In this document: one piece after another, positions 1 to 64,000 of the stretch
Layout of the letters: each line of letters starts with the position of its first letter
Numbering within the stretch: position 1 is the first letter of the stretch
Source: Cytophagales bacterium
GTDB taxonomy: Bacteria > Bacteroidota > Bacteroidia > Cytophagales > Microscillaceae
Assembly (NCBI GenBank): GCA_031425615.1
Contig: JANPJR010000030.1
Coordinates: 210,492 to 274,491, forward strand
DNA length: 64,000 nt
Direction: 5' to 3'
Notes under the pieces: generated by a model
Told to the model about the DNA's origin: nothing
The model's database searches: none
What the model saw: the letters and a program-made list of their open reading frames with translations, nothing else
Translations under genes and position numbers: made by a program

Positions 1-9
1 AAAGCGATT

Positions 10-903
10 ATGAAAAATACTAACAGGCAAATAAGATTAGATATCGCAAATAATACCTTAAAAATTTTAAATGAAGGTGTTTACGAAAATAAAAAAGGCG
101 AAAGAATTAATATTGATGGTAGCCTAAAAATTGCTATTTCAAATTCTTTACTATTTAAAGAAAATGATTTTTTGTATTGGAACAAAAAAAGAGATGAACT
201 ATTTTTAACCAATCAAAAAAACCATACACACTTTGAAGTAACAACCGAAACCAGCATTGAGGCTTGTTTAAAACTCAAAAAAGAAAGTATAAATGATAAA
301 ATACTATGCTTAAATTTTGCCTCTGCGGTTTCAGAAGGAGGCGGATTTTTAAAAGGTGCAGTAGGGCAAGAAGAAAGTTTGGCACGTGTATCAGGTTTAT
401 ACCCTTGTTTAACAAAATTTCACACTGAATTTTATCAAAAAAATAGGTCAGAAAGCCATTATTATACATCTGACATCATATATTCGCCTAATGTGCCTAT
501 TATATCAAACGATAAAGGAGAATTATTGGATAGTTTTTGCGAAATATCATTTTTAACTTCTCCTGCTGTGCATTTAGGGCGTATCCATCGTTATAATTTT
601 TGGAATTTATTAACCTTCAATTCTAAAAATTTATATAATGACCAAAAATACACAACAATAATGCTTCAAAGATTGGAATATATTTTAACGCTTGCTTATT
701 TGCAAAATTATAAAACCTTAGTATTGGGTGCTTGGGGTTGTGGAGTATTTAAAAATAACCCTGAAAAAATTGTAACTTTTTTTGATAAATACCTCAAAAA
801 AGATGGAATCTTTGAAAATAGATTTGAAAAAATTGTATTTGCTATTTTTGACAAAGACCAAAAAACAAAAAATTTTGAAATATTTGATAAGTTTTTTAAT
901 TAA
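10..903 (+). CDS. TIGR02452/DUF2263-family protein: bacterial-type poly(ADP-ribose) glycohydrolase (PARG)-like macrodomain
   Basis: 297-aa ORF carrying the PARG signature GGG-X7-QEE ('SEGGGFLKGAVGQEESL'). The frame is open to the window edge, but the length fits the family (~280-300 aa). Confidence 0.7.
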   Translation: MKNTNRQIRLDIANNTLKILNEGVYENKKGERINIDGSLKIAISNSLLFKENDFLYWNKKRDELFLTNQKNHTHFEVTTETSIEACLKLKKESINDKILCLNFASAVSEGGGFLKGAVGQEESLARVSGLYPCLTKFHTEFYQKNRSESHYYTSDIIYSPNVPIISNDKGELLDSFCEISFLTSPAVHLGRIHRYNFWNLLTFNSKNLYNDQKYTTIMLQRLEYILTLAYLQNYKTLVLGAWGCGVFKNNPEKIVTFFDKYLKKDGIFENRFEKIVFAIFDKDQKTKNFEIFDKFFN

Positions 904-1392
904 CCTCACAACCTATACAAGTTTATCTTTTGCTAAAAATGCACAATCCTATTTCCCTGTAAATAGGCTAATTTTTTAGTGAAAAAATGCTATAAAAATT
1001 AGTTTTTAGAGAAGCACAGGTGGCGGTTCCTTTCTACTTTTTAGTTTTTTACCTAAATAGATACAAATTTGTTATAATGTTATAAATAACCTTATTTTAG
1101 TTTTATATCGTGCAAACCTTTAAGGATTTTAAACCCTTGAAGGTTTGACGCTAAGATTATTTTTTCAAAAAAATACAAATACAAAAATAAACTATAAATT
1201 TAGTTATTTTTAATCGATATAAATTTATTTTAATAACAATAGAACTTAAAAACCCACAACATATAGAAAATTATGCCTTTTGGCATTAGAGGGCTACATA
1301 TGCACAAAAAATGTATTTTTTTGTTTAAAATCCAAAATTTTTTTTGTTATTTTTGCAAAAAAAACAAATAATTTAAAATTCTTTTTAAAAAT

Positions 1393-3609
1393 ATGTCCCT
1401 TCAAACACCTGAAAGCATCTTAAAAACCTATTTTGGTTATGATAATTTTCGCCCACAACAAAGAGATATTATCCAAAATGTATTAAATAATAAAGATACA
1501 ATTGTGCTAATGCCCACAGGAGGCGGAAAATCTGTGTGTTATCAAGTGCCTGCGGTGCTTATGGAGGGCGTTTGTGTGGTGGTTTCGCCTTTGATTGCGT
1601 TGATGAAAGACCAAGTTGAGGCACTCAGGCGTAATAATATTTCAGCAAATTATTGGAATAGTACCCAATCTTCGCAAGAAAGCCAAAAAGTACAAGATGA
1701 AATTTGGGGAAATAAATTAAAACTTTTGTATGTTTCGCCTGAAAAAATCTTGAGCCAAGATTTTCAATCTATGCTCAAACACATTCAAGTAAGTTTTTTT
1801 GCAGTTGATGAAGCACATTGTATTTCTTCATGGGGGCATGATTTTCGCCCTGAATATACAAAATTGGGCGTTTTGAAAACGATTTTTCCTGACAAAACCA
1901 TTATTGCCCTTACCGCTACTGCTGACCAAATCACAAGACAAGATATTGCCCAACAACTTAATTTGCAACAACCCGAAATGTTTTTGGCTTCTTTTGACCG
2001 CCCAAATATTCGGTTGCTTATCAACACAGGTATTGACAGGTTAAAAAAAATTAAGCAATTTTTGGAAAAACGTCCAGGCGAAGCAGGTATTATTTATTGC
2101 AATAGCAAAAAAGGGGCAGAAGGACTCGCAGAAAAATTATACAATTTAGGATATCAAGCAAAAGCCTATCACGCAGGCATGGACACCGCTACACGCAGCA
2201 AAGTGCAGGAGGAATTTCAAAAAGATGACATTCAAATCGTGTGTGCAACGGTTGCCTTTGGTATGGGCATTGACAAACCAAATGTAAGGTTTGTAATCCA
2301 TTACAATATGCCAAGCAACATAGAAAGTTATTACCAAGAAATAGGCAGGGCAGGGCGTGATGGCTTGCCAAGTGATGCGTTGTTGTTTTATTCGTATGCT
2401 GATGTGATTCAATGGTTGGAGATGTTCCGCAACAATAGCCCTGACAACGAAGCACATTATACATTTAAAAGTAAGAAATTGGAAAGAATACAACTTTTTG
2501 CAGAAGCCCAAATATGTAGAAGGCGTATTTTGTTAGGATATTTTCATGAAGAGCTTGCCCAAGATTGTGGTAATTGTGATGTATGTTTGTTGCCTCCACA
2601 AACTTTTGATGGCACATTACTTGCCCAAAAAGCCCTTTCCGCACACATGCGTTTGTTGCATGAAAAAGGCGAAATGGCAGGCTTGCAACTGTTAATTGAA
2701 GTATTGCGTGGCTCACAAAACAAAAATATTTTGGATAAAGGTTTGCACGAAATCAAAACTTATGGTGCGGGCAAAGACATAAGTTTCCAAGATTGGCGTG
2801 AATATTTGTTACAGATGCTTAATATGGGCGTTTTTGAAATTGCATACCAACACAATTACGCCTTTCGTCCAAGTGTGCTTGCCAAAAGTGTACTTGCAAA
2901 CACCGCCAAAATTAACCTCATAAAGCCTGTCCCTAATCAATCCAATACCACAAATAATAATAATAATACAACAAACAACACAAGCAACTTACGCACACAA
3001 AGAGAAACGACCAAAACACAAAAACAAATGGCAGAAGAAGAATTATTTGATGCCTTGAAGATATTTAGAAAAAATATGGCTGATGCACAAGACGTTGCAC
3101 CGCATTTGGTTTTTGATGATGCCACTTTATTGGCTTTGGCACGCATACGCCCTTATAATATGACACAAATGCGTGAGATTTCGGGTGTAAGCGAAGGAAA
3201 GGCACGCAGATATGGCGAAGATTTTGTAAATGAAATCATCAAAAATACAGTTGTGCAATATCAAAAAGGTTACACAAGTATCAGAGGCTCGTCTATGATG
3301 GTTACATATTATTTATACAAAAAAAACTACACAAAATCCAGCGAAATAACTGAAATGCGCAACAAATCGGAAAGCAAAGATTTGAGCGTTGTTACGATTG
3401 AAAGCCATTTGACGCAGTTGTATGAATTGGGTTATGACATCAACCCTGATTATTATGTATCAAAACATGATGTAGAAGTACTTTCACATTTTTTTACCAA
3501 AAACCCTGATATGTTGCTTGGCGATATATATCTTACACTTGGCGAAGAATATGCTTACATTAAAATCAGATTTGCAAAAATGATATTTGATAAAAAAAAT
3601 AAAGTTTAA
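1393..3609 (+). CDS. recQ: ATP-dependent DNA helicase RecQ
   Basis: 738 aa with N-terminal 'YFGYDNFRPQQRDII', Walker A 'MPTGGGKS', DEAH box 'AVDEAHCISSWGHDFRP' and a Zn/RQC region 'CGNCDVC'. HRDC-like region present. Carries an Asn/Thr-rich linker and a ~130-aa C-terminal extension. Confidence 0.92.
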   Translation: MSLQTPESILKTYFGYDNFRPQQRDIIQNVLNNKDTIVLMPTGGGKSVCYQVPAVLMEGVCVVVSPLIALMKDQVEALRRNNISANYWNSTQSSQESQKVQDEIWGNKLKLLYVSPEKILSQDFQSMLKHIQVSFFAVDEAHCISSWGHDFRPEYTKLGVLKTIFPDKTIIALTATADQITRQDIAQQLNLQQPEMFLASFDRPNIRLLINTGIDRLKKIKQFLEKRPGEAGIIYCNSKKGAEGLAEKLYNLGYQAKAYHAGMDTATRSKVQEEFQKDDIQIVCATVAFGMGIDKPNVRFVIHYNMPSNIESYYQEIGRAGRDGLPSDALLFYSYADVIQWLEMFRNNSPDNEAHYTFKSKKLERIQLFAEAQICRRRILLGYFHEELAQDCGNCDVCLLPPQTFDGTLLAQKALSAHMRLLHEKGEMAGLQLLIEVLRGSQNKNILDKGLHEIKTYGAGKDISFQDWREYLLQMLNMGVFEIAYQHNYAFRPSVLAKSVLANTAKINLIKPVPNQSNTTNNNNNTTNNTSNLRTQRETTKTQKQMAEEELFDALKIFRKNMADAQDVAPHLVFDDATLLALARIRPYNMTQMREISGVSEGKARRYGEDFVNEIIKNTVVQYQKGYTSIRGSSMMVTYYLYKKNYTKSSEITEMRNKSESKDLSVVTIESHLTQLYELGYDINPDYYVSKHDVEVLSHFFTKNPDMLLGDIYLTLGEEYAYIKIRFAKMIFDKKNKV

Positions 3610-3828
3610 TCATAAAAATCATGTAAATCCTACTGAAAAAATGCGAAATACTTACTTAATTAAATAATATATGAAATAATACAAAACAAACTTTTTTAAA
3701 TTGGAAAAAAATAGTGTTATTTGTAATCTCAAATTTTATTTGAAATTATACGTAATTATGAAAATTATTGTAGGTTTTTATCATTTTTAACTTTAATTCC
3801 TACAACTTCCCACAAATCGGTCTTAAAA

Positions 3829-6396
3829 ATGTATTATACAAAAAAAAACATGAAAATATCAGAAACTTCATATCGTATGTTGTTTGTGTTTGTGTTTTTA
3901 TTTATTTTTATTGGGGGGAAAAATGAAATTTTTGCACAAAAAACTGCTACTCTTTGGGAAGATAAATTAAAATCAACCCTGAAAAATACAAAAGACCCTG
4001 AACAAAAATTGGTATTGGCGTGTGAAATAGCACAAGAAATGACTGAATATGACAACGAAAAAGCCTTTAAACTGATAGAAAAATACGAAAAAGAAATCAT
4101 CACTCAAAATTATAAAGAAGCACATATTGCATTGTTTTTGGCAAGAGGAGAAATATTACGTTTAAGAGGACGTGGCAGTGAAGCCATCAAACAACAAGAA
4201 AAAGCACTTGAAATTGCTAAAAAATTAAAAAACGATAAATTTATAAATAAAATTAAACGTGATATTGCCAATACACTTAGCAATCTTACACGATACAGCG
4301 ATGCCCAAAAAATATTAGAAAATGCGCATGAATGGTATAAAAAAAATGACCCTTATGGGCGTGATTGTGCAATATTGGTAAATTATTTAGCCATCAATAC
4401 GCTTAGACAAGGCAGATATACACAAGCATTAAGTTATAGCCAAGAAGCAAAAAAAATATTTGAAAATATACCAGACCTCAACAATCAAATCAAAATGTTG
4501 AACAATGTTGCCCTTATCCAAAAAAATATGGGTTTTAAACAAGAAGCATTGGAAAAATATTTGCTCGCCCTCCAACAACAAAGTCAAAGCAGGGAAAATC
4601 ACCGACAAATGGTTACGCTTTTGCTCAATTTGGGCAACCTTTATGTATCCCCTTTGGACACACTTAATTTTGATACCGCAGAAAATTCATACAAAAAAGC
4701 CATTAAAATTGCCATAACTATCAAAGATACCATGCAGATTGTGGCTATGTATGAGGCTTTTGCAAAATTTCATGCGTATAAAAATGATATTACAAAAGTA
4801 ACAAATTATGTAAAAGAAGGATATTTTTTTATCCAACAAACCAAAAACTATTTGGAAGAGGGTTATTACCTTATTCGTACTGCTGATGCTTTCCTAAAAA
4901 TGAGCATGCAAAACGAAGCCTTAAAAAATATAGAAAAAGCCCTTGAATCATTCAAAAAAAATAATGCAGAAGAAGCTATTATACAAGCATTGAGCAAATT
5001 AGCAATGTCTCTCAGCCAACAAAAAAATTTTAAAAACGCCCAAATATATGCCTTAGACGCTTGGGAAAGAGCAAGGAAAAATAATAACCAAATAATGCCA
5101 CAACTTTACTTGAATATTTTAGATAATTATATAGGGCTTGGCGAATTTGAAAAAGGAGAAGAATGGGGTATCATGGCAGAAAAAAAAATGTTGGAAGATA
5201 ACATCATTAATTTTGTGCAACATATTTATTTTTCGCTTTATGAATCAAATGTCAAACGAAAAAATTATGAAAAAGCATTGTATTGGCATGAAAAATATCA
5301 CAAAACATATAAAGCTAACAACCAACAAGATATATTAAAAAATATGCAAGAAATGCAAACCTTGTATAATTTTAAAGGACAAGAAAAAGAAAATGATTTT
5401 TTGAAAAAAATAAATGAACTTAACCAAAAACAATTAAAACAAAATAATATCGTCATATTTTTTATGGCGTTGTTGCTATTTGTTGTCATGATAGTAGGGT
5501 ATTTTTTATATAAAAATGGCAAAAAACTCAAAAAAGCAATGAACGTTATCCAACAAAATAATAATGAAATCACAGAACAAAACAACGAAATACAAACCCA
5601 AAAAGAACATTTAGATGAGGCTATGCAAGATTTAGAAAATCTTAACCAAGCCCTCAATATCCAAAATCAAGAACTCCAAACCCTCAATGATGTAAAAACA
5701 CGCATTTTTTCCATGATTTCACATGATATGCGTAATCCACTTGGCAACCTCAAAGCTGTACTTGAACTCTCGCAAACTGGGGCTTTACCCGAAAATGAAA
5801 AAGCTTTTTTATTTAAAAGGCTTACTATCGATGTAGAACGTGTATATGATTTTTTGAATACATTGTTGTTTTGGGCAAGAAGCCAAATGGAAGGTTTTTT
5901 TCTGCAAATGATACAGATACATGCCCATACAAATATTGAAAAAATACTCCATATCATAGAAAACCAAGCACAACAAAAAAGTATTAGCCTCAAAAATAGG
6001 GCATCTATTGATATTCTACTTACAACAGACAAGGATATTTTGAACGTGATTATTTTGAATTTGCTTACAAATGCCTTAAAATTTACTAAAAAAAATGGCA
6101 TCGTTTCTATTGAAGTAAGCCTAAAAAATGAAAATGTATTATTTACAATCAAAGATACAGGCATTGGTATTCCGTTGGAACATCAACCAAAAATCTTTGG
6201 TGTAAATAAATTTACAACTTATGGCACAAATAAAGAAAAAGGTTCTGGTTTTGGGCTTTCGCTTTGCAAGGATTTTGTGCAGTTGTTGGGCGGAAAAATT
6301 TATTTTGAAAGTGTAGAAAATCAGGGTACTACATTTTTTGTAGAAATTCCCCAATTCCCACAAAATAATTTTGATGAAGTAGGTTTGACCGAATAA
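3829..6396 (+). CDS. TPR-repeat sensor histidine kinase
   Basis: 855 aa. N-terminal hydrophobic segment, TPR-like repeats, internal TM ('IVIFFMALLLFVVMIVGYFLY'), coiled coil, H-box 'SHDMRNPL' and HATPase_c motifs ('LLTNALKFT','DTGIGI','GSGFGLS'). Confidence 0.85.
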   Translation: MYYTKKNMKISETSYRMLFVFVFLFIFIGGKNEIFAQKTATLWEDKLKSTLKNTKDPEQKLVLACEIAQEMTEYDNEKAFKLIEKYEKEIITQNYKEAHIALFLARGEILRLRGRGSEAIKQQEKALEIAKKLKNDKFINKIKRDIANTLSNLTRYSDAQKILENAHEWYKKNDPYGRDCAILVNYLAINTLRQGRYTQALSYSQEAKKIFENIPDLNNQIKMLNNVALIQKNMGFKQEALEKYLLALQQQSQSRENHRQMVTLLLNLGNLYVSPLDTLNFDTAENSYKKAIKIAITIKDTMQIVAMYEAFAKFHAYKNDITKVTNYVKEGYFFIQQTKNYLEEGYYLIRTADAFLKMSMQNEALKNIEKALESFKKNNAEEAIIQALSKLAMSLSQQKNFKNAQIYALDAWERARKNNNQIMPQLYLNILDNYIGLGEFEKGEEWGIMAEKKMLEDNIINFVQHIYFSLYESNVKRKNYEKALYWHEKYHKTYKANNQQDILKNMQEMQTLYNFKGQEKENDFLKKINELNQKQLKQNNIVIFFMALLLFVVMIVGYFLYKNGKKLKKAMNVIQQNNNEITEQNNEIQTQKEHLDEAMQDLENLNQALNIQNQELQTLNDVKTRIFSMISHDMRNPLGNLKAVLELSQTGALPENEKAFLFKRLTIDVERVYDFLNTLLFWARSQMEGFFLQMIQIHAHTNIEKILHIIENQAQQKSISLKNRASIDILLTTDKDILNVIILNLLTNALKFTKKNGIVSIEVSLKNENVLFTIKDTGIGIPLEHQPKIFGVNKFTTYGTNKEKGSGFGLSLCKDFVQLLGGKIYFESVENQGTTFFVEIPQFPQNNFDEVGLTE

Positions 6397-6620
6397 TTGT
6401 TTTATTTCACTACCACACACAAAATAGTATAAATTTCCAAGACTAACTTAAAAATTTCTTACTGCTATACAAATTTTGAAAAACACATTCAAAACGCAGG
6501 AAAAAGGTTTTTTAAATAATTTTTACTAAAAAATAATACATTTATTTGAAAAATTAACACAAATATTGTGTTTAACATTACTATCAGTTTGTAATTTTTC
6601 AAAAAATCAGGGTCAGACCT

Positions 6621-6703
6621 TCGTAAACTACGGTACAGACTCAATTTTTTGGAAAATGGTATTAAAATATTGTGTTTAAACCGCCCCAAAGCACTTTTTT
6701 TAA
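6621..6703. repeat. dispersed ~83-nt intergenic element, copy 1 (candidate sRNA/MITE-like)
   Basis: 'tcgtaaactacggtacagactcaattttttggaaaatggtattaaaatattgtgtttaaaccgccccaaagcacttttttt', ~75% identical to 37241-37321. Confidence 0.7.
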
Positions 6704-6746
6704 ATTCTAAAAAGATGTATAGTAGTAAGAAAAAATTAACCTTTTT

Positions 6747-7619
6747 TTAATCTAAAAACCTTTTTGTAATAGGTTGATACGTTTCTATGCGTCTATCACG
6801 TAAAAAAGGCCACACAGTACGATAATGCTCTATTTGATGGAGATCAAGTGTTTCAATATGGTGTAATTCTTCGGTGTGTGAGGCTTGAAAAACCACCGTT
6901 CCCATAGGATTGGCAACAAAAGAACCACCCCAAAAGTTTGTAATATCTTCCTTCCCTACACGATTGACTGACACCACATACACACCATTTGCTATCGCAT
7001 GACTGCGTTGCATGGTTTGCCAAGCGTTGTACTGCTCTTGATTTACGGTTTCGGGTGTGTCAAGTTCCCAACCTATCGCAGTAGGATAAAATAAAATTTC
7101 TGCTCCCATGAGTGCAGTAATGCGTGCAGGCTCAGGATACCACTGGTCCCAACAAATCAATACGCCAATTTTTGCAAATTTTGTTTGGAAAACTTTATAA
7201 CCGCCATCACCTTCAGTAAAATAAAATTTTTCATAAAAACCTGGGTCGTCTGGAATATGGTGTTTGCGATATTTACCCAAATATTCACCATCAGCATCTA
7301 TTACAATAGTAGTATTGTGATAAAGTCCTGCAGTGCGTTTTTCAAATAAAGACGCAATAATCACAATTTCCAATTCTTTGGCGATACGCTGAAAAACCTG
7401 CGTACTTTCGCCTGCTGGAATTGCTTCACCAAGCGCAAAATTTGCGTGGTCTTCCACATTACAAAAATAAAGGCTTCTAAATAATTCTTGTAAACATACG
7501 ATTTGTACGCCTTCTTTGGCAAGTGCGTAAATACGCTCAATCGTTTTTGCGAGATTTTGGTTGGTGTCTGCTGTGCAAGCAAGCTGAATAATGCCTATTG
7601 ATACGTTTTTTGGTTTCAT
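6747..7619 (-). CDS. aguB: N-carbamoylputrescine amidase (CN-hydrolase family)
   Basis: 290 aa with a carbon-nitrogen hydrolase fold and the catalytic Cys context 'GVLICWDQWYPE'. Confidence 0.78.
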   Translation of the reverse strand: MKPKNVSIGIIQLACTADTNQNLAKTIERIYALAKEGVQIVCLQELFRSLYFCNVEDHANFALGEAIPAGESTQVFQRIAKELEIVIIASLFEKRTAGLYHNTTIVIDADGEYLGKYRKHHIPDDPGFYEKFYFTEGDGGYKVFQTKFAKIGVLICWDQWYPEPARITALMGAEILFYPTAIGWELDTPETVNQEQYNAWQTMQRSHAIANGVYVVSVNRVGKEDITNFWGGSFVANPMGTVVFQASHTEELHHIETLDLHQIEHYRTVWPFLRDRRIETYQPITKRFLD

Positions 7620-7629
7620 TTTTCAGAGA

Positions 7630-7676
7630 ATTATGGATTATAGATTATGGATTATGAATTGTAGATTAGGATTATT
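7630..7676. repeat. heptamer-periodic tandem repeat (GGATTAT type) abutting aguB start
   Basis: 'ttatggattatagattatggattatgaattgtagattaggattat'. Confidence 0.8.
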
Positions 7677-7843
7677 TTTTATTTATAAAATGCAAAATAA
7701 AACAATTTTATTAAAACCAACAACTAAAAAGAGTTCCCTAACCCCCAAAGAGAATAAATAGCTTTTAACTAAAAAAACCAATAGCTGAAAAACTCACAAC
7801 TTTAAAAAACTGGGAAAACTTACAACTGAAAAAACTTACAACT

Positions 7844-8914
7844 TTACAATTTTACCTCAATTTGTTCTTTTTCAAATAAGTCTTTTAAAATTTTTTGGAG
7901 ATTTTTTGCATCAATATTTTGATTTTGCATCAATACCCCAAAAGGCATCCTTGCCAACATAGAATTTTCAATCCCTAACATATCTGCAAGTTTATCACCC
8001 AAAAGATACCGCACAAGGCTTGGTACCATAATAGGAGGAATTTGTTTACTTTGTGAGGATAATGTTTCCAACAATATTTTTGTAAGTTTGAGTGTGTGCG
8101 GTGCTGGGTGAAATTGTCTTGTTGCTATGCTATTATCAAGCCAATAAGCAGATTTTGCAGTAAGCGGTAAAAGGTCATTTCCCAAACCCAAACAATGCCC
8201 AATATAAGCCCAAAGGTGCAAAAAATTTTCTGTTTGTGTATTATCAATGTCATAACCCAATGCGCGTAAACCACGCACACAAATCCACGAAAACGCAAGG
8301 TTTGTACCTGCCATATCTTCCTGATTGATAGGAATGCCCCAATCCATATTCCACTCAGGCAAATGTATAAGTCTTGCTCGTACAATAGCATGCATAAACC
8401 GCACTTTTAGAATACTCACAAGCCCTTTATTTTCAGGCAAAAACGCATCTTTTTGGGTAACATCTATTACAAATTGGGCAGTTTCAAGCAATCTTTTTTG
8501 GGTATCATTGCCCAATCTTTCCGAAAAATCTAAAACCCTTGCCCCATCTGCCCCTGCATAACAATAAGGCAAAGACAAATAACCCAGCATAGAAAGCAAT
8601 GCAGGCATATATTGGGCAAAAAATGCCTGTCCTTGTTGGATTTTCTTTTGGTCAAATTGTGGGGGAAATGTGATAAATTCACTAAAAAAATTTAAAAAAT
8701 AAGTACACATTTCCGCAGGAAAATCATTAAAAAAATCGTGTTTTTTAGTAATACCTAAAATACCTTCATTACAACGCAATTCATTGAGCAAAGCCCTAAA
8801 TTCCGCCATTTTATTTTTTTCAAAAACAACCTTTATAATTTCATCAACCAGAAAATCACCTTTTTGACGCATTTCAGGCAATATTTTGGGGTAATTGGGG
8901 AAAGTATTTTGCAT
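7844..8914 (-). CDS. DUF2236 / MpaB-RoxA-like oxygenase family protein (tentative)
   Basis: 356 aa with an 'RxxHxxVR'-type motif ('KVRFMHAIVRARL') reminiscent of DUF2236. Confidence 0.4.
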   Translation of the reverse strand: MQNTFPNYPKILPEMRQKGDFLVDEIIKVVFEKNKMAEFRALLNELRCNEGILGITKKHDFFNDFPAEMCTYFLNFFSEFITFPPQFDQKKIQQGQAFFAQYMPALLSMLGYLSLPYCYAGADGARVLDFSERLGNDTQKRLLETAQFVIDVTQKDAFLPENKGLVSILKVRFMHAIVRARLIHLPEWNMDWGIPINQEDMAGTNLAFSWICVRGLRALGYDIDNTQTENFLHLWAYIGHCLGLGNDLLPLTAKSAYWLDNSIATRQFHPAPHTLKLTKILLETLSSQSKQIPPIMVPSLVRYLLGDKLADMLGIENSMLARMPFGVLMQNQNIDAKNLQKILKDLFEKEQIEVKL

Positions 8915-8947
8915 GGATTGGTTATGATTTATATAGTTTAAAGTTTT

Positions 8948-9139
8948 TTACTGCGTGTTATTATCTTCATCAATAAGCCCCTTACTTATTGCATTTCGGA
9001 TAAATTGTTTTTCATAATGTCTATTTCGTCTATTTTTTTTTGCATCAACTCTTTTAGCATTACGTTTATCTATCACTAATTCATTCAACCTATTGAGGTC
9101 TTCTATTTTTGTGATGTCATTTGGAGAACTTCGTTTCAT
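8948..9139 (-). CDS. small basic hypothetical protein (63 aa)
   Basis: Trimmed from the 121-aa ORF to the internal Met ('MKRSSPNDITKIEDLNRLNELVIDKRNAKR...'). Lys/Arg-rich with no recognisable family. Confidence 0.3.
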   Translation of the reverse strand: MKRSSPNDITKIEDLNRLNELVIDKRNAKRVDAKKNRRNRHYEKQFIRNAISKGLIDEDNNTQ

Positions 9140-9298
9140 GGTTTTGTATATTTTTTGAATAACAAAGTGTATTAGAATAAGTTTTACAATATAAAAAAAA
9201 TAGTGTTTTATAGAAAAAAATCCAAAAAAACTGAAAAATTGCGGTTTTGGTGTTATTTTTTTACTTTTGCACAAACATAAATTTTTTAATCCCCAAAA

Positions 9299-9916
9299 AT
9301 GGAAACTACACACACAAATATTGCCTTACCTGTCATGGAAGCCTTTTACACATTACAAGGTGAAGGATTTTTTCAGGGAAGTGCTGCGTATTTTATACGT
9401 TTGGGCGGTTGTGATGTGGGTTGCGTGTGGTGTGATGTGAAGGAATCTTGGGACGTGAATGCACACCCAAAGATCTCAATAGAAAATATCGTAGCACAAG
9501 CCCAGATGCACAAAGCACGCCTTGCAGTTATTACAGGCGGTGAGCCACTAATGCACAATCTTGATACATTGTGTGAGGAATTGCATAAGGCAAATTTTCA
9601 TATCAATATAGAAACTTCTGGCACTTATCCGATGTCGGGCAATATTGATTGGATTTGTTTTTCCCCAAAAAAATTTAAAAAACCTTTACCCGAATTTTAC
9701 GACATTTCTCACGAACTAAAAGTAATCATTTACCACAAAAGCGATTTGGCTTGGGCAGAAACTTTTGCAAAAAAAATAAACCCAAACTGTAAATTGTATT
9801 TGCAACCTGAATGGGATAAATCCAAAGAAATGTTGCCTTTGATAGTTGATTATGTAAAAGAAAATCCACATTGGCGTATCAGTTTACAAACGCATAAATA
9901 TTTGGATATTCCGTAA
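9299..9916 (+). CDS. queE: 7-carboxy-7-deazaguanine synthase (radical SAM)
   Basis: 205 aa with QueE-type cluster motif 'CDVGCVWCD' and family-typical length. Confidence 0.85.
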   Translation: METTHTNIALPVMEAFYTLQGEGFFQGSAAYFIRLGGCDVGCVWCDVKESWDVNAHPKISIENIVAQAQMHKARLAVITGGEPLMHNLDTLCEELHKANFHINIETSGTYPMSGNIDWICFSPKKFKKPLPEFYDISHELKVIIYHKSDLAWAETFAKKINPNCKLYLQPEWDKSKEMLPLIVDYVKENPHWRISLQTHKYLDIP

Positions 9917-9970
9917 TTTAAGTTGTCAGTTTTTTAGTAATCAGTTTTTTCAGTTGTTAGTTTTATAAAA

Positions 9971-10474
9971 ATGAATAAAAATGAAGTTTTAATGTCTTTT
10001 TTGCCTCAATTATTAAAAGATAATTTTAATAAAGATGATTTTACATTTGAAATTGTGCCAAATAGTTCTCCTATTTGTATAGAAATCAAAGGCAAGTTTT
10101 TGGTGGGAATTTGTGAATTTTTATATGAAAATGCACAATGTTATTTTGATACATTGGCTTGTTTGACTGCATTGGACAATGGTAAAACCGCCAATATAAT
10201 GGAAGTATGGTATCATTTGTTTTCGCTTCCGCACCAACATAGTTTGGCGTTGCGTGTGATATTACCCAGAGAAAACCCTAAAATAGAAACTGTAAGCCAT
10301 ATTTGGCAAACTGCAAATTGGCACGAAAGAGAGGCTTTTGATTTGTTGGGTGTTATTTTTGAAAATCACCCTGATTTGAGAAGAATTTTGCTTACTGCTG
10401 ATTGGGAAGGCAATCCTTTGAGAAAAGATTATGAACAACAAGAAAAATATCATGGAATTACAGTGAAGTATTAG
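9971..10474 (+). CDS. NADH-quinone oxidoreductase subunit C (30-kDa subunit)-like protein, orphan
   Basis: 167 aa with the Complex1_30kDa core motif 'TANWHEREAFDLLGVIFENHPDLRRILL'. No other nuo genes are adjacent. Confidence 0.6.
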   Translation: MNKNEVLMSFLPQLLKDNFNKDDFTFEIVPNSSPICIEIKGKFLVGICEFLYENAQCYFDTLACLTALDNGKTANIMEVWYHLFSLPHQHSLALRVILPRENPKIETVSHIWQTANWHEREAFDLLGVIFENHPDLRRILLTADWEGNPLRKDYEQQEKYHGITVKY

Positions 10475-10527
10475 AAAAGTTCAAAAGGTTCAAAGTTTAA
10501 GGTTCAAAAGGTTCAAGGTTTAATTAA
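10475..10527. repeat. GTTCAAAGG-family short tandem repeat
   Basis: 'aaaagttcaaaaggttcaaagtttaaggttcaaaaggttcaaggtttaa' directly after the NuoC-like stop. Confidence 0.7.
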
Positions 10528-10562
10528 GTGGTCAAATTTTTTGTTTTTACTAAAAAAAACTA

Positions 10563-10650
10563 ACAACTGGATTGACTAAAATTACTGAAAAAACCGAAAA
10601 CTGAATTGACTAAAATTACTAAAAAAACCGAAAACTGGATTAACTAAATT
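10563..10650. repeat. ~37-bp tandem repeat (about 2.4 copies)
   Basis: 'aactggattgactaaaattactgaaaaaaccgaaa' repeated ('aactgaattgactaaaattactaaaaaaaccgaaaactggattaactaaatt'). Confidence 0.7.
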
Positions 10651-10791
10651 AACATTAACAAAAAATTTTGAAGAAATAAAGGGGTAAAACGTTACAAATC
10701 ATCTGGTAATCTCGTATCTCTTAAAAACATTAAATAGTTAAAAAAAAATAATTTGTATCTTAATATTTTTTTAAATAATTTTCTTAAAATC

Positions 10792-11616
10792 ATGCGTTAT
10801 TCAAAAATTCTTTTGGTTGTGTTGTGGATTTCGTTAAGTGCGATGCTGTTTGGTGATAAATATAGAACAGTAAAAAACGATATATTTCAAAAAGGTGAAC
10901 ACATTGAATACACCGTACAATATGGTTTTATCAAGGCTGGCGTGGCAGAAGTAGATGTGAGTTATAAACATTTTTTGCTTAATAATAGGGTTTGTTATAA
11001 AATAGATGTAACAGGAAAAACCATTGGTGCTGGTGGTGCAGTAGTGCGTGTAAATGACACTTGGCGTACATATATGGATACTTCTGCGTTTTTGGCACAC
11101 CGTTCTTACCGCAAATTGGAAGAAGGGAATTATAGACGTGAGGAACTTTCGGACTATAACCCTACAACTAAAAAAGGCATTATGAAATTTACAGAATACA
11201 GCGAAGGCGAACCCAAAGAAAAACACCGCAAAAACGAAAAGCCTTTTACAATTCCTGACAATGTGCAAGACATGGTAAGCGGTTATTATTTTTTGAGGAC
11301 ATTGAATTTTGATGAAATGAAAATGGACGAAATAGTGAAAGTATCTGGTATGCTTGAAGATGTAAGCTATGACCTTAATATTCGCTATAAAGGAAAGGAA
11401 ATTGTAAAAACTAAATTTGGTAAAATGCACGCACACAAACTTGTGCCTATCATGCCTGCAAACCAAATGTTCAGTGGTGAAAAATCTATTCGTTTTTGGG
11501 TTTCTGATGACAAAAACCGCATTCCTATACGTATTGAAGCTGATATGTGGATTGGAAAAGTAGTAGTGGAATTGAGTGATTATAAAAATGTAAGACACAA
11601 ATTTAATTTTAAATAA
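10792..11616 (+). CDS. DUF3108 domain protein
   Basis: Start moved to Met 'MRYSKILLVVLWISLSA' (signal-like). DUF3108-like N-terminus 'GEHIEYTVQYGFIKAGVAEVDV'. Confidence 0.55.
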   Translation: MRYSKILLVVLWISLSAMLFGDKYRTVKNDIFQKGEHIEYTVQYGFIKAGVAEVDVSYKHFLLNNRVCYKIDVTGKTIGAGGAVVRVNDTWRTYMDTSAFLAHRSYRKLEEGNYRREELSDYNPTTKKGIMKFTEYSEGEPKEKHRKNEKPFTIPDNVQDMVSGYYFLRTLNFDEMKMDEIVKVSGMLEDVSYDLNIRYKGKEIVKTKFGKMHAHKLVPIMPANQMFSGEKSIRFWVSDDKNRIPIRIEADMWIGKVVVELSDYKNVRHKFNFK

Positions 11617-11664
11617 AAGTAATCGTATTGAAAAGCTACTTTTAATTTTAAAAAAAACACGTAA

Positions 11665-11712
11665 TAAAAAAAACATATTTTAACTAAAAATATGTTTTTT
11701 TTGTTTTTTTTT
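11665..11712 (+). terminator. rho-independent terminator after DUF3108 gene
   Basis: Stem 'aaacatattt-taactaa-aaatatgttt' followed by T-runs. Confidence 0.65.
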
Positions 11713-11830
11713 TGAAAAATTTAATATTCCCAAAAAAAGAACTATTTTTGTATAAATTTTCAAAAACAACTTTTAAAAGTTATTTTTTTTAAAAATTTAC
11801 TTTTTATTATTTAATTCATTAACATAATTT

Positions 11831-12448
11831 ATGTTTACTGGTATTGTTGAAACGCTTGCAAAAGTGGTACAAATTCAACCTGAAAATGGGAATATACATT
11901 TTACCCTACACAATGACATTGCACACACATTCAAAATAGACCAGAGCATATCGCACAATGGCGTTTGTCTTACGGTGGTAGCTATAGACAAAACCAACAA
12001 TACTTATACTGTAACTGCCATTGCTGAAACTTTGCAAAAAACCAATCTTGGACAAGTCCAATTACATGACTTTGTGAATATAGAACAAAGTATGCAATGG
12101 AATGGACGCATAGATGGACATATCGTACAAGGACATATAGACCAAATAGCCCAATGTGTAATGGCTCAAGAAGACGCAGGAAGTTGGCGTTTTGGATTTC
12201 AATATGACCAAAAAACCCAAAACATTACAGTAGAAAAAGGTTCTATTTGTATTAATGGTGTAAGTCTTACAGTTGTAGCATCAAAACCAGATTATTTTTC
12301 AGTTGCTATTATCCCTTATACTTACGAACATACCAATTTTAAAAACTTAAAAGTTGGTAGTATAGTTAATATTGAATTTGATATTTTGGGAAAATATATC
12401 CAAAAATACCTTCAAAATATGAACATGGTATTGACACCAAAAGACTAA
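11831..12448 (+). CDS. ribE: riboflavin synthase alpha subunit
   Basis: 205 aa starting 'MFTGIVE', with two lumazine-binding repeats. Confidence 0.9.
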   Translation: MFTGIVETLAKVVQIQPENGNIHFTLHNDIAHTFKIDQSISHNGVCLTVVAIDKTNNTYTVTAIAETLQKTNLGQVQLHDFVNIEQSMQWNGRIDGHIVQGHIDQIAQCVMAQEDAGSWRFGFQYDQKTQNITVEKGSICINGVSLTVVASKPDYFSVAIIPYTYEHTNFKNLKVGSIVNIEFDILGKYIQKYLQNMNMVLTPKD

Positions 12449-12532
12449 TTACAAAAAGATTAACCAAAAAAATAATGCAAAGACATAAATTTTACAAACA
12501 AAAACACGGACTAAAAAATCTACAATACTTTT

Positions 12533-13291
12533 ATGAAAAATCTTAATTGTATGATAATAGATGACGATGAAGTATGTAGAAGTATTTTGTCGCATTATAT
12601 CAAAAAAACTGAAAATCTTACCCTTATTCATTCCTCAGGAGATGCAATAGAAGGTTATAATTTGCTCAAAAAAGAAGGTCAAAATATTGATATTCTTTTT
12701 TTAGATGTAGAAATGCCAGAAATGTCTGGTTTTGATATTATTAGAATAATGGAACAAGACCCCAAAAAATACATTATTATTACCACAAGCAGAGAGCATT
12801 ATGCAGTAGAGGCTTTTGAATTAAATGTTGATGATTATTTGCTCAAACCAGTCAATTATCCAAGATTTTTAAAGGGTATTGAAAAAATACAAAAAAAAGC
12901 AACCGCAGAAGAAGCTACAATCACAGAAGATATTTTTGAATCCAAATCTTTTTTTGTACGCTCCAAACATAGTATTGTGCGAATTGTTCCCGAAGATATC
13001 TGTTTTATAGAGGCTTTTGCAGATTATATATTGATTTACACTATGAATCCACACTATTCTCCCAACACTAAAACTGAACGAAACCAAAAGTATATAGTGC
13101 ATATCACCCTCAAATCACTTGAAGAAAAATTAGAAAAATATAAATATTTGGTACGTGTGCATAAGTCTTATGTGATAAATATTCATAAAATGGAAAGTTT
13201 TAAAGATGGAATGATTTATACCAATGGTGAAGAAATTCCAATTGGTAGAAATTATAAAACTGATTTTTTAGAAAGAATAAAACCTATTTAA
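12533..13291 (+). CDS. LytTR-family response regulator (REC + LytTR DNA-binding)
   Basis: 252 aa with receiver Asp pocket 'IIDDDE...LDVEMPEMSGF' and a C-terminal LytTR domain. Confidence 0.85.
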   Translation: MKNLNCMIIDDDEVCRSILSHYIKKTENLTLIHSSGDAIEGYNLLKKEGQNIDILFLDVEMPEMSGFDIIRIMEQDPKKYIIITTSREHYAVEAFELNVDDYLLKPVNYPRFLKGIEKIQKKATAEEATITEDIFESKSFFVRSKHSIVRIVPEDICFIEAFADYILIYTMNPHYSPNTKTERNQKYIVHITLKSLEEKLEKYKYLVRVHKSYVINIHKMESFKDGMIYTNGEEIPIGRNYKTDFLERIKPI

Positions 13292-13304
13292 AAACCCAAA
13301 TAAA

Positions 13305-13340
13305 AAAAGCCAATTTCTTACATGGAATTGGCTTTTTTTA
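13305..13340. terminator. bidirectional rho-independent terminator between convergent genes
   Basis: Hairpin 'aagccaatt-tcttacatgg-aattggctt' with a 5' A-run and 3' T-run. Confidence 0.75.
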
Positions 13341-13368
13341 TTAAATTTACAAAAACTGACAACTTAAA

Positions 13369-14460
13369 CTACTTGATAAATTGTGCCAAAGGCCCGCTTG
13401 GGTGAAAAAATGGTCTTAAATCTTTGTATTGAATACGCAAATATCCACAACCACGATATTTGTGGGGGAGGCGTTCTGTAAGGTGAAATGTAATCTTGTC
13501 TTTGCTCATAGAGAAAGAAGTGCTTTCGTCCAATTTGAGTTTACATTTTTCTTTATCTCCCTCTGCGAGTTCATTTTTACAAAGTTCTTCAACTTTTTTT
13601 AAGATAAAATTATTCAGTTCAAAAAGTGCATTGGGTTTGAATAAATCTTGGATTTCATACACTTTACCACGTTTAAAATTGATGTTGATGCCATGTGAAT
13701 CATCAAAAAGTTGTGTTGCTTTGTCTTTGGACAAATGGTGATGTTTGTGTATGCTCATCATATCTTTGCCCATATAACTAAGTTCATAATTTACATCTTC
13801 TTTGAAGTTGTACGTAAGTGTATTTTTGTCTACATTTTGGAGTTGTGTACCAGAGCGGAAATAATCCTCCAATAGCCTATTGACACGTTTTCCCACATTG
13901 AAATCTGTGTAGCCAATTACTTGTGGATAATCTATTTCCACAAAACGCTCACCATCAACAGATTTTTTGATAATTTCTTTTTTTTGTACTTCTTTGATAT
14001 TTACTTCTTGAAAATTTTTGAGGGTAAATAAAAAAGTTTTGTTATTTTTACCATCTTCATCTTTTATTGTACCAATCAACACTTTTCCATCTTTGATTTT
14101 GGCGTTCATCATTCTTTGGTCTTGTGTATTGAGCATAATATCACCATTGTCTTGCAAAGTACCTTCAAATTTTACTTCTTTTTCAGGCGTAGCCAATAAC
14201 CAATATGTCCCTGACATATTTTTGCTATACTTTCTGAGGTTGATTTGTGCAGGTTGTCCGCCTATTTCACCCAAATATGAATTGTCAGAATTTGGCAAAG
14301 TTTCTACATTTTTTTGTTGTTCTGTATTATCGGTTTTTTTAGCAGTAGAATCTTTTTTGGTATTTTCTGAGGTTGTAGTCGTATTGCAAGCACTAAGGCA
14401 TATAAACGCACTACAAAATATTGTAGAAATTGTATTTTTTAAATGTTTGTTTAAAATCAT
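13369..14460 (-). CDS. lipoprotein, hypothetical
   Basis: 363 aa with signal peptide and lipobox ('CSAFICLSAC'). Thr/Asn-rich linker. Confidence 0.55.
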   Translation of the reverse strand: MILNKHLKNTISTIFCSAFICLSACNTTTTSENTKKDSTAKKTDNTEQQKNVETLPNSDNSYLGEIGGQPAQINLRKYSKNMSGTYWLLATPEKEVKFEGTLQDNGDIMLNTQDQRMMNAKIKDGKVLIGTIKDEDGKNNKTFLFTLKNFQEVNIKEVQKKEIIKKSVDGERFVEIDYPQVIGYTDFNVGKRVNRLLEDYFRSGTQLQNVDKNTLTYNFKEDVNYELSYMGKDMMSIHKHHHLSKDKATQLFDDSHGININFKRGKVYEIQDLFKPNALFELNNFILKKVEELCKNELAEGDKEKCKLKLDESTSFSMSKDKITFHLTERLPHKYRGCGYLRIQYKDLRPFFHPSGPLAQFIK

Positions 14461-15068
14461 AAAAATATAGTTAATGGATTATGGATTATAAATTAAAGCA
14501 AGTTATCAGTTTTTGTAAAATCTTATCAAATTATATTTTTAATGCAAAAAACAATAACAAAAAATAATAAAACAAGTAGCTATTTTATTTTGAAAAAAAT
14601 AACACACAACTTGGGTTATATTTTTGATTATATTTATTTAATGTATGAAATATATTTTACCTTTTTTAAACAATCATTGTTCCAAAAAAATATTTATACA
14701 AATACAAAGTATAAAATTCTTTCTTATTTAAAAATAAATATAGCTTTTTGTTACAAAAATATGAATAAAAAAGAGAAAATTTACAAATTTATAGAAATAA
14801 ACTTTTAGGCATTTTTGATTTTTAGACAAAAAAATATCGTATTCCACAGGAATTTTAGTATTTTTTGCAGATTTTCCCGCGGATTTTTTTTATTTTTTCA
14901 TAATTTTTTTTGTAAACGCTTAAAAAAAACTTTCATAATTTTTACACATATTTTACGTATTTTTTATATTTTGTTTTGTATTTTTGCCTAAATTTTTTTT
15001 TATTACAAAAACAAAAAAATATCTTTTCTAAAAATAATTCCCTAAAAAAAAACATAATACATAAAAAA

Positions 15069-16463
15069 ATGGCAAATCAATATGATGTGATTGTGGTAGG
15101 TTCAGGCCCTGGTGGATATGTGGCAGCAATTCGTGCCTCACAATTAGGCTTAAAAACCGCAGTAGTAGAAAAAGAAGAACTTGGCGGTATTTGCCTTAAT
15201 TGGGGCTGTATTCCTACAAAAGCACTTTTGAAAAGTGCGCAAGTTTTTGATTACATCAAACACGCAAAAGATTACGGTATCAGTGTAAATGCACCAACCG
15301 CAGACTTTGGGGCAATGGTAAAACGTAGCAGAGACGTAGCAGGTGGCATGAGCAAAGGCGTTAATTTTTTGATGAAAAAAAATAAAATTGATGTATTACT
15401 TGGTTTTGGCAAACTCGTGGCAGGCAAACAAGTAGAAGTTACTGATAAAGATGGCAAAAAAACTAATTACACCGCTCAACACATTATCCTCGCAACAGGT
15501 GGAAGAGCAAGAGAATTGCCTAATTTGCCTATTGACAACAAAAAAATTATTGGCTACCGCAAAGCGATGGTATTGGAAAACCAACCAAAATCTATGGTAA
15601 TAGTAGGCTCTGGTGCAATAGGTGTAGAATTTGCATATTTTTATAATAGCATTGGTACAAAAGTTACAATTGTGGAGTTTATGCCTACGATTGTGCCTGT
15701 GGAAGATGAAGATATTTCTAAAGAACTTGCCAAAATATACAAAAAAGCAGGCGTTGAAATCATGACCAATTCCGAAGTTCTAAGCGTAAATACCGCAGGA
15801 GAAGGTTGCAAAGTGAAAATCAAAACGCAAACAGGTGAAGTGTCATTGGATTGTGACATCGTATTGTCTGCGGTAGGCGTTGCAACTAATATTGAAGGCA
15901 TTGGTTTGGAGGAATTGGGCATCAAAACCGAAAAAGGTAGGGTAATTGTTGATGATTTTGGGGCAACAAATATCGCAGGTATTTATGCGATTGGCGACAT
16001 TACACGCGGACAAGCATTGGCACACGTAGCGAGCGCAGAAGGCATTATTTGTGTGGAAAAAATCGCTGGGCATCACCCTGAGCCTTTGGATTATAATAAT
16101 ATTCCTGGTTGTACATATTGTCAGCCCGAAATTGCTTCGGTTGGTCTTACAGAAAAAAAAGCAAGAGAAATGGGTTATGACATCAAAGTAGGCAAATTTC
16201 CGTTTTCTGCGTCAGGCAAAGCAAGTGCAGGAGGTGTGAAAGATGGTTTTGTAAAAGTGATTTTTGATGCACAATATGGTGAATGGCTGGGAGCGCATCT
16301 TATTGGTGCAAATGTTACAGAAATGATTGCGGAAGTGGTAGTAGCACGCAAATTGGAAACCACAGGACACGAAATCATCAAATCTGTACACCCTCACCCT
16401 ACTATGTCAGAAGCCATCATGGAAGCTACCGCAGCAGCATATGGCGAAGTAATACATTTGTAG
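15069..16463 (+). CDS. lpdA: dihydrolipoyl dehydrogenase
   Basis: Start at internal Met ('MANQYDVIVVGSGPGGY'). Redox disulfide 'GGICLNWGCIPTK'. The upstream in-frame 31 codons are an AT-rich leader. Confidence 0.9.
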   Translation: MANQYDVIVVGSGPGGYVAAIRASQLGLKTAVVEKEELGGICLNWGCIPTKALLKSAQVFDYIKHAKDYGISVNAPTADFGAMVKRSRDVAGGMSKGVNFLMKKNKIDVLLGFGKLVAGKQVEVTDKDGKKTNYTAQHIILATGGRARELPNLPIDNKKIIGYRKAMVLENQPKSMVIVGSGAIGVEFAYFYNSIGTKVTIVEFMPTIVPVEDEDISKELAKIYKKAGVEIMTNSEVLSVNTAGEGCKVKIKTQTGEVSLDCDIVLSAVGVATNIEGIGLEELGIKTEKGRVIVDDFGATNIAGIYAIGDITRGQALAHVASAEGIICVEKIAGHHPEPLDYNNIPGCTYCQPEIASVGLTEKKAREMGYDIKVGKFPFSASGKASAGGVKDGFVKVIFDAQYGEWLGAHLIGANVTEMIAEVVVARKLETTGHEIIKSVHPHPTMSEAIMEATAAAYGEVIHL

Positions 16464-16627
16464 TTTTATGGGTAAAAATAATTACCAAAAACAAAAAAAA
16501 TCCCCATAATGAAAAACCTAAAAAATCTTTCGTTATGGCAAAATATTTCTTGTAACAATTACGCAATATAGGCTATCAATTTGTAGTTTGATAGCTTGTT
16601 TTTATTTGTAGGTTTAATTAAAAAAAT

Positions 16628-17716
16628 ATGCATATTAATATGAATATCACAGAAAAAAACGTATTAGACGCACTTAGCACTGTTGAAGAACCTGATTTGA
16701 AAAAAGATTTGGTTACGCTCAACATGATACGCAATATAAAAATAACAGGAAATCGTATTGTTTTTACCATAATGCTCACTACGCCTGCGTGTCCGCTCAA
16801 AGAATTGATACGCAAAAATTGTGAAAACGCACTTTATACCCATATTTCAAAAGATATTGAAATAGAAATAGAAATGAATGCAGAAGTAACAAGTAGCACC
16901 ACAAACCGCACACTTTTACCCAATGTTCGCAATATCGTGGCAATAGCATCAGGCAAAGGAGGCGTAGGCAAAAGCACCATAACTGCCAATCTCGCACTCG
17001 CATTGGCACAAAGCGGTGCAAGCGTAGGTGTATTAGATGCTGACATTTCAGGCCCTTCAATACCTATTATGTTTGGCGTAGAACATGAAAAACCTGATAT
17101 GTACCGCAACGAACAAGGGAGAACTGTCATAATACCTATTCAGCGTTTTGGTATTAAATTTATTTCAATGGGTTTTCTTGCACCAGCAGAACAAGCAGTT
17201 CCTTGGCGAGGTCCTATGGCAAGCAAAGCGTTGATGCAGTTTTTGGGTGATACTGAATGGGGTGATTTGGATTATTTGTTGATTGACCTCCCGCCAGGCA
17301 CAAGCGATATTCACATTACGCTCACACAATCAGTAAGCCTTACAGGTGCAATTATTGTAACTACGCCCCAAAAAATTGCCTTAGCTGATGCCTTGAAAGC
17401 TATTGCCATGTTTCACCAACCTGCTACCAAAGCCCCTATTTTGGGACTTGTGGAAAATATGGCATATTTTACACCTGCAGAATTGCCCAACAATAAATAT
17501 TATATTTTTGGAGAAAATGGCGGTAAAGATTTTGCAGAACGCAATGTAATTACACTTTTGGGACAAATTCCAATCGTACAAAGCATCAGAGAAGGCGGTG
17601 ATAATGGTGTGCCTGCGGTGGAAAGTTCAGACGAAATCACACGCAAAGCCTTCAAAGAACTTGCCCAAAATCTTGCCCAACAAGTTGCTTTAAAAAATGC
17701 AGGTGTTTTGGTGTAA
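16628..17716 (+). CDS. apbC: Mrp/ApbC/NBP35 Fe-S cluster carrier ATPase
   Basis: 362 aa with N-terminal DUF59/MIP18-like domain, P-loop 'GKGGVGKST' and a ParA/MinD fold. Confidence 0.88.
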   Translation: MHINMNITEKNVLDALSTVEEPDLKKDLVTLNMIRNIKITGNRIVFTIMLTTPACPLKELIRKNCENALYTHISKDIEIEIEMNAEVTSSTTNRTLLPNVRNIVAIASGKGGVGKSTITANLALALAQSGASVGVLDADISGPSIPIMFGVEHEKPDMYRNEQGRTVIIPIQRFGIKFISMGFLAPAEQAVPWRGPMASKALMQFLGDTEWGDLDYLLIDLPPGTSDIHITLTQSVSLTGAIIVTTPQKIALADALKAIAMFHQPATKAPILGLVENMAYFTPAELPNNKYYIFGENGGKDFAERNVITLLGQIPIVQSIREGGDNGVPAVESSDEITRKAFKELAQNLAQQVALKNAGVLV

Positions 17717-17826
17717 GTGTTAAAGTTGTCAGGTGTTTTGGTTGTTAGGGTTTTTAGTTAATTAAAAACAAAAAACCGCTCTATTTTAAAAATAAAACGG
17801 TTTTTTTTTAAAAAAAAATAAAATCC

Positions 17827-18246
17827 TTAGAATTTATCTATGCTTGCGAAGAAGAAATTTCCTTCAATGATTGCATTTTCATCTGAATCAGAGCCATGAA
17901 TAGCATTTGCTTCAATAGATTTTGCAAATATTTTGCGAATAGTGCCTTCCGCAGCATTTGCAGGGTTAGTAGCACCAATCAACGTACGGAAATCTTCTAC
18001 TGCGTTGGTTTTTTCTAAAATCATTGGTACGATATGCCCAGATGACATATAAGCACACAAATCATTGTAAAAAGGGCGTTCTTTATGCACAGCATAAAAC
18101 TTGCCTGCGGTTTCTGCTGACATTTTTGTCATTTTCATCGCTACAATGCGAAAACCTGCTTCTTCAATCATTTTAATAATTGCCCCTGTATTATTTGCAG
18201 CTACTGCATCGGGCTTAATCATTGTGTAGGTGATATTACCTGCCAT
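17827..18246 (-). CDS. ndk: nucleoside diphosphate kinase
   Basis: 139 aa with '[10 protein letters not shown]' and the 'NAIHGSDS' active-site His. Confidence 0.9.
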
Positions 18247-18302
18247 TTTTTTGTTTTTTTTGTAAAAATTTATGGAAAACTATTTTTTTGCAAAGATAGG
18301 CA

Positions 18303-18350
18303 TAAATTAGGAATTAAAAATTAGGAATTAGGAATAAATTAAGAATTGAT
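18303..18350. repeat. heptamer-periodic repeat (AATTAGG type) upstream of ndk
   Basis: 'taaattaggaattaaaaattaggaattaggaataaattaagaattga'. Confidence 0.7.
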
Positions 18351-18461
18351 TGTTAAAAAATTAAAAAAACTTGTATTTAAAAATTTCAAAATATAAATTA
18401 AATGCTTTACATTTGTTTTTGAAAAACATGAATTCTAAAAAAAACAAAAAATTTATTTAAA

Positions 18462-18866
18462 ATGAAAAAAGACATAGAATTTCCACACGTTACAGGCGTG
18501 CATGTAGGTATTACACAAGACAGCGAGGGTTTTTGGGAAGTTTTTTTGATAAATGACAATGATTTTGTCCTACAAAATATATTGATTACTTCCACAGGGT
18601 ATTTGGCAGAAGACGACAATCCAAAAAAAATGCAACAACAAACCTCTACCTTGCGACACGCTGTTCCGATTTTGCAAGCAAATGAATACGCCAAAATTGA
18701 AATGATTGATGCAGAGGTTTTTCACCTTTGCAATGAATATTGGATAAGTTATTATGTAGATGGAAAAATTTATGATAAAAAATTTATTTTTATGCCTAAT
18801 ACAATTTCCAAAGAAAATTTTGTTTATATTGAAAATTTAGAGAAAGAAGGCGTATTACATAGCTAA
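18462..18866 (+). CDS. hypothetical protein
   Basis: 134-aa ORF with good coding look and a terminator downstream. No recognisable family. Confidence 0.45.
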   Translation: MKKDIEFPHVTGVHVGITQDSEGFWEVFLINDNDFVLQNILITSTGYLAEDDNPKKMQQQTSTLRHAVPILQANEYAKIEMIDAEVFHLCNEYWISYYVDGKIYDKKFIFMPNTISKENFVYIENLEKEGVLHS

Positions 18867-18893
18867 AAACCTTCTTGAATAAATTATTTTTAA

Positions 18894-18936
18894 CAAAAAA
18901 ATCTTGCATTATTCAAAATGCAAGATTTTTTTTTAT
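18894..18936. terminator. bidirectional rho-independent terminator
   Basis: Hairpin 'atcttgcatt-attcaaa-aatgcaagat' flanked by an A-run and T9. Confidence 0.8.
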
Positions 18937-18954
18937 ATTTAGAAAACAGAAAAT

Positions 18955-21900
18955 CTATACTTTTTGGAGGCAAGCAAGCCATTGTTTTGTATTTTTGTTT
19001 TCATCACGCAAAGGGTAGAAAAAAGTACGGAATTTGAGTTTTTCACCTTCTTTTCCTACATATTTTACCACTTTTGCGGTAGAGATTCCTTGTTGTATTT
19101 GTGCTTGCCATTCTTGGTATTCATCACTTTCTTTTTCAGAAATGTCTAACAAATCTGTAAAAGGACACGCTAATATTTCACCTTCTTTGTAGCCCAACGC
19201 CCAAATAGCTTGTTGGTTGATGCGTGAAACTGTGCCTTCCATATCCACTTCTATAATAATAAGGCTACTTTCAAGTGCTTTTACCCTGTCCTCTGCCATA
19301 GACACAATCGTTGCGGAAGGCGTATTAGGATAAGGTGGTGGCATGAGATGATTGAACAGATGTACGATTTCTGTAACTTGGTTATCTTTGTTGATAATAG
19401 GGATAAAACTTGTATGATAAAATGATTTTTCGCCTTTTGTAGAGATAAACGCAAGTTCTTCCACATTTTGGGCAATACCTACTTTTACGCCTTCCCACAT
19501 TACTTTAAAATCTTTGCTTTCAGCAAAGTTTTTATCTAAAAAATCCGTATAAGTTTGCCCTATAAGTTCAGTACCTTGCAGGCGTGTAAGTTGCAAAAAC
19601 TTTTGGTTTGCACTTAGGATTTCGCCTTCGGGAGATATTTCCAACACCGCAAAAATGGCATTGATTTTATCAAAAAGTTCTACGAGTTCTCTTTCTCTTT
19701 GGTTAAGCATATTGGCAGTTTGTTCCAAAAATTCTTTTTTTCGCACCAAATCTTCTTGTATAATTTCCAAATCTGCAAGTTTTTCATTGAAAGAATTTTG
19801 TTTTTCCTGCCAATGTGTAGCAGTTTTTTCTTCAATGTCAGCGATTTGATTTTCTAAGGATTGTATGCTGATGGTGTCTTTTTGGTGTTTTTCTTTGAGT
19901 TGTGCAATTTCAAGCAATAATTCTGCAATTTCAGGTATTTCTATGAAATTATCAACAGTATTAGGCACAATATTTTGAGAAATATTATCAGTTTGTTGTT
20001 TTTGTTGGTTTAGCGTTTCGTTGAGGGTTAATATTTGGTTTTCAAGGGCATTTATTTTTGCTTGGTAGTTTTGATTTTCAGTTTGTAAGTTGGTTATTTC
20101 TTGTGTTATTTGAGTATTTTCAGCTTTTTTGGCTTGTATTTTTAAGAAATTTTCTTCCAACTCGTTATTTTTTTGTTTCAATTCTTCTACAAGTTCTTTA
20201 AGGTCTTGTAATTCTTGGAGGTTATCTTCTTTTGGTGGTTGATTTTGTTGTAATAGATACTGCGAAACGAGGAGTTCGTCCTCTTTTTTGCGTAGTTTTT
20301 GGATTGTATTTTCAAACTGTGTAATGAGGTCTTTATATTTTTGTTCAAAACTTTGTAATTCTTGGCTTAGGAGTCCATTTTTTTCCAACGTTTCGTCCAA
20401 ATCAAGCCTTAAATAATGCGTTTCTTTTTCAAAAATTTCATTTTTAGTAGCAATTTGTTGTGAAATTTGGACAATAAGTTGTTCTTTTTCTTGTATATCG
20501 CTAAGGATATTTTGCAATTTTTCTGCCTGCCAAGTATTTATTTTTTCCAATTCGTTATATTTTTCGGTATTTTCTTGTGATTCCTTAAGCATATTCTGCA
20601 ATTTTTCTGCCTGCCAAGTATTTATTTTTTCCAATTCGTCATAATTAGACACAATTTTTTCCAATTCATGTTGTAGTGCAATTATTTTTTGTTGTGCTTC
20701 GTGCAATTCTTGTTCCCAATTTTCAGGTATTGCATACGCTTTTTCTTGCCAAAAATTAAGATTTGCCTGCAAATCATTGATGTATTGTTGCATTGCCTCT
20801 TTTTCTTGTGCTTTTTCTTCTTCTTGTATATTTTCTTGTGGCGTACTTTCTGTGGTTGTATTCGCAATTTTTTCAGAAAGTTCTGTAACCATGTTTTGCC
20901 AAAATGTAATATTTAATTGCAATTCATGTATATAGTGTTTTGTGGCATCTTTTTCGTCAGACGTTTGGTTTTCAGAGAGTTGTATTTTTGAAATTGCATT
21001 TTTGAGGTTGCTTATTTCCTCGTCTTGTTTTTCCAAAATATCATTTTTCCATTTGAGGGCTTCTTTTGCGATAGAAACATCATTATTTTTCTTACTAATA
21101 AGGTCTTCAAAACTGTTATTTTTTTGAATTAACTCATTTTTTTCCATTTCAAGGCTCAAATTTTGAGCTTCCAACGCTTTTAGTTTCTCCAAATATATTT
21201 TTTCCAAATCCACATTATTTTCTGCTTGTGATTGTGAAGTAATTATGTCTACGATATTTGGGGTATTTTTTGGTTTTTGAATATTTATTGTTGGTCTATT
21301 TTCTTCATCATCAATATAATAGGGTTCCAATTCTTCTGCTTGTTGTTGCAGATTTTTGGCTTGAATTTCTGCTTGTAGTTTTTGATTTTCTTCTCTAAGG
21401 ACTTTTATTTCTTTTTGTTGGTCTTTATAAATTTCAGATTGTTCAAAATTATCCATCAAAATCTCTTTTGTTTTTTGAGCATTCAACAAACTTTGCAAAG
21501 ACGCAGAAATATTGTGAGAAGCTCTATCCAAAAAAATCAAAAAACGAGGCATCAATTTATCCAATGTGCTCAATTCTATGACACCACTTACAGTTTTGTT
21601 GTATGCCAAAGGCAATACTACCATATAATTGGCTTTTATTTTGCCCAAAGACGAATTTACTTCGGTTTCTATTTCGTCCAAACACAACATTTCTTGCGAT
21701 TTGACTGCCTGCCCCACAAGCCCTTCCCCTATTTGGAACTGTGTGCGTTCCATTGTTTCCAACGTACAAGCATAACCTGCGGTTGCTTGCACCATATTTT
21801 TATCGTGATTGACCACAAAAAAAGCACCATGTATTGCACCTAATAAGCGTGCAAGGTATTGGATAAGGTTTTCAGAAAATTTTTTTGGTGTATTTTCAAA

Positions 21901-22092
21901 ATTATTACGCAATACTTCATCAAGTTTGCTCAAATTTACATCAAGCCACATTCTATCCTCCATTTTTTTCCTTTCTTCTTGAAAACCCTGTATCAAGGCT
22001 TTATATTCGGTGTAAGGCACGCTTATTTTACCATCTTGGTTGATGTCGGTGCTATCATTAGAGAGTTTTTCAGTCGTTTGTGGCGTTTCCAT
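18955..22092 (-). CDS. GAF / long coiled-coil / 2xPAS signalling protein without output domain
   Basis: 1045 aa. N-terminal GAF-like domain, ~500 aa of E/Q/K/L coiled coil with 28-aa tandem repeats, and two C-terminal PAS-like modules ('LEISPEGEILSANQKF','IIEVDMEGTVSRINQQA'). Confidence 0.8.
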   Translation of the reverse strand: METPQTTEKLSNDSTDINQDGKISVPYTEYKALIQGFQEERKKMEDRMWLDVNLSKLDEVLRNNFENTPKKFSENLIQYLARLLGAIHGAFFVVNHDKNMVQATAGYACTLETMERTQFQIGEGLVGQAVKSQEMLCLDEIETEVNSSLGKIKANYMVVLPLAYNKTVSGVIELSTLDKLMPRFLIFLDRASHNISASLQSLLNAQKTKEILMDNFEQSEIYKDQQKEIKVLREENQKLQAEIQAKNLQQQAEELEPYYIDDEENRPTINIQKPKNTPNIVDIITSQSQAENNVDLEKIYLEKLKALEAQNLSLEMEKNELIQKNNSFEDLISKKNNDVSIAKEALKWKNDILEKQDEEISNLKNAISKIQLSENQTSDEKDATKHYIHELQLNITFWQNMVTELSEKIANTTTESTPQENIQEEEKAQEKEAMQQYINDLQANLNFWQEKAYAIPENWEQELHEAQQKIIALQHELEKIVSNYDELEKINTWQAEKLQNMLKESQENTEKYNELEKINTWQAEKLQNILSDIQEKEQLIVQISQQIATKNEIFEKETHYLRLDLDETLEKNGLLSQELQSFEQKYKDLITQFENTIQKLRKKEDELLVSQYLLQQNQPPKEDNLQELQDLKELVEELKQKNNELEENFLKIQAKKAENTQITQEITNLQTENQNYQAKINALENQILTLNETLNQQKQQTDNISQNIVPNTVDNFIEIPEIAELLLEIAQLKEKHQKDTISIQSLENQIADIEEKTATHWQEKQNSFNEKLADLEIIQEDLVRKKEFLEQTANMLNQRERELVELFDKINAIFAVLEISPEGEILSANQKFLQLTRLQGTELIGQTYTDFLDKNFAESKDFKVMWEGVKVGIAQNVEELAFISTKGEKSFYHTSFIPIINKDNQVTEIVHLFNHLMPPPYPNTPSATIVSMAEDRVKALESSLIIIEVDMEGTVSRINQQAIWALGYKEGEILACPFTDLLDISEKESDEYQEWQAQIQQGISTAKVVKYVGKEGEKLKFRTFFYPLRDENKNTKQWLACLQKV
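20511..20640. repeat. intragenic 84-bp tandem duplication (28-aa coiled-coil repeat)
   Basis: 'gcaatttttctgcctgccaagtatttattttttccaattcgt' at 20514 and 20598. Encodes 'YNELEKINTWQAEKLQN(M/I)L...' twice. Confidence 0.85.
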
Positions 22093-22542
22093 AATTTGTG
22101 TTGCTAATAAATTATTTAAAAATATAACTTTGGTATCTAAAAATTATTAAAGATACAAGATAAATGCCAATTTTTATTTTTATATATGTATAAAGAAAAA
22201 CTAACCAATAAATTTGGATTATGGATTGACCTAAGTTGTCAGTTATCAGTTTTTAAGTTGTCTGTGTCTATAAATTTACATTAATTTATACTTCCAACTA
22301 TATTTTTAACACAAAAAACGCTAAAATAAGTGGTAATTTATCTTGAAAAAATACCAAAATTGATTTTTTTTTGAAAAGGAATATAATACGCAATTTAGAT
22401 AGATTATTTTTAGGTTAAAAACCGCAAAAACTTAATATTAAATTCATTTGCAAAATACAAAAAAGAATCATAAAACTATTATATTTGCCAAAAAACTTTT
22501 TTTGAATATTTTTTCACTTTTAAATCCTAAACATAATATTGT

Positions 22543-23382
22543 ATGGTTTTTTTACAAAATTTAGTCCCGTTTGACTACATCAACAAAATTATAGAGCTGA
22601 CAATCAGTTATGCCCCAAGATTAATTTTAGCATTTGTTACGCTTTTTGTTGGTTTGTGGCTTATCAAATGGGTTTTAACAATTATCAATAAATATTTAAA
22701 CAAAAACAGTGTTGATAAAGCAGTTGCCCCTTTTTTGGTTAGTGTTGTAGGGGCATTGATGCGTGTGATGTTGTTATTGAGTATCGCGTCTTTAATAGGC
22801 ATTGAAACAACTTCTTTTGTGGCAATTTTGGGTGCTGCGGGTTTGGCGGTTGGTTTGGCATTGCAAGGCAGTTTGTCCAATTTTGCGGGTGGCGTATTGA
22901 TTTTGGTGTTCAAACCTTTCAAAGTAGGCGATTTTATTGAAGCCTTAGGTTTTGGTGGACATGTCAAAGAAATTCAAATTTTTCATACCATTATTGTTAC
23001 CTTAGATGACCGCACAGTAATTGTGGCAAATGGTGCATTGGCAAATGGTGCAGTTGTAAATTATAATACAGAAGGTACAAGGCTTGTAGAAGTTACATTT
23101 GGCGTAGCATATAGCAATGACTTATCGAAAGTGAAAGACGCATTAATTAATAATGCCATAAAAGAAAATAAATTAATCATACAAGAAGGTGAAAAATCTC
23201 CTTTTGTGGGTGTATTGGCACTTAACCCTGTTGAAGTAAAAATGACTTTTAGGGTTTGGACAAAACCAGAAGATTATTGGACAGTGTTTTTCTTTGCACA
23301 AACACACGTAAAAGAATCCTGCGAAAAAGGTGGCGTAATAGGTGCAATGCCTCAACAATTAGTTTTTGTGAAAAATGAATAA
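22543..23382 (+). CDS. mechanosensitive ion channel, MscS family
   Basis: 279 aa with 3 TM helices followed by an MscS beta-domain. Confidence 0.85.
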   Translation: MVFLQNLVPFDYINKIIELTISYAPRLILAFVTLFVGLWLIKWVLTIINKYLNKNSVDKAVAPFLVSVVGALMRVMLLLSIASLIGIETTSFVAILGAAGLAVGLALQGSLSNFAGGVLILVFKPFKVGDFIEALGFGGHVKEIQIFHTIIVTLDDRTVIVANGALANGAVVNYNTEGTRLVEVTFGVAYSNDLSKVKDALINNAIKENKLIIQEGEKSPFVGVLALNPVEVKMTFRVWTKPEDYWTVFFFAQTHVKESCEKGGVIGAMPQQLVFVKNE

Positions 23383-23520
23383 AAAATTTATTTTTTTTGA
23401 AAAAAATAAAAAATCCTGTTGTCATAACAGAATTATTCATATTTTTATTTATATTTGCAACCTCAAAAAAAATATACAACAAGTGGACGGGTTCCACATA
23501 AACCACATCAAACCAACAAA

Positions 23521-24051
23521 ATGGTAAGAATTAGATTAGCGCGTCGAGGACGCAAAAAATTGGCAATCTACGATATTATTGTAGCAGACAGTCGCGCACC
23601 ACGTGATGGGCGTTTTATTGAAAAATTAGGTATGTATAACCCTAATACTGTGCCTGCAACTATGGTATTCAACGAAGAAAAATCGTTAAAATGGCTACTT
23701 GACGGAGCGCAACCTTCGCCTACTGTAAAAGCAATACTTTCTTATCGTGGTATCCTTTACAAAAAACACCTTCAAATTGGTGTTATCAAAAAAGCTATCA
23801 CACAAGAAAAAGCAGACGAAAAATTTGCACTTTGGAAAGCACAAAAAGATTCTAAAATCACACAACGTGTAACCAACCTTGCTGATGCCAAAACCGCAGC
23901 ACGCAATGCACGCCTTGAAACCGAAACACAAGTACGTGAAGCACGTGCTGAAGCTATCCGCAAAAAAAATGAAGTAAAAGTTGAACCTGTGGTTACAGAA
24001 GAAGTAACAAGTGAAACAACAGAAACAACAACAACAGAAACCGCAGAATAA
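23521..24051 (+). CDS. rpsP: 30S ribosomal protein S16 (with long K/E/T-rich C-terminal extension)
   Basis: Starts at internal Met '[25 protein letters not shown]'. The upstream in-frame 22 codons are unlikely to be translated. Confidence 0.88.
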
Positions 24052-24104
24052 GCTATATTCCCGACATATTTTTTTTTAATTTAAAAGAAAAAATAAGTTT
24101 CAAA

Positions 24105-24149
24105 ATGCCAAATATTTTACACCTAAAATATTTGGCATTTTTGTTTTTT
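24105..24149 (+). terminator. rho-independent terminator after rpsP
   Basis: 14-bp stem 'atgccaaatatttt/aaaatatttggcat' followed by a T-run. Confidence 0.8.
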
Positions 24150-24235
24150 ACAAAAATTTGAAAATTAAAAAATATTCCCTTATTTTAGACTTTTTTAATG
24201 TAAATTTTCCATCGCTTGAACAAAACAATACACAC

Positions 24236-25597
24236 ATGCAAAAAATTTTTAACCCAAAATATACAGGTTATTTTTTCCTTATCTCGAGTATAGTTGCCCT
24301 TTTGGGTATTATTTTGCAAGCAAATAACCTTGTGCCTTTGCCTGTGCTGGTATTTACTGTTTTGCGTTGGACAGCAGTTTTTGCGGGATTGATGTATGGT
24401 GTGAGTGTGCATAAACTCACTACTTGGATTTTGGTGATGATGCTCGTGGGTGGCGAAGTAGGTTATTCTTTTCCTGAATTTGCGGTACAGTTGGATATTT
24501 TTAGCAAAATATTCCTCAAACTTATCAAAACGATTATTGCACCGTTGCTTTTTGGTACGCTTGTCGTAGGCATTGCAGGACACGCTGACCTCGCACAAAT
24601 AGGGCGAATGGGTGTGAAATCTTTTACCTATTTTATTTGTGTTACTTTTATAGCATTGAGTGTGGGGCTTATTGCTATCAACATTACACAAGCAGGAACA
24701 GGTATTCAAAAACCTGAACAAACCCAAACAATTCAAAAAACCGAAAAATCATGGCAAGACATTGTATTGCATACTTTTCCCGAAAATATCGCTAAATCAA
24801 TCTATGAAGGGCAAGTTTTACAAATTGTAATTTTCAGTATTTTATTTGGCATTGGGCTGACAATGGTAGGCGAAAAATACCGACACACCATGATTGAATT
24901 TGCTGAAAGTTTATCCGAAGTCATGTTTAAGTTTACCAATATTGTCATGCTACTTGCTCCTTTGGCGGTTGGTGGGGCGATTGCTTACACAATTGGCAAA
25001 TATGGCTTAAATGTCCTCCAAAATCTGGGCATGCTCTTACTTACGTTATATGGGGCTTTGATTGCATTTATTGGGCTTGTGCTTGTGCCTATTGCGTTGT
25101 TTATGCGTATTAATATTATCAAATTTTTTCATGCAGTCAAAGAACCTGTTACATTGGCTTTTGCAACTGCAAGCTCTGAATCTGCGTTGCCTATGGCAAT
25201 GGAAAACATGGAAAAATTTGGTGTGCCACGCAAAATAGTTTCTTTTGTAATACCAACAGGGTATAGTTTTAATCTTGATGGTACTACGTTGTATCTTTCC
25301 CTCGCAGCAATATTTGTGGCACAATGTGCTGGTATTCAAATGTCGTGGATTTCACAGATTTCTATGTTGCTGATGCTTTTGCTTACAAGTAAAGGCGTAG
25401 CAGGTATTCCACGTGCTTCGCTGATGGTGCTTTCTGGTGCTGCTGCAAGTTTTGATTTACCCGATTGGCCTATTGCCATGATTATAGGTATAGATGCCCT
25501 TATGGATATGGCACGCACTTCGGTCAATGTATTGGGAAATTGTTTGGCTTCGGTTGTGGTGGCGAAGTGGGAAGGAGAATTTGAGGAAACCCTGTAA
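24236..25597 (+). CDS. dicarboxylate/amino acid:cation symporter (DAACS/GltP family)
   Basis: Polytopic membrane protein with SDF-family signature regions. Start trimmed to Met 'MQKIFNPKYTGYFF' and is uncertain. Confidence 0.8.
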   Translation: MQKIFNPKYTGYFFLISSIVALLGIILQANNLVPLPVLVFTVLRWTAVFAGLMYGVSVHKLTTWILVMMLVGGEVGYSFPEFAVQLDIFSKIFLKLIKTIIAPLLFGTLVVGIAGHADLAQIGRMGVKSFTYFICVTFIALSVGLIAINITQAGTGIQKPEQTQTIQKTEKSWQDIVLHTFPENIAKSIYEGQVLQIVIFSILFGIGLTMVGEKYRHTMIEFAESLSEVMFKFTNIVMLLAPLAVGGAIAYTIGKYGLNVLQNLGMLLLTLYGALIAFIGLVLVPIALFMRINIIKFFHAVKEPVTLAFATASSESALPMAMENMEKFGVPRKIVSFVIPTGYSFNLDGTTLYLSLAAIFVAQCAGIQMSWISQISMLLMLLLTSKGVAGIPRASLMVLSGAAASFDLPDWPIAMIIGIDALMDMARTSVNVLGNCLASVVVAKWEGEFEETL

Positions 25598-25825
25598 ATC
25601 TTGTAAATCCAGAATAGAAATTATGGATTATTAGCCCATTAACCACCAAAGAGGAATTTATTTAAAGGCATTTATACTTTCCAAAAGTTTGAAAATTTTT
25701 GGAAAGTTAGCCCGAACTAATAAGAGCCAATATTTTAAATGTAAGCTAAATACAGTCTAATTGAAATCTGTATATATTTTTAATTTATTTTTTTATGCTT
25801 TGTTTCGTAAAAAATTATAACCAGA

Positions 25826-25860
25826 AACGCTTATAAGGGTTTAAAACCCTTATAAGCGTT
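25826..25860. terminator. bidirectional terminator between DAACS symporter and hppD
   Basis: Near-perfect 16-bp palindrome 'aacgcttataagggtt taaa aacccttataagcgtt' flanked by A/T runs. Confidence 0.8.
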
Positions 25861-25969
25861 AAAAAAGCAAAATTAAAATTAAAATTTTTTGGTAAAAAAA
25901 ATAATTATCAGTAATAAATTGCCAGTTGTCAGTTTTTTACTGAATTAACTGACAACTTAACTAACTACA

Positions 25970-27061
25970 TTACAAATTTCCCCTGAGTGCTTGTTCCCTT
26001 TCTATTGCTTCAAAAAGTGCTTTAAAATTCCCTTTTCCAAAAGAGGTTGCTCCTTTTCTTTGGATAATTTCAAAAAACAAAGTAGGTCTATCTTCCACAG
26101 GTTTGGTAAAAATTTGCAATAAATATCCTTCATTGTCCCTATCCACGAGAATATTTAATTTTTTAATTTCCTGCATATCTTCATCTATTGCACCAATACG
26201 ACTTTTTAGGTCTTCGTAATAGGTTTCAGGGACTGTCAAAAATTCAATACCTCTTGCTTTCAATTCGCCTACAGTGTCAATAATATCATCAGTTGCAATA
26301 GCGATATGTTGCACGCCAGCACCTTGATAAAAATCTAAATATTCTTCAATTTGTGATTTTCTTGCACCAGACGCAGGTTCATTGATAGGAAATTTTACAT
26401 AACCATTGCCATTTGACACCACTTTGGACATGAGCGAGCTATATTCAGTAGAAATATCTTGGTCGTCAAACGTGATAAGCAACGAAAATCCCATTACAGT
26501 TTCATAAAATTTTACCCATTCGTTCATTTTGCCAAGTTCTACATTGCCTACGCAGTGGTCAATGTGTTTTAAGCCAATAGGCGTTGTTTTCACATTGCTC
26601 TTTTTGGCAACAAAATTAGGTAAAAAAGCCCCTTTATAATTGGTGCGTTCTACAAAAGTATGTATGGTATCACCATACGTTTGGATAGAGGCAATTTTTA
26701 CTTCGCCAAATTCATCTTTGAGTGAAATAGGTGCTTGTACTTCTTTTGCACCACGTTGCATAGTATTGTAAAATGCTTTTTCAGCATCTTCTACTTGTAA
26801 AGCAAGCACTTTTACACCATCACCATGTGTTTGTACATGTTGTGCAATAGCCCCATGTGGTTGCAAAGCAGTGGTAAATACAAAACGGATTTTGCCTTGT
26901 TGCAATACATAAGAAGCACGGTCTTTTACGCCTGTTTCAGGCCCTGCATAAGCTACCAATTCAAATCCGAAAGCAGATTGATAAAAATAAGAGGCTTGTT
27001 TGGCATTACCCACATAAAATTCAATATGGTCTGTGCCTATTAATGGAAGGAAGTCTGTCAT
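25970..27061 (-). CDS. hppD: 4-hydroxyphenylpyruvate dioxygenase
   Basis: 363 aa with two VOC modules and an HPPD-like N-terminus 'DHIEFYVGNAKQASYFY'. Confidence 0.88.
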   Translation of the reverse strand: MTDFLPLIGTDHIEFYVGNAKQASYFYQSAFGFELVAYAGPETGVKDRASYVLQQGKIRFVFTTALQPHGAIAQHVQTHGDGVKVLALQVEDAEKAFYNTMQRGAKEVQAPISLKDEFGEVKIASIQTYGDTIHTFVERTNYKGAFLPNFVAKKSNVKTTPIGLKHIDHCVGNVELGKMNEWVKFYETVMGFSLLITFDDQDISTEYSSLMSKVVSNGNGYVKFPINEPASGARKSQIEEYLDFYQGAGVQHIAIATDDIIDTVGELKARGIEFLTVPETYYEDLKSRIGAIDEDMQEIKKLNILVDRDNEGYLLQIFTKPVEDRPTLFFEIIQRKGATSFGKGNFKALFEAIEREQALRGNL

Positions 27062-27065
27062 TTTA

Positions 27066-27097
27066 ATTAGGAATTGAGAATTAGGAATTAGGAATTA
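27066..27097. repeat. heptamer-periodic tandem repeat (AATTAGG type) abutting hppD start
   Basis: 'attaggaattgagaattaggaattaggaatta'. Confidence 0.8.
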
Positions 27098-27137
27098 AAA
27101 AATTGGTAACGTTTGTTTTTTGCAAATATACAAAAAA

Positions 27138-27345
27138 GTTTAAAGTTCAAAGGATTAAGGTTCAAAAAGTTCAAAGGTTTAAAGTTCAAAGGGATTAAGG
27201 TTCAAAAAGTTCAAAGGTTTAAAGTTCAAAGGGATTAAGGTTCAAAAAGTTCAAAGGTTTAAAGTTCAAAGGGATTAAGATTCAAAAAGTTCAAAGGTTT
27301 AAAGTTCAAAGGTTTAAAGTTCAAAGGGTTCAAGGTTCAAATCAA
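27138..27345. repeat. 40-bp tandem repeat array (about 4.4 copies) in hppD/GT2 divergent intergenic region
   Basis: Unit 'gtttaaagttcaaagggattaaggttcaaaaagttcaaag' at 27138, 27177, 27217, 27257, then a degenerate tail. Confidence 0.9.
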
Positions 27346-27559
27346 AGGGTTGAAGCAACATTATGACATTTCGGTTGTAAATATCTAAAATGTGTTTTAA
27401 AACTTGTAGAAATAACATTTTTTTTTTTACTTTATTTAAAACCAAAATTCCTAATCCATAATTCACAACAAAACTGATAACCTAAAAACTTATAACTGAC
27501 AACTTGGATTAATCCATAATTCTTTCCTTATATTTGCATTATTTTTTAAACAAAAATCT

Positions 27560-28339
27560 ATGATAGATGGCAAGAAAATAGTGGTCGTAATGCCCGCTTA
27601 CAACGCTTCTGCGACTTTGACAAAAACATTTAAGGAAATTCCTTTCAACATTGTAGATGAAGTAATTTTGGTAGATGACCATTCGCCTGACGATACTGTG
27701 CGCGTAGCCAAAGAACTTGGCATACAACATGTGATACGCCACGAAAATAATAAAGGATATGGCGGAAATCAAAAAACCTGTTACAAAAAAGCCCTTGAAA
27801 TAGGGGCTGATGTAGTGGTAATGCTTCACCCTGATTATCAATATACGCCCCTGTTGATAGAGGCAATGGTTTATCCAATAGCAAGAGGCGTGTTTGATGT
27901 GATGCTTGCAGCACGTACATTGGGCAAAGGTGCTTTGGCAGGTGGTATGCCTTTGTATAAATATATTGCCAATCGTACTTTGACATTTTTTCAGAATGTT
28001 ATGCTCAACCAAAAACTCGCAGAATACCACACAGGTTATAGGGCTTTTAGCAAAGAAGTATTAGAATATTTGCCTTTGGAGCAAAATTCTGATGATTTTG
28101 TGTTTGATAATGAGATGCTTGGACAAATCACTTACGCCAATTTTCAAATTGGAGAAGTAACCTGTCCTACCAAATATTTTAAAGAAGCAAGCAGCATCAA
28201 TTTTAGTAGAAGTGTAAAATATGGTATGGGCGTTTTGCGTGTATCACTTACCTATCGTATGCACAAATGGGGGCTTGGGAAATTTAAAATTTTTAAGAAT
28301 ATCAAACCAAAATCACTCAAAAAATTGGAACATTTTTAA
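27560..28339 (+). CDS. GT2 family glycosyltransferase (polyprenyl-phosphate sugar transferase-like)
   Basis: 259 aa with 'VVVMPAYNASATL' and a DxD motif ('VDDHSPDDT'). Confidence 0.85.
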   Translation: MIDGKKIVVVMPAYNASATLTKTFKEIPFNIVDEVILVDDHSPDDTVRVAKELGIQHVIRHENNKGYGGNQKTCYKKALEIGADVVVMLHPDYQYTPLLIEAMVYPIARGVFDVMLAARTLGKGALAGGMPLYKYIANRTLTFFQNVMLNQKLAEYHTGYRAFSKEVLEYLPLEQNSDDFVFDNEMLGQITYANFQIGEVTCPTKYFKEASSINFSRSVKYGMGVLRVSLTYRMHKWGLGKFKIFKNIKPKSLKKLEHF

Positions 28340-28593
28340 AAAAAACCTTTAAAAATAAGGTAAATGATTTTATTGTTGTCTTTTTTGTCATTTTGAAGAA
28401 AATATCGCTATTAAAATCTCAGCTAAAAAACAGACAGATTTTTTTCAAAATGACAAAAAAAATAATATGCAAATACGCACAATTAAGAACAAAGCAAAAA
28501 ATATAAAAGTAATATAAAATAAAAAAATACAATGATTTTTAATTTTGGATATATATTTGCAAAAATTTCAAGAAAAAAAATTAAACCTATTTT

Positions 28594-29451
28594 ATGAACT
28601 TTGATTCAAAATATTCATGTTTCATGCGTATTTTTTTGATTTTGTGTGTTTTCAACATTGTGGTACAAGCCTGTCAATTTGCAAGCTATTCAGAAAAAAT
28701 AAAAAATAAACAAGATACATTACCTATGGCAGAACAACTCAAGCTTTTGAACGAAGAAATAAGTACGATTGATTCACTTTGGGTAATGGAAATGAAAAAA
28801 AATACAGAAAAAGATACTGCACTTCTACGAAGATTAGAGGAAATACAAAAATTGCGTACAAGTCTTGCACAAGCCACAAAATCTAATGATTACGAAAAAC
28901 AAATAACTGCACTTCTTACCATAAAAAGTAAAATAGCCCAAAATAAAGCCCAAACAGAAAATAAAATACTCAGAGATACACTTGATTTTTTGAGAGAAAA
29001 AAACCAAATATTAGAAAAAGACCTCCAAACCAAAAACCCACAACAATACCAAGCAAACCTTATTGCAGAGCAACATTACCAAAAAATGATACAGCAAAAC
29101 CAAGCGTTGCAAAAAGAAATCGCTAAACTCAAAAACATAGCATACCTTACCAAATTTGATATAAGAGCCTGCCAAGAAAATGGTAAAACTGCCAAATATG
29201 CCAAAAGTGTATATTATTTTGAAGTAAATTTTGCGTTTAGCCAAACCGAAAAACCTATCACAGTCCCTGACCACCGCATCAGCTACAAAGCCTACAAAGA
29301 TGGCAAAGATGTTGTTTTTAGAAAAATAACAGACGCAACACGCATCACACTTTCAAGCGAAAAATTTCGCAAAGGACGTTATGATATAATCATGTTGCTT
29401 GATGGCAAAGAAGTAGGAAAAACCGCCATTGATTTGAGTAAATTTCTATAA
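28594..29451 (+). CDS. coiled-coil lipoprotein, hypothetical
   Basis: 285 aa with signal/lipobox-like 'VVQAC', a Q/K/E-rich coiled coil and a C-terminal beta-rich domain. Confidence 0.5.
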   Translation: MNFDSKYSCFMRIFLILCVFNIVVQACQFASYSEKIKNKQDTLPMAEQLKLLNEEISTIDSLWVMEMKKNTEKDTALLRRLEEIQKLRTSLAQATKSNDYEKQITALLTIKSKIAQNKAQTENKILRDTLDFLREKNQILEKDLQTKNPQQYQANLIAEQHYQKMIQQNQALQKEIAKLKNIAYLTKFDIRACQENGKTAKYAKSVYYFEVNFAFSQTEKPITVPDHRISYKAYKDGKDVVFRKITDATRITLSSEKFRKGRYDIIMLLDGKEVGKTAIDLSKFL

Positions 29452-29455
29452 AAAT

Positions 29456-30580
29456 ATGCTTTTTTCGTTACAAGCCATGCGTGCTTTGGGTGCAGGCATG
29501 GTATTTTTGTTTCATGCTTCTTTATTGCAATACGGTTACGTGGGTGTTGATGTATTTTTTGTGTTGAGTGGATTTATTATTTTTTATGTGCATCATAAAG
29601 ATTTCCCTAAAAACCTTTGTGGATTAAATCATGCCAAAAAAGATAGTTTTTTTGTTTATTTTCCTATTCAATTTGCCCAATTATTACAATATTCTTATCG
29701 TAGATTTATCCGCATTTACCCTACATATTGGTTATTTTGTGCTTTTTTTTTGTGGGGTATTTGGGTAAGAGGAGGCAAATTGAGTGATTTTTATGCGTTT
29801 AATTGGTGGGCTTTTATGCAAACTTTTTGGCTTACGCCTCTGCACCCTACTTTTTTGGTGGTAAGTTGGACTTTGAGTTATGAATTGTATTTTTATGTGT
29901 TGGTTGGGCTTTTGTTTGTGCAGATTGGCAGGATAAATATTGGTTTTTGGGTGATGTGTATCGTGTTTTTGGGAAGTTTTACCAATTTTTTAAATAGTTT
30001 TTTTTTAGTAAAAATTGTTGACTTTGAAAAAAATGAGTTTTTGACTTTTTTTTTTAATGATATTCTATTGGAATTTTATTTAGGCATTTTTATTTTTTAT
30101 TTAACCAAAAAAAATCCTCAAAATTTCCTATTGCAAATTTCTTTAAAAAAATACCTTTTCCTTACACCTTTTTTTTTACTAATAAATATATTTTTGGTGT
30201 ATGTTTGTAGTCGTTCCAGAGAATTGTATGGTGGATTGCCTGCGTTTTGGGCAATATTGGGTTTGGTATTATGGGAAACAGAAAGCAATTTAATAGAAAA
30301 AAATATATGTAATTGGTTTTTTCAACAATATTTTTTAGGTAAAATATTGGTGCGATTGGGCGGAGCGTCTTATCTTTTGTATATTAGTCATTCTTTACTT
30401 ATGGGCACTTTGACCAATATTTGGAAAAAAATTCCTTTTGTGTATGATATTAATAATAGTTTCAATGATATTTTTAGGGTAAATGTTTTGTATGTTTTGC
30501 AAATAATATTGATACAAATAATTGTATTATATATATCAGAATGGATAGAACAACCCTTTTTGAGAAAAATAAAAACCTAA
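29456..30580 (+). CDS. acyltransferase family 3 (OatA/WecH-like) membrane protein
   Basis: 374 aa with ~10 TM helices and an acyltransferase_3-like N-terminus. Lies 4 bp after the upstream gene. Confidence 0.75.
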   Translation: MLFSLQAMRALGAGMVFLFHASLLQYGYVGVDVFFVLSGFIIFYVHHKDFPKNLCGLNHAKKDSFFVYFPIQFAQLLQYSYRRFIRIYPTYWLFCAFFLWGIWVRGGKLSDFYAFNWWAFMQTFWLTPLHPTFLVVSWTLSYELYFYVLVGLLFVQIGRINIGFWVMCIVFLGSFTNFLNSFFLVKIVDFEKNEFLTFFFNDILLEFYLGIFIFYLTKKNPQNFLLQISLKKYLFLTPFFLLINIFLVYVCSRSRELYGGLPAFWAILGLVLWETESNLIEKNICNWFFQQYFLGKILVRLGGASYLLYISHSLLMGTLTNIWKKIPFVYDINNSFNDIFRVNVLYVLQIILIQIIVLYISEWIEQPFLRKIKT

Positions 30581-30705
30581 AAAACCTATATAAAAATTAA
30601 GGTTTAAATCTTTTTTTGTTTTTGTTTAAAAAACATCTTACTTTTAGAAAGATTTTTTTAACTTTTTCATTTTTTTTATTTATAAATTCCCTAATTTCTA
30701 ATATA

Positions 30706-30730
30706 TTCCCCCTTTGGGTTTAGGGGGCTT
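30706..30730 (+). promoter_or_regulatory. conserved ~22-nt upstream motif 'CYCTTTG.GGGTTAGGRRGCT', copy upstream of MVP-like gene
   Basis: 'ttccccctttgggtttagggggctt' 20 bp before the ATG. Copies also at 50034-50057 (+, before lgt), 7732-7766 (-, before aguB), 57591-57622 (-) and a degenerate one at 56040-56095 (-, before the ATPase). Confidence 0.5.
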
Positions 30731-30749
30731 TTAATTCCTAATTCCTCTT

Positions 30750-40600: not shown

Positions 40601-43188
40601 GTGCTTACAGTTGCAGAAGCAATAACAATTTTGCGAATACGATGATTTACCAAGTCTGCTACATATAGATTCCCATTCAAATCTGCATCTATACCTGATG
40701 GTCTGTTAAATTGCGCGGTTATCCCTATACCATTGGCATTACCCAATGTACTTCCTGCAAAAGTTGTAACACCATTTACAGAGTTTATCCTTCTAATTTT
40801 ATGGTTATTTTTGTCTGTAACATAAATTGTTCCATCTGGCATTACTACTAAATCAGATGGCTGGTTGAATAATGCCAATAAAGGATTGGTATTATCCAAA
40901 TATCCATTACCTGTAAGTTTGTCACCTGCAATAGTAACAACACTCGTAGTGGTAGGGTTTATTTTCCGTATGATGTGATTATTTTTATCTGCTACATAAA
41001 TATTACCCGCCAAATCTGTTGCAATACCGCTTGGTTTATCAAATAATGCTACATTTCCAAGCCCATCTGTTGAACCTGTTGTACCACAAGTTCCTGCCAA
41101 TACGGATACAACACCCGTCGCTACAATTACTTGACGAACAACATGGTTTAGTTCGTCTGCTACATACATTTTTGAGCCATCTGGCGAATATGCTACACTA
41201 ATATTTGCATCATTGGCAAAGTTAATAGTATTCCCAAAGTTGAATTGTGCCACATTTGCTGCACCATCCACACAACCAACTGTACCTGAACCCGCCAATG
41301 TACCAACTGTTACAGTAGCAGTCGTTACATTTTGAATTGTTACACTAATACTTGTCTGTGTGGTGCAACCTGCACCATCATTGTAAGTACAAGTAACAAT
41401 ATATGTACCCAATGTACTTGCGACCGCATCTATTACGCCTGTTGTGCTATTAATCACAAGCCCTGTGGTAGTAGAAGCATACGTTATAGTACCTGCTCCT
41501 GCTACAGGTGTAAATACAATAGTTGGACTTACATTACCAGATGACTTGCATATTGCATTCTTCGCAAGCGGGTCGCCATAGGATAAACGAGGTTGGGGGC
41601 ATGCTATTGCTCTATATAATTGGTTTGCAGTTGTTGCTCCATCATTGGCTGTAAAGTATAAATCAAAACCATTTTCTGTGATTTGCCCAAGTCTTTGCGA
41701 TATATAGTCTGTTTCAGGCACAGAGAGTTCTGCGCCACCTACTGCACCTGCCCCTCCAAAATTAAACACGAGGCTTGGGTTGATAACTGGGTCTGTGGCT
41801 AAAACAGGGGTTACTTGATTTTGGATTTGAAAAGGATTGTATTTGAATAAATTATATTGTACCCCTCCACTGTTTAAGGCAAAAACATATAAAGTCCCAT
41901 TTGCGATACCAAATTCTGTGGGGTCAGAACTTGTAACGCCCACAACCAAATCGCCCAAAAGCTTGGTTGTAGAGGCAGTACCTTCACTTATAAATAGTTC
42001 TCTCCCAACATCAGCACGCATTGCAGAAAAACAAATGGAATTTCCAACCACGGTCAAGCTATTTGGACTTGAACTTGCTACACCTGGGTTGATATCACTT
42101 ACTAAAACTGGGGCATTATTTCCCACTATTTTCCATAATTCTGTGCCATTTATTACATCTGTTGCGGATAAGTACAAAGCACCATTTAAAATAACAGGTT
42201 TAACTGTAGAAATAACAGAAACACCAACAGGAAAATTTATTTTGGTGGGTGCTGCAGTTGTGCCATCATGTTGAAATAAAAAAGTTCCCGTATTGTCTGT
42301 CGCAAAAAAATATGCACGATTGTTATAGTTGGTAAAAAATGTAGGGTTTGAACCAGCTAAAATACCTGGATTTATCTCAAAACTCATTTGTGCATTGGTA
42401 ACTGTGTTTACCACAAACATTTCTCTGTTCATTGCAGCATTGCCAACTCCTACATTGGCAGGCATAGAGGTGGCATCCGCTGAAAGATATAAATAATCTG
42501 TACCGCCTATAGTGATTTTTGTCAAGTCCTCTGGTACTGAATGTCCATTTGGGTTGATGTCCCAATATGAAGTTACTGTTTCATTGACGGTATTAACGCT
42601 AAATGCCCAAGGTATAGAAGTTGTTTGTAATGTATACAATTCAAAATCATTAGGGTTAGGTAAACCAGGCGATAATGCTAAAAACATTCTATTGCCTACA
42701 GTAGTCATATAGTAATTTTTTACGTTTCCTATAGCAGATGGTGTAGCCCCAATATAGATAAGGCGTGCATTTCCTATACCATTTGTCCTGTATATTCTTG
42801 GCGTACTGCTTACATCTGCAATAAAATAAGCAAAATTATTATATTCTGCAAAAAAACGAGGAGATGTGCCCTGAGAACCTGTTATAATATCTAAAATAAG
42901 TGAATTGGGAGGTGTTGAAGGAGATGGATACTTACCTGGTTCTATACCTGCACTACCATACCGCCCTTGAAAATATAAATTTGGAATAGTAGACAGTGTT
43001 GGTGGGGTAGTATAAGGCGTTTTCACACTCATCAAATACCTTGGTTTGCCATTTGAACTTGTATTGATATCTTGCCTTACAGGCGTTCTATGTTGTCCCA
43101 GTGCGTCCATCTGCCACACAAAAAGCCATAAAAAAATGACTTGCAAAAAACAGGTTAAAAATTTATAATGTATATATAATCTTTTCAT
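37621..43188 (-). CDS. T9SS-secreted giant surface protein with NHL repeats, Ig-like/PKD-like domains and type-B C-terminal sorting domain
   Basis: 1855 aa. Signal peptide. Repeated 'NH[IKR]IR[KRA]I' NHL blades ('NHVVRQV','NHIIRKI','NHKIRRI','NHRIRKI','NHIIRAI'). Many ~80-aa T/S/N-rich Ig-like repeats ('TV(T)VNPLP...'). C-terminal 'FSPNGDNNNDLL...' gliding-motility/T9SS type-B CTD. Confidence 0.85.
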   Translation of the reverse strand: MKRLYIHYKFLTCFLQVIFLWLFVWQMDALGQHRTPVRQDINTSSNGKPRYLMSVKTPYTTPPTLSTIPNLYFQGRYGSAGIEPGKYPSPSTPPNSLILDIITGSQGTSPRFFAEYNNFAYFIADVSSTPRIYRTNGIGNARLIYIGATPSAIGNVKNYYMTTVGNRMFLALSPGLPNPNDFELYTLQTTSIPWAFSVNTVNETVTSYWDINPNGHSVPEDLTKITIGGTDYLYLSADATSMPANVGVGNAAMNREMFVVNTVTNAQMSFEINPGILAGSNPTFFTNYNNRAYFFATDNTGTFLFQHDGTTAAPTKINFPVGVSVISTVKPVILNGALYLSATDVINGTELWKIVGNNAPVLVSDINPGVASSSPNSLTVVGNSICFSAMRADVGRELFISEGTASTTKLLGDLVVGVTSSDPTEFGIANGTLYVFALNSGGVQYNLFKYNPFQIQNQVTPVLATDPVINPSLVFNFGGAGAVGGAELSVPETDYISQRLGQITENGFDLYFTANDGATTANQLYRAIACPQPRLSYGDPLAKNAICKSSGNVSPTIVFTPVAGAGTITYASTTTGLVINSTTGVIDAVASTLGTYIVTCTYNDGAGCTTQTSISVTIQNVTTATVTVGTLAGSGTVGCVDGAANVAQFNFGNTINFANDANISVAYSPDGSKMYVADELNHVVRQVIVATGVVSVLAGTCGTTGSTDGLGNVALFDKPSGIATDLAGNIYVADKNNHIIRKINPTTTSVVTIAGDKLTGNGYLDNTNPLLALFNQPSDLVVMPDGTIYVTDKNNHKIRRINSVNGVTTFAGSTLGNANGIGITAQFNRPSGIDADLNGNLYVADLVNHRIRKIVIASATVSTYAGSTVGFTNGASASAQFTFPTDVVVGCAGIVYVADRSNHIIRAISADGTTVSTYAGTGTAGYVDNTASTSQFNLPAGIASDVTCKLVILDRNNGRIRNTIINNPAGDIAGGGTVCSGTNTGLLTISNYQGEPSTTRLLRWETSIDNGVTWTSIGNANSTTYTFNNLTQTTVFRVIVNEAVCGELASNLAIVRVDNPIAPVAPNVAVCGTNPVSNVSATITATGGFSGDFVWYDASNTIIAGQNNATLNVSISATTNYFVSIKRGNCESPKTAVTVTVNPAPTPVISGTNSLCVGATQTYSTPNVLGNSYLWTISGGNATIQSGQGTSSIVVLGGNAGGGTLTVQETTPQGCVVTTGLYNITINPLPTPAITSANAVICVGANGVYSTPNVVGNTYSWSSTGSPTITNGNTNSATLVWASSGNYVVTVQETITSTGCLITNTFNVTVNPLPNTDIIGNFNTCAGSTQTYQASTPPTGVTYIYTWTVNGGTINAGQNTSNLTVLWGDTPSGTEYVRVRIQVQGSACFAETPLPSNPSNMGFVTLNSLPDPIVTGSIAICANETTNYQTPNLPAGSTFVWTVLDGNGNDISASITGQGTNQISVTWGNAGTGKVSVKQTITATTCAKISNILNVTLNSFPAPPIAADRFRCGGAGNVNLVISTPDANLTYNWFNVATGGTSIATGVTVAQFVNTSPTDFWVEAVNANGCKSARTQMTVTLDPPNSQVQVSVAVAKADSCVASGNSPSGKITIALLNNPQNSPYTYAWTKVNDVSFNATTQSLTGLTQGIYNLIITDAGGCTTVVPPITIEEDLKQITDAQVSRDTTIARGSAIILTASATNAVKYMWVDTQTGQIVGSEADLNITPSQTTTYSVTITNGRNCSITKLVKVEVINVEVFVPNMFSPNGDNNNDLLKVYGKGIKNIKFQIYTRLGELVYETTEWVTTDAVVSGWDGSFGGKPLQNGNYVWSLSGEYINGAKIEYQGRTTGNVLLTR

Positions 43189-43427
43189 AATGCGTATATA
43201 TTTATGTTGTATTTTATATTGTTATTATATATCTTGTTTTTATTTTAAAAAATATGTGAAAATTTATACTTTTGTTTTTGTGTTTTTTTTTTAATACTTT
43301 CAAAAAACTAAAAGTAACAATACAGGACACATTTTAATTGTTTGTGAAATGTTTTATTTTATTGTTGTAATACTTAGCGTATAGTACAAATAACATGCTT
43401 TTTTTGGTATGCCTCCAAAATTATGGT

Positions 43428-44333
43428 TTAAAAACAATGATTCCGCTGTAAATTCCGTATGTCTGCAGTATCTTTTGCATAAAATTGAAGTGCTTTTTTT
43501 AGAAAACCACAAAATTCAACATTATTTTTAGGCGGATTTTTTTGGGCTAATTGTGCCAACGCCAAATAATGAAAATAATCCCCTAATTGGGCTTGTAATT
43601 CTTTTGTTTTTTCTGTTTTTGATTTTCCAGTTGTATTTTCCTCTCTTTTATTTTTTGCTATTGCTTCCAAAAAATCTGTTTCTGCCATTTCTGGTTGATA
43701 ACTTTTCAAATAACAATACCCTCTCCAAAAATAATCAGTATCTCGTCCTCTATTTTTAACCAAAAACTCATATTCTTCCAACGCCTTAAAATAATTGCTG
43801 TAAATACTCGCATAAATTTGCCCTTTGAACTCCCTTGCATCATAATTGTATGCGTCATATTCCAACGACATACCCACAAAACGTATTGCGTCAGGGATTT
43901 TTTTCGCTTCCAAACATTCTTTTGCTTTTGCAAAATGCACCCTACTTGTATATTTGTTCATGGCATATCCAAATCCAAACGTTAAAATTACCACAAAAAG
44001 CACTGTATAAATCGTGTATCTGGTTAAATTTTTGCGTTGTGTTGGGCTCAAAAAATTTGCAGGGTCGTAGCCATTTATATATGGTTCATACACAGGTGTA
44101 GGAGGAGGCGTGCTAAACACGTGTATTTTTTTATAAAAATCATACGCATAACGTGTATCTGGATTGATAAGAATATGGTATGCTTCGTTAATTTTTTTAA
44201 AAATTTCTTCCGCTTGTGGATTATTTGGGTTGCGGTCAGGATGATATTGCATTGCCAAACGCTTATAAGCTATTTTTAGCTCTGCATCTGTTGCTTGCGA
44301 AGATAAACCCAATATTTCGTACAAAGTAGGCAT
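43428..44333 (-). CDS. DnaJ (J-domain) membrane protein with TPR-like C-terminal region
   Basis: Start trimmed to '[35 protein letters not shown]' (J domain with HPD). One TM segment ('[17 protein letters not shown]'). Confidence 0.75.
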
Positions 44334-45069
44334 TTTTTTAAATATAAACGCTAAAAACAAGCAACTAATGGTGTTGTGATGTGTAAAAAATTATAAAAGC
44401 AAAAATACATTTTTTTTCAATATTAATATCCTTTTTTATTTTTGAAAAAAAGATTTAAAATCCACAAAAAATCAAAAATTAAGCAAATAAATTTGGTACG
44501 ATTTTTTCGTGTGATTTATCATATCTTCTGATGTTAAGGTTTTTTTTATACGAAAAAATTTAGAAAAAAAGTATTTTTTTGTCATTTTTCGAGTTATTTT
44601 ATTTGATAAATTTATTTTTTTAAACAAAAATAACGAATTTTAATCATAATTAAAATGCAATAAATTTTATTTTTTAAAGTATTCAAAAAAACTAAAACTA
44701 TCATAAAAAATTGTGTTTTTAGAAAAAAGCAAGCGTATTTATAATTCACTAAGTTGTGTATTATATTTTTTTCAACAAATTTATAAAAACTAAGCACTTA
44801 AAAACTAAGAATTTGAAAAATAATAACTAACAGCTTACAAGTAATTACGGATTATTTTCTAAAAAATAAGGTTTAAACTGTTATAAAAGCATTTTTTTTT
44901 AAATATTTTTTGTACTTTTGTACAACAAAAACAACGTTTAATATAATATTTTACGATTAAAATAAACCGTTAAAACATAAAATTTTAAAAAAATTAGAAA
45001 AAAAACGACAAGATAAGGGCTTTTTTTAATTTTTTTGTGAGAAATAGATTTTTAAATAAATCATAAAAT

Positions 45070-47520
45070 ATGAAAAAAATCAAAAGAAATTCTGTTACCT
45101 TGTTTTCCTTTTATACAGGAATCTCGTGTTTAGCCACTACATTGCTGGGTATCAATTATGCAAGCGCACAGGTCATAAAAACAGAAACGCATAACAATGG
45201 CAAAACATATCTTGTGTACAAAATGCAATCAGGTGAATATGCCTCAGAAATTGCAAAGGATTTTAAAATCACACTCAAAGACCTTGCAGAAGCAAACCCA
45301 CAAAAGGATTTGAACAAATTAATTTTTGGAGAATCTTTGCTCATTCCACAAGAACCAAAACCACAAAATCAACCAAAAGACAATAACGAACAAGGTATTA
45401 CACGTGGTGAACAAGCAGAAGCTGAAACAGAAGCATTGTCAAACATAAAATATACTGCAAAAGAAAAGGAAAATATCTATGCAATTGCTAAAAAACATGG
45501 CACTACTGCGGTGAATTTGAGGGCTTGGAATCAACTCACATCTGACAAAATTACGCCTGGTCAAGAGCTTATTGTACGTATGGGTTCTAAAAAAAATAGC
45601 AAAAGAAATATAGAAAATAAAGGAATTGCTACCATACAAGCAAATGATGCCAAACGTAAACAAGTCAATACAATTGTTTCTAATAAAAGTCAGGGCAAAA
45701 CAAGGAGCGAGGGAGAAGAAACAGAGGAAAATGTAATCATTACCCAAAAAATAGATACTACTTACCAAGATGTAGTAAAGGAAATTTCACATACTATCAC
45801 AGCAGGTGAAACACTTGCCTCTATTGCAGGAGCATTTGAAACTACCCAAAGTGAAATACTAAAAGCCTCCAATTTGCCTGAAAATTATAAAATAAAAACA
45901 GGCGATGTCATCACTGTGCCTAAACATTCCAAAGAAATGATTATCAGTGAAAAAGACAATAACAACCTAACAGAAATCAAACCAACAGAACACAAAATAA
46001 AAAAAGGTGAAAATCTTGGCACAATTGCAGAAAATTATCATGTAAGTATCAAGGAATTACGTCAATGGAATAATATCCCAGAAAATAATGATAACATCAA
46101 ATTTGACCAAATACTCAAAATTTATCTCCCAAACCCTGAAATATACAGCGTAAAAAAAGGTGAAACTTGGGAAAAGATCGCCAAAAAATATGGTGTGAGT
46201 GAAAAACAAATTTTGGCTTGGAATAATATTTTGGAAGACGAAAATCCTACTGAAAAACAGGAAATTACAATTTATGAACCTGCATTTTTAGGTAAAAAAA
46301 TTGATGCAAAAAAATACAATACTACAACAGACGAAAAATCAAGTAACCCAAAACCAAACGCCAAAATCACTTATCACCACATTGAAGAAGGTGATAATTT
46401 TACCAAAATTCGCAACAAACACAACATCAGTAGCACAGAAATAAAGTTTTGGAATAATAGGAATTTCAATGATGACAATCTTGCAGTTGGGGATAGTCTA
46501 AAATTGTATTTGCCTATTAAACAAAATCACATTGTCAAAAAAGGGGAAACCGCACCACAAATCGCTATAAAATATGGCGTAAATACAAGCCAAATTCGTA
46601 TTTGGAATAACCTCAAACCAAAAAACGATAAGTTTGAATTTGACATAAAAGAAGGGCAAATATTGTTGATTTATGAGCCAACAGGCCCTGCTCCTACCAA
46701 AGAATATTTGGATAAAAAGAAAAAGCCAAACCAAGAATACGCAAACGATAACAAGCAACAAGCAAATAAAAATGCTAAAATAACAGAAAAAACAAACGAA
46801 ACCCAAAATAACACCAACAAGCAAGAAACTACACTCAAAACACATACCATTGGCTCAAAAGAAACTTTGTACCAAATATCAAAAATATACAATGTGTCAG
46901 TTGATGACCTCAAAAAATGGAACAATCTTAGCGACAATACTGTGCGTGAGGGTAACGTCCTAAATGTTTTTGTTGCCAATACCCAAAAAGTTGCGGTAAC
47001 CAAACAAAATCCAACAAGTGATAACAACAATACAAACCAAAAACAATTAAAAGACCCAACCCAAAACCCATTTTACAAACCATCTTCCTCTAACAAAATA
47101 GGTGATGGAAACCTCAAAGTAGAAACCCCAAATCCTGATGCTGACCCATTGGAACAACTCAGTGAAAGCAAAATATCAAGCGTAATAGGCGAAAAAAACA
47201 ACGACAACGAAATAAATAAAGAAACTGAAAACAATAACAACAATGCAGAAGTTTTGACTGTGCAAGGGCTTATGCAACAAAGCACTGATATTCGCAGTGA
47301 TGAACGTTATTCAGTATTGGTAAGGGCAGATAAAAAACATTTTACAAGTGTAGATATCACAGACACAAAAACAGGCATAACCATTACTGCCTCTATTGTG
47401 GGTGAAATAGAACACAAACTAAGCCCAAGTATTACATTGGAAGCAACCCCACAAATCATGCGTGCATTTGGATACGAAGTAGGTGATGTGCCAAGCGTAA
47501 AATTGGAATTTAGGAAATAA
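45070..47520 (+). CDS. secreted multi-LysM peptidoglycan-binding protein
   Basis: 816 aa with signal peptide and about 8 LysM modules ('HTITAGETLASIAG','HKIKKGENLGTIAENYHVSIKELRQWNNI','YSVKKGETWEKIAKKYGVSEKQILAWNNI', etc.) joined by N/K/Q-rich linkers. Confidence 0.85.
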   Translation: MKKIKRNSVTLFSFYTGISCLATTLLGINYASAQVIKTETHNNGKTYLVYKMQSGEYASEIAKDFKITLKDLAEANPQKDLNKLIFGESLLIPQEPKPQNQPKDNNEQGITRGEQAEAETEALSNIKYTAKEKENIYAIAKKHGTTAVNLRAWNQLTSDKITPGQELIVRMGSKKNSKRNIENKGIATIQANDAKRKQVNTIVSNKSQGKTRSEGEETEENVIITQKIDTTYQDVVKEISHTITAGETLASIAGAFETTQSEILKASNLPENYKIKTGDVITVPKHSKEMIISEKDNNNLTEIKPTEHKIKKGENLGTIAENYHVSIKELRQWNNIPENNDNIKFDQILKIYLPNPEIYSVKKGETWEKIAKKYGVSEKQILAWNNILEDENPTEKQEITIYEPAFLGKKIDAKKYNTTTDEKSSNPKPNAKITYHHIEEGDNFTKIRNKHNISSTEIKFWNNRNFNDDNLAVGDSLKLYLPIKQNHIVKKGETAPQIAIKYGVNTSQIRIWNNLKPKNDKFEFDIKEGQILLIYEPTGPAPTKEYLDKKKKPNQEYANDNKQQANKNAKITEKTNETQNNTNKQETTLKTHTIGSKETLYQISKIYNVSVDDLKKWNNLSDNTVREGNVLNVFVANTQKVAVTKQNPTSDNNNTNQKQLKDPTQNPFYKPSSSNKIGDGNLKVETPNPDADPLEQLSESKISSVIGEKNNDNEINKETENNNNNAEVLTVQGLMQQSTDIRSDERYSVLVRADKKHFTSVDITDTKTGITITASIVGEIEHKLSPSITLEATPQIMRAFGYEVGDVPSVKLEFRK

Positions 47521-47575
47521 CATAAGTTATCAGTTTTTCAGTTGTGAGTCTTTTAGTTTCGTAAAACCATAAAAC

Positions 47576-47612
47576 AAAAACAACCAAATACTATTTGTAT
47601 TTGGTTGTTTTT
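47576..47612. terminator. bidirectional terminator between LysM gene and tolC
   Basis: Stem 'aaaaacaaccaaat/atttggttgttttt'. Confidence 0.75.
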
Positions 47613-47643
47613 ATTTCCTAAAAACGCAGTAAATTATCAATTT

Positions 47644-49017
47644 TTAGTTTTTCACTCCCAACTTTCCAAGTGCTTTATCCAAATCTACTTTGGCAATAAT
47701 AGCATTGTACATAGCAGTAAAATACGCATTTTCTGCTTGTTTGAAAGTGTTTTCTGCATCAATAATATCAATATTTGTACCTGTGCCACCTCTAAATTTT
47801 GCTTGTGCAATGCGTGAAACTTCTTGTGCAAGTTCCATATTTTTCTTTTGAATATCCAAATCTTTTAGGCTATTATCAATATTATATTTGGCTTGTTCTA
47901 CTTGAAAATCTACGCTTTTCTTGAATATTTTTACATCTTCTTCCACCTTTGCCAAATCAATGCGTGATTTTTGGAGTGTTGCACTTCTTCTGCCACCATC
48001 ATACAAAGGAATATTAAGCGAAAGACCATAAAACGCATACGCAAAGTATTTTTGGCTAAATTTTGGTAAATCTGAAAACTGGTTTGAACCTGTATTTGCC
48101 CCATACGAAAAATTACCCCTAAGACTTGGATAATACAACGATTTGTTGTAGCGAATCGTCATTAATTGTGCTTCTTTGTTTGCTTGCAACAAGGCATATT
48201 CAGCACGTTGGGTAGCATCAACTTCTATATTTTGTATATTTTCTATACCCAAATTTACAGTACGAATATCCCCTTGCAAAATCAAAGAATCCATCACAGG
48301 CATTCCCATCTGGTATTTTAACAACTTTTTTGAAAAATCTTGCAACGCCAATATTTGTAATTTTTGGGTTTTCAAATTATTCAAAGTTACTTCCAAACGC
48401 AACAAATCAATCCTTTCTGCAAGTCCATTTTTTTGTAATTCTTGGGTATATTTAAACAATGTATCCACACGATAAACATTCGCTTCTATCAGTTTAAGCC
48501 TTTCATCATTTATCAAAACCGCATAAAAACCTTTGGTTACTTTTTCTGCAATATCTATTTTATTTTGGGCAATCACTTTTACAGAAAGGTCTTTGTACAC
48601 ACGTGCAGCTTTTAAGCCAATCAAATACGAGAAATCAAAAATTAATTGTTCCACATTGATAGACGCATTTGCGGTATATTTTGCCCCAAAAGCAAGTGCC
48701 AAAGGATTAGGTGAATTATTAAGTGGTGGTGTATTTCCTGGAAGAAGCGTTTTTTGAATTACGATATTATCCGTATAACCCGCCCTTGCATTAATTTGGG
48801 GCAACCCTGTTGCCAATGTTTGTTTGATGGTTTCTTCTGCGGAAAGTATATCCAAATTGTTTTTTTTCAATACTTCTGAATGTTGTATCGCATATTTGAT
48901 GCAATTCTCCAAATCATAACTTTCTATGCCTTGTGTATTGTCAATTTGTGCAAAAACAGAATTTTTTTGGACAAACAAAGCCAAAAAAATCATTAAAATA
49001 AAAAAAGAATGTTTCAT
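47644..49017 (-). CDS. TolC-family outer membrane efflux protein
   Basis: 457 aa with signal peptide and two OEP repeats. Confidence 0.85.
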   Translation of the reverse strand: MKHSFFILMIFLALFVQKNSVFAQIDNTQGIESYDLENCIKYAIQHSEVLKKNNLDILSAEETIKQTLATGLPQINARAGYTDNIVIQKTLLPGNTPPLNNSPNPLALAFGAKYTANASINVEQLIFDFSYLIGLKAARVYKDLSVKVIAQNKIDIAEKVTKGFYAVLINDERLKLIEANVYRVDTLFKYTQELQKNGLAERIDLLRLEVTLNNLKTQKLQILALQDFSKKLLKYQMGMPVMDSLILQGDIRTVNLGIENIQNIEVDATQRAEYALLQANKEAQLMTIRYNKSLYYPSLRGNFSYGANTGSNQFSDLPKFSQKYFAYAFYGLSLNIPLYDGGRRSATLQKSRIDLAKVEEDVKIFKKSVDFQVEQAKYNIDNSLKDLDIQKKNMELAQEVSRIAQAKFRGGTGTNIDIIDAENTFKQAENAYFTAMYNAIIAKVDLDKALGKLGVKN

Positions 49018-49030
49018 GGTAAAAGTTTAT

Positions 49031-49080
49031 TTAGTTTTTCAATATTTAACTTTTTCAGTATTTAGTTTTTCAGTTCAAGG
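49031..49080. repeat. 17-bp tandem repeat x3 abutting tolC start
   Basis: 'ttagtttttcaatattt / aactttttcagtattt / agtttttcagttcaagg'. Confidence 0.65.
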
Positions 49081-49089
49081 CTTTGAGCG

Positions 49090-49719
49090 TTAGGGGATTA
49101 TTTGAGGGTTAATGGCTTGTTTTATAAGTTCATTTCTATATATGTTATATTTTTCAAGTCCTTTTTCTGTGATAAGCCCTCGCAAAAAATGCGCAGTCAT
49201 CGTACTTATAACTTCTTTCATATCAAACATTTGTAAAGGCTCCAATAGTACTGCTACACCTTCAAAAGACGCAATACGCAAAGTCGCAATAATTTCCATA
49301 TTAAATTCTGTATGATACAAGCCCTCTGATACGCCTCTGTTTAAGTTTTGTAAAATCGCATTTTTTACAAATTGTTGGTGGTGTGCATGATGCAATTCCC
49401 ACACCTCAGGGTGATATTTGCGAAGGTCATGAATAAAACATGGATTTATTTGGCGAATTTCTTGTATTTTTAATTGCGTAATTTTTAATACTTCTTCAAC
49501 TGCATCTTTTGAAATTTGGTGTATATTTTCTATCATTTTTTTATCAAAATCAATCATATAATTGTGCAGTTTTTGTACCATTGCATTTTTATCTTCAAAA
49601 TATTGGTAAATGGTTTTTTTAGAAATGCCTATGCCCCTTGCAATATCGTCCATGCTCACGCTCCTCGTGCCATATTGCATAAATAAACTTTTGACGTGCA
49701 TCAAAATTTTTTCTTCCAT
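49090..49719 (-). CDS. TetR/AcrR-family transcriptional regulator
   Basis: 209 aa with N-terminal TetR HTH 'SMDDIARGIGISKKTIYQYF'. Lies directly upstream of tolC on the same strand. Confidence 0.85.
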   Translation of the reverse strand: MEEKILMHVKSLFMQYGTRSVSMDDIARGIGISKKTIYQYFEDKNAMVQKLHNYMIDFDKKMIENIHQISKDAVEEVLKITQLKIQEIRQINPCFIHDLRKYHPEVWELHHAHHQQFVKNAILQNLNRGVSEGLYHTEFNMEIIATLRIASFEGVAVLLEPLQMFDMKEVISTMTAHFLRGLITEKGLEKYNIYRNELIKQAINPQIIP

Positions 49720-49763
49720 AATAACGTGTTAGATTTTGTATGTGCAAATATATAGCAAGAAAA

Positions 49764-49799
49764 CTTAGGAAACTATAAAAAAGTTTAAAGTTTCCTAAG
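49764..49799. promoter_or_regulatory. candidate TetR operator (imperfect copy) in tetR-tolC promoter
   Basis: 'cttaggaaactataaaaaagtttaaagtttcctaag' has 11-bp perfect arms and lies 45-80 bp upstream of the tetR start. Confidence 0.5.
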
Positions 49800-50068
49800 T
49801 TTTTTAGATTTTTTTAGTTGTAATGGATAAATTTATGATTTTTTTTATAATTTATATGATTTTTTCCATATTATGACAAAAATTTGTTATATTTTCAAAA
49901 AATCCATACAAATTGATTTTTAATGTTTTACAAAAAACTATGCAAAAATTCTTATATTTGCGAGGTTTTTTTTATTTTCTTAATTTTTTTAACCTTCCTA
50001 AAACTACCTTTTTATAATTTTAAAGCTGTTAATTCCCCTTTGAGGGTTAGGAAGCTAATTCTACTTTT

Positions 50069-51220
50069 ATGTTATCATCACTCAATTATATAGTTTGGAC
50101 AATCACGCCCGAAATGATAAGCGGTTGGAGTTTCCCACGTTGGTACGGATTATTATTTGCGTCAGGGTTTATTTTTGGGCAAATCATCATGGCACGTATA
50201 TTTTCGCAAGAAAAAAAACCTGCACAAGATTTGGATACATTGCTTATATACATGGTTGTAAGCACTGTGCTTGGGGCAAGGCTTGGGCATTGTTTGTTTT
50301 ATCAACCCGAATATTATTTGGCAAATCCTATTGAAATCCTCAAAATTTGGGAAGGCGGTTTGGCAAGTCATGGAGCAGCAATAGGCATTTTGTTGGCACT
50401 TTATTTATACAGTAGAAACCGTGAAGGGCAAAGTTTCCTTTGGGTATTAGATAGGATTGTGATTGTAGTGGCACTTGCAGGGGCAATGATTAGGTTTGGA
50501 AATTTGGCGAATTCTGAAATTATTGGCAAACCAACCAATGAAAGTTATGCGTTTATTTTTCAAAATGCTTTGCGTGAAGAACTTATACGCAATAATAACG
50601 ACATCAAAGGCATACAAATCACACCACAAACCAAACAAGCACTTGTAGAAAATCCAAATAATAAATCATATAAATTTGTACTTGTAAAACTTACCATTTT
50701 ATTTGATAGAAATAGCAGAAACGAAGAAAATTTGGCTTTTGTAAAAGGAAGTCTGCCCATACTTATACAAAAAGATGCAGAAATTAAAAAACATTTTGCC
50801 ATCAAAGAACAATTTGTAAATAATACCGAAAACACACCCAAAACAGGCGAACAAGGCAAATATAGCACCATAGAAACCGAAATATTAGCCATTCCACGAC
50901 ACCCAGCCCAACTATACGAAGCATTATCGTGTTTACTCCTGTTTGGATTTTTATTTTTTCTGCACCAATCTATGCGTGAAAAAACACCAGAAGGCATTTT
51001 GGCAAGTATTTTTCTGATTGTGTTGTTTGTGTTGAGATTTTTGTATGAATTTTTGAAAGAAAATCAAGTTGCTTTTGAAGATAATCTCTCCCTTAATATG
51101 GGTCAATGGCTTAGTATTCCTGCTATTTTGATGGGTATTGCAATTGGTGTGCTTGCGTTGATGAGAAAAAATAGCCCCCAAGCCCCCAAAGGAGGAGCAA
51201 GTTCCCAAGAAGGAATTTAG
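50069..51220 (+). CDS. lgt: prolipoprotein diacylglyceryl transferase (with ~110-aa insertion)
   Basis: 383 aa with Lgt signature 'WEGGLASHGAAIG' and 'HPAQLYEALS'. A long hydrophilic insert lies between them. Confidence 0.78.
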   Translation: MLSSLNYIVWTITPEMISGWSFPRWYGLLFASGFIFGQIIMARIFSQEKKPAQDLDTLLIYMVVSTVLGARLGHCLFYQPEYYLANPIEILKIWEGGLASHGAAIGILLALYLYSRNREGQSFLWVLDRIVIVVALAGAMIRFGNLANSEIIGKPTNESYAFIFQNALREELIRNNNDIKGIQITPQTKQALVENPNNKSYKFVLVKLTILFDRNSRNEENLAFVKGSLPILIQKDAEIKKHFAIKEQFVNNTENTPKTGEQGKYSTIETEILAIPRHPAQLYEALSCLLLFGFLFFLHQSMREKTPEGILASIFLIVLFVLRFLYEFLKENQVAFEDNLSLNMGQWLSIPAILMGIAIGVLALMRKNSPQAPKGGASSQEGI

Positions 51221-51272
51221 CGTTTTTTGAATTTTAAACTTTTGAACCTTAAACCCTTTGAACTTTAAACCT
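51221..51272. repeat. GTTCAAAGG-family repeat (reverse orientation) between lgt and rlmD
   Basis: 'ttttgaattttaaacttttgaaccttaaaccctttgaactttaaacc'. Confidence 0.7.
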
Positions 51273-51277
51273 TTTTC

Positions 51278-52765
51278 ATGTCCAAAAAAAAACGCATAAT
51301 TTTAGAAAATATAACCGTATTGAGCCTTGTCTCAGAAGGAAAAGCCATCGCAAAACATGACGAAATGGTTATTTTTTTGGAAGGCTCACAAGTTGCACCC
51401 CAAGATATTGTTACAATTGAAATCCACAAAAAGAAAAAAACCTACGCAGAAGCACGCGTATTGGCTGTTACTACGCCTTCGCCTCTGCGTATTACGCCTG
51501 TGTGTGAGCATTTTGGCGTGTGTGGCGGTTGCAAATGGCAACATTTACCTTATTCTTTGCAATTAGAAGCAAAATACAAACAAGTAAAAGACAATTTGGA
51601 ACGCCTTGCAAAAGTTCCTTTGCCTGAAATTCCTGCTATTTTACCTTCTGAAAATACTTTTTTTTATAGGAATAAACTTGAATTTACTTTTTCTAATAAA
51701 AAATGGCTTGAAAAAGCTGATTTAGATAAAAAATTAGCAGAAAGAGCAGAAAATACCCCAGAAAAAGCACTTGAAAACCCTGAAAATACCACTGAAAACC
51801 CTACAAATGATATTGATATGTCGGATTGGGCGTTAGGTTTCCACGTTTCTGGTCGTTTTGATAAGGTTTTGGATTTGGAAAAATGTCATTTGCAAATGAA
51901 TCCTTCCAACGAAATTCGCAATGCTTTGAAAGAAAAAGCCCTGCAAGAAGGTTGGGAATTTTATGATTTGCGTGGAAAAAAAGGCTTTTTGCGTAATATT
52001 ATCATGCGTATTGCTTCTGAAACCGAAATTATGGTTGCGGTGGTTTTTGGTGAAAATAATCCAAATAAAATAACGGTTGTTATGCAGTTTTTGCACCAAA
52101 AATTCCCTCAAATATCGTCTTTGCAGTATTTTATCAATGAAAAACTCAATGACAGCGTATCTGACCTTACACCTTTTCACTATGCAGGAAAGCCTTATTT
52201 AGAGGAGAAAATGGAAGATTTGACGTTTAGGGTTGGGGCGAAGTCATTTTATCAAACCAATTCCGCACAAGCATATACACTTTATAGCGTTGCCAGAGAT
52301 TTCGCAGGGCTCACAGGCGAGGAATTTGTGTATGATTTGTACACAGGCACAGGCACAATCGCCAATTTTGTGGCAAAAAAAGCAAAAAAAGTAATTGGTA
52401 TTGAATATGTAGAAGAAGCTATACAAGATGCAAAAATAAATTCAGAAATTAACCAAATTCACAATACATTATTTTTTGCAGGTGATATGAAAAACGTTTT
52501 AACCAAAGATTTTTTGGAAAAACATGGCAAACCTGATGTTATTATTACTGACCCGCCACGTGCTGGCATGCACGAAGACGTGATAAAAGTGATATTGGAA
52601 GCCCAACCCACCAAAATCGTATATGTGAGTTGTAATCCTGCTACACAAGCGCGCGATATTGCCCTCCTCTACCCTGATTATACCGTTGCCAAAGTGCAAC
52701 CTGTAGATATGTTTCCGCAAACACACCACGTAGAAAATGTGATTTTGATGGTGAAAGCAAGTTGA
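51278..52765 (+). CDS. rlmD: 23S rRNA (uracil-C5)-methyltransferase RlmD/RumA family
   Basis: 495 aa with TRAM domain, Cys cluster 'CEHFGVCGGC', SAM MTase motifs 'DLYTGTGT','DPPRAG' and catalytic 'VSCNP'. Has an unusual ~50-aa acidic insert. Confidence 0.85.
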   Translation: MSKKKRIILENITVLSLVSEGKAIAKHDEMVIFLEGSQVAPQDIVTIEIHKKKKTYAEARVLAVTTPSPLRITPVCEHFGVCGGCKWQHLPYSLQLEAKYKQVKDNLERLAKVPLPEIPAILPSENTFFYRNKLEFTFSNKKWLEKADLDKKLAERAENTPEKALENPENTTENPTNDIDMSDWALGFHVSGRFDKVLDLEKCHLQMNPSNEIRNALKEKALQEGWEFYDLRGKKGFLRNIIMRIASETEIMVAVVFGENNPNKITVVMQFLHQKFPQISSLQYFINEKLNDSVSDLTPFHYAGKPYLEEKMEDLTFRVGAKSFYQTNSAQAYTLYSVARDFAGLTGEEFVYDLYTGTGTIANFVAKKAKKVIGIEYVEEAIQDAKINSEINQIHNTLFFAGDMKNVLTKDFLEKHGKPDVIITDPPRAGMHEDVIKVILEAQPTKIVYVSCNPATQARDIALLYPDYTVAKVQPVDMFPQTHHVENVILMVKAS

Positions 52766-52814
52766 AATATTGGTAGTAAGTGATTTTACTTGATAATAAT
52801 TTTGGGGCAACGCT

Positions 52815-52860
52815 ATTTTTTCCATAGCAAAGGTTTGCAAACCCTTTGCTATGAAAAAAT
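52815..52860. other. stable hairpin between rlmD and the minus-strand island (terminator-like, atypical T-run placement)
   Basis: 'catagcaaaggtttg/caaaccctttgctatg' ~14-bp stem. The T-run precedes rather than follows it on both strands. Confidence 0.4.
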
Positions 52861-52910
52861 ACCATAATGGTAAAATCATGTAACGACTTTTTTTAAGCGA
52901 AAAGTTTGTT

Positions 52911-54110
52911 TTATTGAATAGGAATATCAAAAATTTTTGTTAAGTCAAAATTAATATCGCTTTTTTTTGTAATGTTAAAGATTTGTTGAGGTGTATTATT
53001 TGGATAACCTAAATCACTTAAATTAAGACGTAAAAAATTACAAACTTTGTTAACATGAATTTTCAAAGATTCAAGAATTGCATTGTTGTTTGTATCATAA
53101 CTATCCGAAAAAATAGATTGAATTACCAAATTTGTGGATTTGTTTACTTTTTCTTCTTCATCTTCGTTTAGATAGGTAAAACTATGTCCTGAATGCAACC
53201 AAAAATAATTTGTAAAGATATTTCTGTCATGGATTTTCAATTTTTCTCGTATTTCCGTATACCTATTTGTGGGCTCTACGTTAATCAAATACAACTTTAT
53301 AGAAAATTTGAAATTTTCATTTTTAATTTCTTCAACAAAAAAATTGTAAATTTCAGAGGGTAAATTTGGATTTCTCGTATATTTTTCTTCATACCCAACA
53401 AAAACTACAAGTTTAAATCCCTTATCTAATTTTTCATTATGTAAAATATTTTTCAACATTGGGATAGTATTTTTTTTTATTACATATTCATAATCCTTTT
53501 TGCCTTCAAAATTTCCACCAAAAAAATAATTATCAATTATAACCATTTCGTTACAAAAATGCTTATAATCTCTTAAACTCTCCCAATCTTCAAAAGCATT
53601 ATGTTTTGGCATAATTGGGTCTATATTGAATAACATACTTTTAAACCAAAAACCAGTATGTTGAAAATCTAATAACATATTATCAACATTGATAAATAAA
53701 ATACCATGTTTTTTTGTTAAATTTTGGCATTCTTCATTTGATTTTTCCAACAAAAAAAAAGAAAATGATGTTACTTGTTTGGGTAGTGGTAAAGTTTCAT
53801 CAAAATCTCCAATCCGTTTGCCAATATCCTGAGTTATTTTTTTGGATATTTGATTCAATTCATAATTGCTTTTTTCATTTTCTTCATCAAATTTTTTTTT
53901 GTCAGATAAAATGTAAATTCTCTTTGTTCCAAATGACTGAAAAAAAGTCGCAACTTGCATTTTATGTTTTGTGTCAGCAAAATTATTTGATTGTGTTTCA
54001 CTCAATAAACTTTCAAGAATTATGTCATTTAAAGTTTCCCTGCCAAGAAGTTTTTTTAACTTTTTCAAACTTTCTATGTCAGAAAAAATAGTTATTCTGT
54101 TTTGCATCAT
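52911..54110 (-). CDS. hypothetical protein, partner of upstream AAA ATPase (candidate effector)
   Basis: 399 aa starting 9 bp after the ATPase stop on the same strand. No recognisable family. Has Asn/Lys-rich composition atypical of the housekeeping genes. Confidence 0.55.
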   Translation of the reverse strand: MMQNRITIFSDIESLKKLKKLLGRETLNDIILESLLSETQSNNFADTKHKMQVATFFQSFGTKRIYILSDKKKFDEENEKSNYELNQISKKITQDIGKRIGDFDETLPLPKQVTSFSFFLLEKSNEECQNLTKKHGILFINVDNMLLDFQHTGFWFKSMLFNIDPIMPKHNAFEDWESLRDYKHFCNEMVIIDNYFFGGNFEGKKDYEYVIKKNTIPMLKNILHNEKLDKGFKLVVFVGYEEKYTRNPNLPSEIYNFFVEEIKNENFKFSIKLYLINVEPTNRYTEIREKLKIHDRNIFTNYFWLHSGHSFTYLNEDEEEKVNKSTNLVIQSIFSDSYDTNNNAILESLKIHVNKVCNFLRLNLSDLGYPNNTPQQIFNITKKSDINFDLTKIFDIPIQ

Positions 54111-54119
54111 GTAGTATTT

Positions 54120-56033
54120 TTATAAGTTAGAAATATCAAGTGCTATACTATCCGCTTCATCAAAAAAGCCTGCTCCAAAACGATTATCTAAATATCCATC
54201 TTCTTCTATGCGTATGCGTTCTACTTGTTTGCGACCTTTTGGCACTTCGTCAGGATTATACAGATAATAAATATTGACATCTTCGGGCAAAATCTCCTCC
54301 TTAGCAACCCAATACTGCAACTTACGGATAAGGTACTCGCTATGCGTTTCTACCACAAACTGCACATTGAAAACTTTGCACGCATCTATTAGCATATCTG
54401 CCAATTTAGATTGTAGTTTTGGGTGTAGGTTGGTTTCAGGTTCTTCTATGCAGATGGTAAACCTGTTGCCTCCATCTATTGGGACTTTTACATAATTGAG
54501 ATGATTTTCTTCAAATGTACGTGTTTTTTCGTGTATATTGTATTTTGTTTTTAGTTCTTCGCCTGCATAATATATTAGGTCAGGCATTGTTGCAACTTTT
54601 AATATTAAAGGCAATACTTGTGTAATTCCATAACCCAAATCCACCAAATCTATTTTTTTGCCATTTTTTACAAGAAACACCTCACTTGCTACACCTTTAA
54701 TCTCGTTAATCTCAAAACCATCTGCAATACCAAATTCTTTTAACCAAGTATTTACGAAATCAGTATCTATTTTTTTCTTGTTTAGTAATACATCATGTAA
54801 AAATTCATTAAAAGATGTGCCTTGTGATTGATAGGTGTAAATACGCTGAGAATTGGCTCGCACTCCTTCTATAAATTGAATACCATTTTGCATATATGAT
54901 AATTCACCAAAATTTATTATTTTTGAAAAAAAATCAAAAAATGTTTTACAAGTGTTCGCAAAATCTTTATTGATAATTTGATTTAATTTCAGTTTTCCAC
55001 ATTTTTCTATAATGGATTGAAATTTAGCATAATCTCCTTGAAATAAATAACGTGCAGGGAAATATTCGCGCTCTTCTGGAAATGATAAATTTTCGTCAGA
55101 TTCCATTTCTATTCGCTTTAAAAATTCTTCTTCTGTTTCATGTATAAGATTAACAAAAACGGGGAATTTAATTGATTTATTTTTAGTAGCATATTTAGGA
55201 AAATAAGGTTCGCCAAAAAGAAAGGAAAAAGCCAGATTACTCTCCAAATTATATTGAAGAATACTTTGACGATTTTCCAGATATGGTAATGTTGTTTGAA
55301 ATGGACTATTTATTTGTTTTAAAATATTTCCCTTTAAAATTTCATAAAATTCTGATTTATGAGGATTTTCTCCTATAATTTTGTCTAATTTATCAATATC
55401 CAAAATTTCAGTATTGAAAAATTTGTCCTCAAATAATATTTTTTGTAATGATATTTGAGAATGACATTTTATTCGAGTAGCATTTTCTTGTATCTTTGAA
55501 ATACCTTTTCCTTTTTCGCTCCATGACAAAAGCACTTCATTTTTATCGTTTTTAATATTTATATTTACAATTCTATCTTTCAACCATGAAAAAGAAACTT
55601 TATACGTTTTTATCTCGCTCTCTTTACTATCTCCCAGCAAATTAGAATACAAATCGTTTTTATCCAAAAATTTAAAATCCAATGTACTACATTGCTCATA
55701 ATCATTTTCTTCAATATTATAATTTCCTCCTTGCTCCCAAGTCCATAAAACAGATATTCCAAATTCAAAACTTATTTCTTTTTTATCTTCGTTTGCTTTG
55801 TTATTAACTACATTTTCAAAATCTCCCAGATTATGATTTCCCAAAGAAAAATCAAGCCCTCCAAAAAAATTACCTTTTTTCGCATTTTCGCTTAATAAAT
55901 TCAACGCTTTAAACACACTACTTTTCCCTGAGCTATTCGCCCCTGTCAAAATGGTAATAGGTGCGAATTCAAAGGTGGTTTTTTGTTCAAAAACTCTAAA
56001 ATTTTCTAAACTAAATTGTGTAAGACGAGGCAT
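54120..56033 (-). CDS. OLD/ABC-type AAA ATPase (AAA_15/AAA_21-like) with short C-terminal tail
   Basis: 637 aa. N-terminal 'NFRVFEQKTTFEFAPITILTGANSSGKSSVFKAL' (Walker A). ~490-aa insertion, then Walker B 'TICIEEPETNLHP' and H-loop 'VVETHSEY'. ~60-aa tail resembling DUF3696-type tails. Confidence 0.8.
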   Translation of the reverse strand: MPRLTQFSLENFRVFEQKTTFEFAPITILTGANSSGKSSVFKALNLLSENAKKGNFFGGLDFSLGNHNLGDFENVVNNKANEDKKEISFEFGISVLWTWEQGGNYNIEENDYEQCSTLDFKFLDKNDLYSNLLGDSKESEIKTYKVSFSWLKDRIVNINIKNDKNEVLLSWSEKGKGISKIQENATRIKCHSQISLQKILFEDKFFNTEILDIDKLDKIIGENPHKSEFYEILKGNILKQINSPFQTTLPYLENRQSILQYNLESNLAFSFLFGEPYFPKYATKNKSIKFPVFVNLIHETEEEFLKRIEMESDENLSFPEEREYFPARYLFQGDYAKFQSIIEKCGKLKLNQIINKDFANTCKTFFDFFSKIINFGELSYMQNGIQFIEGVRANSQRIYTYQSQGTSFNEFLHDVLLNKKKIDTDFVNTWLKEFGIADGFEINEIKGVASEVFLVKNGKKIDLVDLGYGITQVLPLILKVATMPDLIYYAGEELKTKYNIHEKTRTFEENHLNYVKVPIDGGNRFTICIEEPETNLHPKLQSKLADMLIDACKVFNVQFVVETHSEYLIRKLQYWVAKEEILPEDVNIYYLYNPDEVPKGRKQVERIRIEEDGYLDNRFGAGFFDEADSIALDISNL

Positions 56034-56199
56034 ATAGGGTAATTAGGAATAGGGGAGTAAAAAAGCCACCCAGCCCACAAAGGGGAGTTTTTGGGTGGAA
56101 ATGGAAAATTATTTTATAAGGTTTATTTTTTCTCAAATATCCATAATTATTTACAGATATTCAAGTTTTTTTTGTATTTGCTCTTTGGGGCTTGGGCTT

Positions 56200-57057
56200 T
56201 TAAATCATATCATTTGCTTGTCTTTGTGGGTGAATATGTGCATTATTTTGCGTGATATAAGGCACAAGGTTTGGGTACAGCGTGTGTAATTCGGTATATT
56301 CAGGGGTATTTTCGCGGTATTCGCAGGGTTGCGATTGTACAGTATTTTTGAGGCGAATAAGCACACGCAAGGTAGCAGAGGGTAAATTTTGGGAGGTAAT
56401 AGTAGTTGCCATACCAAACAATCTTTCTACTTTCTCCCCAAAAACATCCAAATAATTACCAATATGTAGCAATATTTGGTAATGAAATTCTTTTGAGCGG
56501 TTTAGACTGTACATATTAATAGCGAGCAAACTATTGCCAAATGCTTTTGCTTCGCCATAATGTGTGTGTCCGCCTTGTCCTTCTATTTTTACATTGCCAT
56601 CAGCGTGTAATATGAATATATTTTTAAGAATACTATTTTGGGTGCTTGCCAAAAAAAACATTTCATAATGTCCAGCGATACTTTTGAATATGCCCTCGTG
56701 ATTGTGCATGATTGGGTACATTTCGCCATTTTCGTTAGGTATTCGCACATATTTTTTTGTATCATAATCATATTCATAATGATTTTTTCTTAGTTCTGTA
56801 TTGATGTGTTCCAAAAAACCGCTTACCGTTTCTTCGCTTGGTGGGTTATCATCTTTTTTCATTTTGGAAATTGTAGAAGCGTTATACTTATTGTTTGTAA
56901 GTTCTTTATTCTGTTTTTCTAATGCTTTCCAAATTTCAAGGGCTTTTCGCACTTGTGCGAGGAGGGCGTTGTGTGTTGTGGTCATGTTGAAGTTTGTTTT
57001 TAAAGATTTTTTTGCAAAATAATGTTTTTCTTCGTTTTCTCGTACAAGGCTTACCAA
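56200..57057 (-). CDS. hypothetical protein (weak metallophosphoesterase-like motifs)
   Basis: 285 aa with 'IMHNHEGIF' and 'GGHTHYGE' in the order expected for phosphoesterase motifs III/VI, but no GDxHG/GDxxDR. Assignment weak and start uncertain. Confidence 0.4.
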   Translation of the reverse strand: MVSLVRENEEKHYFAKKSLKTNFNMTTTHNALLAQVRKALEIWKALEKQNKELTNNKYNASTISKMKKDDNPPSEETVSGFLEHINTELRKNHYEYDYDTKKYVRIPNENGEMYPIMHNHEGIFKSIAGHYEMFFLASTQNSILKNIFILHADGNVKIEGQGGHTHYGEAKAFGNSLLAINMYSLNRSKEFHYQILLHIGNYLDVFGEKVERLFGMATTITSQNLPSATLRVLIRLKNTVQSQPCEYRENTPEYTELHTLYPNLVPYITQNNAHIHPQRQANDMI

Positions 57058-57085
57058 ATTTTTAAATTTGGCAAATCAAGTCTAA

Positions 57086-57433
57086 TTAATATCCCATTCC
57101 GTCCATCAAACTGTCAAAATCACCATCAAAGTCGTCATAATCGCCATATTGTCCATCAGTTAAGGCATTGAAAGTATCACGGTCATAATCATGATTACGA
57201 TAATTATCATCATCTTCATCAAGGTAATTACTCCATTTTTCGGTTTGTTGTGTGATACCTTCCGCAGAAATTACATTTTTTAGATGTTCAAATACTTCAT
57301 CTTCCAAGCAAAAATGGTCAAGATTGCACAAACACCAATCTATATATGAGGTGTCTATTTGTGAAACTTCTTGCAAAGATTTTCCTTCATATTTCCCAAA
57401 AGTAAATTCTGTATTTTCGTTATAAATTTTCAT
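57086..57433 (-). CDS. DUF3820-like small acidic protein (hypothetical)
   Basis: 115 aa with 'FTFGKYEGKSLQEVSQIDTSYIDWCLCN' resembling the FGKYKG...DP.Y..W family, followed by a D/Y/G-rich acidic tail. Confidence 0.45.
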   Translation of the reverse strand: MKIYNENTEFTFGKYEGKSLQEVSQIDTSYIDWCLCNLDHFCLEDEVFEHLKNVISAEGITQQTEKWSNYLDEDDDNYRNHDYDRDTFNALTDGQYGDYDDFDGDFDSLMDGMGY

Positions 57434-57748
57434 ATTTTTATGTGTTTAGTGTGTTTTAAAGATTTTTTGGTTAGTTTTCCTTTAAATTATATTGCAAAGT
57501 TCAACTTTATGTTTTGGAAATAAAAAGACAAGCAGACTTATAAATTTCTTTCCAATTTCCAAGAAATTTCCTAATTTTTTTGACACAAAAAAGCCTCCTA
57601 ACCCACAAAGGAATAAACTGCCTTTGACTGTAAAAACGAAAATACTTTTTGGTACTTAATCCATTTTATACTGATAAATGTTAATTTAGCATCAAAATAA
57701 CCGTTATTTTAGGATTTTAAAGGCATTTTAAAATTATTTTTAAAAAAA

Positions 57749-57783
57749 CTTAGGAAACTATAAACTTTTTTATAGTTTCCTAA
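57749..57783. promoter_or_regulatory. candidate TetR operator (perfect 16-bp inverted repeat) upstream of MFP-RND operon
   Basis: 'cttaggaaactataaa ctt tttatagtttcctaag' has the same arms as the tetR-proximal copy and lies ~110 bp upstream of the MFP start. Confidence 0.5.
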
Positions 57784-57853
57784 GTTTTCTTGTTATATAT
57801 TTGCAACTCAAAAAATTAGGAAAAAACCGTTTTATTTTTATTTTATTATTTTT

Positions 57854-57888
57854 CATTCCTAATTTCTAATTCTTAATCCCTAATCCCA
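57854..57888. repeat. heptamer-periodic repeat (TTCCTAA type) abutting MFP start
   Basis: 'cattcctaatttctaattcttaatccctaatccca'. Confidence 0.8.
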
Positions 57889-57894
57889 TAAAAT

Positions 57895-58962
57895 ATGCTT
57901 AAAGTCTGGAAAATCATTAGAATACCATTATTTTTAATTGCTTTTGTGGCTGTAATTGCTTTTACGCTCACAAACAATAAAGAAAAAGCCAAAGAAACCG
58001 CAAAAATTGCGGAAAAAACGGTAGATACTTATCCTGTTTCTGTTGCAAGTGCTGGTTTTGAAAATTTTGAGGGAAATTTTAACCTTACAGGTAATCTTGA
58101 GCCTTTTCGTGAGTTGAATTTTGCCTCAGAAGTTGCAGGCAGGGTAACTGCTGTTTATTTTGAAAAAGGTTCTTTTGTAGGCGAAGGAAGCGTATTGGTA
58201 AGGCTTGATGACGAATCTATCCAAAGAGAATTAAAAATCGCCAATATCACATTAGAAAAAAGACAAAAAGATTTTCAACGTGTAGAAAACCTCGCAAAAT
58301 CAAGCGTTGGAACAATGGCACAATATGATGACGCAAAATATGCCCTACAAACCGCAGAACAACAAGTAGAAACACTTAAAGAACGCCTTGCTAAAACTGT
58401 CATAAAAGCCCCTATCACTGGCATAATCTCACGCAAAGCAATAGAAAAAGGCTCTTACCTCGCCCCAAATGTGCCTATCGCAGATATTACTGATGTATCT
58501 CGTATGAAAATGATTATAAAGGTATCTGAAAGTGAGCTTATGAAAATACAACAAGGACAATCTGTAAAAATAAAAATGGACGCATATCCCGATTTGGATT
58601 TCACTGGTGTTGTTACCAATCTCGCTGTAAAAGCTGACAACTCAAAACGTTATGAAGTAGAACTACAAATATCAGGTAATGGCAATGCTTCGCTCAGAGG
58701 TGGGCTTTTTGGCATCGTGTATTTCCAATTTGCAAAAAGTGGTAGTGCTCTAATGATTCCACGCAGGGCTATCGTAGGCAGTATCCAAGATGCACAAGTA
58801 TTTGTGGTGGAAAATGGTATCGCCTTTGTACGTAAAGTAAAAGTAGGTACTATCAAAAATGATAAAATTGAAGTAATTGAAGGTTTAAAAGAAAATGAAA
58901 AAGTGGTAACCACAGGACAAATAAACTTGCAGGATAAATCTAAGATTACAGAAATAAAATAA
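57895..58962 (+). CDS. RND efflux periplasmic adaptor (MFP/HlyD family)
   Basis: 355 aa with N-terminal TM, biotinyl-lipoyl-like and beta-barrel domains ('VLVRLDDESIQREL'). Confidence 0.85.
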   Translation: MLKVWKIIRIPLFLIAFVAVIAFTLTNNKEKAKETAKIAEKTVDTYPVSVASAGFENFEGNFNLTGNLEPFRELNFASEVAGRVTAVYFEKGSFVGEGSVLVRLDDESIQRELKIANITLEKRQKDFQRVENLAKSSVGTMAQYDDAKYALQTAEQQVETLKERLAKTVIKAPITGIISRKAIEKGSYLAPNVPIADITDVSRMKMIIKVSESELMKIQQGQSVKIKMDAYPDLDFTGVVTNLAVKADNSKRYEVELQISGNGNASLRGGLFGIVYFQFAKSGSALMIPRRAIVGSIQDAQVFVVENGIAFVRKVKVGTIKNDKIEVIEGLKENEKVVTTGQINLQDKSKITEIK

Positions 58963-59152
58963 TGATTAATGGTTAATTATTAATGGTTAATTATTAATGA
59001 TTAATGGTTAATTATTAATGATTAAAACAAAAAATAAAATTAATTAACCATTAATGGTCAATCATTCACAATTAATTAATACATTTTCAATCAATTAATC
59101 TCAATTAATCTCAATCAATACACAACCAACTAATCATTAATCATTAAAAAAT
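58963..59152. repeat. TAAT-palindrome-rich left flank of four-helix-bundle gene
   Basis: Tandem 7-bp-periodic 'tgattaa tggttaa ttattaa' units with palindromes 'ccattaatgg', 'attaat', 'ttaattaa'. Confidence 0.8.
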
Positions 59153-59509
59153 ATGGCAAATATTATTAATGAAAAAAGTTTTGCATTTGCAGTAAGATAT
59201 GTAAAAATGGCACAACATCTACAAGACACCAAGAAAGAATTTATCATGAGCAAACAATTACTGCGTTGTGGTACATCAGTAGGAGCAAATGTAAGAGAAG
59301 CCCAATATGGAGAAAGTAAAAAAGATTTTATTCATAAATTAGCCATTGCCCAAAAAGAATGTAATGAAAGTTTATATTGGGTAGAATTATTATATGCTAC
59401 TTCTTACTTGACCGAAAAAGAATATCAGTCTATACAAATGGATTTAGAAGAACTTTTAAAAATCCTTACAAGCATTATTGTTACTACAAAAAAAACAATT
59501 AATGATTAA
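59153..59509 (+). CDS. four-helix-bundle protein (TIGR02436 / '23S rRNA intervening-sequence protein' family)
   Basis: 118 aa with 'SFAFAVRYVKMAQ...LLRCGTSVGANVREAQYGESKKDFIHKLAIAQKECNESLYWVELL', a characteristic family signature. Inserted between the MFP and RND genes. Confidence 0.8.
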   Translation: MANIINEKSFAFAVRYVKMAQHLQDTKKEFIMSKQLLRCGTSVGANVREAQYGESKKDFIHKLAIAQKECNESLYWVELLYATSYLTEKEYQSIQMDLEELLKILTSIIVTTKKTIND

Positions 59510-59599
59510 TGGTTAATGATTAAATAAAAAAAGCACAAAATAGAATTAATAAAACACTCACAATTAATAATTAATAATTAATAATTAATCATTAAAAAT
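59510..59599. repeat. TAAT-palindrome-rich right flank of four-helix-bundle gene
   Basis: 'ttaatggttaatgattaa ... aattaataattaataattaataattaatcattaaaaat' immediately before the RND start. Confidence 0.8.
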
Positions 59600-62500
59600 A
59601 TGACACTTACCGAATTAGCAGTAAAACGACCAAGTTTGATAGTCGTTATATTCTCTGTACTTACATTTTTGGGCGTATTTAGTTACATGACCTTAGGTTA
59701 TGAACTTATGCCCAAGTTCTCATTACCCATTGTTACCATTACTACTGCATATCCTGGTGCCTCACCAAAGGAAGTAGAAACATCTGTAAGCAAAAAGATA
59801 GAAGATGCAGTTGCAGTCATGGAAGGCATTTCCACAATCCGCTCCATATCACAAGAAAGTTTCTCAACTGTAATCATAGAGTTCAATGCAGGAACAAAAA
59901 TTGATGATGCTGTGCTTGATGCCCAAAGAAAATTAAACGCAGTTATCTCTACCCTGCCAACAGATGCCAAAACACCAAGCGTAAGCAAAATATCTTTTTC
60001 AGAAGCCCCTATTATTCGTATGGGTGTAGCAGGTAAAGTATCACCTACCGAACTATTTGATGTGGTAAAACAACGTATCGTACCCGCTCTTACCAAAATA
60101 AATGGCGTAGGTGCAGTAGATTTGGTTGGTGGTGAAGAAAGAGAAATCAGAATTAATGTAAATAAAAAGAAATTGGAGGCTTACAATATCTCTATTCTCC
60201 AAGTTTCGCAAGCTATCCAAAAATCTAATCTGGATTTTCCAACAGGTAAAATCAAAACCCAAGATAATCAAAATCTAATCCGTCTTGCAGGAAAATTTAA
60301 AAGCATAAAAGAATTAGAAACCGTTATCATAGCAACTGACCGCGCAGGTTCACCTATTTATCTCTCGCAAGTAGCAGAAGTACAAGATGCCCAAAAAGAA
60401 ATAGAGAAAATAACACACGTAGATGGCAACAATTCCATAGGCTTGATGATAAGAAAACAATCTGATGCTAATGCAGTAGAAGTAAAAAAACAGGTAATGA
60501 AAGAGTTAGCCAGCCTTGAAAAAATGTATGCCAAGCAACAAATAAAGTTTTCCATAGCACAAGACACTACAGAATTTACCATGAAAGCTGCAGAAGCGGT
60601 AATGGAAGATTTATTGTTGGCAGTGCTATTGGTAGCAAGCGTAATGTTATTGTTTTTGCATAGCTGGCGAAATGCGTTGATAGTAATGGTAGCCATTCCT
60701 GCCTCTATTGTTTCCACATTTATAGCCATGTTTGTATTAGGCTTTACCTTAAACTTAATGACCCTCCTTGCACTTTCATTAGTGGTAGGTATATTGGTAG
60801 ATGATAGCATCGTAGTATTGGAAAATATACACCGACATCTGGAAATGGGCAAAGACCCTCAAACAGCTGCCTTAGATGGTAGGCAAGAGATAGGATTTTC
60901 TGCCATGTCTATTACACTTGTGGACGTAGTGGTATTCTTACCAATTGCACTTGTAAGCGGACTAATCTCTAATATCCTTAGACAATTTTCGCTTGTAGTT
61001 GTAGTATCTACATTGATGAGTTTATTTGTGTCATTTACTGTAACACCTTTGTTAGCCTCACGTTTTTCAAAAGCAGAACACCTAAATCCTAAAACATTCT
61101 TTGGTGCATTTATTATATGGTTTGAAAAACAATTAGATTACCTCACTGCCTCTTATATAAGCCTGCTTAAAGTATCATTGCGTTACAAATTATTAACTTT
61201 GATGGTAGCTTTCGGTTTGTTTTTTAGCTCTTTTTTATTAGGAACGTATGGTTTTATAGGGTCAGAGTTTGTAACTACAGGAGATAGAGGGGAATTTATT
61301 ATAAATGTTGAGCTTCCAAAAGACGCAACCGTAGAACAAACAAATAGAATTAGCCAAAAAGCAGAAAAATTGCTGTTTGAAAATAAATATGTTACAGGTA
61401 TATTTACCACAGTAGGGGCAACTTCTGAACTTATTGGCGGACAAGCAACTGTATTTAAGGCTGAATTAAACGTAAAGCTGGTTGAACGTGCAGAACGCCC
61501 CTATCCTTCAGGCATAATGGCTACCCTTATTCGCAATGAAATTGCTGAAAAAATAGCAGGTGCCAAAATCACAACTTCAGAGGTAAGTTTTACAGGACAA
61601 GCCAACAACGCACCTTTACAATTTGTGCTTGCAGGAAATAATAATGACACTTTATTCAAATATGCCCAAATCCTAAGAGATAAAATCAGCAAGATTCCAG
61701 GCACAGTCAATATAAAACTTTCTGCAGAGAATGGTAACCCAGAAATATCTGTCCAAATTGACAAAAAACGTATGTCTGATTTAGGATTAAGCATGGACGC
61801 AGTAGGTGCTACTATGCAAAATGCTTTTAGTGGCAACGATAAATCAGAATTTGAAGATGGTGATTATAATTATGACATCAATATTAAATTAGATGACTTT
61901 GACCGAAAAAACATTGATGATGTTGCTTCACTTATTTTTGTTAATAATCAAGGACAAAACATCAAGTTAAGTCAATTTTCCCAAATAAATCAAACCACAG
62001 GAGCCTCCAAACTTGAACGCAGGGGGCGTATGTCTTCCGTAGTGATAGAAGGACAAGTATTAGGGCGTACCGTAGGAGATGTAGGGGGCGATATTGATAA
62101 AATAATTGCAAGTACAAAACTCCCTACCGACATTACTGTAAGCAAAGATGGCGACCTCAAACGTCAAGGCGAGGCATTTGGAAGTTTAGGCTTTGCGTTA
62201 TTAGCCTCTATCCTATTCATGTATTTGATTATGGTGGCATTATACGACAGTTACATATATCCATTTGTCGTATTGTTCTCCATACCTGTTGCTATCATGG
62301 GTGCATTGTTGGCACTTGCCCTTACCATGAGTTCATTGAGCATATTCTCTATGTTGGGTATGATAATGCTCGTGGGATTGGTGGCAAAAAATGCAATTCT
62401 CTTAGTGGATTTTGCAAATCAGATGAAACAAGAAAGAGGAATGAATACATACGATGCCTTAATAGAGGCTGGACATACCCGACTCCGCCCTATTTTGATG

Positions 62501-62758
62501 ACAACCATAGCTATGGTACTTGGTATGCTCCCTATTGCACTTGCAAAGGGGGCTGGTGCAGAGTGGAAGAACGGTCTTGCTTGGGCATTGATAGGTGGAT
62601 TAAGCAGTTCTATGCTCTTAACATTGGTAGTTGTGCCTGTAATGTATAGTTTGGCAGATAGCATGATTGCATTTGTAAATAAAATAATGGGTGTAACCAC
62701 AAAAGAAATAAATACAACCACACCAGAAAAAAAAGAGGAAGCTATCGCTTTACATTAG
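59600..62758 (+). CDS. RND multidrug efflux permease (AcrB/HAE1 family)
   Basis: 1052 aa with 12 TM helices and two large periplasmic loops, starting 'MTLTELAVKRPSLIVVIF'. Confidence 0.9.
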   Translation: MTLTELAVKRPSLIVVIFSVLTFLGVFSYMTLGYELMPKFSLPIVTITTAYPGASPKEVETSVSKKIEDAVAVMEGISTIRSISQESFSTVIIEFNAGTKIDDAVLDAQRKLNAVISTLPTDAKTPSVSKISFSEAPIIRMGVAGKVSPTELFDVVKQRIVPALTKINGVGAVDLVGGEEREIRINVNKKKLEAYNISILQVSQAIQKSNLDFPTGKIKTQDNQNLIRLAGKFKSIKELETVIIATDRAGSPIYLSQVAEVQDAQKEIEKITHVDGNNSIGLMIRKQSDANAVEVKKQVMKELASLEKMYAKQQIKFSIAQDTTEFTMKAAEAVMEDLLLAVLLVASVMLLFLHSWRNALIVMVAIPASIVSTFIAMFVLGFTLNLMTLLALSLVVGILVDDSIVVLENIHRHLEMGKDPQTAALDGRQEIGFSAMSITLVDVVVFLPIALVSGLISNILRQFSLVVVVSTLMSLFVSFTVTPLLASRFSKAEHLNPKTFFGAFIIWFEKQLDYLTASYISLLKVSLRYKLLTLMVAFGLFFSSFLLGTYGFIGSEFVTTGDRGEFIINVELPKDATVEQTNRISQKAEKLLFENKYVTGIFTTVGATSELIGGQATVFKAELNVKLVERAERPYPSGIMATLIRNEIAEKIAGAKITTSEVSFTGQANNAPLQFVLAGNNNDTLFKYAQILRDKISKIPGTVNIKLSAENGNPEISVQIDKKRMSDLGLSMDAVGATMQNAFSGNDKSEFEDGDYNYDINIKLDDFDRKNIDDVASLIFVNNQGQNIKLSQFSQINQTTGASKLERRGRMSSVVIEGQVLGRTVGDVGGDIDKIIASTKLPTDITVSKDGDLKRQGEAFGSLGFALLASILFMYLIMVALYDSYIYPFVVLFSIPVAIMGALLALALTMSSLSIFSMLGMIMLVGLVAKNAILLVDFANQMKQERGMNTYDALIEAGHTRLRPILMTTIAMVLGMLPIALAKGAGAEWKNGLAWALIGGLSSSMLLTLVVVPVMYSLADSMIAFVNKIMGVTTKEINTTTPEKKEEAIALH

Positions 62759-62806
62759 CAGAGCCATTGGATAATAATTAATTTCTTCTATTTATAATGA
62801 TACCAT

Positions 62807-62850
62807 AAAAAAAAGGTTTTAATGCTATAGCATTAAAACCTTTTTGATTT
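62807..62850. terminator. bidirectional terminator after RND pump gene
   Basis: Stem 'aaaaggttttaatgc-tata-gcattaaaacctttt' followed by a T-run. Confidence 0.8.
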
Positions 62851-62866
62851 TTAAATTAAATCTTTA

Positions 62867-63244
62867 CTACACATCTTTTTTTACCTTAATTTTCGGGCTG
62901 TCATCTACCACAAATCCCCAATCACCCATCTTTTTCGGGTTTTTTGGGAAGCTGGCTTTTAATAATGACTTACTTACACGTGTAATCTCTTGAATTTCAG
63001 GAAAAAAATTGTCCCTTTCTCTATAACATTCCTCCATTTTACGTTTTAGTTCTTCTGCTTCAAGATGTTTTTCTAAACACAATTTTATTTTTTCACCCAT
63101 TTCGTCCCAATTCATGCCCTCTATATTTTTTAATAGTGAGGTTTGTCCATCTAATTTGTGCTTTTCATACACTTTTTTAGCAAGTGCAAGATGTTCTTCA
63201 ATGTTTGAAGGAATAGAAACACGACCTTTTGTTGTTTTAGCCAT
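62867..63244 (-). CDS. hypothetical protein
   Basis: 125-aa Lys/Glu-rich ORF with a terminator downstream. No recognisable family. Confidence 0.4.
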   Translation of the reverse strand: MAKTTKGRVSIPSNIEEHLALAKKVYEKHKLDGQTSLLKNIEGMNWDEMGEKIKLCLEKHLEAEELKRKMEECYRERDNFFPEIQEITRVSKSLLKASFPKNPKKMGDWGFVVDDSPKIKVKKDV

Positions 63245-63551
63245 AATAATTAAATGTTTTGTGTAAATAAATTTTTATTTTTTTAGTATTAACAAATGTT
63301 AAATTACATATAACAAATATAAAATTACAAATTATAAATGTTATTATATGTTTTTTATAAAAAATATGCAACATTTTATATAAAATTTTACGCCTAATAC
63401 GTATAATTATACAAATAATGTTTGTAATTGCACAAATATAAAAACGTAGGCGTGCATAAATTTTATTTTACATGCAAATTATATTGTTTTTTTGTAAAAT
63501 ACAAAATATTATACAATAATTTTTAAAATAAATTTTTAAAATTATTTTTGT

Positions 63552-64000
63552 TTAATGTGCGTAAAGTTTTTTTATTTTGTCATAATCAATTTTTGAATAA
63601 TGTCTTGCATCTCTTGGTATTTTTTTTACAAATATAATATTATCAAAAACAAAGTTTAATGTATCAAAAAGCATTGTAATTTGTTGTATAATGGTTGTTT
63701 TTAATACATTTTTAAATGTTGTTGTATCTTTTTCTACAAAAATTATAATTTTATTATTTATTTCTAATACCGTAGCAATATTTATTCCTTGTATTTGCAA
63801 AAAATAATGTTCTACCATAAAAGGAAATATCAACATATTATCTTTTTGTATGATATTGACACATTTTCCTGTAAGAAAAAGATTATTTTCATTATCTATA
63901 TAACCACTATCCCCTGTCCTATGCCAACAAATTGTATCATTTTGATTTGTTACACGTATTTTATTTTGTTTCATGGCTACATCATCATTTATATATTGTG
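63552..64000 (-). CDS. AMP-dependent synthetase/ligase family protein, C-terminal part (gene continues beyond window end)
   Basis: 'WHRTGDSGYIDNENNLFLTGKCVNIIQ' is AMP-binding motif-like. The frame is open from 63974 to the window edge, so the listed Met is internal. Confidence 0.55.
   Translation of the reverse strand, partial: QYINDDVAMKQNKIRVTNQNDTICWHRTGDSGYIDNENNLFLTGKCVNIIQKDNMLIFPFMVEHYFLQIQGINIATVLEINNKIIIFVEKDTTTFKNVLKTTIIQQITMLFDTLNFVFDNIIFVKKIPRDARHYSKIDYDKIKKLYAH

Follow-up and report, generated by a model that had tools for sequence, protein, structure and literature searches.

Strand-polarised heptamer arrays next to start and stop codons in a Cytophagales bacterium and their association with PF05635 genes

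Short runs of degenerate 7-base repeats genuinely adjoin start codons, and also stop codons, in the genome of a Cytophagales bacterium (Bacteroidota), as confirmed in a window of 64,000 nucleotides (the whole stretch of DNA analysed). They are of a class already described, the heptanucleotide intergenic repeats found next to starts in Beggiatoaceae, Cyanobacteria and a few Bacteroidetes (MacGregor 2015, PMC4679880). The best explanation, with a probability of about one half, is that they are polarised arrays transcribed in untranslated regions, either as open leaders or as paired intercistronic stems.

The arrays reported in the first-pass annotation are all present, with minor shifts of boundary, and the names it gave to adjoining genes are roughly correct (CN_hydrolase, HPPD-type dioxygenase, NDK, MVP shoulder, HlyD-type MFP and AcrB). 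Dinucleotide-preserving shuffles of the intergenic regions gave an expectation of 2.3 intergenic period-7 arrays scoring ≥ 8, and 12 were found; at scores ≥ 12 there were 5 against 0.13 expected. Multiples 14 and 21 of the heptamer period are counted within this over-representation, while periods 4, 5, 8, 9 and 11 showed nothing in the same intergenic test of the window. All arrays scoring ≥ 12 are intergenic, although the window is 85% coding. The arrays are concentrated at gene starts, as had been claimed: of 13, 7 are no more than 15 nt from a start codon (0.87 expected; 0 of 20000 random placements reached 7). A periodicity scan of the window's 50-nt upstream regions agreed, with a lag-7 identity of 0.406 versus 0.31 to 0.35 at lags 5 and 6. 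That many genes bear arrays was an overstatement, as only about 8 of 44 do. An assembly artefact is ruled out by an independent Logan assembly of the same sample, which is 100% identical over 14827-20542 and 58968-62509.

Fetched loci totalling 2.16 Mb contain 319 period-7 arrays (179 of them outside the selected family) and 14, 25, 40 and 7 arrays of periods 6, 8, 9 and 10, respectively. About 100 distinct heptamer families occur across these loci, and several occur within the window alone. Units in the window are degenerate, with 75 to 90% matches in arrays of more than three copies, and TRF periods of 14, 21, 28 and 35 outscore 7 in several arrays, pointing to block duplication. Arrays would lengthen and shorten through slipped-strand duplication, acting on single 7-nt units as well as on blocks of 14, 21, 28 and 35 nt. 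Two further repeat families are mixed in, one of GTTGTCAGTT type with a period of 15-16 and one of AAAGTTC/AAGGTTT type.

On the mRNA strand, arrays before starts in the window are G-free and those after stops C-free, with exceptions that appear in the counts. For the window and its close relatives, C exceeds G in 12 of 13 pre-start arrays and G exceeds C in 9 of 9 post-stop arrays; for other Bacteroidota the corresponding figures are 9 of 12 and 10 of 15. Among 86 independent metagenomic (GGAATTA)n arrays, 43 are concordant with this polarity and 11 discordant (after stops, 29 in the G orientation versus 5; before starts, 14 in the C orientation versus 6). The second repeat family (GTTGTCAGTT/TCAGTTTTT, period 15-16) is likewise polarised, 23 concordant versus 7 discordant. 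As the 40 nt after stops contain equal amounts of G and C, the absence of C from post-stop arrays is not an effect of background composition. Start-codon avoidance can be rejected as the cause for GGAATTA/TAATTCC, a unit that lacks start codons, carries a stop codon on each strand and is still strongly polarised. Position and polarity could merely mark where neutral arrays are tolerated.

Polarity might instead be set by Rho. By analogy with rut sites, which are U-rich, YC-rich, G-poor and unstructured with a C>G bias (PMC9499579), G-free, YC-containing unstructured arrays would be Rho-loading sites tolerated only under initiating ribosomes, and after stops only C-free arrays, unable to load Rho, would survive. 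Pre-start arrays share these rut properties (C>G, G-poor, unstructured) and post-stop arrays are C-free despite their balanced background. However, arrays of 20 to 45 nt are shorter than typical rut sites, AATTAAT-type arrays are almost without C, and Cyanobacteria, which lack Rho (PMC12642595), also carry heptamer arrays next to starts. We regard this proposal as highly improbable.

Strand polarity is also an argument for recognition of one strand. The arrays could be iterated sites of a trans-acting protein that binds single-stranded nucleic acid, covers about 7 nt and regulates translation or mRNA fate; candidates are proteins with a cold-shock-domain or S1-type OB fold (MacGregor's proposal) or the pentamer of PF05635, genes for which are embedded in arrays. 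A strict 7-nt register is kept across very different unit sequences, and one AT-rich heptamer, GGAATTA, is found again in contigs of 58 to 67% GC. Both MacGregor 2015 and a preprint on Nostoc (10.1101/2022.06.06.494920) postulate a binding partner. A sequence-specific binder is nevertheless unlikely given the roughly 100 heptamer families; moreover, no protein that might be the binder co-varies with arrays at the loci examined, and arrays occur without a nearby PF05635 gene. Overall, iterated protein-binding sites seem improbable.

Individual arrays illustrate the rule and its exceptions. On the minus strand, about 6.7 units of ATAATCC (GGATTAT on the plus strand; 7630..7676) end 10 nt before the ATG of an aguB-like CN-hydrolase gene (6747-7619). 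This array is G-free on the mRNA strand and its leader has a predicted fold of 0 kcal/mol. It is absent from an 89%-identical ortholog (L082), showing that an individual array is dispensable. Two to three units of the same heptamer (14468..14489, minus strand) lie 13 nt before the ATG of gene 13369-14460, which has no Pfam match. On the plus strand, two TAATTCC units (30731..30746), rather than the three to seven first described, are preceded by the hairpin motif CCCCCTTTGGGTTTAGGGGG and lie 4 nt before the ATG of the MVP-like gene. TTTGAAC/TTTAAAC units (51225..51275, plus strand; TRF period 15-16) occupy the entire 57-nt gap from lgt to a tRNA methyltransferase gene, with C > G on the mRNA strand. 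After stops, AAGGTTC/AAAGTTC units (10475..10523, plus strand), of the same family as 27134-27349, directly follow the stop codon of Complex1_30kDa. The gap between genes 9299-9916 and 9971-10474 is occupied by an array of the GTTGTCAGTT/TCAGTTTTT family (9917..9968, plus strand; period 15-16), the reverse of a TAACTGA-like sequence.

The relation of arrays to promoters differs between genes. About 4.7 units of TAATTCC (27065..27097, minus strand) lie before the hppD-like gene (25970-27061), spanning approximately -45 to -9, with a -7 box (TATATTTG) 69 nt before the ATG. Similarly, about five units of ATTCCTA (57854..57888, plus strand) precede the MFP gene (57895-58962), whose -7 box is upstream of the array and 99 nt before the ATG. 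Both arrays are thus downstream of the Bacteroidetes TAnnTTTG -7 box and end 7-9 nt before the ATG, and, judging by this match to the promoter consensus, they probably sit in an unstructured 5' leader free of Shine-Dalgarno (SD) sequence. In contrast, a TAATTCC-type array (18303..18350, minus strand; 59-100 nt upstream of the ndk ATG), which is also present in the independent assembly, adjoins the upstream side of the -7 box TATCTTTG and hence is outside the leader. The arrays before gene 27560 are likewise upstream of the -7 box, so some arrays lie outside transcripts. Placement of the arrays in the 5'-UTR, as first suggested, is therefore probable for hppD and MFP but does not apply to ndk.

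An SD-like 4-mer was found in just 1 of 43 leaders, and the G content of the 40 nt before starts is 5.7%. With arrays masked, leaders are still G-poor (6.7% G versus 13.8% C). Leaders with a single array have predicted folds of 0 to -2.3 kcal/mol and are thus no more stable than shuffled sequences. Translation initiation in Bacteroidia is adjusted through weak structure, adenines upstream and the avoidance of AUG close to the start (PMC6847099). The first-pass proposal of a leader feature in an organism that does not use SD sequences fits these data better than phase variation does. Its lineage-specific part fails, since arrays of this kind are spread over Bacteroidota and over contigs of 58-67% GC, where the very same heptamer can be met.

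Phase variation had been the other proposal, with high-frequency slippage of copy number toggling the downstream gene. Tandem repeats do adjoin gene starts, their copy number and arrangement differ between related species, and Cyanothece strains show indels in 7-nt steps in such regions (PMC4679880). As in phase-variable simple sequence repeats of host-adapted pathogens (for example, AGAT in the 5' UTR of Moraxella uspA2 and the promoter-spacer repeats of Haemophilus), where copy number can tune expression, short tandem repeats lie between promoter and start. However, the pathogen tracts are perfect, of one unit type, often long, placed before surface or virulence genes and variable within populations, whereas the arrays of the window are degenerate and polarised, precede housekeeping or efflux genes rather than those for surface antigens, and belong to a kind found in free-living lineages across phyla. 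The hppD and MFP arrays lie outside promoter spacers, between the -7 box and the ATG, so their copy number alters neither promoter spacing, as had been supposed, nor reading frame. Two assemblies of the only sample in which this genome was found are identical, and strand polarity plays no part in a switching model. Contingency loci are barely credible as an explanation.

Both array orientations occur together in the MFP-PF05635-AcrB operon. A C-free array (58960..59025, plus strand), three copies of the 21-mer TAATGAT-TAATGGT-TAATTAT, opens with the TAA stop codon of MFP and is the predicted 5' arm of an intercistronic stem (z = -5.8 for the fold of this region). The complementary arm (TTAATTAACCATTAATGGTCAATCATT) is followed by a G-free leader of about 90 nt with TCAATTAATC and TAATCAT units; arm and leader together (59038..59147, plus strand) end 5 nt before the ATG of a PF05635 '23S rRNA intervening-sequence protein' gene (59153..59509, plus strand). 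Its product (Pfam E = 1.3e-26) matches PDB 2RLD (E = 2e-34, five chains), a four-helix bundle. A second C-free array of TAATGAT/TAATGGT units (59498..59523, plus strand) includes the PF05635 stop codon, and about 5.4 G-free AATTAAT units (59562..59599, plus strand) end 4 nt before the ATG of the AcrB-type gene. The latter are predicted to pair with 59498-59523 and, in the global fold, with 58960-59025. The predicted intercistronic folds of three regions have z = -5.8, -3.3 and -6.1, and whole-cassette folds have z = -3.7 in the window and -11.7 in Chitinophaga. From these models, complementary arrays within the operon appear to pair into long A/U-rich stems that close the intercistronic region and bracket the PF05635 gene, an architecture that would resemble the stems which RNase III cuts in 23S rRNA intervening sequences (IVS). 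The description of 58963-59152 and 59510-59599 as arrays before ATG codons was right in part, but 58960-59025 and 59498-59523 adjoin stop codons.

Arrays are replaced between species while the promoter stays conserved. The MFP promoter and operator are conserved in one relative (L084), yet the leader array there is of CTTTAAA type; it is of TAATTCC type in the window and in a second relative (L085), in a different arrangement in the latter. Complementary arrays are present in the MFP-AcrB gap in all three species, with different heptamers; at this junction the window and L085 have the PF05635 gene, which L084 lacks.

This sporadic presence raises the possibility of a selfish PF05635-bearing hairpin element, an mRNA-borne analogue of the 23S IVS, with arrays as its arms, its remains or its favoured insertion sites; solo arrays would be empty or decayed copies without host function, and position and polarity would reflect tolerated insertion sites. 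PF05635 loci were counted in the window, Halobeggiatoa, Flavobacterium ovatum (two genes), Chitinophaga costaii, Arcicella and 7 independent IMG/VR loci, 6 of which have flanking arrays. Period-7 arrays lie within about 125 nt of 11 of the 12 independent genes of the subfamily, mostly forming inverted arms around a loop that holds the gene, and 22 of 29 arrays at these loci are ≤ 130 nt from the gene. The homologs are 60-68% identical across phyla, the gene is always between co-oriented operon genes, and arrays reach into the 3' ends of the genes upstream (L211 is one such case). The Coxiella IVS is a selfish element whose inverted-repeat stem is cleaved by RNase III and has an S23p ORF in its loop (PMC4990558). 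However, 1.3 Mb of hppD-selected loci contain about 57 arrays and no PF05635 gene of the subfamily, indicating that most arrays are independent of PF05635. In addition, nearly every locus has its own arm heptamer, whereas the ends of a transposable element are conserved; no transposase, reverse transcriptase or target-site duplication was seen at the loci examined; and L084 has no PF05635 remnant between its arms. A selfish origin of the arrays is possible, although unlikely.

Among known repeats, those of enterobacteria known as REP/BIME are abundant and extragenic, lie after stops or between operon genes and form hairpins affecting mRNA stability and processing; REPs are built on a conserved sequence of some 35 nt and come with a dedicated RAYT transposase. 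The window arrays resemble them in placement and in predicted RNA hairpins but share only a 7-nt register and polarity, with no conserved sequence. Cyanobacterial STRR heptanucleotide repeats have also long been known. Contiguous heptamers TTTTGAA/TTCAAAA are found upstream of many genes in Nostoc PCC 7120, close to starts and promoters, and heptamer deletion there alters reporter output, partly at promoter level (10.1101/2022.06.06.494920). Their unit resembles the AAAGTTC/TTTGAAC family of the window; however, Nostoc belongs to another phylum and uses SD-like sequences, and no polarity rule was reported for it.

The IVS that carry S23p/PF05635 ORFs in Coxiella and Leptospira (PMC4990558) share with the window element an ORF in the loop of a long terminal-inverted-repeat stem inside a transcribed region, sporadic occurrence among relatives and, for IVS, a selfish reputation. 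Unlike IVS, which are inserted in helix 25 or 45 of 23S rRNA, the window element lies between protein genes of an operon and has heptamer arrays as stem arms; cleavage by RNase III, known for the IVS stem (PMC4990558), is here something we only infer.

Also closely similar are the TAACTGA repeats, tandem 7-nt units that are intergenic, mostly in one orientation and end a few nt before starts (132 of 170 sets are forward of a start in the BOGUAY genome); they occur in Beggiatoaceae, Cyanobacteria and five Bacteroidetes, including the Cytophagales genome Flexibacter litoralis, and a role in translation was proposed (PMC4679880). Both they and the window arrays precede unrelated housekeeping genes and are mixed with other heptamers, sometimes reversed after a stop codon, and strain indels in the former come in 7-nt steps (PMC4679880). 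The main units of the window are different, being ATAATCC, TAATTCC and TAATGAT/AATTAAT, and a TAACTGA-like motif is present only inside its period-15/16 family.

What goes beyond that description (PMC4679880) is the polarity rule, G-free before starts and C-free after stops, the predicted intercistronic stems formed by paired arrays and the association with PF05635 genes. As transcribed arrays, the G-free orientation would fall in the last 5-50 nt of 5' leaders and the complementary C-free orientation would begin at the stop codon or directly after it. A lone G-free array would give a leader without secondary structure, SD-like sequence or AUG/GUG/UUG, usually with UAA in all three frames. A role in the leader is plausible in an SD-blind organism, in which ribosomes may load on the open RNA and then start at the first AUG past the array.

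The tandem degenerate 7-mers that the first-pass annotation had placed before start codons were all present at their coordinates when the window was checked by inspection and TRF. The window (GC about 32%) is AT-rich DNA of a Bacteroidota genome; the nearest relatives of its proteins, among the matches listed, were Microscillaceae and Cytophagia MAGs (at most 81% identity for HppD), and a CHU_C type IX secretion substrate is among its gene products. Genes were taken as long non-overlapping ORFs, with the starts of aguB, MFP and hppD backed by full-length homolog matches, and an SD-like 4-mer was found in one of 43 leaders. Compared with dinucleotide-preserving shuffles of the window's intergenic regions, 12 intergenic arrays of period 7 were found at a lenient score (2.3 expected) and five at a strict score (0.13 expected). 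Periods 14 and 21 ranked next and periods 15-16 formed a second family, while periods 4, 5, 8, 9 and 11 gave no arrays in this test.

As the first-pass annotation supposed, the repeats are concentrated at gene starts rather than evenly spread. Lag-7 identity was highest over the 50 nt upstream of starts (0.406, versus 0.31-0.35 at lags 5-6); it was also elevated after stop codons and, more weakly, in mid-intergenic DNA. Seven of 13 arrays lie ≤ 15 nt from a start codon (0.87 expected under random placement, P < 5e-5), and pre-start arrays are intergenic, have a single orientation and end 4-13 nt from the ATG. A separate assembly, made independently from the same sample, contains two stretches with five arrays, identical to the window, and exact-protein look-ups matched only that sample (SRR20217183), with sequence 100% identical to the window. 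One of these short-read contigs (L001) starts at window position 58968, inside the array at 58960-59025, showing that heptamer arrays break assemblies and so act as short-read assembly breakpoints. They are also able to supply neighbouring genes with stop codons or short C-terminal extensions.

Heptamer repeats beside start codons are a decades-old observation in cyanobacteria, extended in 2015 to Beggiatoaceae and a few Bacteroidetes; we know of no established mechanism for them. MacGregor 2015 (PMC4679880) described TAACTGA direct repeats that stop a few nucleotides ahead of start codons in Beggiatoaceae and Cyanobacteria as well as in five Bacteroidetes (Flexibacter litoralis among them), together with further heptamers and 7-nt indels between strains, and proposed translational control via S1, Csp or CsrA-like proteins. 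The Mrazek survey, as cited there, ranks heptanucleotides first in frequency among long simple repeats. A Nostoc preprint (10.1101/2022.06.06.494920) reported heptamer repeats close to starts and promoters and observed that they affect reporters. The arrays in the window share with these long simple repeats tandem direct 7-nt copies beyond chance, as judged by TRF, shuffles and the dominance of period 7 over periods 5-11 in fetched loci totalling 2.16 Mb (319 arrays, 179 of them outside the scan-query family, versus 14, 25, 40 and 7 at periods 6, 8, 9 and 10). They are likewise intergenic, in one orientation, and end a few nucleotides upstream of start codons. The unit differs, being ATAATCC, TAATTCC, TAATGAT or AATTAAT rather than TAACTGA. 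Given the match to the MacGregor and Nostoc descriptions, the arrays belong to an already described class whose function is unexplained. A literature search on the heptamer strings returned nothing relevant.

Resemblance to TAACTGA itself was confined to the second family, which places the heptamer arrays in the broader class and not in the TAACTGA set. This period 15-16 family (GTTGTCAGTT/TCAGTTTTT) occurs at 9917-9968, 17717-17760, 25925-25969 and 47521-47560, and on the reverse strand at 7780-7843, 13350-13368 and 35100-35134. It stands directly past stop codons, with its reverse, AACTGA(C/T)AAC, akin to the published repeat, before starts. A transposable element, MITE or REP origin was considered for the arrays and rejected, as there are about 100 heptamer unit families in the 2.16 Mb, a conserved core is lacking and the arrays have no transposase beside them. 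Searching the whole window with Rfam at gathering thresholds and scanning it for tRNAs gave no match.

The arrays are strongly polarised with respect to the coding strand. In the window, G is absent from all pre-start arrays (ATAATCC, TAATTCC, TAATCAT and AATTAAT), and C is absent from both arrays that start at stop codons (TAATGAT/TAATGGT). When the loci of three close relatives (L082, L084 and L085) were included, C exceeded G in 12 of 13 pre-start arrays and G exceeded C in all nine post-stop arrays; in other Bacteroidota, at loci fetched around hppD, the corresponding figures were 9/12 and 10/15. A metagenome scan with (TAATTCC)x3 yielded 120 loci of 33 to 67% GC, in which orientation was scored against ORFs of 100 codons or more that passed a GC3 filter. 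Arrays in G orientation followed a stop codon (29 versus 5) and those in C orientation preceded a start (14 versus 6), with many of the arrays beginning right at the stop codon. Among these loci (for example L113, L148, L157 and L164), AT-rich GGAATTA arrays at or just past stop codons were seen on contigs of 58-67% GC, often adjoining other heptamer arrays (GAGTTTT, AAATCCG). Stated without orientation, the rule is that the G-containing strand exits the coding region 5' to 3' at both gene ends. The period 15-16 family follows the same polarity, 23 to 7.

G-poor leaders are typical of this genome, since with arrays masked they contain 6.7% G and 13.8% C. In the 40 nt past stops G equals C, so background skew does not account for the C-free post-stop arrays. 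Avoidance of start codons was rejected as the cause of polarity because GGAATTA/TAATTCC lacks start codons on both strands and is still strongly polarised. Stop codons in three frames are provided by many heptamers and are missing from several (for example, CATTCAC and ATTCAAC). Avoidance of Rho is a candidate cause of the C-free post-stop arrays, and fits the composition of rut sites. Set against the criteria for rut (unstructured, about 60-80 nt, C > G, YC-rich), composition and openness match, but array length is just 20-45 nt and C is nearly absent in some.

A Bacteroidetes -7 box (TAnnTTTG) lies 31-121 nt ahead of many ATGs in the window. For hppD (25970-27061, reverse strand) and the MFP gene (57895-58962) it lies 69 and 99 nt before the ATG, respectively, with each array between box and ATG and thus in the 5' leader. 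The ndk array and those before gene 27560 are upstream of the -7 box, the former touching the box at its upstream side, where an effect of copy number on spacing may apply. The first-pass annotation had suggested that a change in copy number alters promoter-to-start spacing, as in classic phase variation. The location of the hppD and MFP arrays contradicts this, for the tracts of phase-variable contingency repeats lie in promoter spacers or ORFs and are near-perfect, whereas arrays of more than three units here have only 75-90% matches by TRF. With degenerate units, wrong placement and housekeeping genes downstream, phase variation is unlikely. ω-type heptad operators, a DNA-level analogue, were set aside because arrays are downstream of promoters and strand-polarised. 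Nor does helical phasing of DNA (21 bp, two turns) explain them, as super-periods of 14, 21, 28 and 35 are all present, pointing to block duplication; TRF scores for these periods often exceed that for period 7, which fits duplication of multi-unit blocks.

The best-supported reading is that the arrays are polarised heptamer simple-sequence elements acting, or tolerated, at the RNA level. Translation initiation in Flavobacterium johnsoniae depends on weak RNA structure, on adenines upstream of the start and on a scarcity of AUG around it (PMC6847099). A G-free array would provide a leader free of structure, SD sequence and start codons immediately before the ATG. Leaders with a single array have predicted folds of 0 to -2.3 kcal/mol, not better than shuffles. 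In the MFP-PF05635-AcrB operon, post-stop and pre-start arrays (58960-59025 with an arm within 59038-59147, and 59498-59523 with 59562-59599) are mutually reverse-complementary, and a predicted long stem closes each intercistronic region (z = -5.8 and -3.3); the matching MFP-AcrB region of L084 also has a predicted stem (z = -6.1). Complementary arrays in one transcript could thereby build an IVS-type intercistronic stem. A hairpin as the general rule was rejected, because many arrays have no partner or one from a different family. We infer that the arrays are transcribed, that they affect translation and that RNase III may cleave the stems.

At the MFP gene, array position is retained between species while the sequence turns over. 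The promoter there (palindromic operator and -7 box) is kept between the window and L084. The window and L085 have a TAATTCC-type leader array, though arranged differently, and L084 has one of CTTTAAA/CCTTAAA type. Complementary arrays occur at the MFP-AcrB junction in all three species with different heptamers (TAATGAT versus AATTATG). The palindrome (CTTAGGAAACT-N14-AGTTTCCTAAG) is found at 57749-57784, ahead of the MFP-AcrB operon, and at 49764-49799, ahead of a TetR-OEP operon (49090-49719 and 47644-49017), and is kept in L084 at about 3520-3555. It probably serves a split efflux system as its TetR operator. In a relative, the aguB ortholog (89% identity) is array-free, with a CCCTTTGGGGTTAGGGG motif ahead of the ATG in the array's place.

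The hairpin-capable repeat CCYTTTGNGGGYTRGG, which stands in place of the heptamer array before aguB in that relative (L082, 9975-9999), has eight matches (0.42 expected), often 5-25 nt ahead of a start codon. Copies in the window include those at 30712-30733, 50036-50051 and 56181-56196, and on the reverse strand at 7737-7752, 56069-56084 and 57597-57612. The divergent hppD/glycosyltransferase intergenic region holds a 216-bp tandem array (27134-27349; 5.5 copies of a 40-mer, 92% matches) with AAAGTTC/AAGGTTT sub-units, a family also present at 10475-10523, reversed at 51225-51275, and at loci L013, L073, L082 and L084. Other features of the window are a bacterial gene combining a major-vault-protein shoulder domain with Vault_3 and Band_7 (30750-33251), two very AT-rich stretches free of ORFs of at least 80 aa (36497-37620, 1124 bp; 44361-45069, 709 bp) and an 84-bp tandem duplication (20486-20643; 1.9 copies, 90% matches) within a 1045-aa ORF (18955-22092).

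PF05635 is a very abundant, uncharacterised protein family. The gene at 59153-59509, between MFP and AcrB, encodes a '23S rRNA intervening-sequence protein' of this family (Pfam E = 1.3e-26; PDB 2RLD, E = 2e-34), a four-helix bundle with homologs 60-68% identical in Bacteroidota and Candidatus Halobeggiatoa. It is also present in L085 (1391-1747) and absent at the L084 junction. Of 12 independent loci spread over several phyla, 11 have heptamer arrays, mostly inverted, adjoining the gene of this subfamily, which sits between co-oriented operon genes. In Halobeggiatoa, Flavobacterium ovatum, Chitinophaga costaii and Arcicella, the gene is flanked by arrays and lies between co-oriented operon genes; the G arm usually precedes it and the C arm follows. 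The C. costaii cassette, (AATTATG)11-gene-(CATAATT)11, has a predicted fold of -186 kcal/mol versus -100 for shuffles (z = -11.7); in that of the window, the outer stem pairs the first G arm with the last C arm (z = -3.7). In an unbiased sample of viral contigs, an alignment-based scan placed arrays near six of seven independent PF05635 genes, five with inverted arms and a different heptamer in each; a single-protein scan of viral contigs for PF05635 had given no match.

The gene is not a prerequisite for arrays: a profile search detected none of the subfamily in 1.3 Mb around hppD, where there are about 57 arrays, nor at any further locus in all fetched sequence. Thus, the gene is almost always in arrays and most arrays are gene-free. 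In Coxiella and Leptospira, terminal inverted repeats of the 23S rRNA IVS make a stem that RNase III cuts and whose loop contains an S23p ORF; the element is considered selfish (PMC4990558). By analogy, the architecture of the PF05635 cassettes matches that of these elements, sharing the S23p ORF (by Pfam and PDB 2RLD matches) and its position between inverted repeats pairing into a long stem (predicted folds in the window, inverted arms in relatives). The setting differs, since an IVS interrupts the 23S rRNA gene at helix 25 or 45 and this one lies in the MFP-AcrB gap; Rfam detected no rRNA in the window. A literature search found no paper connecting PF05635 genes with heptamer repeats. It is conceivable, although we consider it rather unlikely, that inverted arrays with PF05635 genes are widespread, cross-phylum selfish intercistronic hairpin cassettes, an mRNA counterpart of the 23S rRNA IVS, with solo arrays being empty sites, remnants or landing pads. 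The 7-nt register would then mirror how the cassette, or a pentameric PF05635 protein, is propagated or recognised. Were this so, one mechanism would serve for two long-unexplained features, heptamer repeats and PF05635 proteins.

For the polarised RNA-level elements favoured here, the cross-phylum rule (no G before starts, no C past stops) gives one testable handle on heptamer repeats. Others are the retention of array position while leader sequence is swapped between species and the consistent location of PF05635 genes within inverted arrays. If the arrays serve as leaders, they bear on start-site choice by the SD-blind ribosomes of Bacteroidia; as the stems of selfish cassettes, they would provide a setting in which to study the PF05635 family.

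Follow-up and report, generated by a model that had tools for sequence, protein, structure and literature searches.

A gene on the reverse strand of the window (the whole 64-kb stretch of DNA that was analysed, from an uncultured Cytophagales bacterium) encodes a soluble, cytoplasmic protein with a GAF domain at its N-terminus, two PAS domains at its C-terminus, a very long coiled coil between them and no recognisable output domain. At 13 or more related loci, the next gene on the same strand encodes a GAF(-PAS)-PP2C phosphatase of the SpoIIE type, which suggests that the family controls this phosphatase. There is about an even chance that the protein acts, as a dimer, in the role of a sensor or scaffold and controls a PP2C phosphatase by direct contact between the two proteins; the regulatory part of this proposal is what we infer.

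Sensor domains at both ends and no output domain

The complete gene (18955-22092, reverse strand) was taken from the list of open reading frames and comprises 1045 codons from an ATG start to a stop codon at 18955-18957. The exact protein sequence is present in an NCBI-derived collection (P0001), and its N-terminus, METxQ, is common to the aligned orthologs. The GAF module covers residues 27-215 (21448-22014, reverse strand) and consists of a long N-terminal helix (residues 27-63), an alpha/beta core and the start of an exit helix. Pfam matches GAF_2 (PF13185) at residues 68-176 (21565-21891) with 30.4 bits against a cut-off of 28.6, and an AlphaFold model of residues 22-235, built from a 30-sequence input, reaches a pLDDT of 91.9. 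In a Foldseek search, this model retrieved the solved GAF domains of PtsP, Lcd1, Nlh2 and PDE2A (E 8e-9 to 1e-6); its top 50 PDB matches are essentially all GAF domains, the leaders with target-normalised TM-scores of 0.6-0.72. GAF_2 also scores above the cut-off in 14 of 16 scanned orthologs (30-45 bits), with a match below it in L022 (18.7 bits) and none reported in P0251.

At the other end, PAS domain 1 (residues 815-917; 19342-19650, reverse strand) is supported by Pfam PAS_9 and PAS_4, a model pLDDT of 70-85 and tandem-PAS fold matches, and PAS domain 2 (residues 945-1044; 18961-19260, reverse strand) by NCBIfam sensory_box, a second Pfam PAS match, the model and the fold. PAS_9, PAS_4 and PAS were each matched twice, at about 806-917 and 938-1044; PAS_9 (PF13426) scores 60.2 bits with two matched stretches and sensory_box (TIGR00229) 34.6 bits over residues 938-1040. 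The full-length AlphaFold model (pLDDT 60) finds fold matches only among tandem-PAS structures, namely MmoS, ARNT/HIF, CLOCK/BMAL1 and DosP. The best matches to residues ~806-1045 are the PAS-A/PAS-B tandems of MmoS, ARNT/HIF, CLOCK/BMAL1 and PpsR (Foldseek E 5e-12 to 1e-10), although identity is 9-16% and the outputs of these proteins are bHLH, HTH or kinase domains. Dimerisation, with like or unlike partners, is a common role of tandem PAS modules. Inspection of the PAS tandem by eye showed no cofactor motif.

HisKA, HATPase, GGDEF, EAL, HTH, PP2C and MCP-signal domains gave no Pfam match even at E<=10, and an output domain was likewise absent from NCBIfam, from PDB sequence and profile searches, from two AlphaFold models and from two fold searches. 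Residues 182-813 are plain helices in the model, with no kinase DHp (HisKA) or HATPase_c domain. Nor did Pfam and NCBIfam reveal a transmembrane segment, HAMP, HisKA, HATPase or REC in the protein. The architecture described in an earlier note on this DNA, GAF, coiled coil and PAS-PAS with no effector, is thus borne out by Pfam, NCBIfam, models and fold searches; a cryptic output domain, the weak point which that note had named, was sought by profile, structure prediction and fold search and none was found. With no catalytic or DNA-binding domain, a signal must exit via protein-protein contacts, as is thought for PAS/GAF-only architectures in general (PMC5847659).

Several known protein classes were considered and rejected. 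A sensor histidine or hybrid kinase would have HisKA and HATPase_c, both of which are unmatched at E<=10. For a methyl-accepting chemotaxis protein, an MCPsignal match is missing and CheR and CheB were not found in the window by tblastn. An FrzS/AglZ-type receiver and coil protein is contradicted by the unmatched Response_reg and by a GAF domain at the N-terminus, and the similarity to SMC/Rad50-type ATPases (TIGR02168, 21.8 bits against a cut-off of 567) is confined to the coil. Anti-sigma domains (RsbW-type HATPase, zf-HC2, RskA and similar) had no match in Pfam or NCBIfam and no sigma factor gene occurs among the scanned neighbours; in the absence of any recognisable anti-sigma domain, the suggestion of an 'anti-sigma-like' protein is left without support.

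A phosphatase gene follows the family gene in relatives

The family is confined to Cytophagales, where it makes up about a dozen clusters at 50% identity in a set of 1.84 billion representatives, and is hosted by Microscillaceae, Bernardetiaceae and 'Cytophagaceae'. All 16 other long-coil members scanned with Pfam show only GAF and PAS. The closest relative of the window protein is P0002, in assembly GCA_013297825.1, with 66% identity. The GAF module is the best conserved part (89% identity to P0002, 54-61% to distant orthologs); in the distant orthologs, identity drops to 32-36% in the PAS region and 25-32% in the coil.

A GAF-PAS-SpoIIE gene starts 13-63 nt past the stop codon of the family gene, the range of all measured gaps, in L007, L008, L010, L011, L014, L160 (P0003) and L161/L162 (P0004), and a phosphatase is the next gene also in L004, L009, L012 and L013. 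In L165, a cut upstream reading frame of 840 amino acids, whose domains were not scanned, stops 14 nt short of phosphatase P0145. No other conserved neighbour is shared across these phosphatase-linked loci or present in any unlinked locus, and no STAS or anti-sigma kinase genes were seen beside the pairs, including those of L160, L161 and L168. The unlinked loci are the whole window clade (the window, L002, L003, L005 and L006), L022 and L163. In a tree of the GAF domains, unlinked members are nested among linked ones, which indicates that linkage is ancestral.

The same neighbour is often found beside short (HAMP-)GAF-PASn proteins of Bacteroidota (P0008, P0010, P0011 and a 707-aa protein of the cultured Hugenholtzia roseola), which resemble the window protein in their GAF type, in the PAS domains after the GAF and in the lack of an output. 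The phosphatase gene comes next in L017, L018, L023 and H. roseola (L168, 38-nt gap), and sometimes CheR and CheB are also found (L166). Unlike the window protein, these proteins have a short 'QEEELRQNMEELQATQEE' connector instead of a coil of 400-1000 residues and three or four PAS domains, and they miss the WKxxEI and KKEDELLVSQY islands of the coil (see below). Their sources label them 'methyl-accepting chemotaxis protein' or 'PAS domain S-box protein'.

Partner switching is initiated by enzymes of the PP2C/SpoIIE class. The earlier proposal that the protein is part of a partner-switching system gains indirect support from the phosphatase genes next to its relatives; at the window locus itself, tblastn found no PP2C gene within 64 kb and the ten scanned flanking genes (12.5-27 kb) carry no STAS or anti-sigma (RsbW-type) kinase domains. 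The window clade has lost the linkage but appears to retain the phosphatase itself. A GAF-PAS-SpoIIE protein of 587 amino acids (P0138), the phosphatase ortholog, is encoded in the assembly of P0002, on a different contig, and it is 83% identical to P0136. The latter is known only from NCBI and is missing from the contig index, as is P0001; plausibly, it is the window organism's own copy. Neither P0136 nor the window protein matched any family of the PADLOC defence models.

The gene itself is apparently monocistronic, with convergent or divergent housekeeping genes as neighbours, which counts against the phosphatase link. A terminator-like palindrome (18895-18932) whose 16-bp stem is bordered by runs of A and of T, detected by a terminator scan, lies 23 nt past the stop codon, is usable from either strand and separates the gene from the convergent one at 18462-18866 (forward strand). 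An orphan REC-LytTR regulator is encoded about 6 kb away (12533-13291), and the host also encodes a T9SS cargo protein. Motility or division genes were not seen among the scanned flanking genes.

The GAF domains of the sensor proteins and of the phosphatases form two separate clades in a tree, branching roughly in parallel. The sensor GAF is probably an ancient paralog of the phosphatase GAF; with about 30% identity, a point against the pairing, the two are no closer to each other than the sensor GAF is to the GAFs of HAMP-GAF hybrid kinases. Outside the family, the closest GAF homologs belong to (CHASE3/)HAMP-GAF-HisKA-HATPase-REC hybrid kinases (24-33% identity over ~200 residues), and the match takes in the long pre-GAF helix with its conserved W. 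The window protein differs from these kinases in lacking a transmembrane segment and every one of their other domains.

These kinases are one reason to consider that the output-less sensor serves another partner (a histidine kinase, response regulator or diguanylate cyclase, for example), with the phosphatase adjacency being historical and the window clade rewired after its loss. We regard this as unlikely. The linkage is gone from the entire window clade, the orphan REC-LytTR gene lies some 6 kb away, and distant output-less relatives occur in operons with CheR, CheB and a phosphatase (L166); unlinked members may indeed have changed partner or function, which counts against the phosphatase link. 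However, the genome of the closest relative keeps the phosphatase, and P0136 and P0138 are more similar (83%) than the two coiled-coil proteins (66%). Moreover, the unlinked loci offer no alternative conserved neighbour, and linked and unlinked members do not differ in the GAF module or in either coil island.

Known systems provide precedents for regulation of the phosphatase. In Bacillus subtilis, rsbT lies immediately upstream of rsbU and rsbQ immediately upstream of rsbP; RsbT has a GHKL-type kinase fold and RsbQ is an alpha/beta hydrolase. The relatives of the window gene repeat this order, with a non-phosphatase gene immediately upstream, on the same strand, of a sensor-domain PP2C gene. 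Unlike in the Rsb pairs, the upstream protein is GAF, coil and PAS-PAS and shares no homology with RsbT or RsbQ, the window's phosphatase gene is not adjacent, and the interaction is a proposed one. RsbU is switched on by binding its partner protein RsbT, and the PP2C phosphatases with N-terminal GAF or PAS domains OsaC, RsbZ and RsbP are switched via dimeric sensor domains and coiled-coil linkers (PMC12143880). The putative partner (P0136, P0138, P0121-P0153) has the GAF-PAS-SpoIIE arrangement that recalls OsaC of Streptomyces coelicolor, RsbZ of Clostridioides difficile and RsbP of B. subtilis, and its GAF is the likely paralog of the window protein's. The latter, in contrast, has no PP2C domain and amounts to the sensor half minus the enzyme.

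The coiled coil and its conserved islands

The heptad-periodic region (residues 182-813; 19654-21549, reverse strand), defined by the full-length AlphaFold model, periodicity and composition, is helical throughout in that model and forms a coil of about 600-630 residues, 60% of the protein, rather than the '~500 aa' given earlier. Six helices (182-259, 295-412, 423-512, 516-614, 622-705 and 720-813) are joined by Pro-containing linkers (~260-294, 413-422, 513-515, 615-621 and 706-719). A hydrophobic periodicity of 3.5 residues is present in five of the six helices (z=2.4-4.1 against shuffles) and absent from the GAF core and the PAS region in the same test. Residues 216-795 are rich in E, Q, L, K, N and I, with one Gly and ten Pro among these 580 residues, and in PDB and NCBIfam searches the coil was matched only by coiled-coil proteins.

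Two islands stand out in the coil. The first, WKNDILEKQD (residues 348-357; 21022-21051, reverse strand), was located by alignment and motif scan; its W348 and K349 are invariant among seven aligned sequences, and the motif occurs in all 15 family members examined. The second, 'KKEDELLVSQYLL' (residues 602-614; 20251-20289, reverse strand), lies immediately before a Pro-Pro break and was located by alignment and pattern scan. Its invariant residues are K602, E604, D605, E606, V609, Q611, Y612 and L614, and the strict pattern is present in 13 of 15 members examined, the phosphatase-linked clade included. Around these islands, length is free to change: the span from the GAF end to PAS1 measures 405-948 residues, or about 400 to about 1030 with L007, a 2.5-fold variation of the linker across the family with both ends conserved.

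A coil of this size raises the prospect that the protein is primarily a cytoskeletal or positional scaffold, forming filaments or assembling at the poles or septa of a cell that is filamentous or glides, as coiled-coil-rich proteins may do, with the GAF and PAS ends tuning assembly or recruiting cargo and the phosphatase being a client or unrelated. The probability of this is low. In its favour are the ~630 residues of heptad coil, the free coil length with two islands kept, the restriction of the family to Cytophagales and the T9SS cargo protein of the host. FrzS and AglZ of the gliding bacterium Myxococcus xanthus offer a precedent, in which a non-catalytic signalling domain on a long coil acts in localisation and recruitment rather than catalysis, FrzS serving as a localisation beacon (PMC1974792, PMC9811614). 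Yet the window protein is unrelated to them in sequence and in domains; they belong to a different phylum, carry a (pseudo)receiver (REC) domain in place of the GAF and have no C-terminal PAS. Furthermore, genes for motility or division are absent from the scanned neighbourhood, and the sole conserved neighbour in relatives is the phosphatase. A positional role is also compatible with regulation of the phosphatase, so the two are not exclusive. The scaffold suggested earlier would likewise fit the evidence.

Repeats in the coil

An in-frame tandem duplication of 84 bp (20476-20643, reverse strand) was detected by TRF (period 84, 1.9 copies, 90% match, 20486-20643) and by comparison of the units. 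Unit 1 spans 20560-20643 (residues 484-511) and unit 2 spans 20476-20559 (residues 512-539). The duplication reported earlier is therefore real, but its exactness was overstated: the units agree in 68 of 84 nucleotides (81%), with an exact core of 43 nt (20597-20639 and 20513-20555), and the supposedly exact 28-aa repeats are identical in 19 of 28 residues. None of 200 shuffled versions of the gene gave an exact repeat of even 20 nt. Each 28-aa unit equals four heptads.

The related 'YI(H/N)(E/D)LQ.N..FWQ' units, also described before, were recovered by self-comparison as the diverged pair 'KDATKHYIHELQLNITFWQ' and 'KEAMQQYINDLQANLNFWQ' (residues ~379-402 and 429-452; 20737-20958, reverse strand), which lie 50 residues apart with 11 of 24 residues identical and are older than the 84-bp duplication. 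P0002 has one copy of the 84-bp unit and three of the YI-type repeat at a 53-aa spacing, which indicates that repeat number changes between lineages. Across the family, lineage-specific coil repeats of 28, 53 and 69 amino acids occur, the 53- and 69-aa ones arising independently in other lineages; repeats are entirely absent from P0005 and P0006. Such change in copy number resembles that of many coiled-coil proteins.

The expansion and contraction by slippage that had been suggested finds support only on an evolutionary scale, between the window and its 66% relative. A contingency locus, in which the 84-bp unit frequently expands and contracts by slipped-strand mispairing or recombination and length variants within a population differ in signalling, could draw on the tandem units with their 43-nt exact core, on the different copy numbers of both repeat families in P0002 and on the independent repeats elsewhere, but is very improbable. 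Only two copies exist and they have diverged to 81% nucleotide identity, with nine amino-acid differences in the 28-aa unit, which points to a duplication that was fixed long ago and not to a hot spot that is still active; being in frame, the duplication lengthens the protein by four heptads without switching the gene on or off; and P0005 and P0006 do without repeats. We infer that it is an ordinary lineage-specific length change in a coiled spacer.

Least credible of all, and already disfavoured, is a non-functional remnant, left when a hybrid histidine kinase or a phosphatase lost its output: the GAF module resembles hybrid-kinase GAFs and some relatives fuse GAF, PAS and SpoIIE in one chain (P0062; ORFs of ~1136 amino acids), but the 3.1-kb reading frame is intact, with a proper stop codon followed by the terminator-like hairpin, the two ends show strong conservation (89% identity to P0002) and the output-less architecture is held across orthologs of 27-72% identity in many MAGs.

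Proposed function and implications

In the preferred reading, the protein would form a coiled-coil dimer, as is usual for GAF/PAS sensors flanked by long helices. Its likeliest partner would be the GAF-PAS-PP2C serine phosphatase of ~590 amino acids (SpoIIE/RsbU-type) encoded directly downstream of orthologs, bound via the GAF module or via the PAS tandem. Binding would set dimerisation and activity of the phosphatase in response to one or two ligands, in functional analogy with the pairs RsbT-RsbU and RsbQ-RsbP. In the window clade, the genes for sensor and phosphatase have become separated, with the phosphatase apparently kept. The coil would be a dimerising spacer of variable length with two conserved docking or hinge islands and not a rigid signal wire. 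The 2.5-fold variation of the linker and the in-frame duplications, with conserved ends, suggest more generally that very long coils between sensors are spacers or scaffolds rather than rigid signal-transmitting helices.

More speculatively, and with little probability, the protein may be an undescribed kind of scaffold, a two-ended sensor on a long evolvable rod that positions and gates a PP2C phosphatase, integrates two ligands and couples partner switching to the architecture of the cell in Cytophagales that are filamentous or glide, with the islands WKxxEIxRQD and KKEDELLVSQY docking further partners. The rod would measure ~60-150 nm, as estimated from 400-1030 helical residues with the helices fully extended.

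If the phosphatase link fails, what is left is one more uncharacterised PAS/GAF protein of an ordinary sort, whose coiled-coil repeats are of a common type. The input of PP2C partner-switching phosphatases is a current question; Bacteroidota encode very many SpoIIE-type phosphatases, and the known inputs (RsbT, RsbQ and stressosomes) come mostly from Firmicutes. The pair of an output-less GAF-coil-PAS gene and a GAF-PAS-PP2C gene is a concrete, testable candidate for such an input module in Bacteroidota, and H. roseola is a cultured carrier of its short version.

A two-ended sensor protein without an output domain

The gene under study (18955-22092, minus strand) is an unbroken open reading frame of 1045 codons with an ATG start. 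At the N-terminus, Pfam GAF_2 matches residues 68-176 with 30.4 bits (cut-off 28.6), and two Pfam PAS matches, to which NCBIfam adds sensory_box, cover approximately residues 806-917 and 938-1044. All remaining Pfam and NCBIfam matches are sub-threshold, and models for kinase, cyclase, phosphatase, MCP-signal and DNA-binding domains give no match in these two collections even at E<=10. To test this marginal GAF assignment, 30 sequences were aligned over residues 22-235 (A2). The AlphaFold model derived from this alignment (pLDDT 91.9) begins with a 37-residue entry helix, continues through an alpha/beta core and ends in a long exit helix, and its Foldseek matches are solved GAF domains (PtsP, Lcd1-cAMP, Nlh2, PDE2A and fRMsr). 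The full-length model, based on seven sequences, is weak overall (pLDDT 60); both PAS domains reach pLDDT 70-85, and in the PDB it matches nothing but tandem-PAS modules (MmoS, ARNT/HIF, CLOCK/BMAL1, DosP and PpsR).

The earlier note had described a GAF / coiled coil / PAS-PAS protein lacking any effector, and several independent approaches were used to look for a cryptic output domain. Pfam (E<=10), NCBIfam, phmmer against the PDB and a family profile run against the PDB, the last of which retrieved PAS domains and generic coiled coils, returned nothing other than GAF, PAS and generic coiled coil. An output domain was likewise seen neither in the full-length AlphaFold model searched with Foldseek nor by PADLOC, which gives no match for the protein. 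The description holds, and the protein has the architecture of a soluble, output-less sensor with sensory domains at both ends.

Genomic surroundings

The surroundings suggest that the gene is transcribed alone, because it is followed by a convergent reading frame and a terminator-like palindrome and preceded by a divergent neighbour. The downstream frame is a predicted 134-aa ORF without a Pfam match (18462-18866, plus strand), and the palindrome (18895-18932), usable on both strands, has a 16-bp stem set between an A-run and a T-run and lies 23 nt past the stop. Upstream, an AT-rich spacer of 450 bp separates the gene from a divergent MscS-type channel gene. In this window of 33% G+C no promoter stands out: sigma-70-like matches number 24 against 19.4 +/- 4.5 in shuffles, and Bacteroidota promoters in any case follow a different consensus. 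Most of the ten neighbouring genes scanned (12.5-27 kb) are of housekeeping type (lpdA, an Mrp/ApbC-type ATPase, ndk, MscS, rpsP, an SDF (dicarboxylate) symporter and HPPD), the others being the 134-aa unknown, a lipoprotein-like unknown and an orphan REC-LytTR response regulator (12533-13291, plus strand) with no histidine kinase among the adjoining genes scanned. A tblastn search of the 64-kb window with four PP2C queries, CheR, CheB and a small GAF protein returned only the GAF of the studied gene itself.

Three further loci of the window deserve mention. An 833-aa protein (30750-33251, plus strand) with a major vault protein shoulder (109 bits), a Vault_3 repeat and a Band_7/SPFH domain looks like a bacterial MVP-like protein. 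A candidate two-gene anti-phage defence locus (52911-56033, minus strand) comprises a 637-aa AAA_15/AAA_21/DUF3696 ATPase (54120-56033), whose best PADLOC matches are NsnB (162 bits) and PDC-M55A (128 bits), with weaker ones to AbiLi, AriA, GajA and PtuA, and, following it, a 399-aa ORF (52911-54110) without Pfam or PADLOC match. Finally, an 1855-aa protein with NHL repeats and Ig_7 domains (37621-43188, minus strand) carries a CHU_C type IX secretion signal, which indicates a T9SS-bearing Bacteroidota host, in agreement with the Cytophagales relatives of the studied protein.

A long coiled coil with diverged repeats

Residues 182-813 are wholly helical in the full-length model and form six helices (182-259, 295-412, 423-512, 516-614, 622-705 and 720-813) with breaks at Pro-containing linkers. 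The stretch 216-795 (580 residues) is rich in E, Q, L, K, N and I and contains a single Gly and ten Pro. In a Fourier test against shuffles, five of the six helices display a hydrophobic periodicity of 3.5 residues (z=2.4-4.1), which the same test does not find in the GAF core or the PAS regions. The coiled coil proposed earlier is supported by helix model, periodicity and composition, and its length has to be corrected from about 500 to nearer 600-630 residues. Two islands inside the coil are conserved: of 15 members examined, all keep WKxxEIxRQD (aa 348), and 13 match KKEDELLVSQY (aa 602) as a strict pattern. Between the GAF module and the first PAS domain lie 405-948 aa in the members measured, and about 1030 aa in the locus L007. 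Because the linker tolerates a 2.5-fold change in length as well as non-heptad insertions, it is difficult to see it as a rigid helix that relays conformational changes from the GAF to the PAS domains; its behaviour fits a spacer or scaffold that dimerises and offers specific sites for docking or bending.

Tandem Repeats Finder (TRF) reports a period of 84 bp with 1.9 copies and 90% match at 20486-20643. In protein register the two units encode aa 484-511 (20560-20643) and aa 512-539 (20476-20559, both minus strand); they share 68 of 84 nt and 19 of 28 aa around an exact core of 43 nt encoding ELEKINTWQAEKLQ, and no exact repeat of 20 nt arises in 200 shuffles of the gene. Judged from the sequence, the 84-bp duplication is real and in frame and adds exactly four heptads. 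The 28-aa repeats had been called exact, and they have in fact already diverged. A second motif pair, ...YIHELQLNITFWQ and ...YINDLQANLNFWQ, 50 residues apart and identical at 11 of 24 positions, is older than the 84-bp duplication. The only close relative in the collections, P0002 (66% identical), carries the 28-aa unit once and the other repeat three times, with a spacing of 53 aa; in P0003 a 69-aa unit occurs three or four times, and P0005 and P0006 are free of repeats. Since repeat counts differ among these four relatives, repeats are gained and lost as lineages diverge, which is common in coiled-coil proteins. The expansion and contraction proposed earlier is borne out to this extent; there is no indication of rapid, phase-type variation, and an in-frame change would be unable to switch the gene off.

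Distribution of the family

In a word-indexed search the identical protein came up as P0001 (NCBI), which lies on a 330-kb contig, together with six proteins of similar build: five full-length orthologs (1079-1423 aa) and P0007, a shorter variant whose 820 aa apparently lack PAS domain 1. Hundreds of lower-ranking proteins, mostly HAMP-GAF-HisKA-HATPase-REC hybrids, have just the GAF domain in common with the query. An exhaustive HMM search of 1.84 billion representatives yielded about a dozen clusters whose scores place them within the family proper. All 16 long-coil members scanned with Pfam (including those of loci L006, L007, L008, L010, L011, L014 and L022 and the proteins P0242-P0247, P0249 and P0251) contain GAF and PAS and nothing else significant. 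Near-full-length relatives are confined to Cytophagales MAGs (Microscillaceae, Bernardetiaceae and 'Cytophagaceae'; GTDB contigs, one genome per species), and a metagenome contig scan with the family alignment gave, among the matches listed, distant GAF-only proteins of 23-32% identity and no family member. Identity to P0002 is 89% in the GAF module, 59% in the coil and 89% in PAS-PAS; to distant orthologs it is 54-61%, 25-32% and 32-36%, respectively.

Pairing with a PP2C-type phosphatase

An all-against-all ORF comparison of 13 family loci revealed a sole recurrent neighbour, a same-strand gene directly downstream that clusters with the family via its own GAF. By Pfam it encodes a GAF(-PAS)-SpoIIE protein, a PP2C-type serine phosphatase of 590-617 aa, in which the metal-binding motifs VDCTGHG, TDGY.DQFGG and DD.LV were recognised by eye. 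The stop-to-start gap is 13-19 nt in L007, L010, L011, L014 and L160 (P0003), 24 nt in L161/L162 (P0004) and 63 nt in L008. A gap within the shortest of these ranges also precedes the phosphatase gene of L165, whose upstream ORF, a presumed family member, is truncated by the end of the contig. The phosphatase is the next gene in L004, L009, L012 and L013 as well. In a short GAF-PASn subfamily (L017, L018 and L023) a shorter GAF-PP2C comes next, and a short pair is present in Hugenholtzia roseola DSM 9546 (L168, 4839-8752 of KE383878.1), where a 707-aa GAF-PAS protein (encoded at 4839-6962) with 35% identity to the window protein across the GAF module is followed after 38 nt by the GAF-PAS-SpoIIE protein WP_027002287.1. 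This cultured species is a possible experimental model. In some proteins, P0062 among them, a single chain combines GAF, PAS and SpoIIE.

In a neighbour-joining tree of GAF regions, the GAFs of the coiled-coil proteins and those of the phosphatases form two separate clades whose internal order is roughly parallel, with unlinked members nested among linked ones. On the strength of this tree the gene pair is old, and its linkage was lost at least two or three times. The window and L002 belong to one linkage-losing clade, L003, L005 and L006 to another. The partner family is nevertheless retained in the window clade, since the assembly GCA_013297825.1, which carries P0002 on JAAFIN010000139.1, also encodes P0138, a GAF-PAS-SpoIIE protein of 587 aa, on JAAFIN010000064.1; the closest relative has kept the phosphatase. 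A protein of the same length, P0136 (191-kb contig), is likely the ortholog in the window organism, because it is 83% identical to P0138, is NCBI-only and, like P0001, has no record in the contig index.

Several related arrangements exist. In Cyclobacteriaceae, Roseivirgaceae and other Bacteroidia, a GAF-only ORF of about 260-300 aa recurrently lies directly upstream of a 1136-1216-aa ORF with GAF and a C-terminal PP2C domain (at ~7500-12100 in each of L038, L044, L045, L047, L051, L053, L054, L056, L057, L064, L066 and L071, and at ~1460-5950 in L060). A metagenomic operon (L166, 4137-12229, JGI Ga0377235_000062) joins a methylation-type adaptation set to a PP2C output in the order CheR, P0011 (an output-less HAMP-GAF-PAS-PAS protein of 793 aa), CheR, CheB, GAF-only (231 aa) and GAF-PAS-SpoIIE (870 aa). 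P0011 and other short-subfamily relatives carry, right after the GAF, the motif AQEEE(L/M)RQNMEE(L/M)QATQEE, which may be a methylation helix and is absent from the window protein. At the P0003 locus (L160, 5191-7407, minus strand), a second phosphatase gene, 7TMR-DISM-SpoIIE, lies divergently upstream of the pair and adjoins a TPR-HisKA-HATPase kinase and a stand-alone receiver. PP2C genes are very abundant in these genomes (4502 matches at E<=1e-20).

Possible function and alternatives

Precedents for a partner gene beside a phosphatase gene are rsbT and rsbQ, encoded just upstream of rsbU and rsbP. PP2C phosphatases with PAS, GAF, REC or HAMP N-termini start partner-switching cascades and are switched on by dimerisation of the N-terminal domains and coiled-coil linkers, which in RsbU is brought about by binding of the partner protein RsbT (PMC12143880), and PAS/GAF-only architectures are taken to signal via protein contacts (PMC5847659). 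In the favoured model the studied protein would dimerise through its coil and touch the phosphatase either via the GAF module, which is under the strongest constraint and is paralogous to the GAF of the phosphatase, or via the PAS tandem, and this contact would control phosphatase activity in response to one or several ligands. The chances of this model as a whole are put at even; caution is advisable because the linkage is missing in the window clade and no STAS or RsbW gene adjoins any family gene/phosphatase pair.

A positional or cytoskeletal scaffold in the style of FrzS/AglZ is compatible with architecture and taxonomy; it is without direct support and seems rather unlikely, and it would not be exclusive of control of the phosphatase. 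That the unlinked clade has switched to another partner is given a similarly low probability. A contingency locus is very improbable in view of the diverged repeat units and the in-frame geometry, and a decayed kinase even more so, given an intact output-less ORF that is strongly conserved across the family.

Output-less PAS/GAF proteins are common, and GAF, PAS, coiled coil and tandem duplication are ordinary parts. A full-text search found no paper on the family or the gene pair. New with respect to the searchable literature are the coil of 400-1000 residues set between a GAF domain and a PAS tandem and, for Cytophagales, the conserved gene pair formed with a GAF-PAS-PP2C phosphatase that has a paralogous GAF. 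The gene pair, no surprise to a specialist in bacterial signalling, is a useful lead on the input to Bacteroidota PP2C phosphatases.

Follow-up and report, generated by a model that had tools for sequence, protein, structure and literature searches.

In this Cytophagales contig a TetR-family regulator gene is followed by tolC, the periplasmic adaptor and permease of an RND pump lie some 8 kb away, and a palindrome stands in front of each gene set. Does one repressor control both operons, and are they parts of one system? The initial annotation took a 16-bp inverted repeat to be the operator of a single TetR and saw one tripartite efflux system split by lgt, rlmD and an accessory island. Here we report, for the window (the whole 64-kb stretch of DNA that was analysed), that the palindromes are real and belong to a larger shared repeat than first described. 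On comparative grounds we consider it likely that they are operators through which the TetR encoded at 49090-49719 co-regulates both operons. The genes concerned are as follows.

47644..49017, minus strand: TolC-like outer-membrane factor (OMF), 457 aa, Pfam OEP
49090..49719, minus strand: TetR-family regulator, 209 aa, Pfam TetR_N
57895..58962, plus strand: RND periplasmic adaptor (MFP), 355 aa, TIGR01730
59153..59509, plus strand: four-helix-bundle protein gene, TIGR02436, between MFP and RND
59600..62758, plus strand: RND (HAE1-type) permease, 1052 aa, NF033617

Domain searches confirmed the earlier gene calls for TetR, TolC, MFP and RND, as well as those for LGT and the TRAM/U5-methyltransferase. 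The tolC gene lies on the strand of tetR, 72 nt downstream of it, and is followed by a LysM gene in the opposite orientation. TolC matches PF02321 (9.3e-43) in two stretches, corresponding to two OEP repeats, MFP scores 221.6 bits against the TIGR01730 cut-off of 94.9, and RND aligns over its full length with NF033617 (2.3e-229), its 764 bits falling below the strict subfamily cut-off of 1250 bits; RND homologues at 55-89% identity carry PF00873. The three components of a tripartite pump, OMF, MFP and RND, are all present by domain matches. No OMF gene adjoins the window MFP-RND, and homologous marR-MFP-RND operons likewise have none as a neighbour.

TetR-family proteins have about 9-11 helices, with a C-terminal domain for ligand binding and dimerisation. 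The window protein matches PF00440 over residues 11-49 (1.8e-11; 44 bits against a cut-off of 24), with SMDDIARGIGISKKTIYQYF as its helix-turn-helix (HTH), and its AlphaFold2 model is all-helical with 11 helices (pLDDT 92.4, pTM 0.85). The model confidently predicts a TetR fold, all-alpha and two-domain, in agreement with the TetR_N match. In a fold search the best 50 PDB matches listed were all TetR-family proteins, at TM-scores of 0.75 or less and identities of 21% or less; these were generic TetR folds that gave no clue to a ligand. A PDB sequence search returned matches at the level of the HTH only (best E=5.5e-6), and for this TetR subfamily we could trace no operator, ligand or close structure among published work.

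The sites shared by the two operons, with the promoters predicted beside them, are these.

49743..49805, minus strand: module facing tetR, AAAAAA + palindrome + TTTTCTTGCTATATATTTGCA
49745..49752, minus strand: predicted -7 box TATATTTG of tetR-tolC, Bacteroidota sigma-A type
49764..49799, unstranded: putative operator copy O1, CTTAGGAAACTATAAA-aaag-TTTAAAGTTTCCTAAG, one arm mismatch
57743..57805, plus strand: 63-nt promoter-operator module facing MFP-RND
57749..57784, unstranded: putative operator copy O2, CTTAGGAAACTATAAA-cttt-TTTATAGTTTCCTAAG, perfect palindrome
57796..57803, plus strand: predicted -7 box TATATTTG of MFP-RND

As had been claimed, the pattern CTTAGGAAACT-N14-AGTTTCCTAAG occurs in the 64 kb at O1 and O2 only. 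Each lies in an intergenic region between divergent genes. O1 has 16-nt arms with one mismatch around a 4-nt spacer, and its arms extend to 20 nt at 49760-49803; O2 is a perfect 16+4+16 palindrome with arms extending to 23 nt at 57742-57791. Two details of O2 need correction: the palindrome ends at 57784, where 57783 was first given, and its spacer has four nucleotides (cttt) instead of three (ctt). The reported distances were accurate: O1 lies 45-80 nt upstream of the tetR ATG (49719) and O2 111 nt upstream of the MFP ATG (57895). With at most one mismatch, the 16-mer is found in the window at these four arms only, and with at most three the observed count was reached in none of 100 shuffles. 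The core GGAAACT-N14-AGTTTCC, allowing two mismatches, occurs at 2 places in the 64 kb against 0.25 expected. A chance origin of the arms is excluded.

The 16-bp arms are present as described, but the shared element is larger. Similarity runs beyond the palindrome, from 49734-49805 (reverse complement) against 57743-57814, 72 nt at 92% identity, and within it a 63-nt core is identical at 61 of 63 positions; it is this whole promoter-operator module that the two sites have in common. The TATATTTG boxes start 11 nt past the end of each palindrome, oriented to tetR and to MFP, and resemble the Bacteroidota -7 consensus TAnnTTTG at -12 to -5 (PMC9723704). The module has no clear -33 TTTG element, so the promoter assignment is made from the -7 box alone. 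Predicted transcription starts near 49740 (tetR-tolC) and near 57808 (MFP-RND) would leave 5'UTRs of about 21 and 87 nt, respectively. O1 and O2 would each then span about -59 to -24 of their predicted promoter.

To place the motif in a wider context, we scanned 185,579 species genomes for TTAGGAAACT-N{12,16}-AGTTTCCTAA and obtained 98 loci, 77 of them with the N14 spacing. A tetR homologue reads away from the site in 52 of these 77, mostly 18-63 nt downstream. At spacings of 12, 13, 15 and 16 (Erwinia, Klebsiella, Thiomargarita, Bacillus, Oscillospiraceae) one locus in 21 has a tetR, and we set these aside as unrelated repeats or chance matches. The tetR-linked sites span three phyla and mostly head Bacteroidota tetR-tolC-MFP-RND operons; a few come from Opitutaceae and Clostridia, with the site directly next to a TTGACA -35 or TACAAT -10 element. 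Half-site conservation among the scanned loci is partly by construction, because the scan required exact 10-nt half-sites. As an unbiased control, we took four TetR homologues with protein similarity as the sole criterion: each stands at the head of a tetR-tolC-MFP-RND operon, three have GGAAACT-N14-AGTTTCC abutting the -7 box, and the fourth retains one half-site. The TetRs adjoining these sites have an invariant HTH in common, MDDxAxxxGxSKKTxY. The 14-bp spacer between the half-sites is A/T-rich and weakly conserved. A literature search with either 10-mer half-site returned only eukaryotic primers or oligonucleotides and one unrelated Streptomyces paper, and the literature on TetR operators in Flavobacterium and Bacteroidetes does not describe the motif.

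We regard the palindrome as very probably a TetR binding site, judging from these associations. Another regulator, global or encoded in trans, might bind it instead, with tetR merely a frequent neighbour. In thirteen Bacteroidota genomes the same half-sites and spacing precede a TonB-dependent receptor gene, and no tetR lies closer than 8 kb, so it is not proven that the adjacent TetR reads the motif in every case; similarly, a Cytophagales MAG (CANGYA) has three sites, before tolC, MFP and RND at three separate loci, with no tetR seen beside any of them. Remote sites are, however, what one would expect of a TetR with targets in trans as well, as the window suggests, and a different reader is very unlikely given the direct placement upstream of tetR at most N14 sites in three phyla, the invariant recognition helix of those TetRs, and the core motif beside homologues picked without reference to DNA.

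From the sequence anatomy, module conservation and gene associations, all observed directly, we infer the following course for regulation by TetR. Each palindrome would cover the -33 region of its promoter, so that repressor bound there would obstruct RNA polymerase at the two promoters. One of these would drive tetR-tolC, making the regulator autoregulatory, and the other MFP-(four-helix-bundle gene)-RND; a ligand, probably a pump substrate, would free TetR and turn on channel and inner-membrane pump together. The core half-sites GGAAACT and AGTTTCC lie 21 bp apart, centre to centre. As this exceeds the reach of the two HTHs of one dimer, two TetR dimers per operator are likely, by analogy with QacR, FadR or CprB. 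The window TolC and MFP-RND may also assemble physically, a suggestion made because they would share regulation and no OMF gene lies beside MFP-RND.

Binding by TetR could also activate, or have a dual effect, rather than simply repress. A few TetR-family proteins activate transcription, and the operator centre near -41 is a position also usable by class II activators. We consider this very unlikely: in other lineages the -7, -10 or -35 element itself lies within or right beside the site (Flavobacteriaceae, Opitutaceae, Clostridia), with TAAGTTTG also seen there inside the right half-site, an arrangement typical of steric repression, and TetRs of the efflux-linked, self-adjacent kind classically act as repressors (reviews cited in PMC10197871).

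Might the second copy be left over from a recent duplication or inversion, neutral and without a regulatory role? The 72-nt inverted repeat does bracket a 7.9-kb lgt-rlmD-island segment, and two short-read contigs (L001 and L004) end inside the repeat. Relatives make this highly improbable. The module is 94-100% identical among the two window sites, the tetR and MFP loci of JAAFIN (L002, L018) and the tetR locus L003, the tetR-side module matching its copies in relatives at 59-60 of 63 positions, whereas fourfold-degenerate sites of the four genes are only 54-56% identical and the 60-nt flanks 50-69%. Similarity ends sharply at the module edges, a pattern indicating that in relatives purifying selection maintains palindrome and -7 box at the two loci. 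The same module precedes MFP in L110, whose RND is 89% identical, and a copy stands in front of a lone RND gene in L107. In the closest relative the two operons are on different contigs among neighbours unrelated to those in the window; since flanking-gene synteny with it is absent, the 8-kb proximity is no evidence. No recombinase domain was detected among the intervening genes. We also rejected an inverton, in which the repeats would flip the segment: its six enclosed genes (two without any matches) have no such domain, and inversion would change nothing, as both promoters face outward. Regulation of both operons by the one TetR, as the initial annotation proposed, is thus supported by module conservation, by the 52 tetR-adjacent sites and by the invariant HTH. 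A search for exact copies of the window TetR protein yielded nothing beyond a 10-kb Logan contig, which ends inside the palindrome and so adds no context, and a clade-specific 30-base pattern had no match among metagenome contigs.

That a dispersed REP- or MITE-like repeat, a terminator or a structural hairpin landed in these intergenic regions by chance is extremely improbable: the single-stranded DNA folds would be very stable (-17.9 and -15.4 kcal/mol; z-scores -7.4 and -6.0) and one MAG (WFXK; L023, L076, L093) contains three copies rich in GGAAAC that have no tetR near them, but the motif is not dispersed, with just two copies in the window and exactly two in the closest representative genome, one per efflux operon (L018, L068), and many genomes keep the half-sites around a central 14 nt that is not palindromic, a pattern that favours recognition by a protein over pairing of a stem. 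We rejected a terminator or hairpin in particular, both sites lying upstream of the predicted transcription starts and between divergently transcribed genes, where there is nothing to terminate. No Rfam family matches the palindromes; covariance models run over 49600-59700 gave one chance-level match (E=0.72), far from both sites.

Co-regulation by TetR does not imply that the two operons were once one. The notion of a single system split by lgt, rlmD and the island is probably wrong: the window MFP and RND are 20-28% identical to those of canonical tetR-tolC-MFP-RND operons, which are 32-56% identical among themselves, and in the closest relative the two operons have quite other neighbours. 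The window lacks the canonical arrangement of four adjacent co-directional genes with orthologous MFP and RND, and the nearest outside homologues of its RND are in marR-MFP-RND operons. We propose that tetR-tolC descends from the widespread Bacteroidota operon. The window MFP-RND seems to come from another pump lineage, onto which the tetR promoter-operator module was copied. Tentatively, and with somewhat less than even confidence, the 63-nt element may be viewed as a portable cassette, transferred in this Cytophagales lineage from the tetR promoter to a pump of foreign lineage. The canonical MFP-RND partners would have lost their linkage to tetR-tolC, and nothing but the common operator would hold the resulting chimeric tripartite pump together.

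The canonical Bacteroidota operon is exemplified by Flavobacterium johnsoniae FJOH_RS06575-06590 (PMC10197871) and was represented here by loci L007, L020, L040, L063 and L103-L106. These loci have a TetR (HTH SKKTxY; 37-40% identity) and a TolC (35-47%) orthologous to those of the window, and the same operator core in the same position upstream of tetR. In the window, unlike these, the operon ends after tolC, and MFP-RND lies at a separate locus with its own module. The marR-MFP-RND operons of other Cytophagales (L108, L109) contain the closest pumps outside the window clade, with RND 63-65% identical and adaptors of 355 and 366 aa. They are under the control of an adjacent MarR, whose palindrome, TTTTAGTTCT-N8-10-AGAACTAAAA, is another one and precedes both marR and MFP, and they lack the TetR motif; the window has no marR.

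Among proteobacterial systems, AcrR/acrAB, TtgR/ttgABC, SmeT/smeDEF and MtrR/mtrCDE likewise pair an autoregulated TetR and an RND tripartite pump with a promoter-overlapping operator. The regulator there is usually divergent from a single pump operon, whereas the window tetR is co-directional with tolC, a second operator stands on the unlinked MFP-RND operon, and the promoters are of the Bacteroidota -33/-7 type. In Escherichia coli, tolC and acrAB are co-regulated via marboxes of the MarA/SoxS/Rob regulon. There too an unlinked channel gene and pump operon share a cis element, but the regulators are AraC-type activators acting on a degenerate, asymmetric box, in contrast to a repressor palindrome in a near-identical duplicated module. 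Staphylococcus aureus QacR (on IR1), Bacillus FadR and Streptomyces CprB place two dimers on long operators (PMC5397183, PMC4150764), the stoichiometry predicted here from geometry. QacR-type systems resemble the window in combining a TetR-family repressor of export with a promoter-overlapping palindrome far longer than the 15-bp tetO; they differ in that the proteins are less than 21% identical to the window TetR, with generic structural similarity, that the operator sequences are unrelated, and that the window half-sites are set apart by a weakly conserved A/T-rich 14-bp spacer.

Overall the locus represents efflux-pump regulation of an ordinary kind, with one small twist in its evolution, and the current understanding of TetR-controlled efflux is not overturned. 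GGAAACT-N14-AGTTTCC is a candidate operator for a TetR subfamily that is found across many orders of Bacteroidota and less often in Opitutaceae and Clostridia, and it allows regulon prediction in uncultured Bacteroidota, including efflux components encoded away from the regulator. The locus may also exemplify regulon rewiring, in which a short duplicated promoter-operator module would bring a channel and a non-ancestral pump into joint expression. The TonB-receptor sites, just as tentatively, hint at a specific physiological compound, moved both into and out of the cell, as the signal for this TetR subfamily in place of 'drugs'.

The four-helix-bundle gene at 59153..59509, inside the pump operon span, is flanked by TAATGATTAATGG-type repeats. 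It is missing from the MFP-RND junction in L018 and L110, and is probably an insertion. In the marR-type operon L109 a 23S_rRNA_IVP/four-helix-bundle gene occupies the corresponding MFP-RND junction.

Both palindromes that the initial annotation had placed at the tetR-tolC and MFP-RND promoters are present in the window, and its calls for TetR, TolC, lgt, rlmD, MFP and RND hold on domain searches. Only site 2 departs from its description, ending at 57784 rather than 57783 and having a spacer of four nucleotides (cttt) rather than three.

47644-49017, minus strand, TolC-like OMF
49090-49719, minus strand, TetR
49745-49752, minus strand, predicted -7 box facing tetR, TATATTTG
49764-49799, site 1 palindrome, CTTAGGAAACTATAAA aaag TTTAAAGTTTCCTAAG, one mismatch between arms
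between TetR and the island genes, lgt, then a TRAM/U5-methyltransferase
52911-57433, minus strand, four-gene island block between rlmD and the MFP promoter
57749-57784, site 2 palindrome, CTTAGGAAACTATAAA cttt TTTATAGTTTCCTAAG, perfect
57796-57803, plus strand, predicted -7 box facing MFP, TATATTTG
57895-58962, plus strand, MFP
59600-62758, plus strand, RND

The arms can be extended to 20 nt at site 1 (49760-49803) and to 23 nt at site 2 (57742-57791). With at most one mismatch the 16-mer occurs in the 64 kb at these four arms only; at up to three mismatches the observed count was equalled in none of 100 shuffles, and GGAAACT-N14-AGTTTCC with up to two mismatches matches at these two places only (0.25 expected). 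Likeness between the promoters outruns the palindrome: 49734-49805 (reverse complement) and 57743-57814 are 92% identical over 72 nt, with a well-conserved 63-nt core (AAAAAA, palindrome, TTTTCTTGYTATATATTTGCA) in which the two copies agree at 61 of 63 positions. The repeated unit is a whole promoter module, extending beyond the palindrome first described. The Bacteroidota sigma-A -7 box has the consensus TAnnTTTG, at -12 to -5 (PMC9723704), and the TATATTTG in the module tail matches it perfectly. Taken at face value, these boxes would put transcription starts near 49740 and 57808; relative to these, both palindromes cover about -59 to -24, including the -33 region, where a bound protein would stand in the way of RNA polymerase. 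An apparent -7 box of its own (TATATTTG, 49953-49960, plus strand), some 154 nt past the palindrome, suggests that lgt is probably not under TetR control.

Close relatives of the window TetR number only three, at 87, 79 and 74% identity, the next standing at 44%. In the Cytophagales MAG JAAFIN01, source of the 79% relative, tetR-tolC is flanked by recQ and a PBP gene, MFP-RND (85% and 91% identical) lies on a separate contig among unrelated neighbours, and no flank synteny with the window was found; the 63-nt module is upstream of both operons. It also precedes tetR in L003 (the locus of the 87% relative) and MFP in L110 (a locus whose RND is 89% identical). All pairs of modules are 94-100% identical, against 50-69% for the adjacent 60-nt flanks and 54-56% for fourfold-degenerate sites of the four genes between window and JAAFIN, which rules out a recent neutral duplication. 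To judge from this drift around a constant module, both copies are under purifying selection. Two short-read (Logan) tetR contigs terminate inside the palindrome (L001 1-30, L004 1-20), as expected if the duplicated module breaks assemblies, a caution for MAG-based regulon work.

A scan of 185,579 species-representative genomes for TTAGGAAACT-N{12,16}-AGTTTCCTAA, with half-sites forced exact, returned 98 loci, 77 of them with exactly N14. At 52 of these 77 loci an outward-reading tetR homologue (21-79% identity) follows the site, in most cases after 18-63 nt; among the 21 loci with other spacings, only one has a tetR so placed. Most loci belong to Bacteroidota of many orders, tetR being first in a co-directional tetR-tolC-MFP-RND operon; in Flavobacteriaceae the -7 box begins 0-5 nt past the site, and at the few loci in Opitutaceae and Clostridia a TTGACA -35 or TACAAT/TACGAT -10 abuts it. 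The HTH of the adjoining TetRs, MDDxAxxxGxSKKTxY, is invariant. Because the scan imposed exact half-sites, four TetR homologues were selected as a control by protein similarity alone (37-40% identity). Each is the first gene of a tetR-tolC-MFP-RND operon; GGAAACT-N14-AGTTTCC stands beside a -7 box at three of them, and a single half-site is left at the fourth, which identifies that sequence as the motif core.

The central 14 nt are A/T-rich, weakly conserved and often non-palindromic, which argues for two half-sites recognised by a protein rather than for a nucleic-acid stem; an Rfam search of the palindrome region returned no family match. A dispersed repeat is rejected, the closest representative genome having exactly two motif copies, one per operon, and a terminator is excluded because both sites separate divergent genes (tetR and lgt at site 1, the ExoX-C-like gene and MFP at site 2). 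At one Lentimicrobiaceae MAG locus (L025 2420-2453) the site overlaps the start of TolC homology, and tetR lies downstream of tolC, giving the order tolC-tetR. Three GGAAAC-rich copies in the MAG WFXK01 (L023 857-890, L076 2822-2855, L093 213-246; GGAAACTTAGGAAACTTT..GTTTCC.AAGTTTCCTAA) fit the scan pattern, have no tetR or efflux gene nearby and are probably an unrelated genome-specific repeat.

The window TetR contains a TetR_N domain by profile search, and its model is a confident all-helical TetR fold (pLDDT 92.4); every one of its best PDB matches is a TetR protein, with identity not exceeding 21%. A PDB sequence search found no close solved or characterised relative. Module conservation, the tetR association and the invariant HTH support the co-regulation first proposed, and we consider it highly probable that the palindromes are a shared TetR operator governing tetR-tolC and MFP-RND. 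The best-supported model is classical repression, in which TetR would bind both operators, repress its own operon and the pump operon, and be released by some ligand. The centres of the core half-sites are separated by 21 bp, or about two helical turns. A single TetR dimer reaches roughly half that distance, so two dimers per operator are likely, by analogy with QacR, FadR and CprB (PMC5397183, PMC4150764). The kind of regulation is ordinary; what is new is an apparently undescribed operator motif for a TetR subfamily across many Bacteroidota orders, and a case of regulon rewiring through a duplicated 63-nt module.

The initial annotation also viewed the genes as a single efflux system split apart, and here capture of a pump from a different lineage is tentatively preferred. 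The window TetR and TolC resemble their counterparts in canonical four-gene operons as closely as these counterparts resemble one another: against L103, L104 and L106, canonical operons picked by TetR similarity, TetR is 37-40% identical (37-47% among those three) and TolC 35-47% (35-51%). The pump proteins are less alike; compared with all six canonical operons, MFP is 20-27% and RND 24-28% identical, whereas canonical operons of different orders share 32-41% and 38-56%. The window RND, shorter at 1052 aa than the canonical 1138-1168 aa, falls into another HAE1 clade, a well-populated one in which many homologues share 55-71% identity with it. Among outside homologues, those nearest to the pump are encoded by L108 and L109 (RND 63-65%), marR-MFP-RND operons without an OMF gene. 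A different palindrome, TTTTAGTTCT-N8-10-AGAACTAAAA, presumably the MarR operator, lies upstream of marR and of MFP in L108 (5170-5910) and upstream of marR in L109 (4400-5363), where one half-site, AGAACTAAA, is visible before MFP. At L107 the RND gene (71%) stands alone, and TTTGGAAACT-N14-AGTTTCCTTT lies about 40 nt upstream of it. The Cytophagales MAG CANGYA01 has three site copies at separate loci (L005 2460-2493, L079 5361-5394, L092 6182-6215), upstream of MFP (36%), RND (50%; an 81-aa ORF precedes it) and a TolC-like gene; they share the left flank 'tcctttgcg', and no tetR was seen near any of the three. The simplest reading of these few loci, which we hold tentatively, is that copies of the tetR promoter-operator module came to precede components of a pump whose lineage is under MarR control elsewhere. 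The copied module would place the captured pump under joint control with the TolC gene that has stayed next to tetR.

In 13 Bacteroidota MAGs, TTAGGAAACT-N14-AGTTTCCTAA precedes the gene for a TonB-dependent receptor of about 787 aa (CarbopepD_reg_2 and Plug; L009, L013, L014, L029, L032, L038, L059, L066, L075, L081, L084, L087, L090), as in L029 (site 1318-1351, gene 1371-3731). The distance from the site down to the gene start is 18-31 nt in 12 of the 13 and 123 nt in L090, and no tetR lies within 8 kb at any of them. At about half (e.g., L009, L029, L038) the right half-site overlaps a -7 box (TAAGTTTG), and at three of the 13 the other side of the site carries a divergent SDR gene. The receptor gene may be a distant target in the regulon of the TetR subfamily described above.

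The 52911-57433 block, probably a defence island, encodes two unknowns of 399 and 285 aa, a 637-aa AAA_15/AAA_21/DUF3696 ATPase (best PADLOC match NsnB, 8e-48) and a 115-aa protein whose C-terminal domain is ExoX-like; in relatives the block is not kept beside the pump. A 118-aa four-helix-bundle gene (59153-59509, plus strand; TIGR02436, '23S rRNA intervening-sequence protein' type) separates MFP from RND (58961-59599), flanked on both sides by TAATGATTAATGGTTAAT-type A/T-rich repeats. L018 (MFP-RND of JAAFIN01) and L110 lack it at that junction, with gaps of about 255 nt, and the distant homologue L109 has a 127-aa 23S_rRNA_IVP gene there, which looks like recurrent insertion or retention.

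Follow-up and report, generated by a model that had tools for sequence, protein, structure and literature searches.

How does a small four-helix-bundle (FHB) gene of the '23S rRNA intervening-sequence protein' family come to lie between the two genes of an efflux pump, and what is the role of the heptanucleotide repeats at its borders? The window, i.e. the whole stretch of 64,000 nucleotides that was analysed, had been described in an earlier note as carrying MFP and RND pump genes spaced 637 bp apart, with a 118-aa FHB gene of characteristic family signature in the gap and 7-bp-periodic palindromic repeats on both flanks. The spacing (gap 58963-59599, between ORFs 57895-58962 and 59600-62758) and the gene (ORF 59153-59509) are as described there. 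The periodicity of the repeats also stands, but the simple palindromes do not: the arrays form strand-asymmetric pairs instead.

The MFP gene (57895-58962, + strand) encodes an RND-type periplasmic adaptor of 355 aa (TIGR01730, E 1e-65; PF16576) and the RND gene (59600-62758, + strand) an efflux permease of 1,052 aa (PF00873, E 1e-257). A G-poor heptamer array of four TCCTAAT units (57857-57884, + strand) ends 10 nt 5' of the MFP start codon. The -7 promoter element of Bacteroidota has the motif TAnnTTTG. In a regular-expression scan of positions 57400-59800 this motif occurs on the + strand only once, as TATATTTG at 57796-57803, so that MFP, FHB and RND are likely all served by a promoter at 57796, its use being inferred. 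The A-run, GC-poor hairpin and T-run 3' of the RND gene (62807-62846, unstranded) look, as read from the sequence, like a bidirectional terminator that ends the operon. The gene beyond this element runs convergent to the RND operon.

The FHB gene (59153-59509, + strand) encodes a single-domain protein of 118 aa, close to the 120 aa or so typical of its family. It matches PF05635 with 93.3 bits (cut-off 33.8) over model positions 4-105 of 106 and TIGR02436 with 107.5 bits (cut-off 24), i.e. beyond the curated cut-offs and at near full length. Residues 3-114 align in phmmer with PDB 2RLD (E 2e-34), a solved four-helix-bundle structure with five chains. The family is large, with 10,295 clusters at 50% identity matching it at E 1e-3 or lower. 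No further FHB copies were found in the window with phmmer against all six-frame ORFs. A search of 5.8 billion proteins returned a 96% identical copy in a relative (L022) and next matches of 68% identity or less, and the lack of a near-identical paralogue in this search rules out a recently amplified repeat. Against the L022 copy, the gene shows a dN/dS of 0.095, a value that indicates purifying selection on the protein, whose function can only be inferred. A defence role was rejected, as PADLOC gave only Csx26 at chance level (E 0.003); for a phage role, the PHROGs search returned no match.

Both spacers around the FHB gene are filled with arrays. The outer-left array (58960-59025, + strand) begins with the MFP stop codon and consists of TAATGAT, TAATGGT and TAATTAT units (period 7, 9.4 copies in Tandem Repeats Finder). 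The inner-left array (59040-59150, + strand) is a degenerate complement composed of CCATTAA, TCAATCA, 2.9 copies of TCAATTAATC (period 10, 59091-59119) and 2.4 copies of TAATCAT (period 7, 59131-59147); its final 70 nt are free of G, and 2 nt separate its end from the FHB ATG. The inner-right array (59497-59524, + strand), with the units TTAATGA, TTAATGG and TTAATGA, runs across the final codons and the stop codon of the FHB gene and is detected at period 7 with 3.7 copies (59498-59523). Its complement, the outer-right array (59562-59599, + strand), possesses 5.4 copies of AATTAAT with TCATTAA as final unit, leaving 4 nt to the RND ATG. The arrangement follows one rule: G-containing arrays (TTAATGR) start at each stop codon, of MFP and of FHB, and complements (YCATTAA or TTAATAA) end 4-5 nt ahead of the next ATG. 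When the 64-kb window is scanned at periods 4-12, 28-nt segments that reach 85% self-identity or more occur only at period 7, and arrays of at least three units are present in just 8 of 527 random 100-nt windows from related loci.

The inverted repeats of the locus extend over 49 nt with 82% and 36 nt with 89% complementarity. Compared with shuffles, the spacer 58955-59155 folds with z -6.2 and the spacer 59490-59605 with z -3.4; together with a further value of -3.3, these complementary borders amount to the stem-loop borders by which rRNA intervening sequences (IVSs) are recognised. In local folds, 58960-59025 pairs with the inner-left array and the inner-right array finds an alternative partner in 59568-59595, whereas the minimum free energy fold of the whole gap pairs 58966-58998 with 59563-59595 and 59133-59149 with 59497-59513. 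The layout is doubled, with a hairpin at either side of the gene, and because each spacer folds alone, an 'ORF in the loop' is only one among several near-equivalent structures.

Relatives differ in the presence of the gene. The closest one (L002; RND 90%, MFP 85% identical) lacks the FHB gene at its orthologous MFP-RND junction, where blastn aligns window positions 57743-59016 with 3512-4806 of L002 and 59563-62686 with 4967-8092, homology stopping within the outer arrays. No FHB remnant was recovered in the L002 spacer by tblastn at E 0.1 and blastn-short, which gave array-to-array matches only; whether this spacer is a decayed cassette or an FHB-less hairpin element cannot be told. In 17 more distant orthologous MFP-RND operons the gap measures 24-35 nt and contains no FHB match at E 0.1. 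The gene is present at the junction in the window, in L001 and in L022, the last with the same array type in a different copy number. Sporadic presence among close relatives, another mark of IVSs, is therefore found at this locus. Judged from the alignments, the FHB gene at the MFP-RND junction is an insertion. The earlier note had proposed a small self-contained insertion cassette that would leave an empty site in relatives, and would have been refuted had all relatives carried the gene without repeat flanks; the junctions of L002 and L022 satisfy the first expectation and remove the second, and the cassette is further supported by the 17 short-gap outgroups and by the flanks found throughout the family.

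Divergence points the same way. Between the window and L022, the FHB gene has a dS of 0.26 (93.8% nucleotide identity) and the adjacent MFP gene a dS of 1.09 (80.5%), a fourfold difference (Fisher p 2e-7), and MFP dS among the three genomes is 0.87-1.09, i.e. they are about equidistant. The L022 sequence is a metagenome contig of only 2 kb with an array at its end, and a chimeric join at the repeat could inflate the dS contrast. In a second, independent pair of loci (L025 and L026), 507 nt over the FHB gene and both spacers show 0 mismatches, against 90.4% and 90.6% identity in the flanking ABC genes. By these estimates the divergence of the cassette is discordant with that of its flanking genes. 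No mechanism was found by which the cassette reaches a new operon, so that its route remains a matter of inference.

The design of an ORF between inverted heptamers is family-wide. Complementarity between upstream and downstream flanks has a median z of -3.79 for 67 FHB genes; for their neighbours (185 genes) the median is -0.16 (Mann-Whitney p 1e-18). Heptamer arrays occupy 84 of 111 FHB-adjacent boundaries (76%) vs 17 of 180 others in the same loci (9%; p 7e-32). With a unit-based array detector, the consensus heptamers of the two arms are complementary in 21 of 28 loci (null mean 4.3, maximum 12). Both neighbours of the FHB gene are co-directional with it in 43 of 48 loci (90%); the upstream arm starts at a median of 7 nt ahead of the point where the upstream stop codon ends, and the downstream arm ends at a median of 3 nt before the downstream ATG. 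Operon partners split in this way include araD/araA, ABC ATPase/permease and two other, non-orthologous MFP/RND pumps, and the same FHB subfamily also occurs among amino-acid biosynthesis genes and restriction-modification genes. Among RefSeq replicons, the design recurs in those of Nostoc, Dolichospermum, Euhalothece and Bernardetia, where z reaches -13.9, and it spans 32% to 57% GC and two phyla. Candidate carriers that can be cultivated are Chondrinema litorale, with MFP-FHB-RND at about 249.5-254.4 kb of plasmid NZ_CP111046, Bernardetia sp. (NZ_CP147018), Nostoc punctiforme (pNPUN01) and Nostoc flagelliforme (pNFSY06). The arrays thus belong to the FHB family and not to the MFP-RND locus alone. 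No published link of FHB genes to flanking inverted heptamer arrays or to an intercistronic location was present in the full texts searched; subscription journals lay mostly outside this scope, and an earlier description of the rule cannot be excluded.

A member of the same subfamily, 53% identical, resides within a 23S rRNA gene (L068), with complementary flanks of z -6.6. RNase III excises rRNA intervening sequences from the precursor, and the ends are not religated. The IVS of Coxiella carries two to three tandem GACAGAT heptamers at its 5' border, upstream of the S23p ORF and in strain-variable copies, and RNase III cuts at the first of them (PMC4990558). The S23p-carrying 23S rRNA IVSs (Coxiella burnetii, Leptospira, Brucella, Xanthomonas-type) have in common with the cassette the PF05635 protein family, the sporadic distribution among relatives and, in Coxiella, the tandem heptamers at the border (PMC4990558). 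An IVS would lie in a helix of 16S or 23S rRNA; the element of the window instead lies between two protein-coding genes, and no Rfam family matches positions 55000-64000 at E 1 or lower. Its host transcript is an mRNA, it fills the intercistronic spacer from stop codon to next start codon, its stems consist of 4-9 tandem heptamers, a hairpin stands on each side of the ORF, and excision by RNase III has not been demonstrated. Furthermore, Coxiella S23p is decaying and perhaps not even made (PMC4990558), in contrast to the FHB protein, which by its dN/dS is clearly under selection. By these analogies, the rRNA IVS is the closest known analogue of the cassette.

We consider it reasonably probable that the locus represents an operon-resident form of the rRNA IVS, an FHB ORF in complementary heptamer arrays inserted in sense between the MFP and RND cistrons. 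Lacking a promoter of its own, the cassette would depend on transcripts that start at the operon promoter and read through it, co-transcription being inferred. In the transcript, the array at each stop codon would pair with the complement just ahead of the next start, if such pairing takes place in vivo, and the long A-U-rich stems would draw the MFP stop, the FHB start and stop and the RND start together. As these stems would join stops to starts, the pump genes could stay coupled despite the insert, an inferred preservation of translational coupling, and the FHB gene would be expressed as a passenger. RNase III probably acts on the stems, by analogy with the 23S rRNA IVSs, in which genes of this family are also found; in the absence of transcript data, such processing of the cassette is an inference. 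The cassette may spread as a unit between related genomes through recombination, and slippage may lengthen and shorten the arrays.

A DNA-level mobile element is a possible, if rather unlikely, alternative. The inverted arrays would then be recombination or recognition sites, active as cruciforms or single-strand hairpins like attC or the ends of IS200/IS605; an enzyme acting in trans, or the FHB protein itself, would move or copy the cassette, and RNA structure would be a by-product. Arm complementarity by itself is independent of transcript logic. Mismatches between arms are mostly transversions, and G:U-compatible pairs do not exceed A:C (15 vs 23, p 0.26); without such an excess, which would signal selection at the RNA level, it cannot be excluded that the arms act in DNA. 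The similarity of FHB genes follows that of their heptamers (Spearman -0.30, permutation p 5e-4 or lower), as expected if gene and arms move together, and the discordant divergence of cassette and flanks in two loci is compatible with such movement. Some FHB genes lie antisense between cas2 and cas1, a position that read-through expression does not explain. However, the ORFs scanned in 50069-64000 contain no integrase, transposase or reverse transcriptase domain. Target-site duplications are not recognisable at the array borders, where a short one would be masked by the repeats, and the locus accordingly fails to qualify as a transposon, MITE or integron cassette. The identical tract of L025 and L026 continues for 40-90 nt within the genes on either side, which resembles ordinary homologous recombination and not site-specific insertion. 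Moreover, the prevailing co-orientation and the exact placement of arms from stop to start point to constraints at the level of transcript or translation. Integron cassettes (ORF + attC) and REP/BIME hairpins likewise comprise a promoterless ORF or structured element, co-directional between genes, with imperfect inverted repeat borders and tolerance within operons; the FHB cassette differs in possessing neither integrase, RAYT gene, attC nor REP consensus, and in having inverted repeats of tandem heptamers on each side of the ORF.

That the association is a coincidence, with slippage-born heptamer repeats at many boundaries next to a small host FHB gene and neither a cassette nor a functional link, appears improbable. 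Arrays occur without an FHB gene at four boundaries of the window (7633, 18304, 27071 and 57857) and in the L002 spacer, so that an adjoining FHB gene is not required for them, and their unequal copy number in the window and L022 would suit slippage. Heptamer repeats beside start codons are also known from Beggiatoaceae, cyanobacteria and Bacteroidota, among them the TAACTGA repeats, whose single arrays were discussed as possible sites of a translational regulator with no link to FHB genes (MacGregor 2015, PMC4679880). The arrays of the window resemble these intergenic heptanucleotide repeats (STRR, LSSR, TAACTGA) in 7-nt units directly 5' of starts or reversed 3' of stops, in stop codons in all frames, in variable copy number and in shared taxa including Flexibacter/Bernardetia (PMC4679880). 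With 9.4, 3.7 and 5.4 copies abutting start and stop codons they belong to this class, although their unit is TTAATGR and not TAACTGA; they differ further in forming complementary pairs around a gene and in a unit that varies by locus. Coincidence does not account for the enrichment at FHB boundaries within the same loci, for arms that share their heptamer in reverse complement far beyond the null, for the persistence of the pattern over a wide GC range and two phyla, or for cassette divergence discordant with the flanks. A mere genome-wide habit of arrays is thus no full explanation, with the four FHB-free arrays of the window as a caveat.

There is very little room for an ancestral member of the pump operon, such as a regulator or chaperone of MFP-RND, lost in L002 and the remoter relatives. 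Purifying selection and the occurrence of FHB genes at three MFP/RND junctions would agree with such a member, but the three FHB-bearing pumps are not orthologous (21-27% identity), the subfamily is found as well at araD/araA, ABC, amino-acid biosynthesis, restriction-modification and 23S rRNA genes, the outgroup operons have only their short gaps, and FHB dS lies far below MFP dS. The accessory variability determinant (Avd) of a diversity-generating retroelement (DGR), a related four-helix-bundle fold (PMC10053308) with weak similarity to FHB (bAvd PF22296, E 0.005; NF033474, E 0.001), can practically be dismissed, since NF033474 scores 19.1 bits against an equivalog cut-off of 80, no reverse transcriptase domain is present in the ORFs scanned (50069-64000), and no template/variable repeat (TR/VR) pair surrounds the gene.

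Avd and the S23p of Xanthomonas, which is a pentamer (cited in PMC4990558), are positively charged pentameric toroids that act with nucleic acids (PMC10053308; PMC4990558). It is conceivable, though in our view doubtful and without binding data, that the FHB protein recognises the heptamer arrays, that ORF and arrays constitute an autonomous selfish element, and that intergenic arrays are its traces. A toroidal pentamer would then recognise some 4-5 of the 7-nt units in tandem, in agreement with the modal arm length observed. Such an element could occupy any transcribed non-coding loop, in rRNA helices as well as in spacers between cistrons, and cyanobacterial STRR, Beggiatoaceae TAACTGA and Bacteroidota arrays, as well as FHB-less inverted arrays like the L002 spacer, would be explained as footprints of the element, as non-autonomous copies or as landing sites.

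To our knowledge, structures of the '23S rRNA IVS protein' family have been solved and a role is known only for DGR Avd; nor do we know of an explanation, since about 1990, for the heptanucleotide repeats at gene boundaries of cyanobacteria, Beggiatoaceae and Bacteroidota. These two old puzzles may share one answer, since the data show FHB genes and heptamer arrays to go together in a single unit, with complementary arrays enclosing the ORF. On the same data, the classical rRNA IVS appears as a special case of an element that lives mostly between the cistrons of ordinary operons, including those of efflux pumps, ara genes, ABC transporters and restriction-modification systems. The model is testable in cultivable hosts, which exist: whether the stems form, whether RNase III processes them, whether coupling extends over the insert and whether the protein binds the arrays. 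For annotation and operon prediction, an intra-operon 'gap' of 0.4-0.7 kb with an FHB gene need not denote two transcription units. Elsewhere in the window, TCAGTTG-type arrays, similar to TAACTGA in reversed orientation, are located 3' of stop codons.

Three consecutive plus-strand ORFs form the locus in the window, which derives from a Cytophagales bacterium and has 33% G+C, with MAG JAAFIN010000169 as its nearest genome record: an RND-type periplasmic adaptor gene (MFP, 57895-58962), a 118-aa ORF of the four-helix-bundle "23S rRNA IVS protein" family (FHB, 59153-59509) and an RND efflux permease gene (59600-62758). The FHB protein is well over both profile cut-offs, with 93.3 bits for PF05635 and 107.5 bits for TIGR02436, and matches PDB 2RLD (E 2e-34). 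The spacers, 190 bp between MFP and FHB and 90 bp between FHB and RND, are dominated by 7-bp-periodic repeats. No ORF of at least 50 aa was found on the opposite strand of the gap, and an Rfam search of the gap gave no match. ORF calls, profile scores and repeat analysis bear out in all details the earlier note, which had reported an FHB gene with repeats between MFP and RND. The protein retains about 60% identity across phyla with many invariant residues, and its dN/dS is 0.095 against L022, a 2-kb contig with MFP and FHB, and this conservation and purifying selection say that it has some function, the nature of which is unidentified.

The heptamer arrays at the locus are strand-asymmetric. 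A G-containing array of TAATGAT/TAATGGT/TAATTAT (9.4 units) begins with the MFP stop codon, and its complementary array, degenerate and G-free (CCATTAA..., TCAATTAATC, TAATCAT), ends 2 nt 5' of the FHB ATG. Another G-type array (TTAATGA TTAATGG TTAATGA) runs across the FHB stop, with its complementary array (AATTAAT x5.4, ...TCATTAA) ending 4 nt 5' of the RND ATG. Folded alone, each spacer is predicted to form a long A-U hairpin (z -6.2 and -3.4). When the gap is folded as a whole, the minimum-energy structure joins the outer arrays (58966-58998 with 59563-59595) and also the inner ones (59133-59149 with 59497-59513), which enclose the FHB ORF. In both alternatives each stop codon marks the 5' base of a stem, and the following start codon its 3' base. 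The FHB start context, CATTAAAAAATATG, is A-rich like that of host genes.

Twenty loci, each encoding a relative of the RND protein, were fetched and searched for an empty site. The closest, L002 (RND 90%, MFP 85% identical), has an MFP-RND spacing of 255 nt without FHB gene. Its DNA homology to the window breaks off within the outer arrays, and window 59017-59562 (546 bp) corresponds to a 160 bp AT-rich sequence. The L002 spacer possesses its own inverted heptamer arrays of another unit, (AATTATG)n ... (CATAATT)n, with a fold z of -6.2. In 17 more distant orthologous operons the gap measures 24-35 nt and has no arrays, and no FHB relative is encoded there (E 0.1). L022 carries FHB after MFP with TTAATGR arrays in copy numbers unlike the window's. 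Because L002 lacks FHB, the 17 operons have short gaps and L022 possesses the gene, the short MFP-RND gap is ancestral and the cassette, i.e. the FHB ORF with its flanking complementary arrays, an accessory gain. The insertion proposed in the earlier note would have been refuted by an FHB gene without repeat flanks in all relatives, and thus survives the FHB-free L002 and 17 operons. The arrays of the L002 spacer (4749-5005) surround a 160 nt AT-rich, internally palindromic sequence, and their unit AATTATG/CATAATT also flanks FHB genes in three other loci (L033, L065, L108); this spacer may represent a cassette that is decayed or non-autonomous.

Window and L022 are 80.5% identical in MFP (dS 1.09) versus 93.8% in FHB (dS 0.26; synonymous contrast, Fisher p 2e-7), and the shift in identity falls no more than about 15 nt from the MFP stop. 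MFP is roughly equidistant among window, L022 and L002 (dS 0.87-1.09), two of which carry the cassette. A caveat is that L022 ends in an array, where a chimeric join at the repeat is possible. Independent evidence that does not rest on repeats comes from L025 and L026, in which FHB separates an ABC ATPase gene from that of its permease. Identity is 90.4% and 90.6% in these two flanking genes, versus no mismatch in 507 nt over FHB and both spacers, the identical tract extending 40-90 nt into the flanking genes. The pattern is consistent with import from a related genome by homologous recombination. The neighbouring ORFs of the window cassette include no transposase, integrase or reverse transcriptase. 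To judge from these comparisons the cassette has its own history, apart from the flanking genes; its route to new operons is unidentified.

The same design was surveyed in 80 metagenome loci, the best matches to the query FHB (relatives 44-63% identical), and in the contexts of exact database proteins, by comparing 80 nt 5' and 80 nt 3' of each FHB gene. Gene calls in the metagenome loci are crude (longest ORFs), and z-scores derive from mononucleotide shuffles, applied alike to cases and controls. Flank-to-flank duplex energy has a median z of -3.79 for FHB genes (n=67) versus -0.16 for neighbouring genes of the same loci (n=185), with z < -3 in 61% versus 6% (Mann-Whitney p 1e-18). Tandem-heptamer arrays (at least 3 units) occur at 84 of 111 FHB-adjacent boundaries versus 17 of 180 others (Fisher p 7e-32), and in 8/527 random windows. 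Where arrays are two-sided, the consensus heptamers of the two arms are reverse complements of each other in 21 of 28 loci (permutation mean 4.3, maximum 12). The unit varies by locus (AATTGAC, AGTGATT, AATTGAG, AATTATG, TTAATGG, AATTCGG and others), at 32-57% G+C. FHB proteins sharing a unit are 60% identical versus 50% otherwise (Spearman -0.30, permutation p <=5e-4), thus gene and arms tend to share their inheritance. An arm spans about 31 nt; on the upstream side it begins on the stop codon of the upstream gene (median -7 nt), and on the downstream side it ends a median 3 nt 5' of the downstream ATG. Both neighbours are co-directional with FHB in 43/48 loci (control gene pairs, 139/192). 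The ORF with complementary heptamer arrays is, as far as inferable from these loci, a property of the FHB family, shown for the query subfamily and for 11 plasmid loci of more distant members, a scope that falls short of the 10,295 clusters of the whole family.

Operon partners split by FHB are araD/araA, aminotransferase/prephenate dehydrogenase, two ABC permease genes, two UDP-glucose dehydrogenase paralogues, amidohydrolase/CN-hydrolase and hsdS/hsdR. Two further MFP-FHB-RND arrangements, L066 (2733-7629) and L125 (203-3333, Chondrinema litorale plasmid NZ_CP111046), concern pumps non-orthologous to that of the window (21-27% identity), so the MFP/RND junction seems a recurrent home of FHB cassettes. 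Curated complete replicons carry the design too: Nostoc flagelliforme ((TAATTCG)4 / (CGAATTA)4, z -13.9), Nostoc N6 ((CAATTCG)4 / (GCGAATT)4, z -10.7), N. punctiforme (z -8.4), Euhalothece (z -7.6), Dolichospermum and Bernardetia ((TTAGTGA)16 upstream of FHB); z is below -3 in 7 of the 11 plasmid loci examined. On plasmids of Anabaena cylindrica (L119, 2501-2848) and Nostoc sp. TCL26-01 (L123, 1489-1845) FHB lies antisense between cas2 and cas1, flanked by AAAAGTA-type short repeats, an opposite-strand placement at odds with the co-directional read-through pattern. Full-length FHB genes occur in pairs, about 3 kb or less apart, in L105 and in L108; L050 has a 55-aa FHB-like ORF beside a full-length gene (2540-2707 plus 2762-3127), and L121 (Monoglobus) an unannotated, truncated FHB ORF at an hsdS/hsdR junction.

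On metagenome contig L068 an FHB gene (3992-4342; 53% identity with the query) lies in sense orientation inside a complete 23S rRNA gene (2695-6033). Its flanks are complementary (z -6.6, stem about 35 bp) with a degenerate 7-nt rhythm (CAATTAA CAAAGAA CAGATAA CAATTAC), and the insert is, by these features, a bona fide intervening sequence (IVS). The Coxiella burnetii IVS has complementary borders forming a stem, is excised by RNase III and carries 2 or 3 tandem GACAGAT heptamers, strain-variable, just 5' of the ORF for its four-helix-bundle protein S23p, the cut falling at the first repeat (PMC4990558). The window element satisfies all other testable IVS criteria, failing only that of location within an rRNA gene. 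On account of L068 and the Coxiella features, it is best described as a putative intercistronic counterpart of the rRNA IVS.

TAnnTTTG is the Bacteroidota-type -7 promoter motif. Its only plus-strand occurrence in 57400-59800 is at 57796, upstream of MFP, and FHB and RND are therefore inferred to be probably transcribed from the operon promoter. In the transcript the arrays would pair with each other. Since stop codons are embedded in the 5' arms and the next starts lie just past the 3' arms, a terminating ribosome would melt the stem and so free the next start, and MFP, FHB and RND would stay translationally linked despite the 637 nt insert. The stems may also be cleaved by RNase III, as in rRNA IVSs. 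Every functional step here is inferred from sequence, and comparing G:U with A:C arm mismatches did not separate an RNA-level from a DNA-level role.

TAACTGA heptamers by start codons, of unfound cause, are reported from Beggiatoaceae, cyanobacteria and five Bacteroidota including Flexibacter litoralis (MacGregor 2015, PMC4679880). FHB homologues are present in heptamer-repeat taxa: Nostocales predominate among the plasmid hits, and homologues also turn up in Bernardetia and Candidatus Halobeggiatoa. The window also contains start-codon-type arrays without FHB gene. Full-text literature, covered in part, yielded no paper tying FHB genes to paired heptamer arrays or operon spacers. The link is apparently undescribed; because coverage is incomplete, the element is rated as still kin to known systems, not categorically new.

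Repeats of the AGTTGTCAGTT/TCAGTTG type, which are TAACTGA repeats in reverse orientation, directly follow the stop codons of seven window genes: 7844-8914(-), 9299-9916(+), 13369-14460(-), 16628-17716(+), 25970-27061(-), 35135-36496(-) and 45070-47520(+). G-poor arrays (CATAATC, CCTAATT) lie directly 5' of several start codons, and a genome-wide rule seems to hold, G-containing arrays after stops and G-poor ones before starts. The intergenic region separating the divergent genes 25970-27061(-) and 27560-28339(+) contains a 40-bp-period array (27134-27349, 5.5 copies, 92% matches) of AAGGTTC/AAAGTTC heptamer-like units, adjoined by (AATTAGG)4 at 27071-27098. On the minus strand, 52911-56033 looks like a candidate two-gene anti-phage module: an AAA_15/AAA_21/DUF3696 ATPase ORF (54120-56033; best PADLOC match NsnB, E 8e-48) is directly followed by a 398-aa ORF (52911-54110) with neither Pfam nor PADLOC match. 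An 84-bp tandem duplication (20486-20643, 1.9 copies, 90% matches) lies inside the 1045-aa ORF 18955-22092(-).
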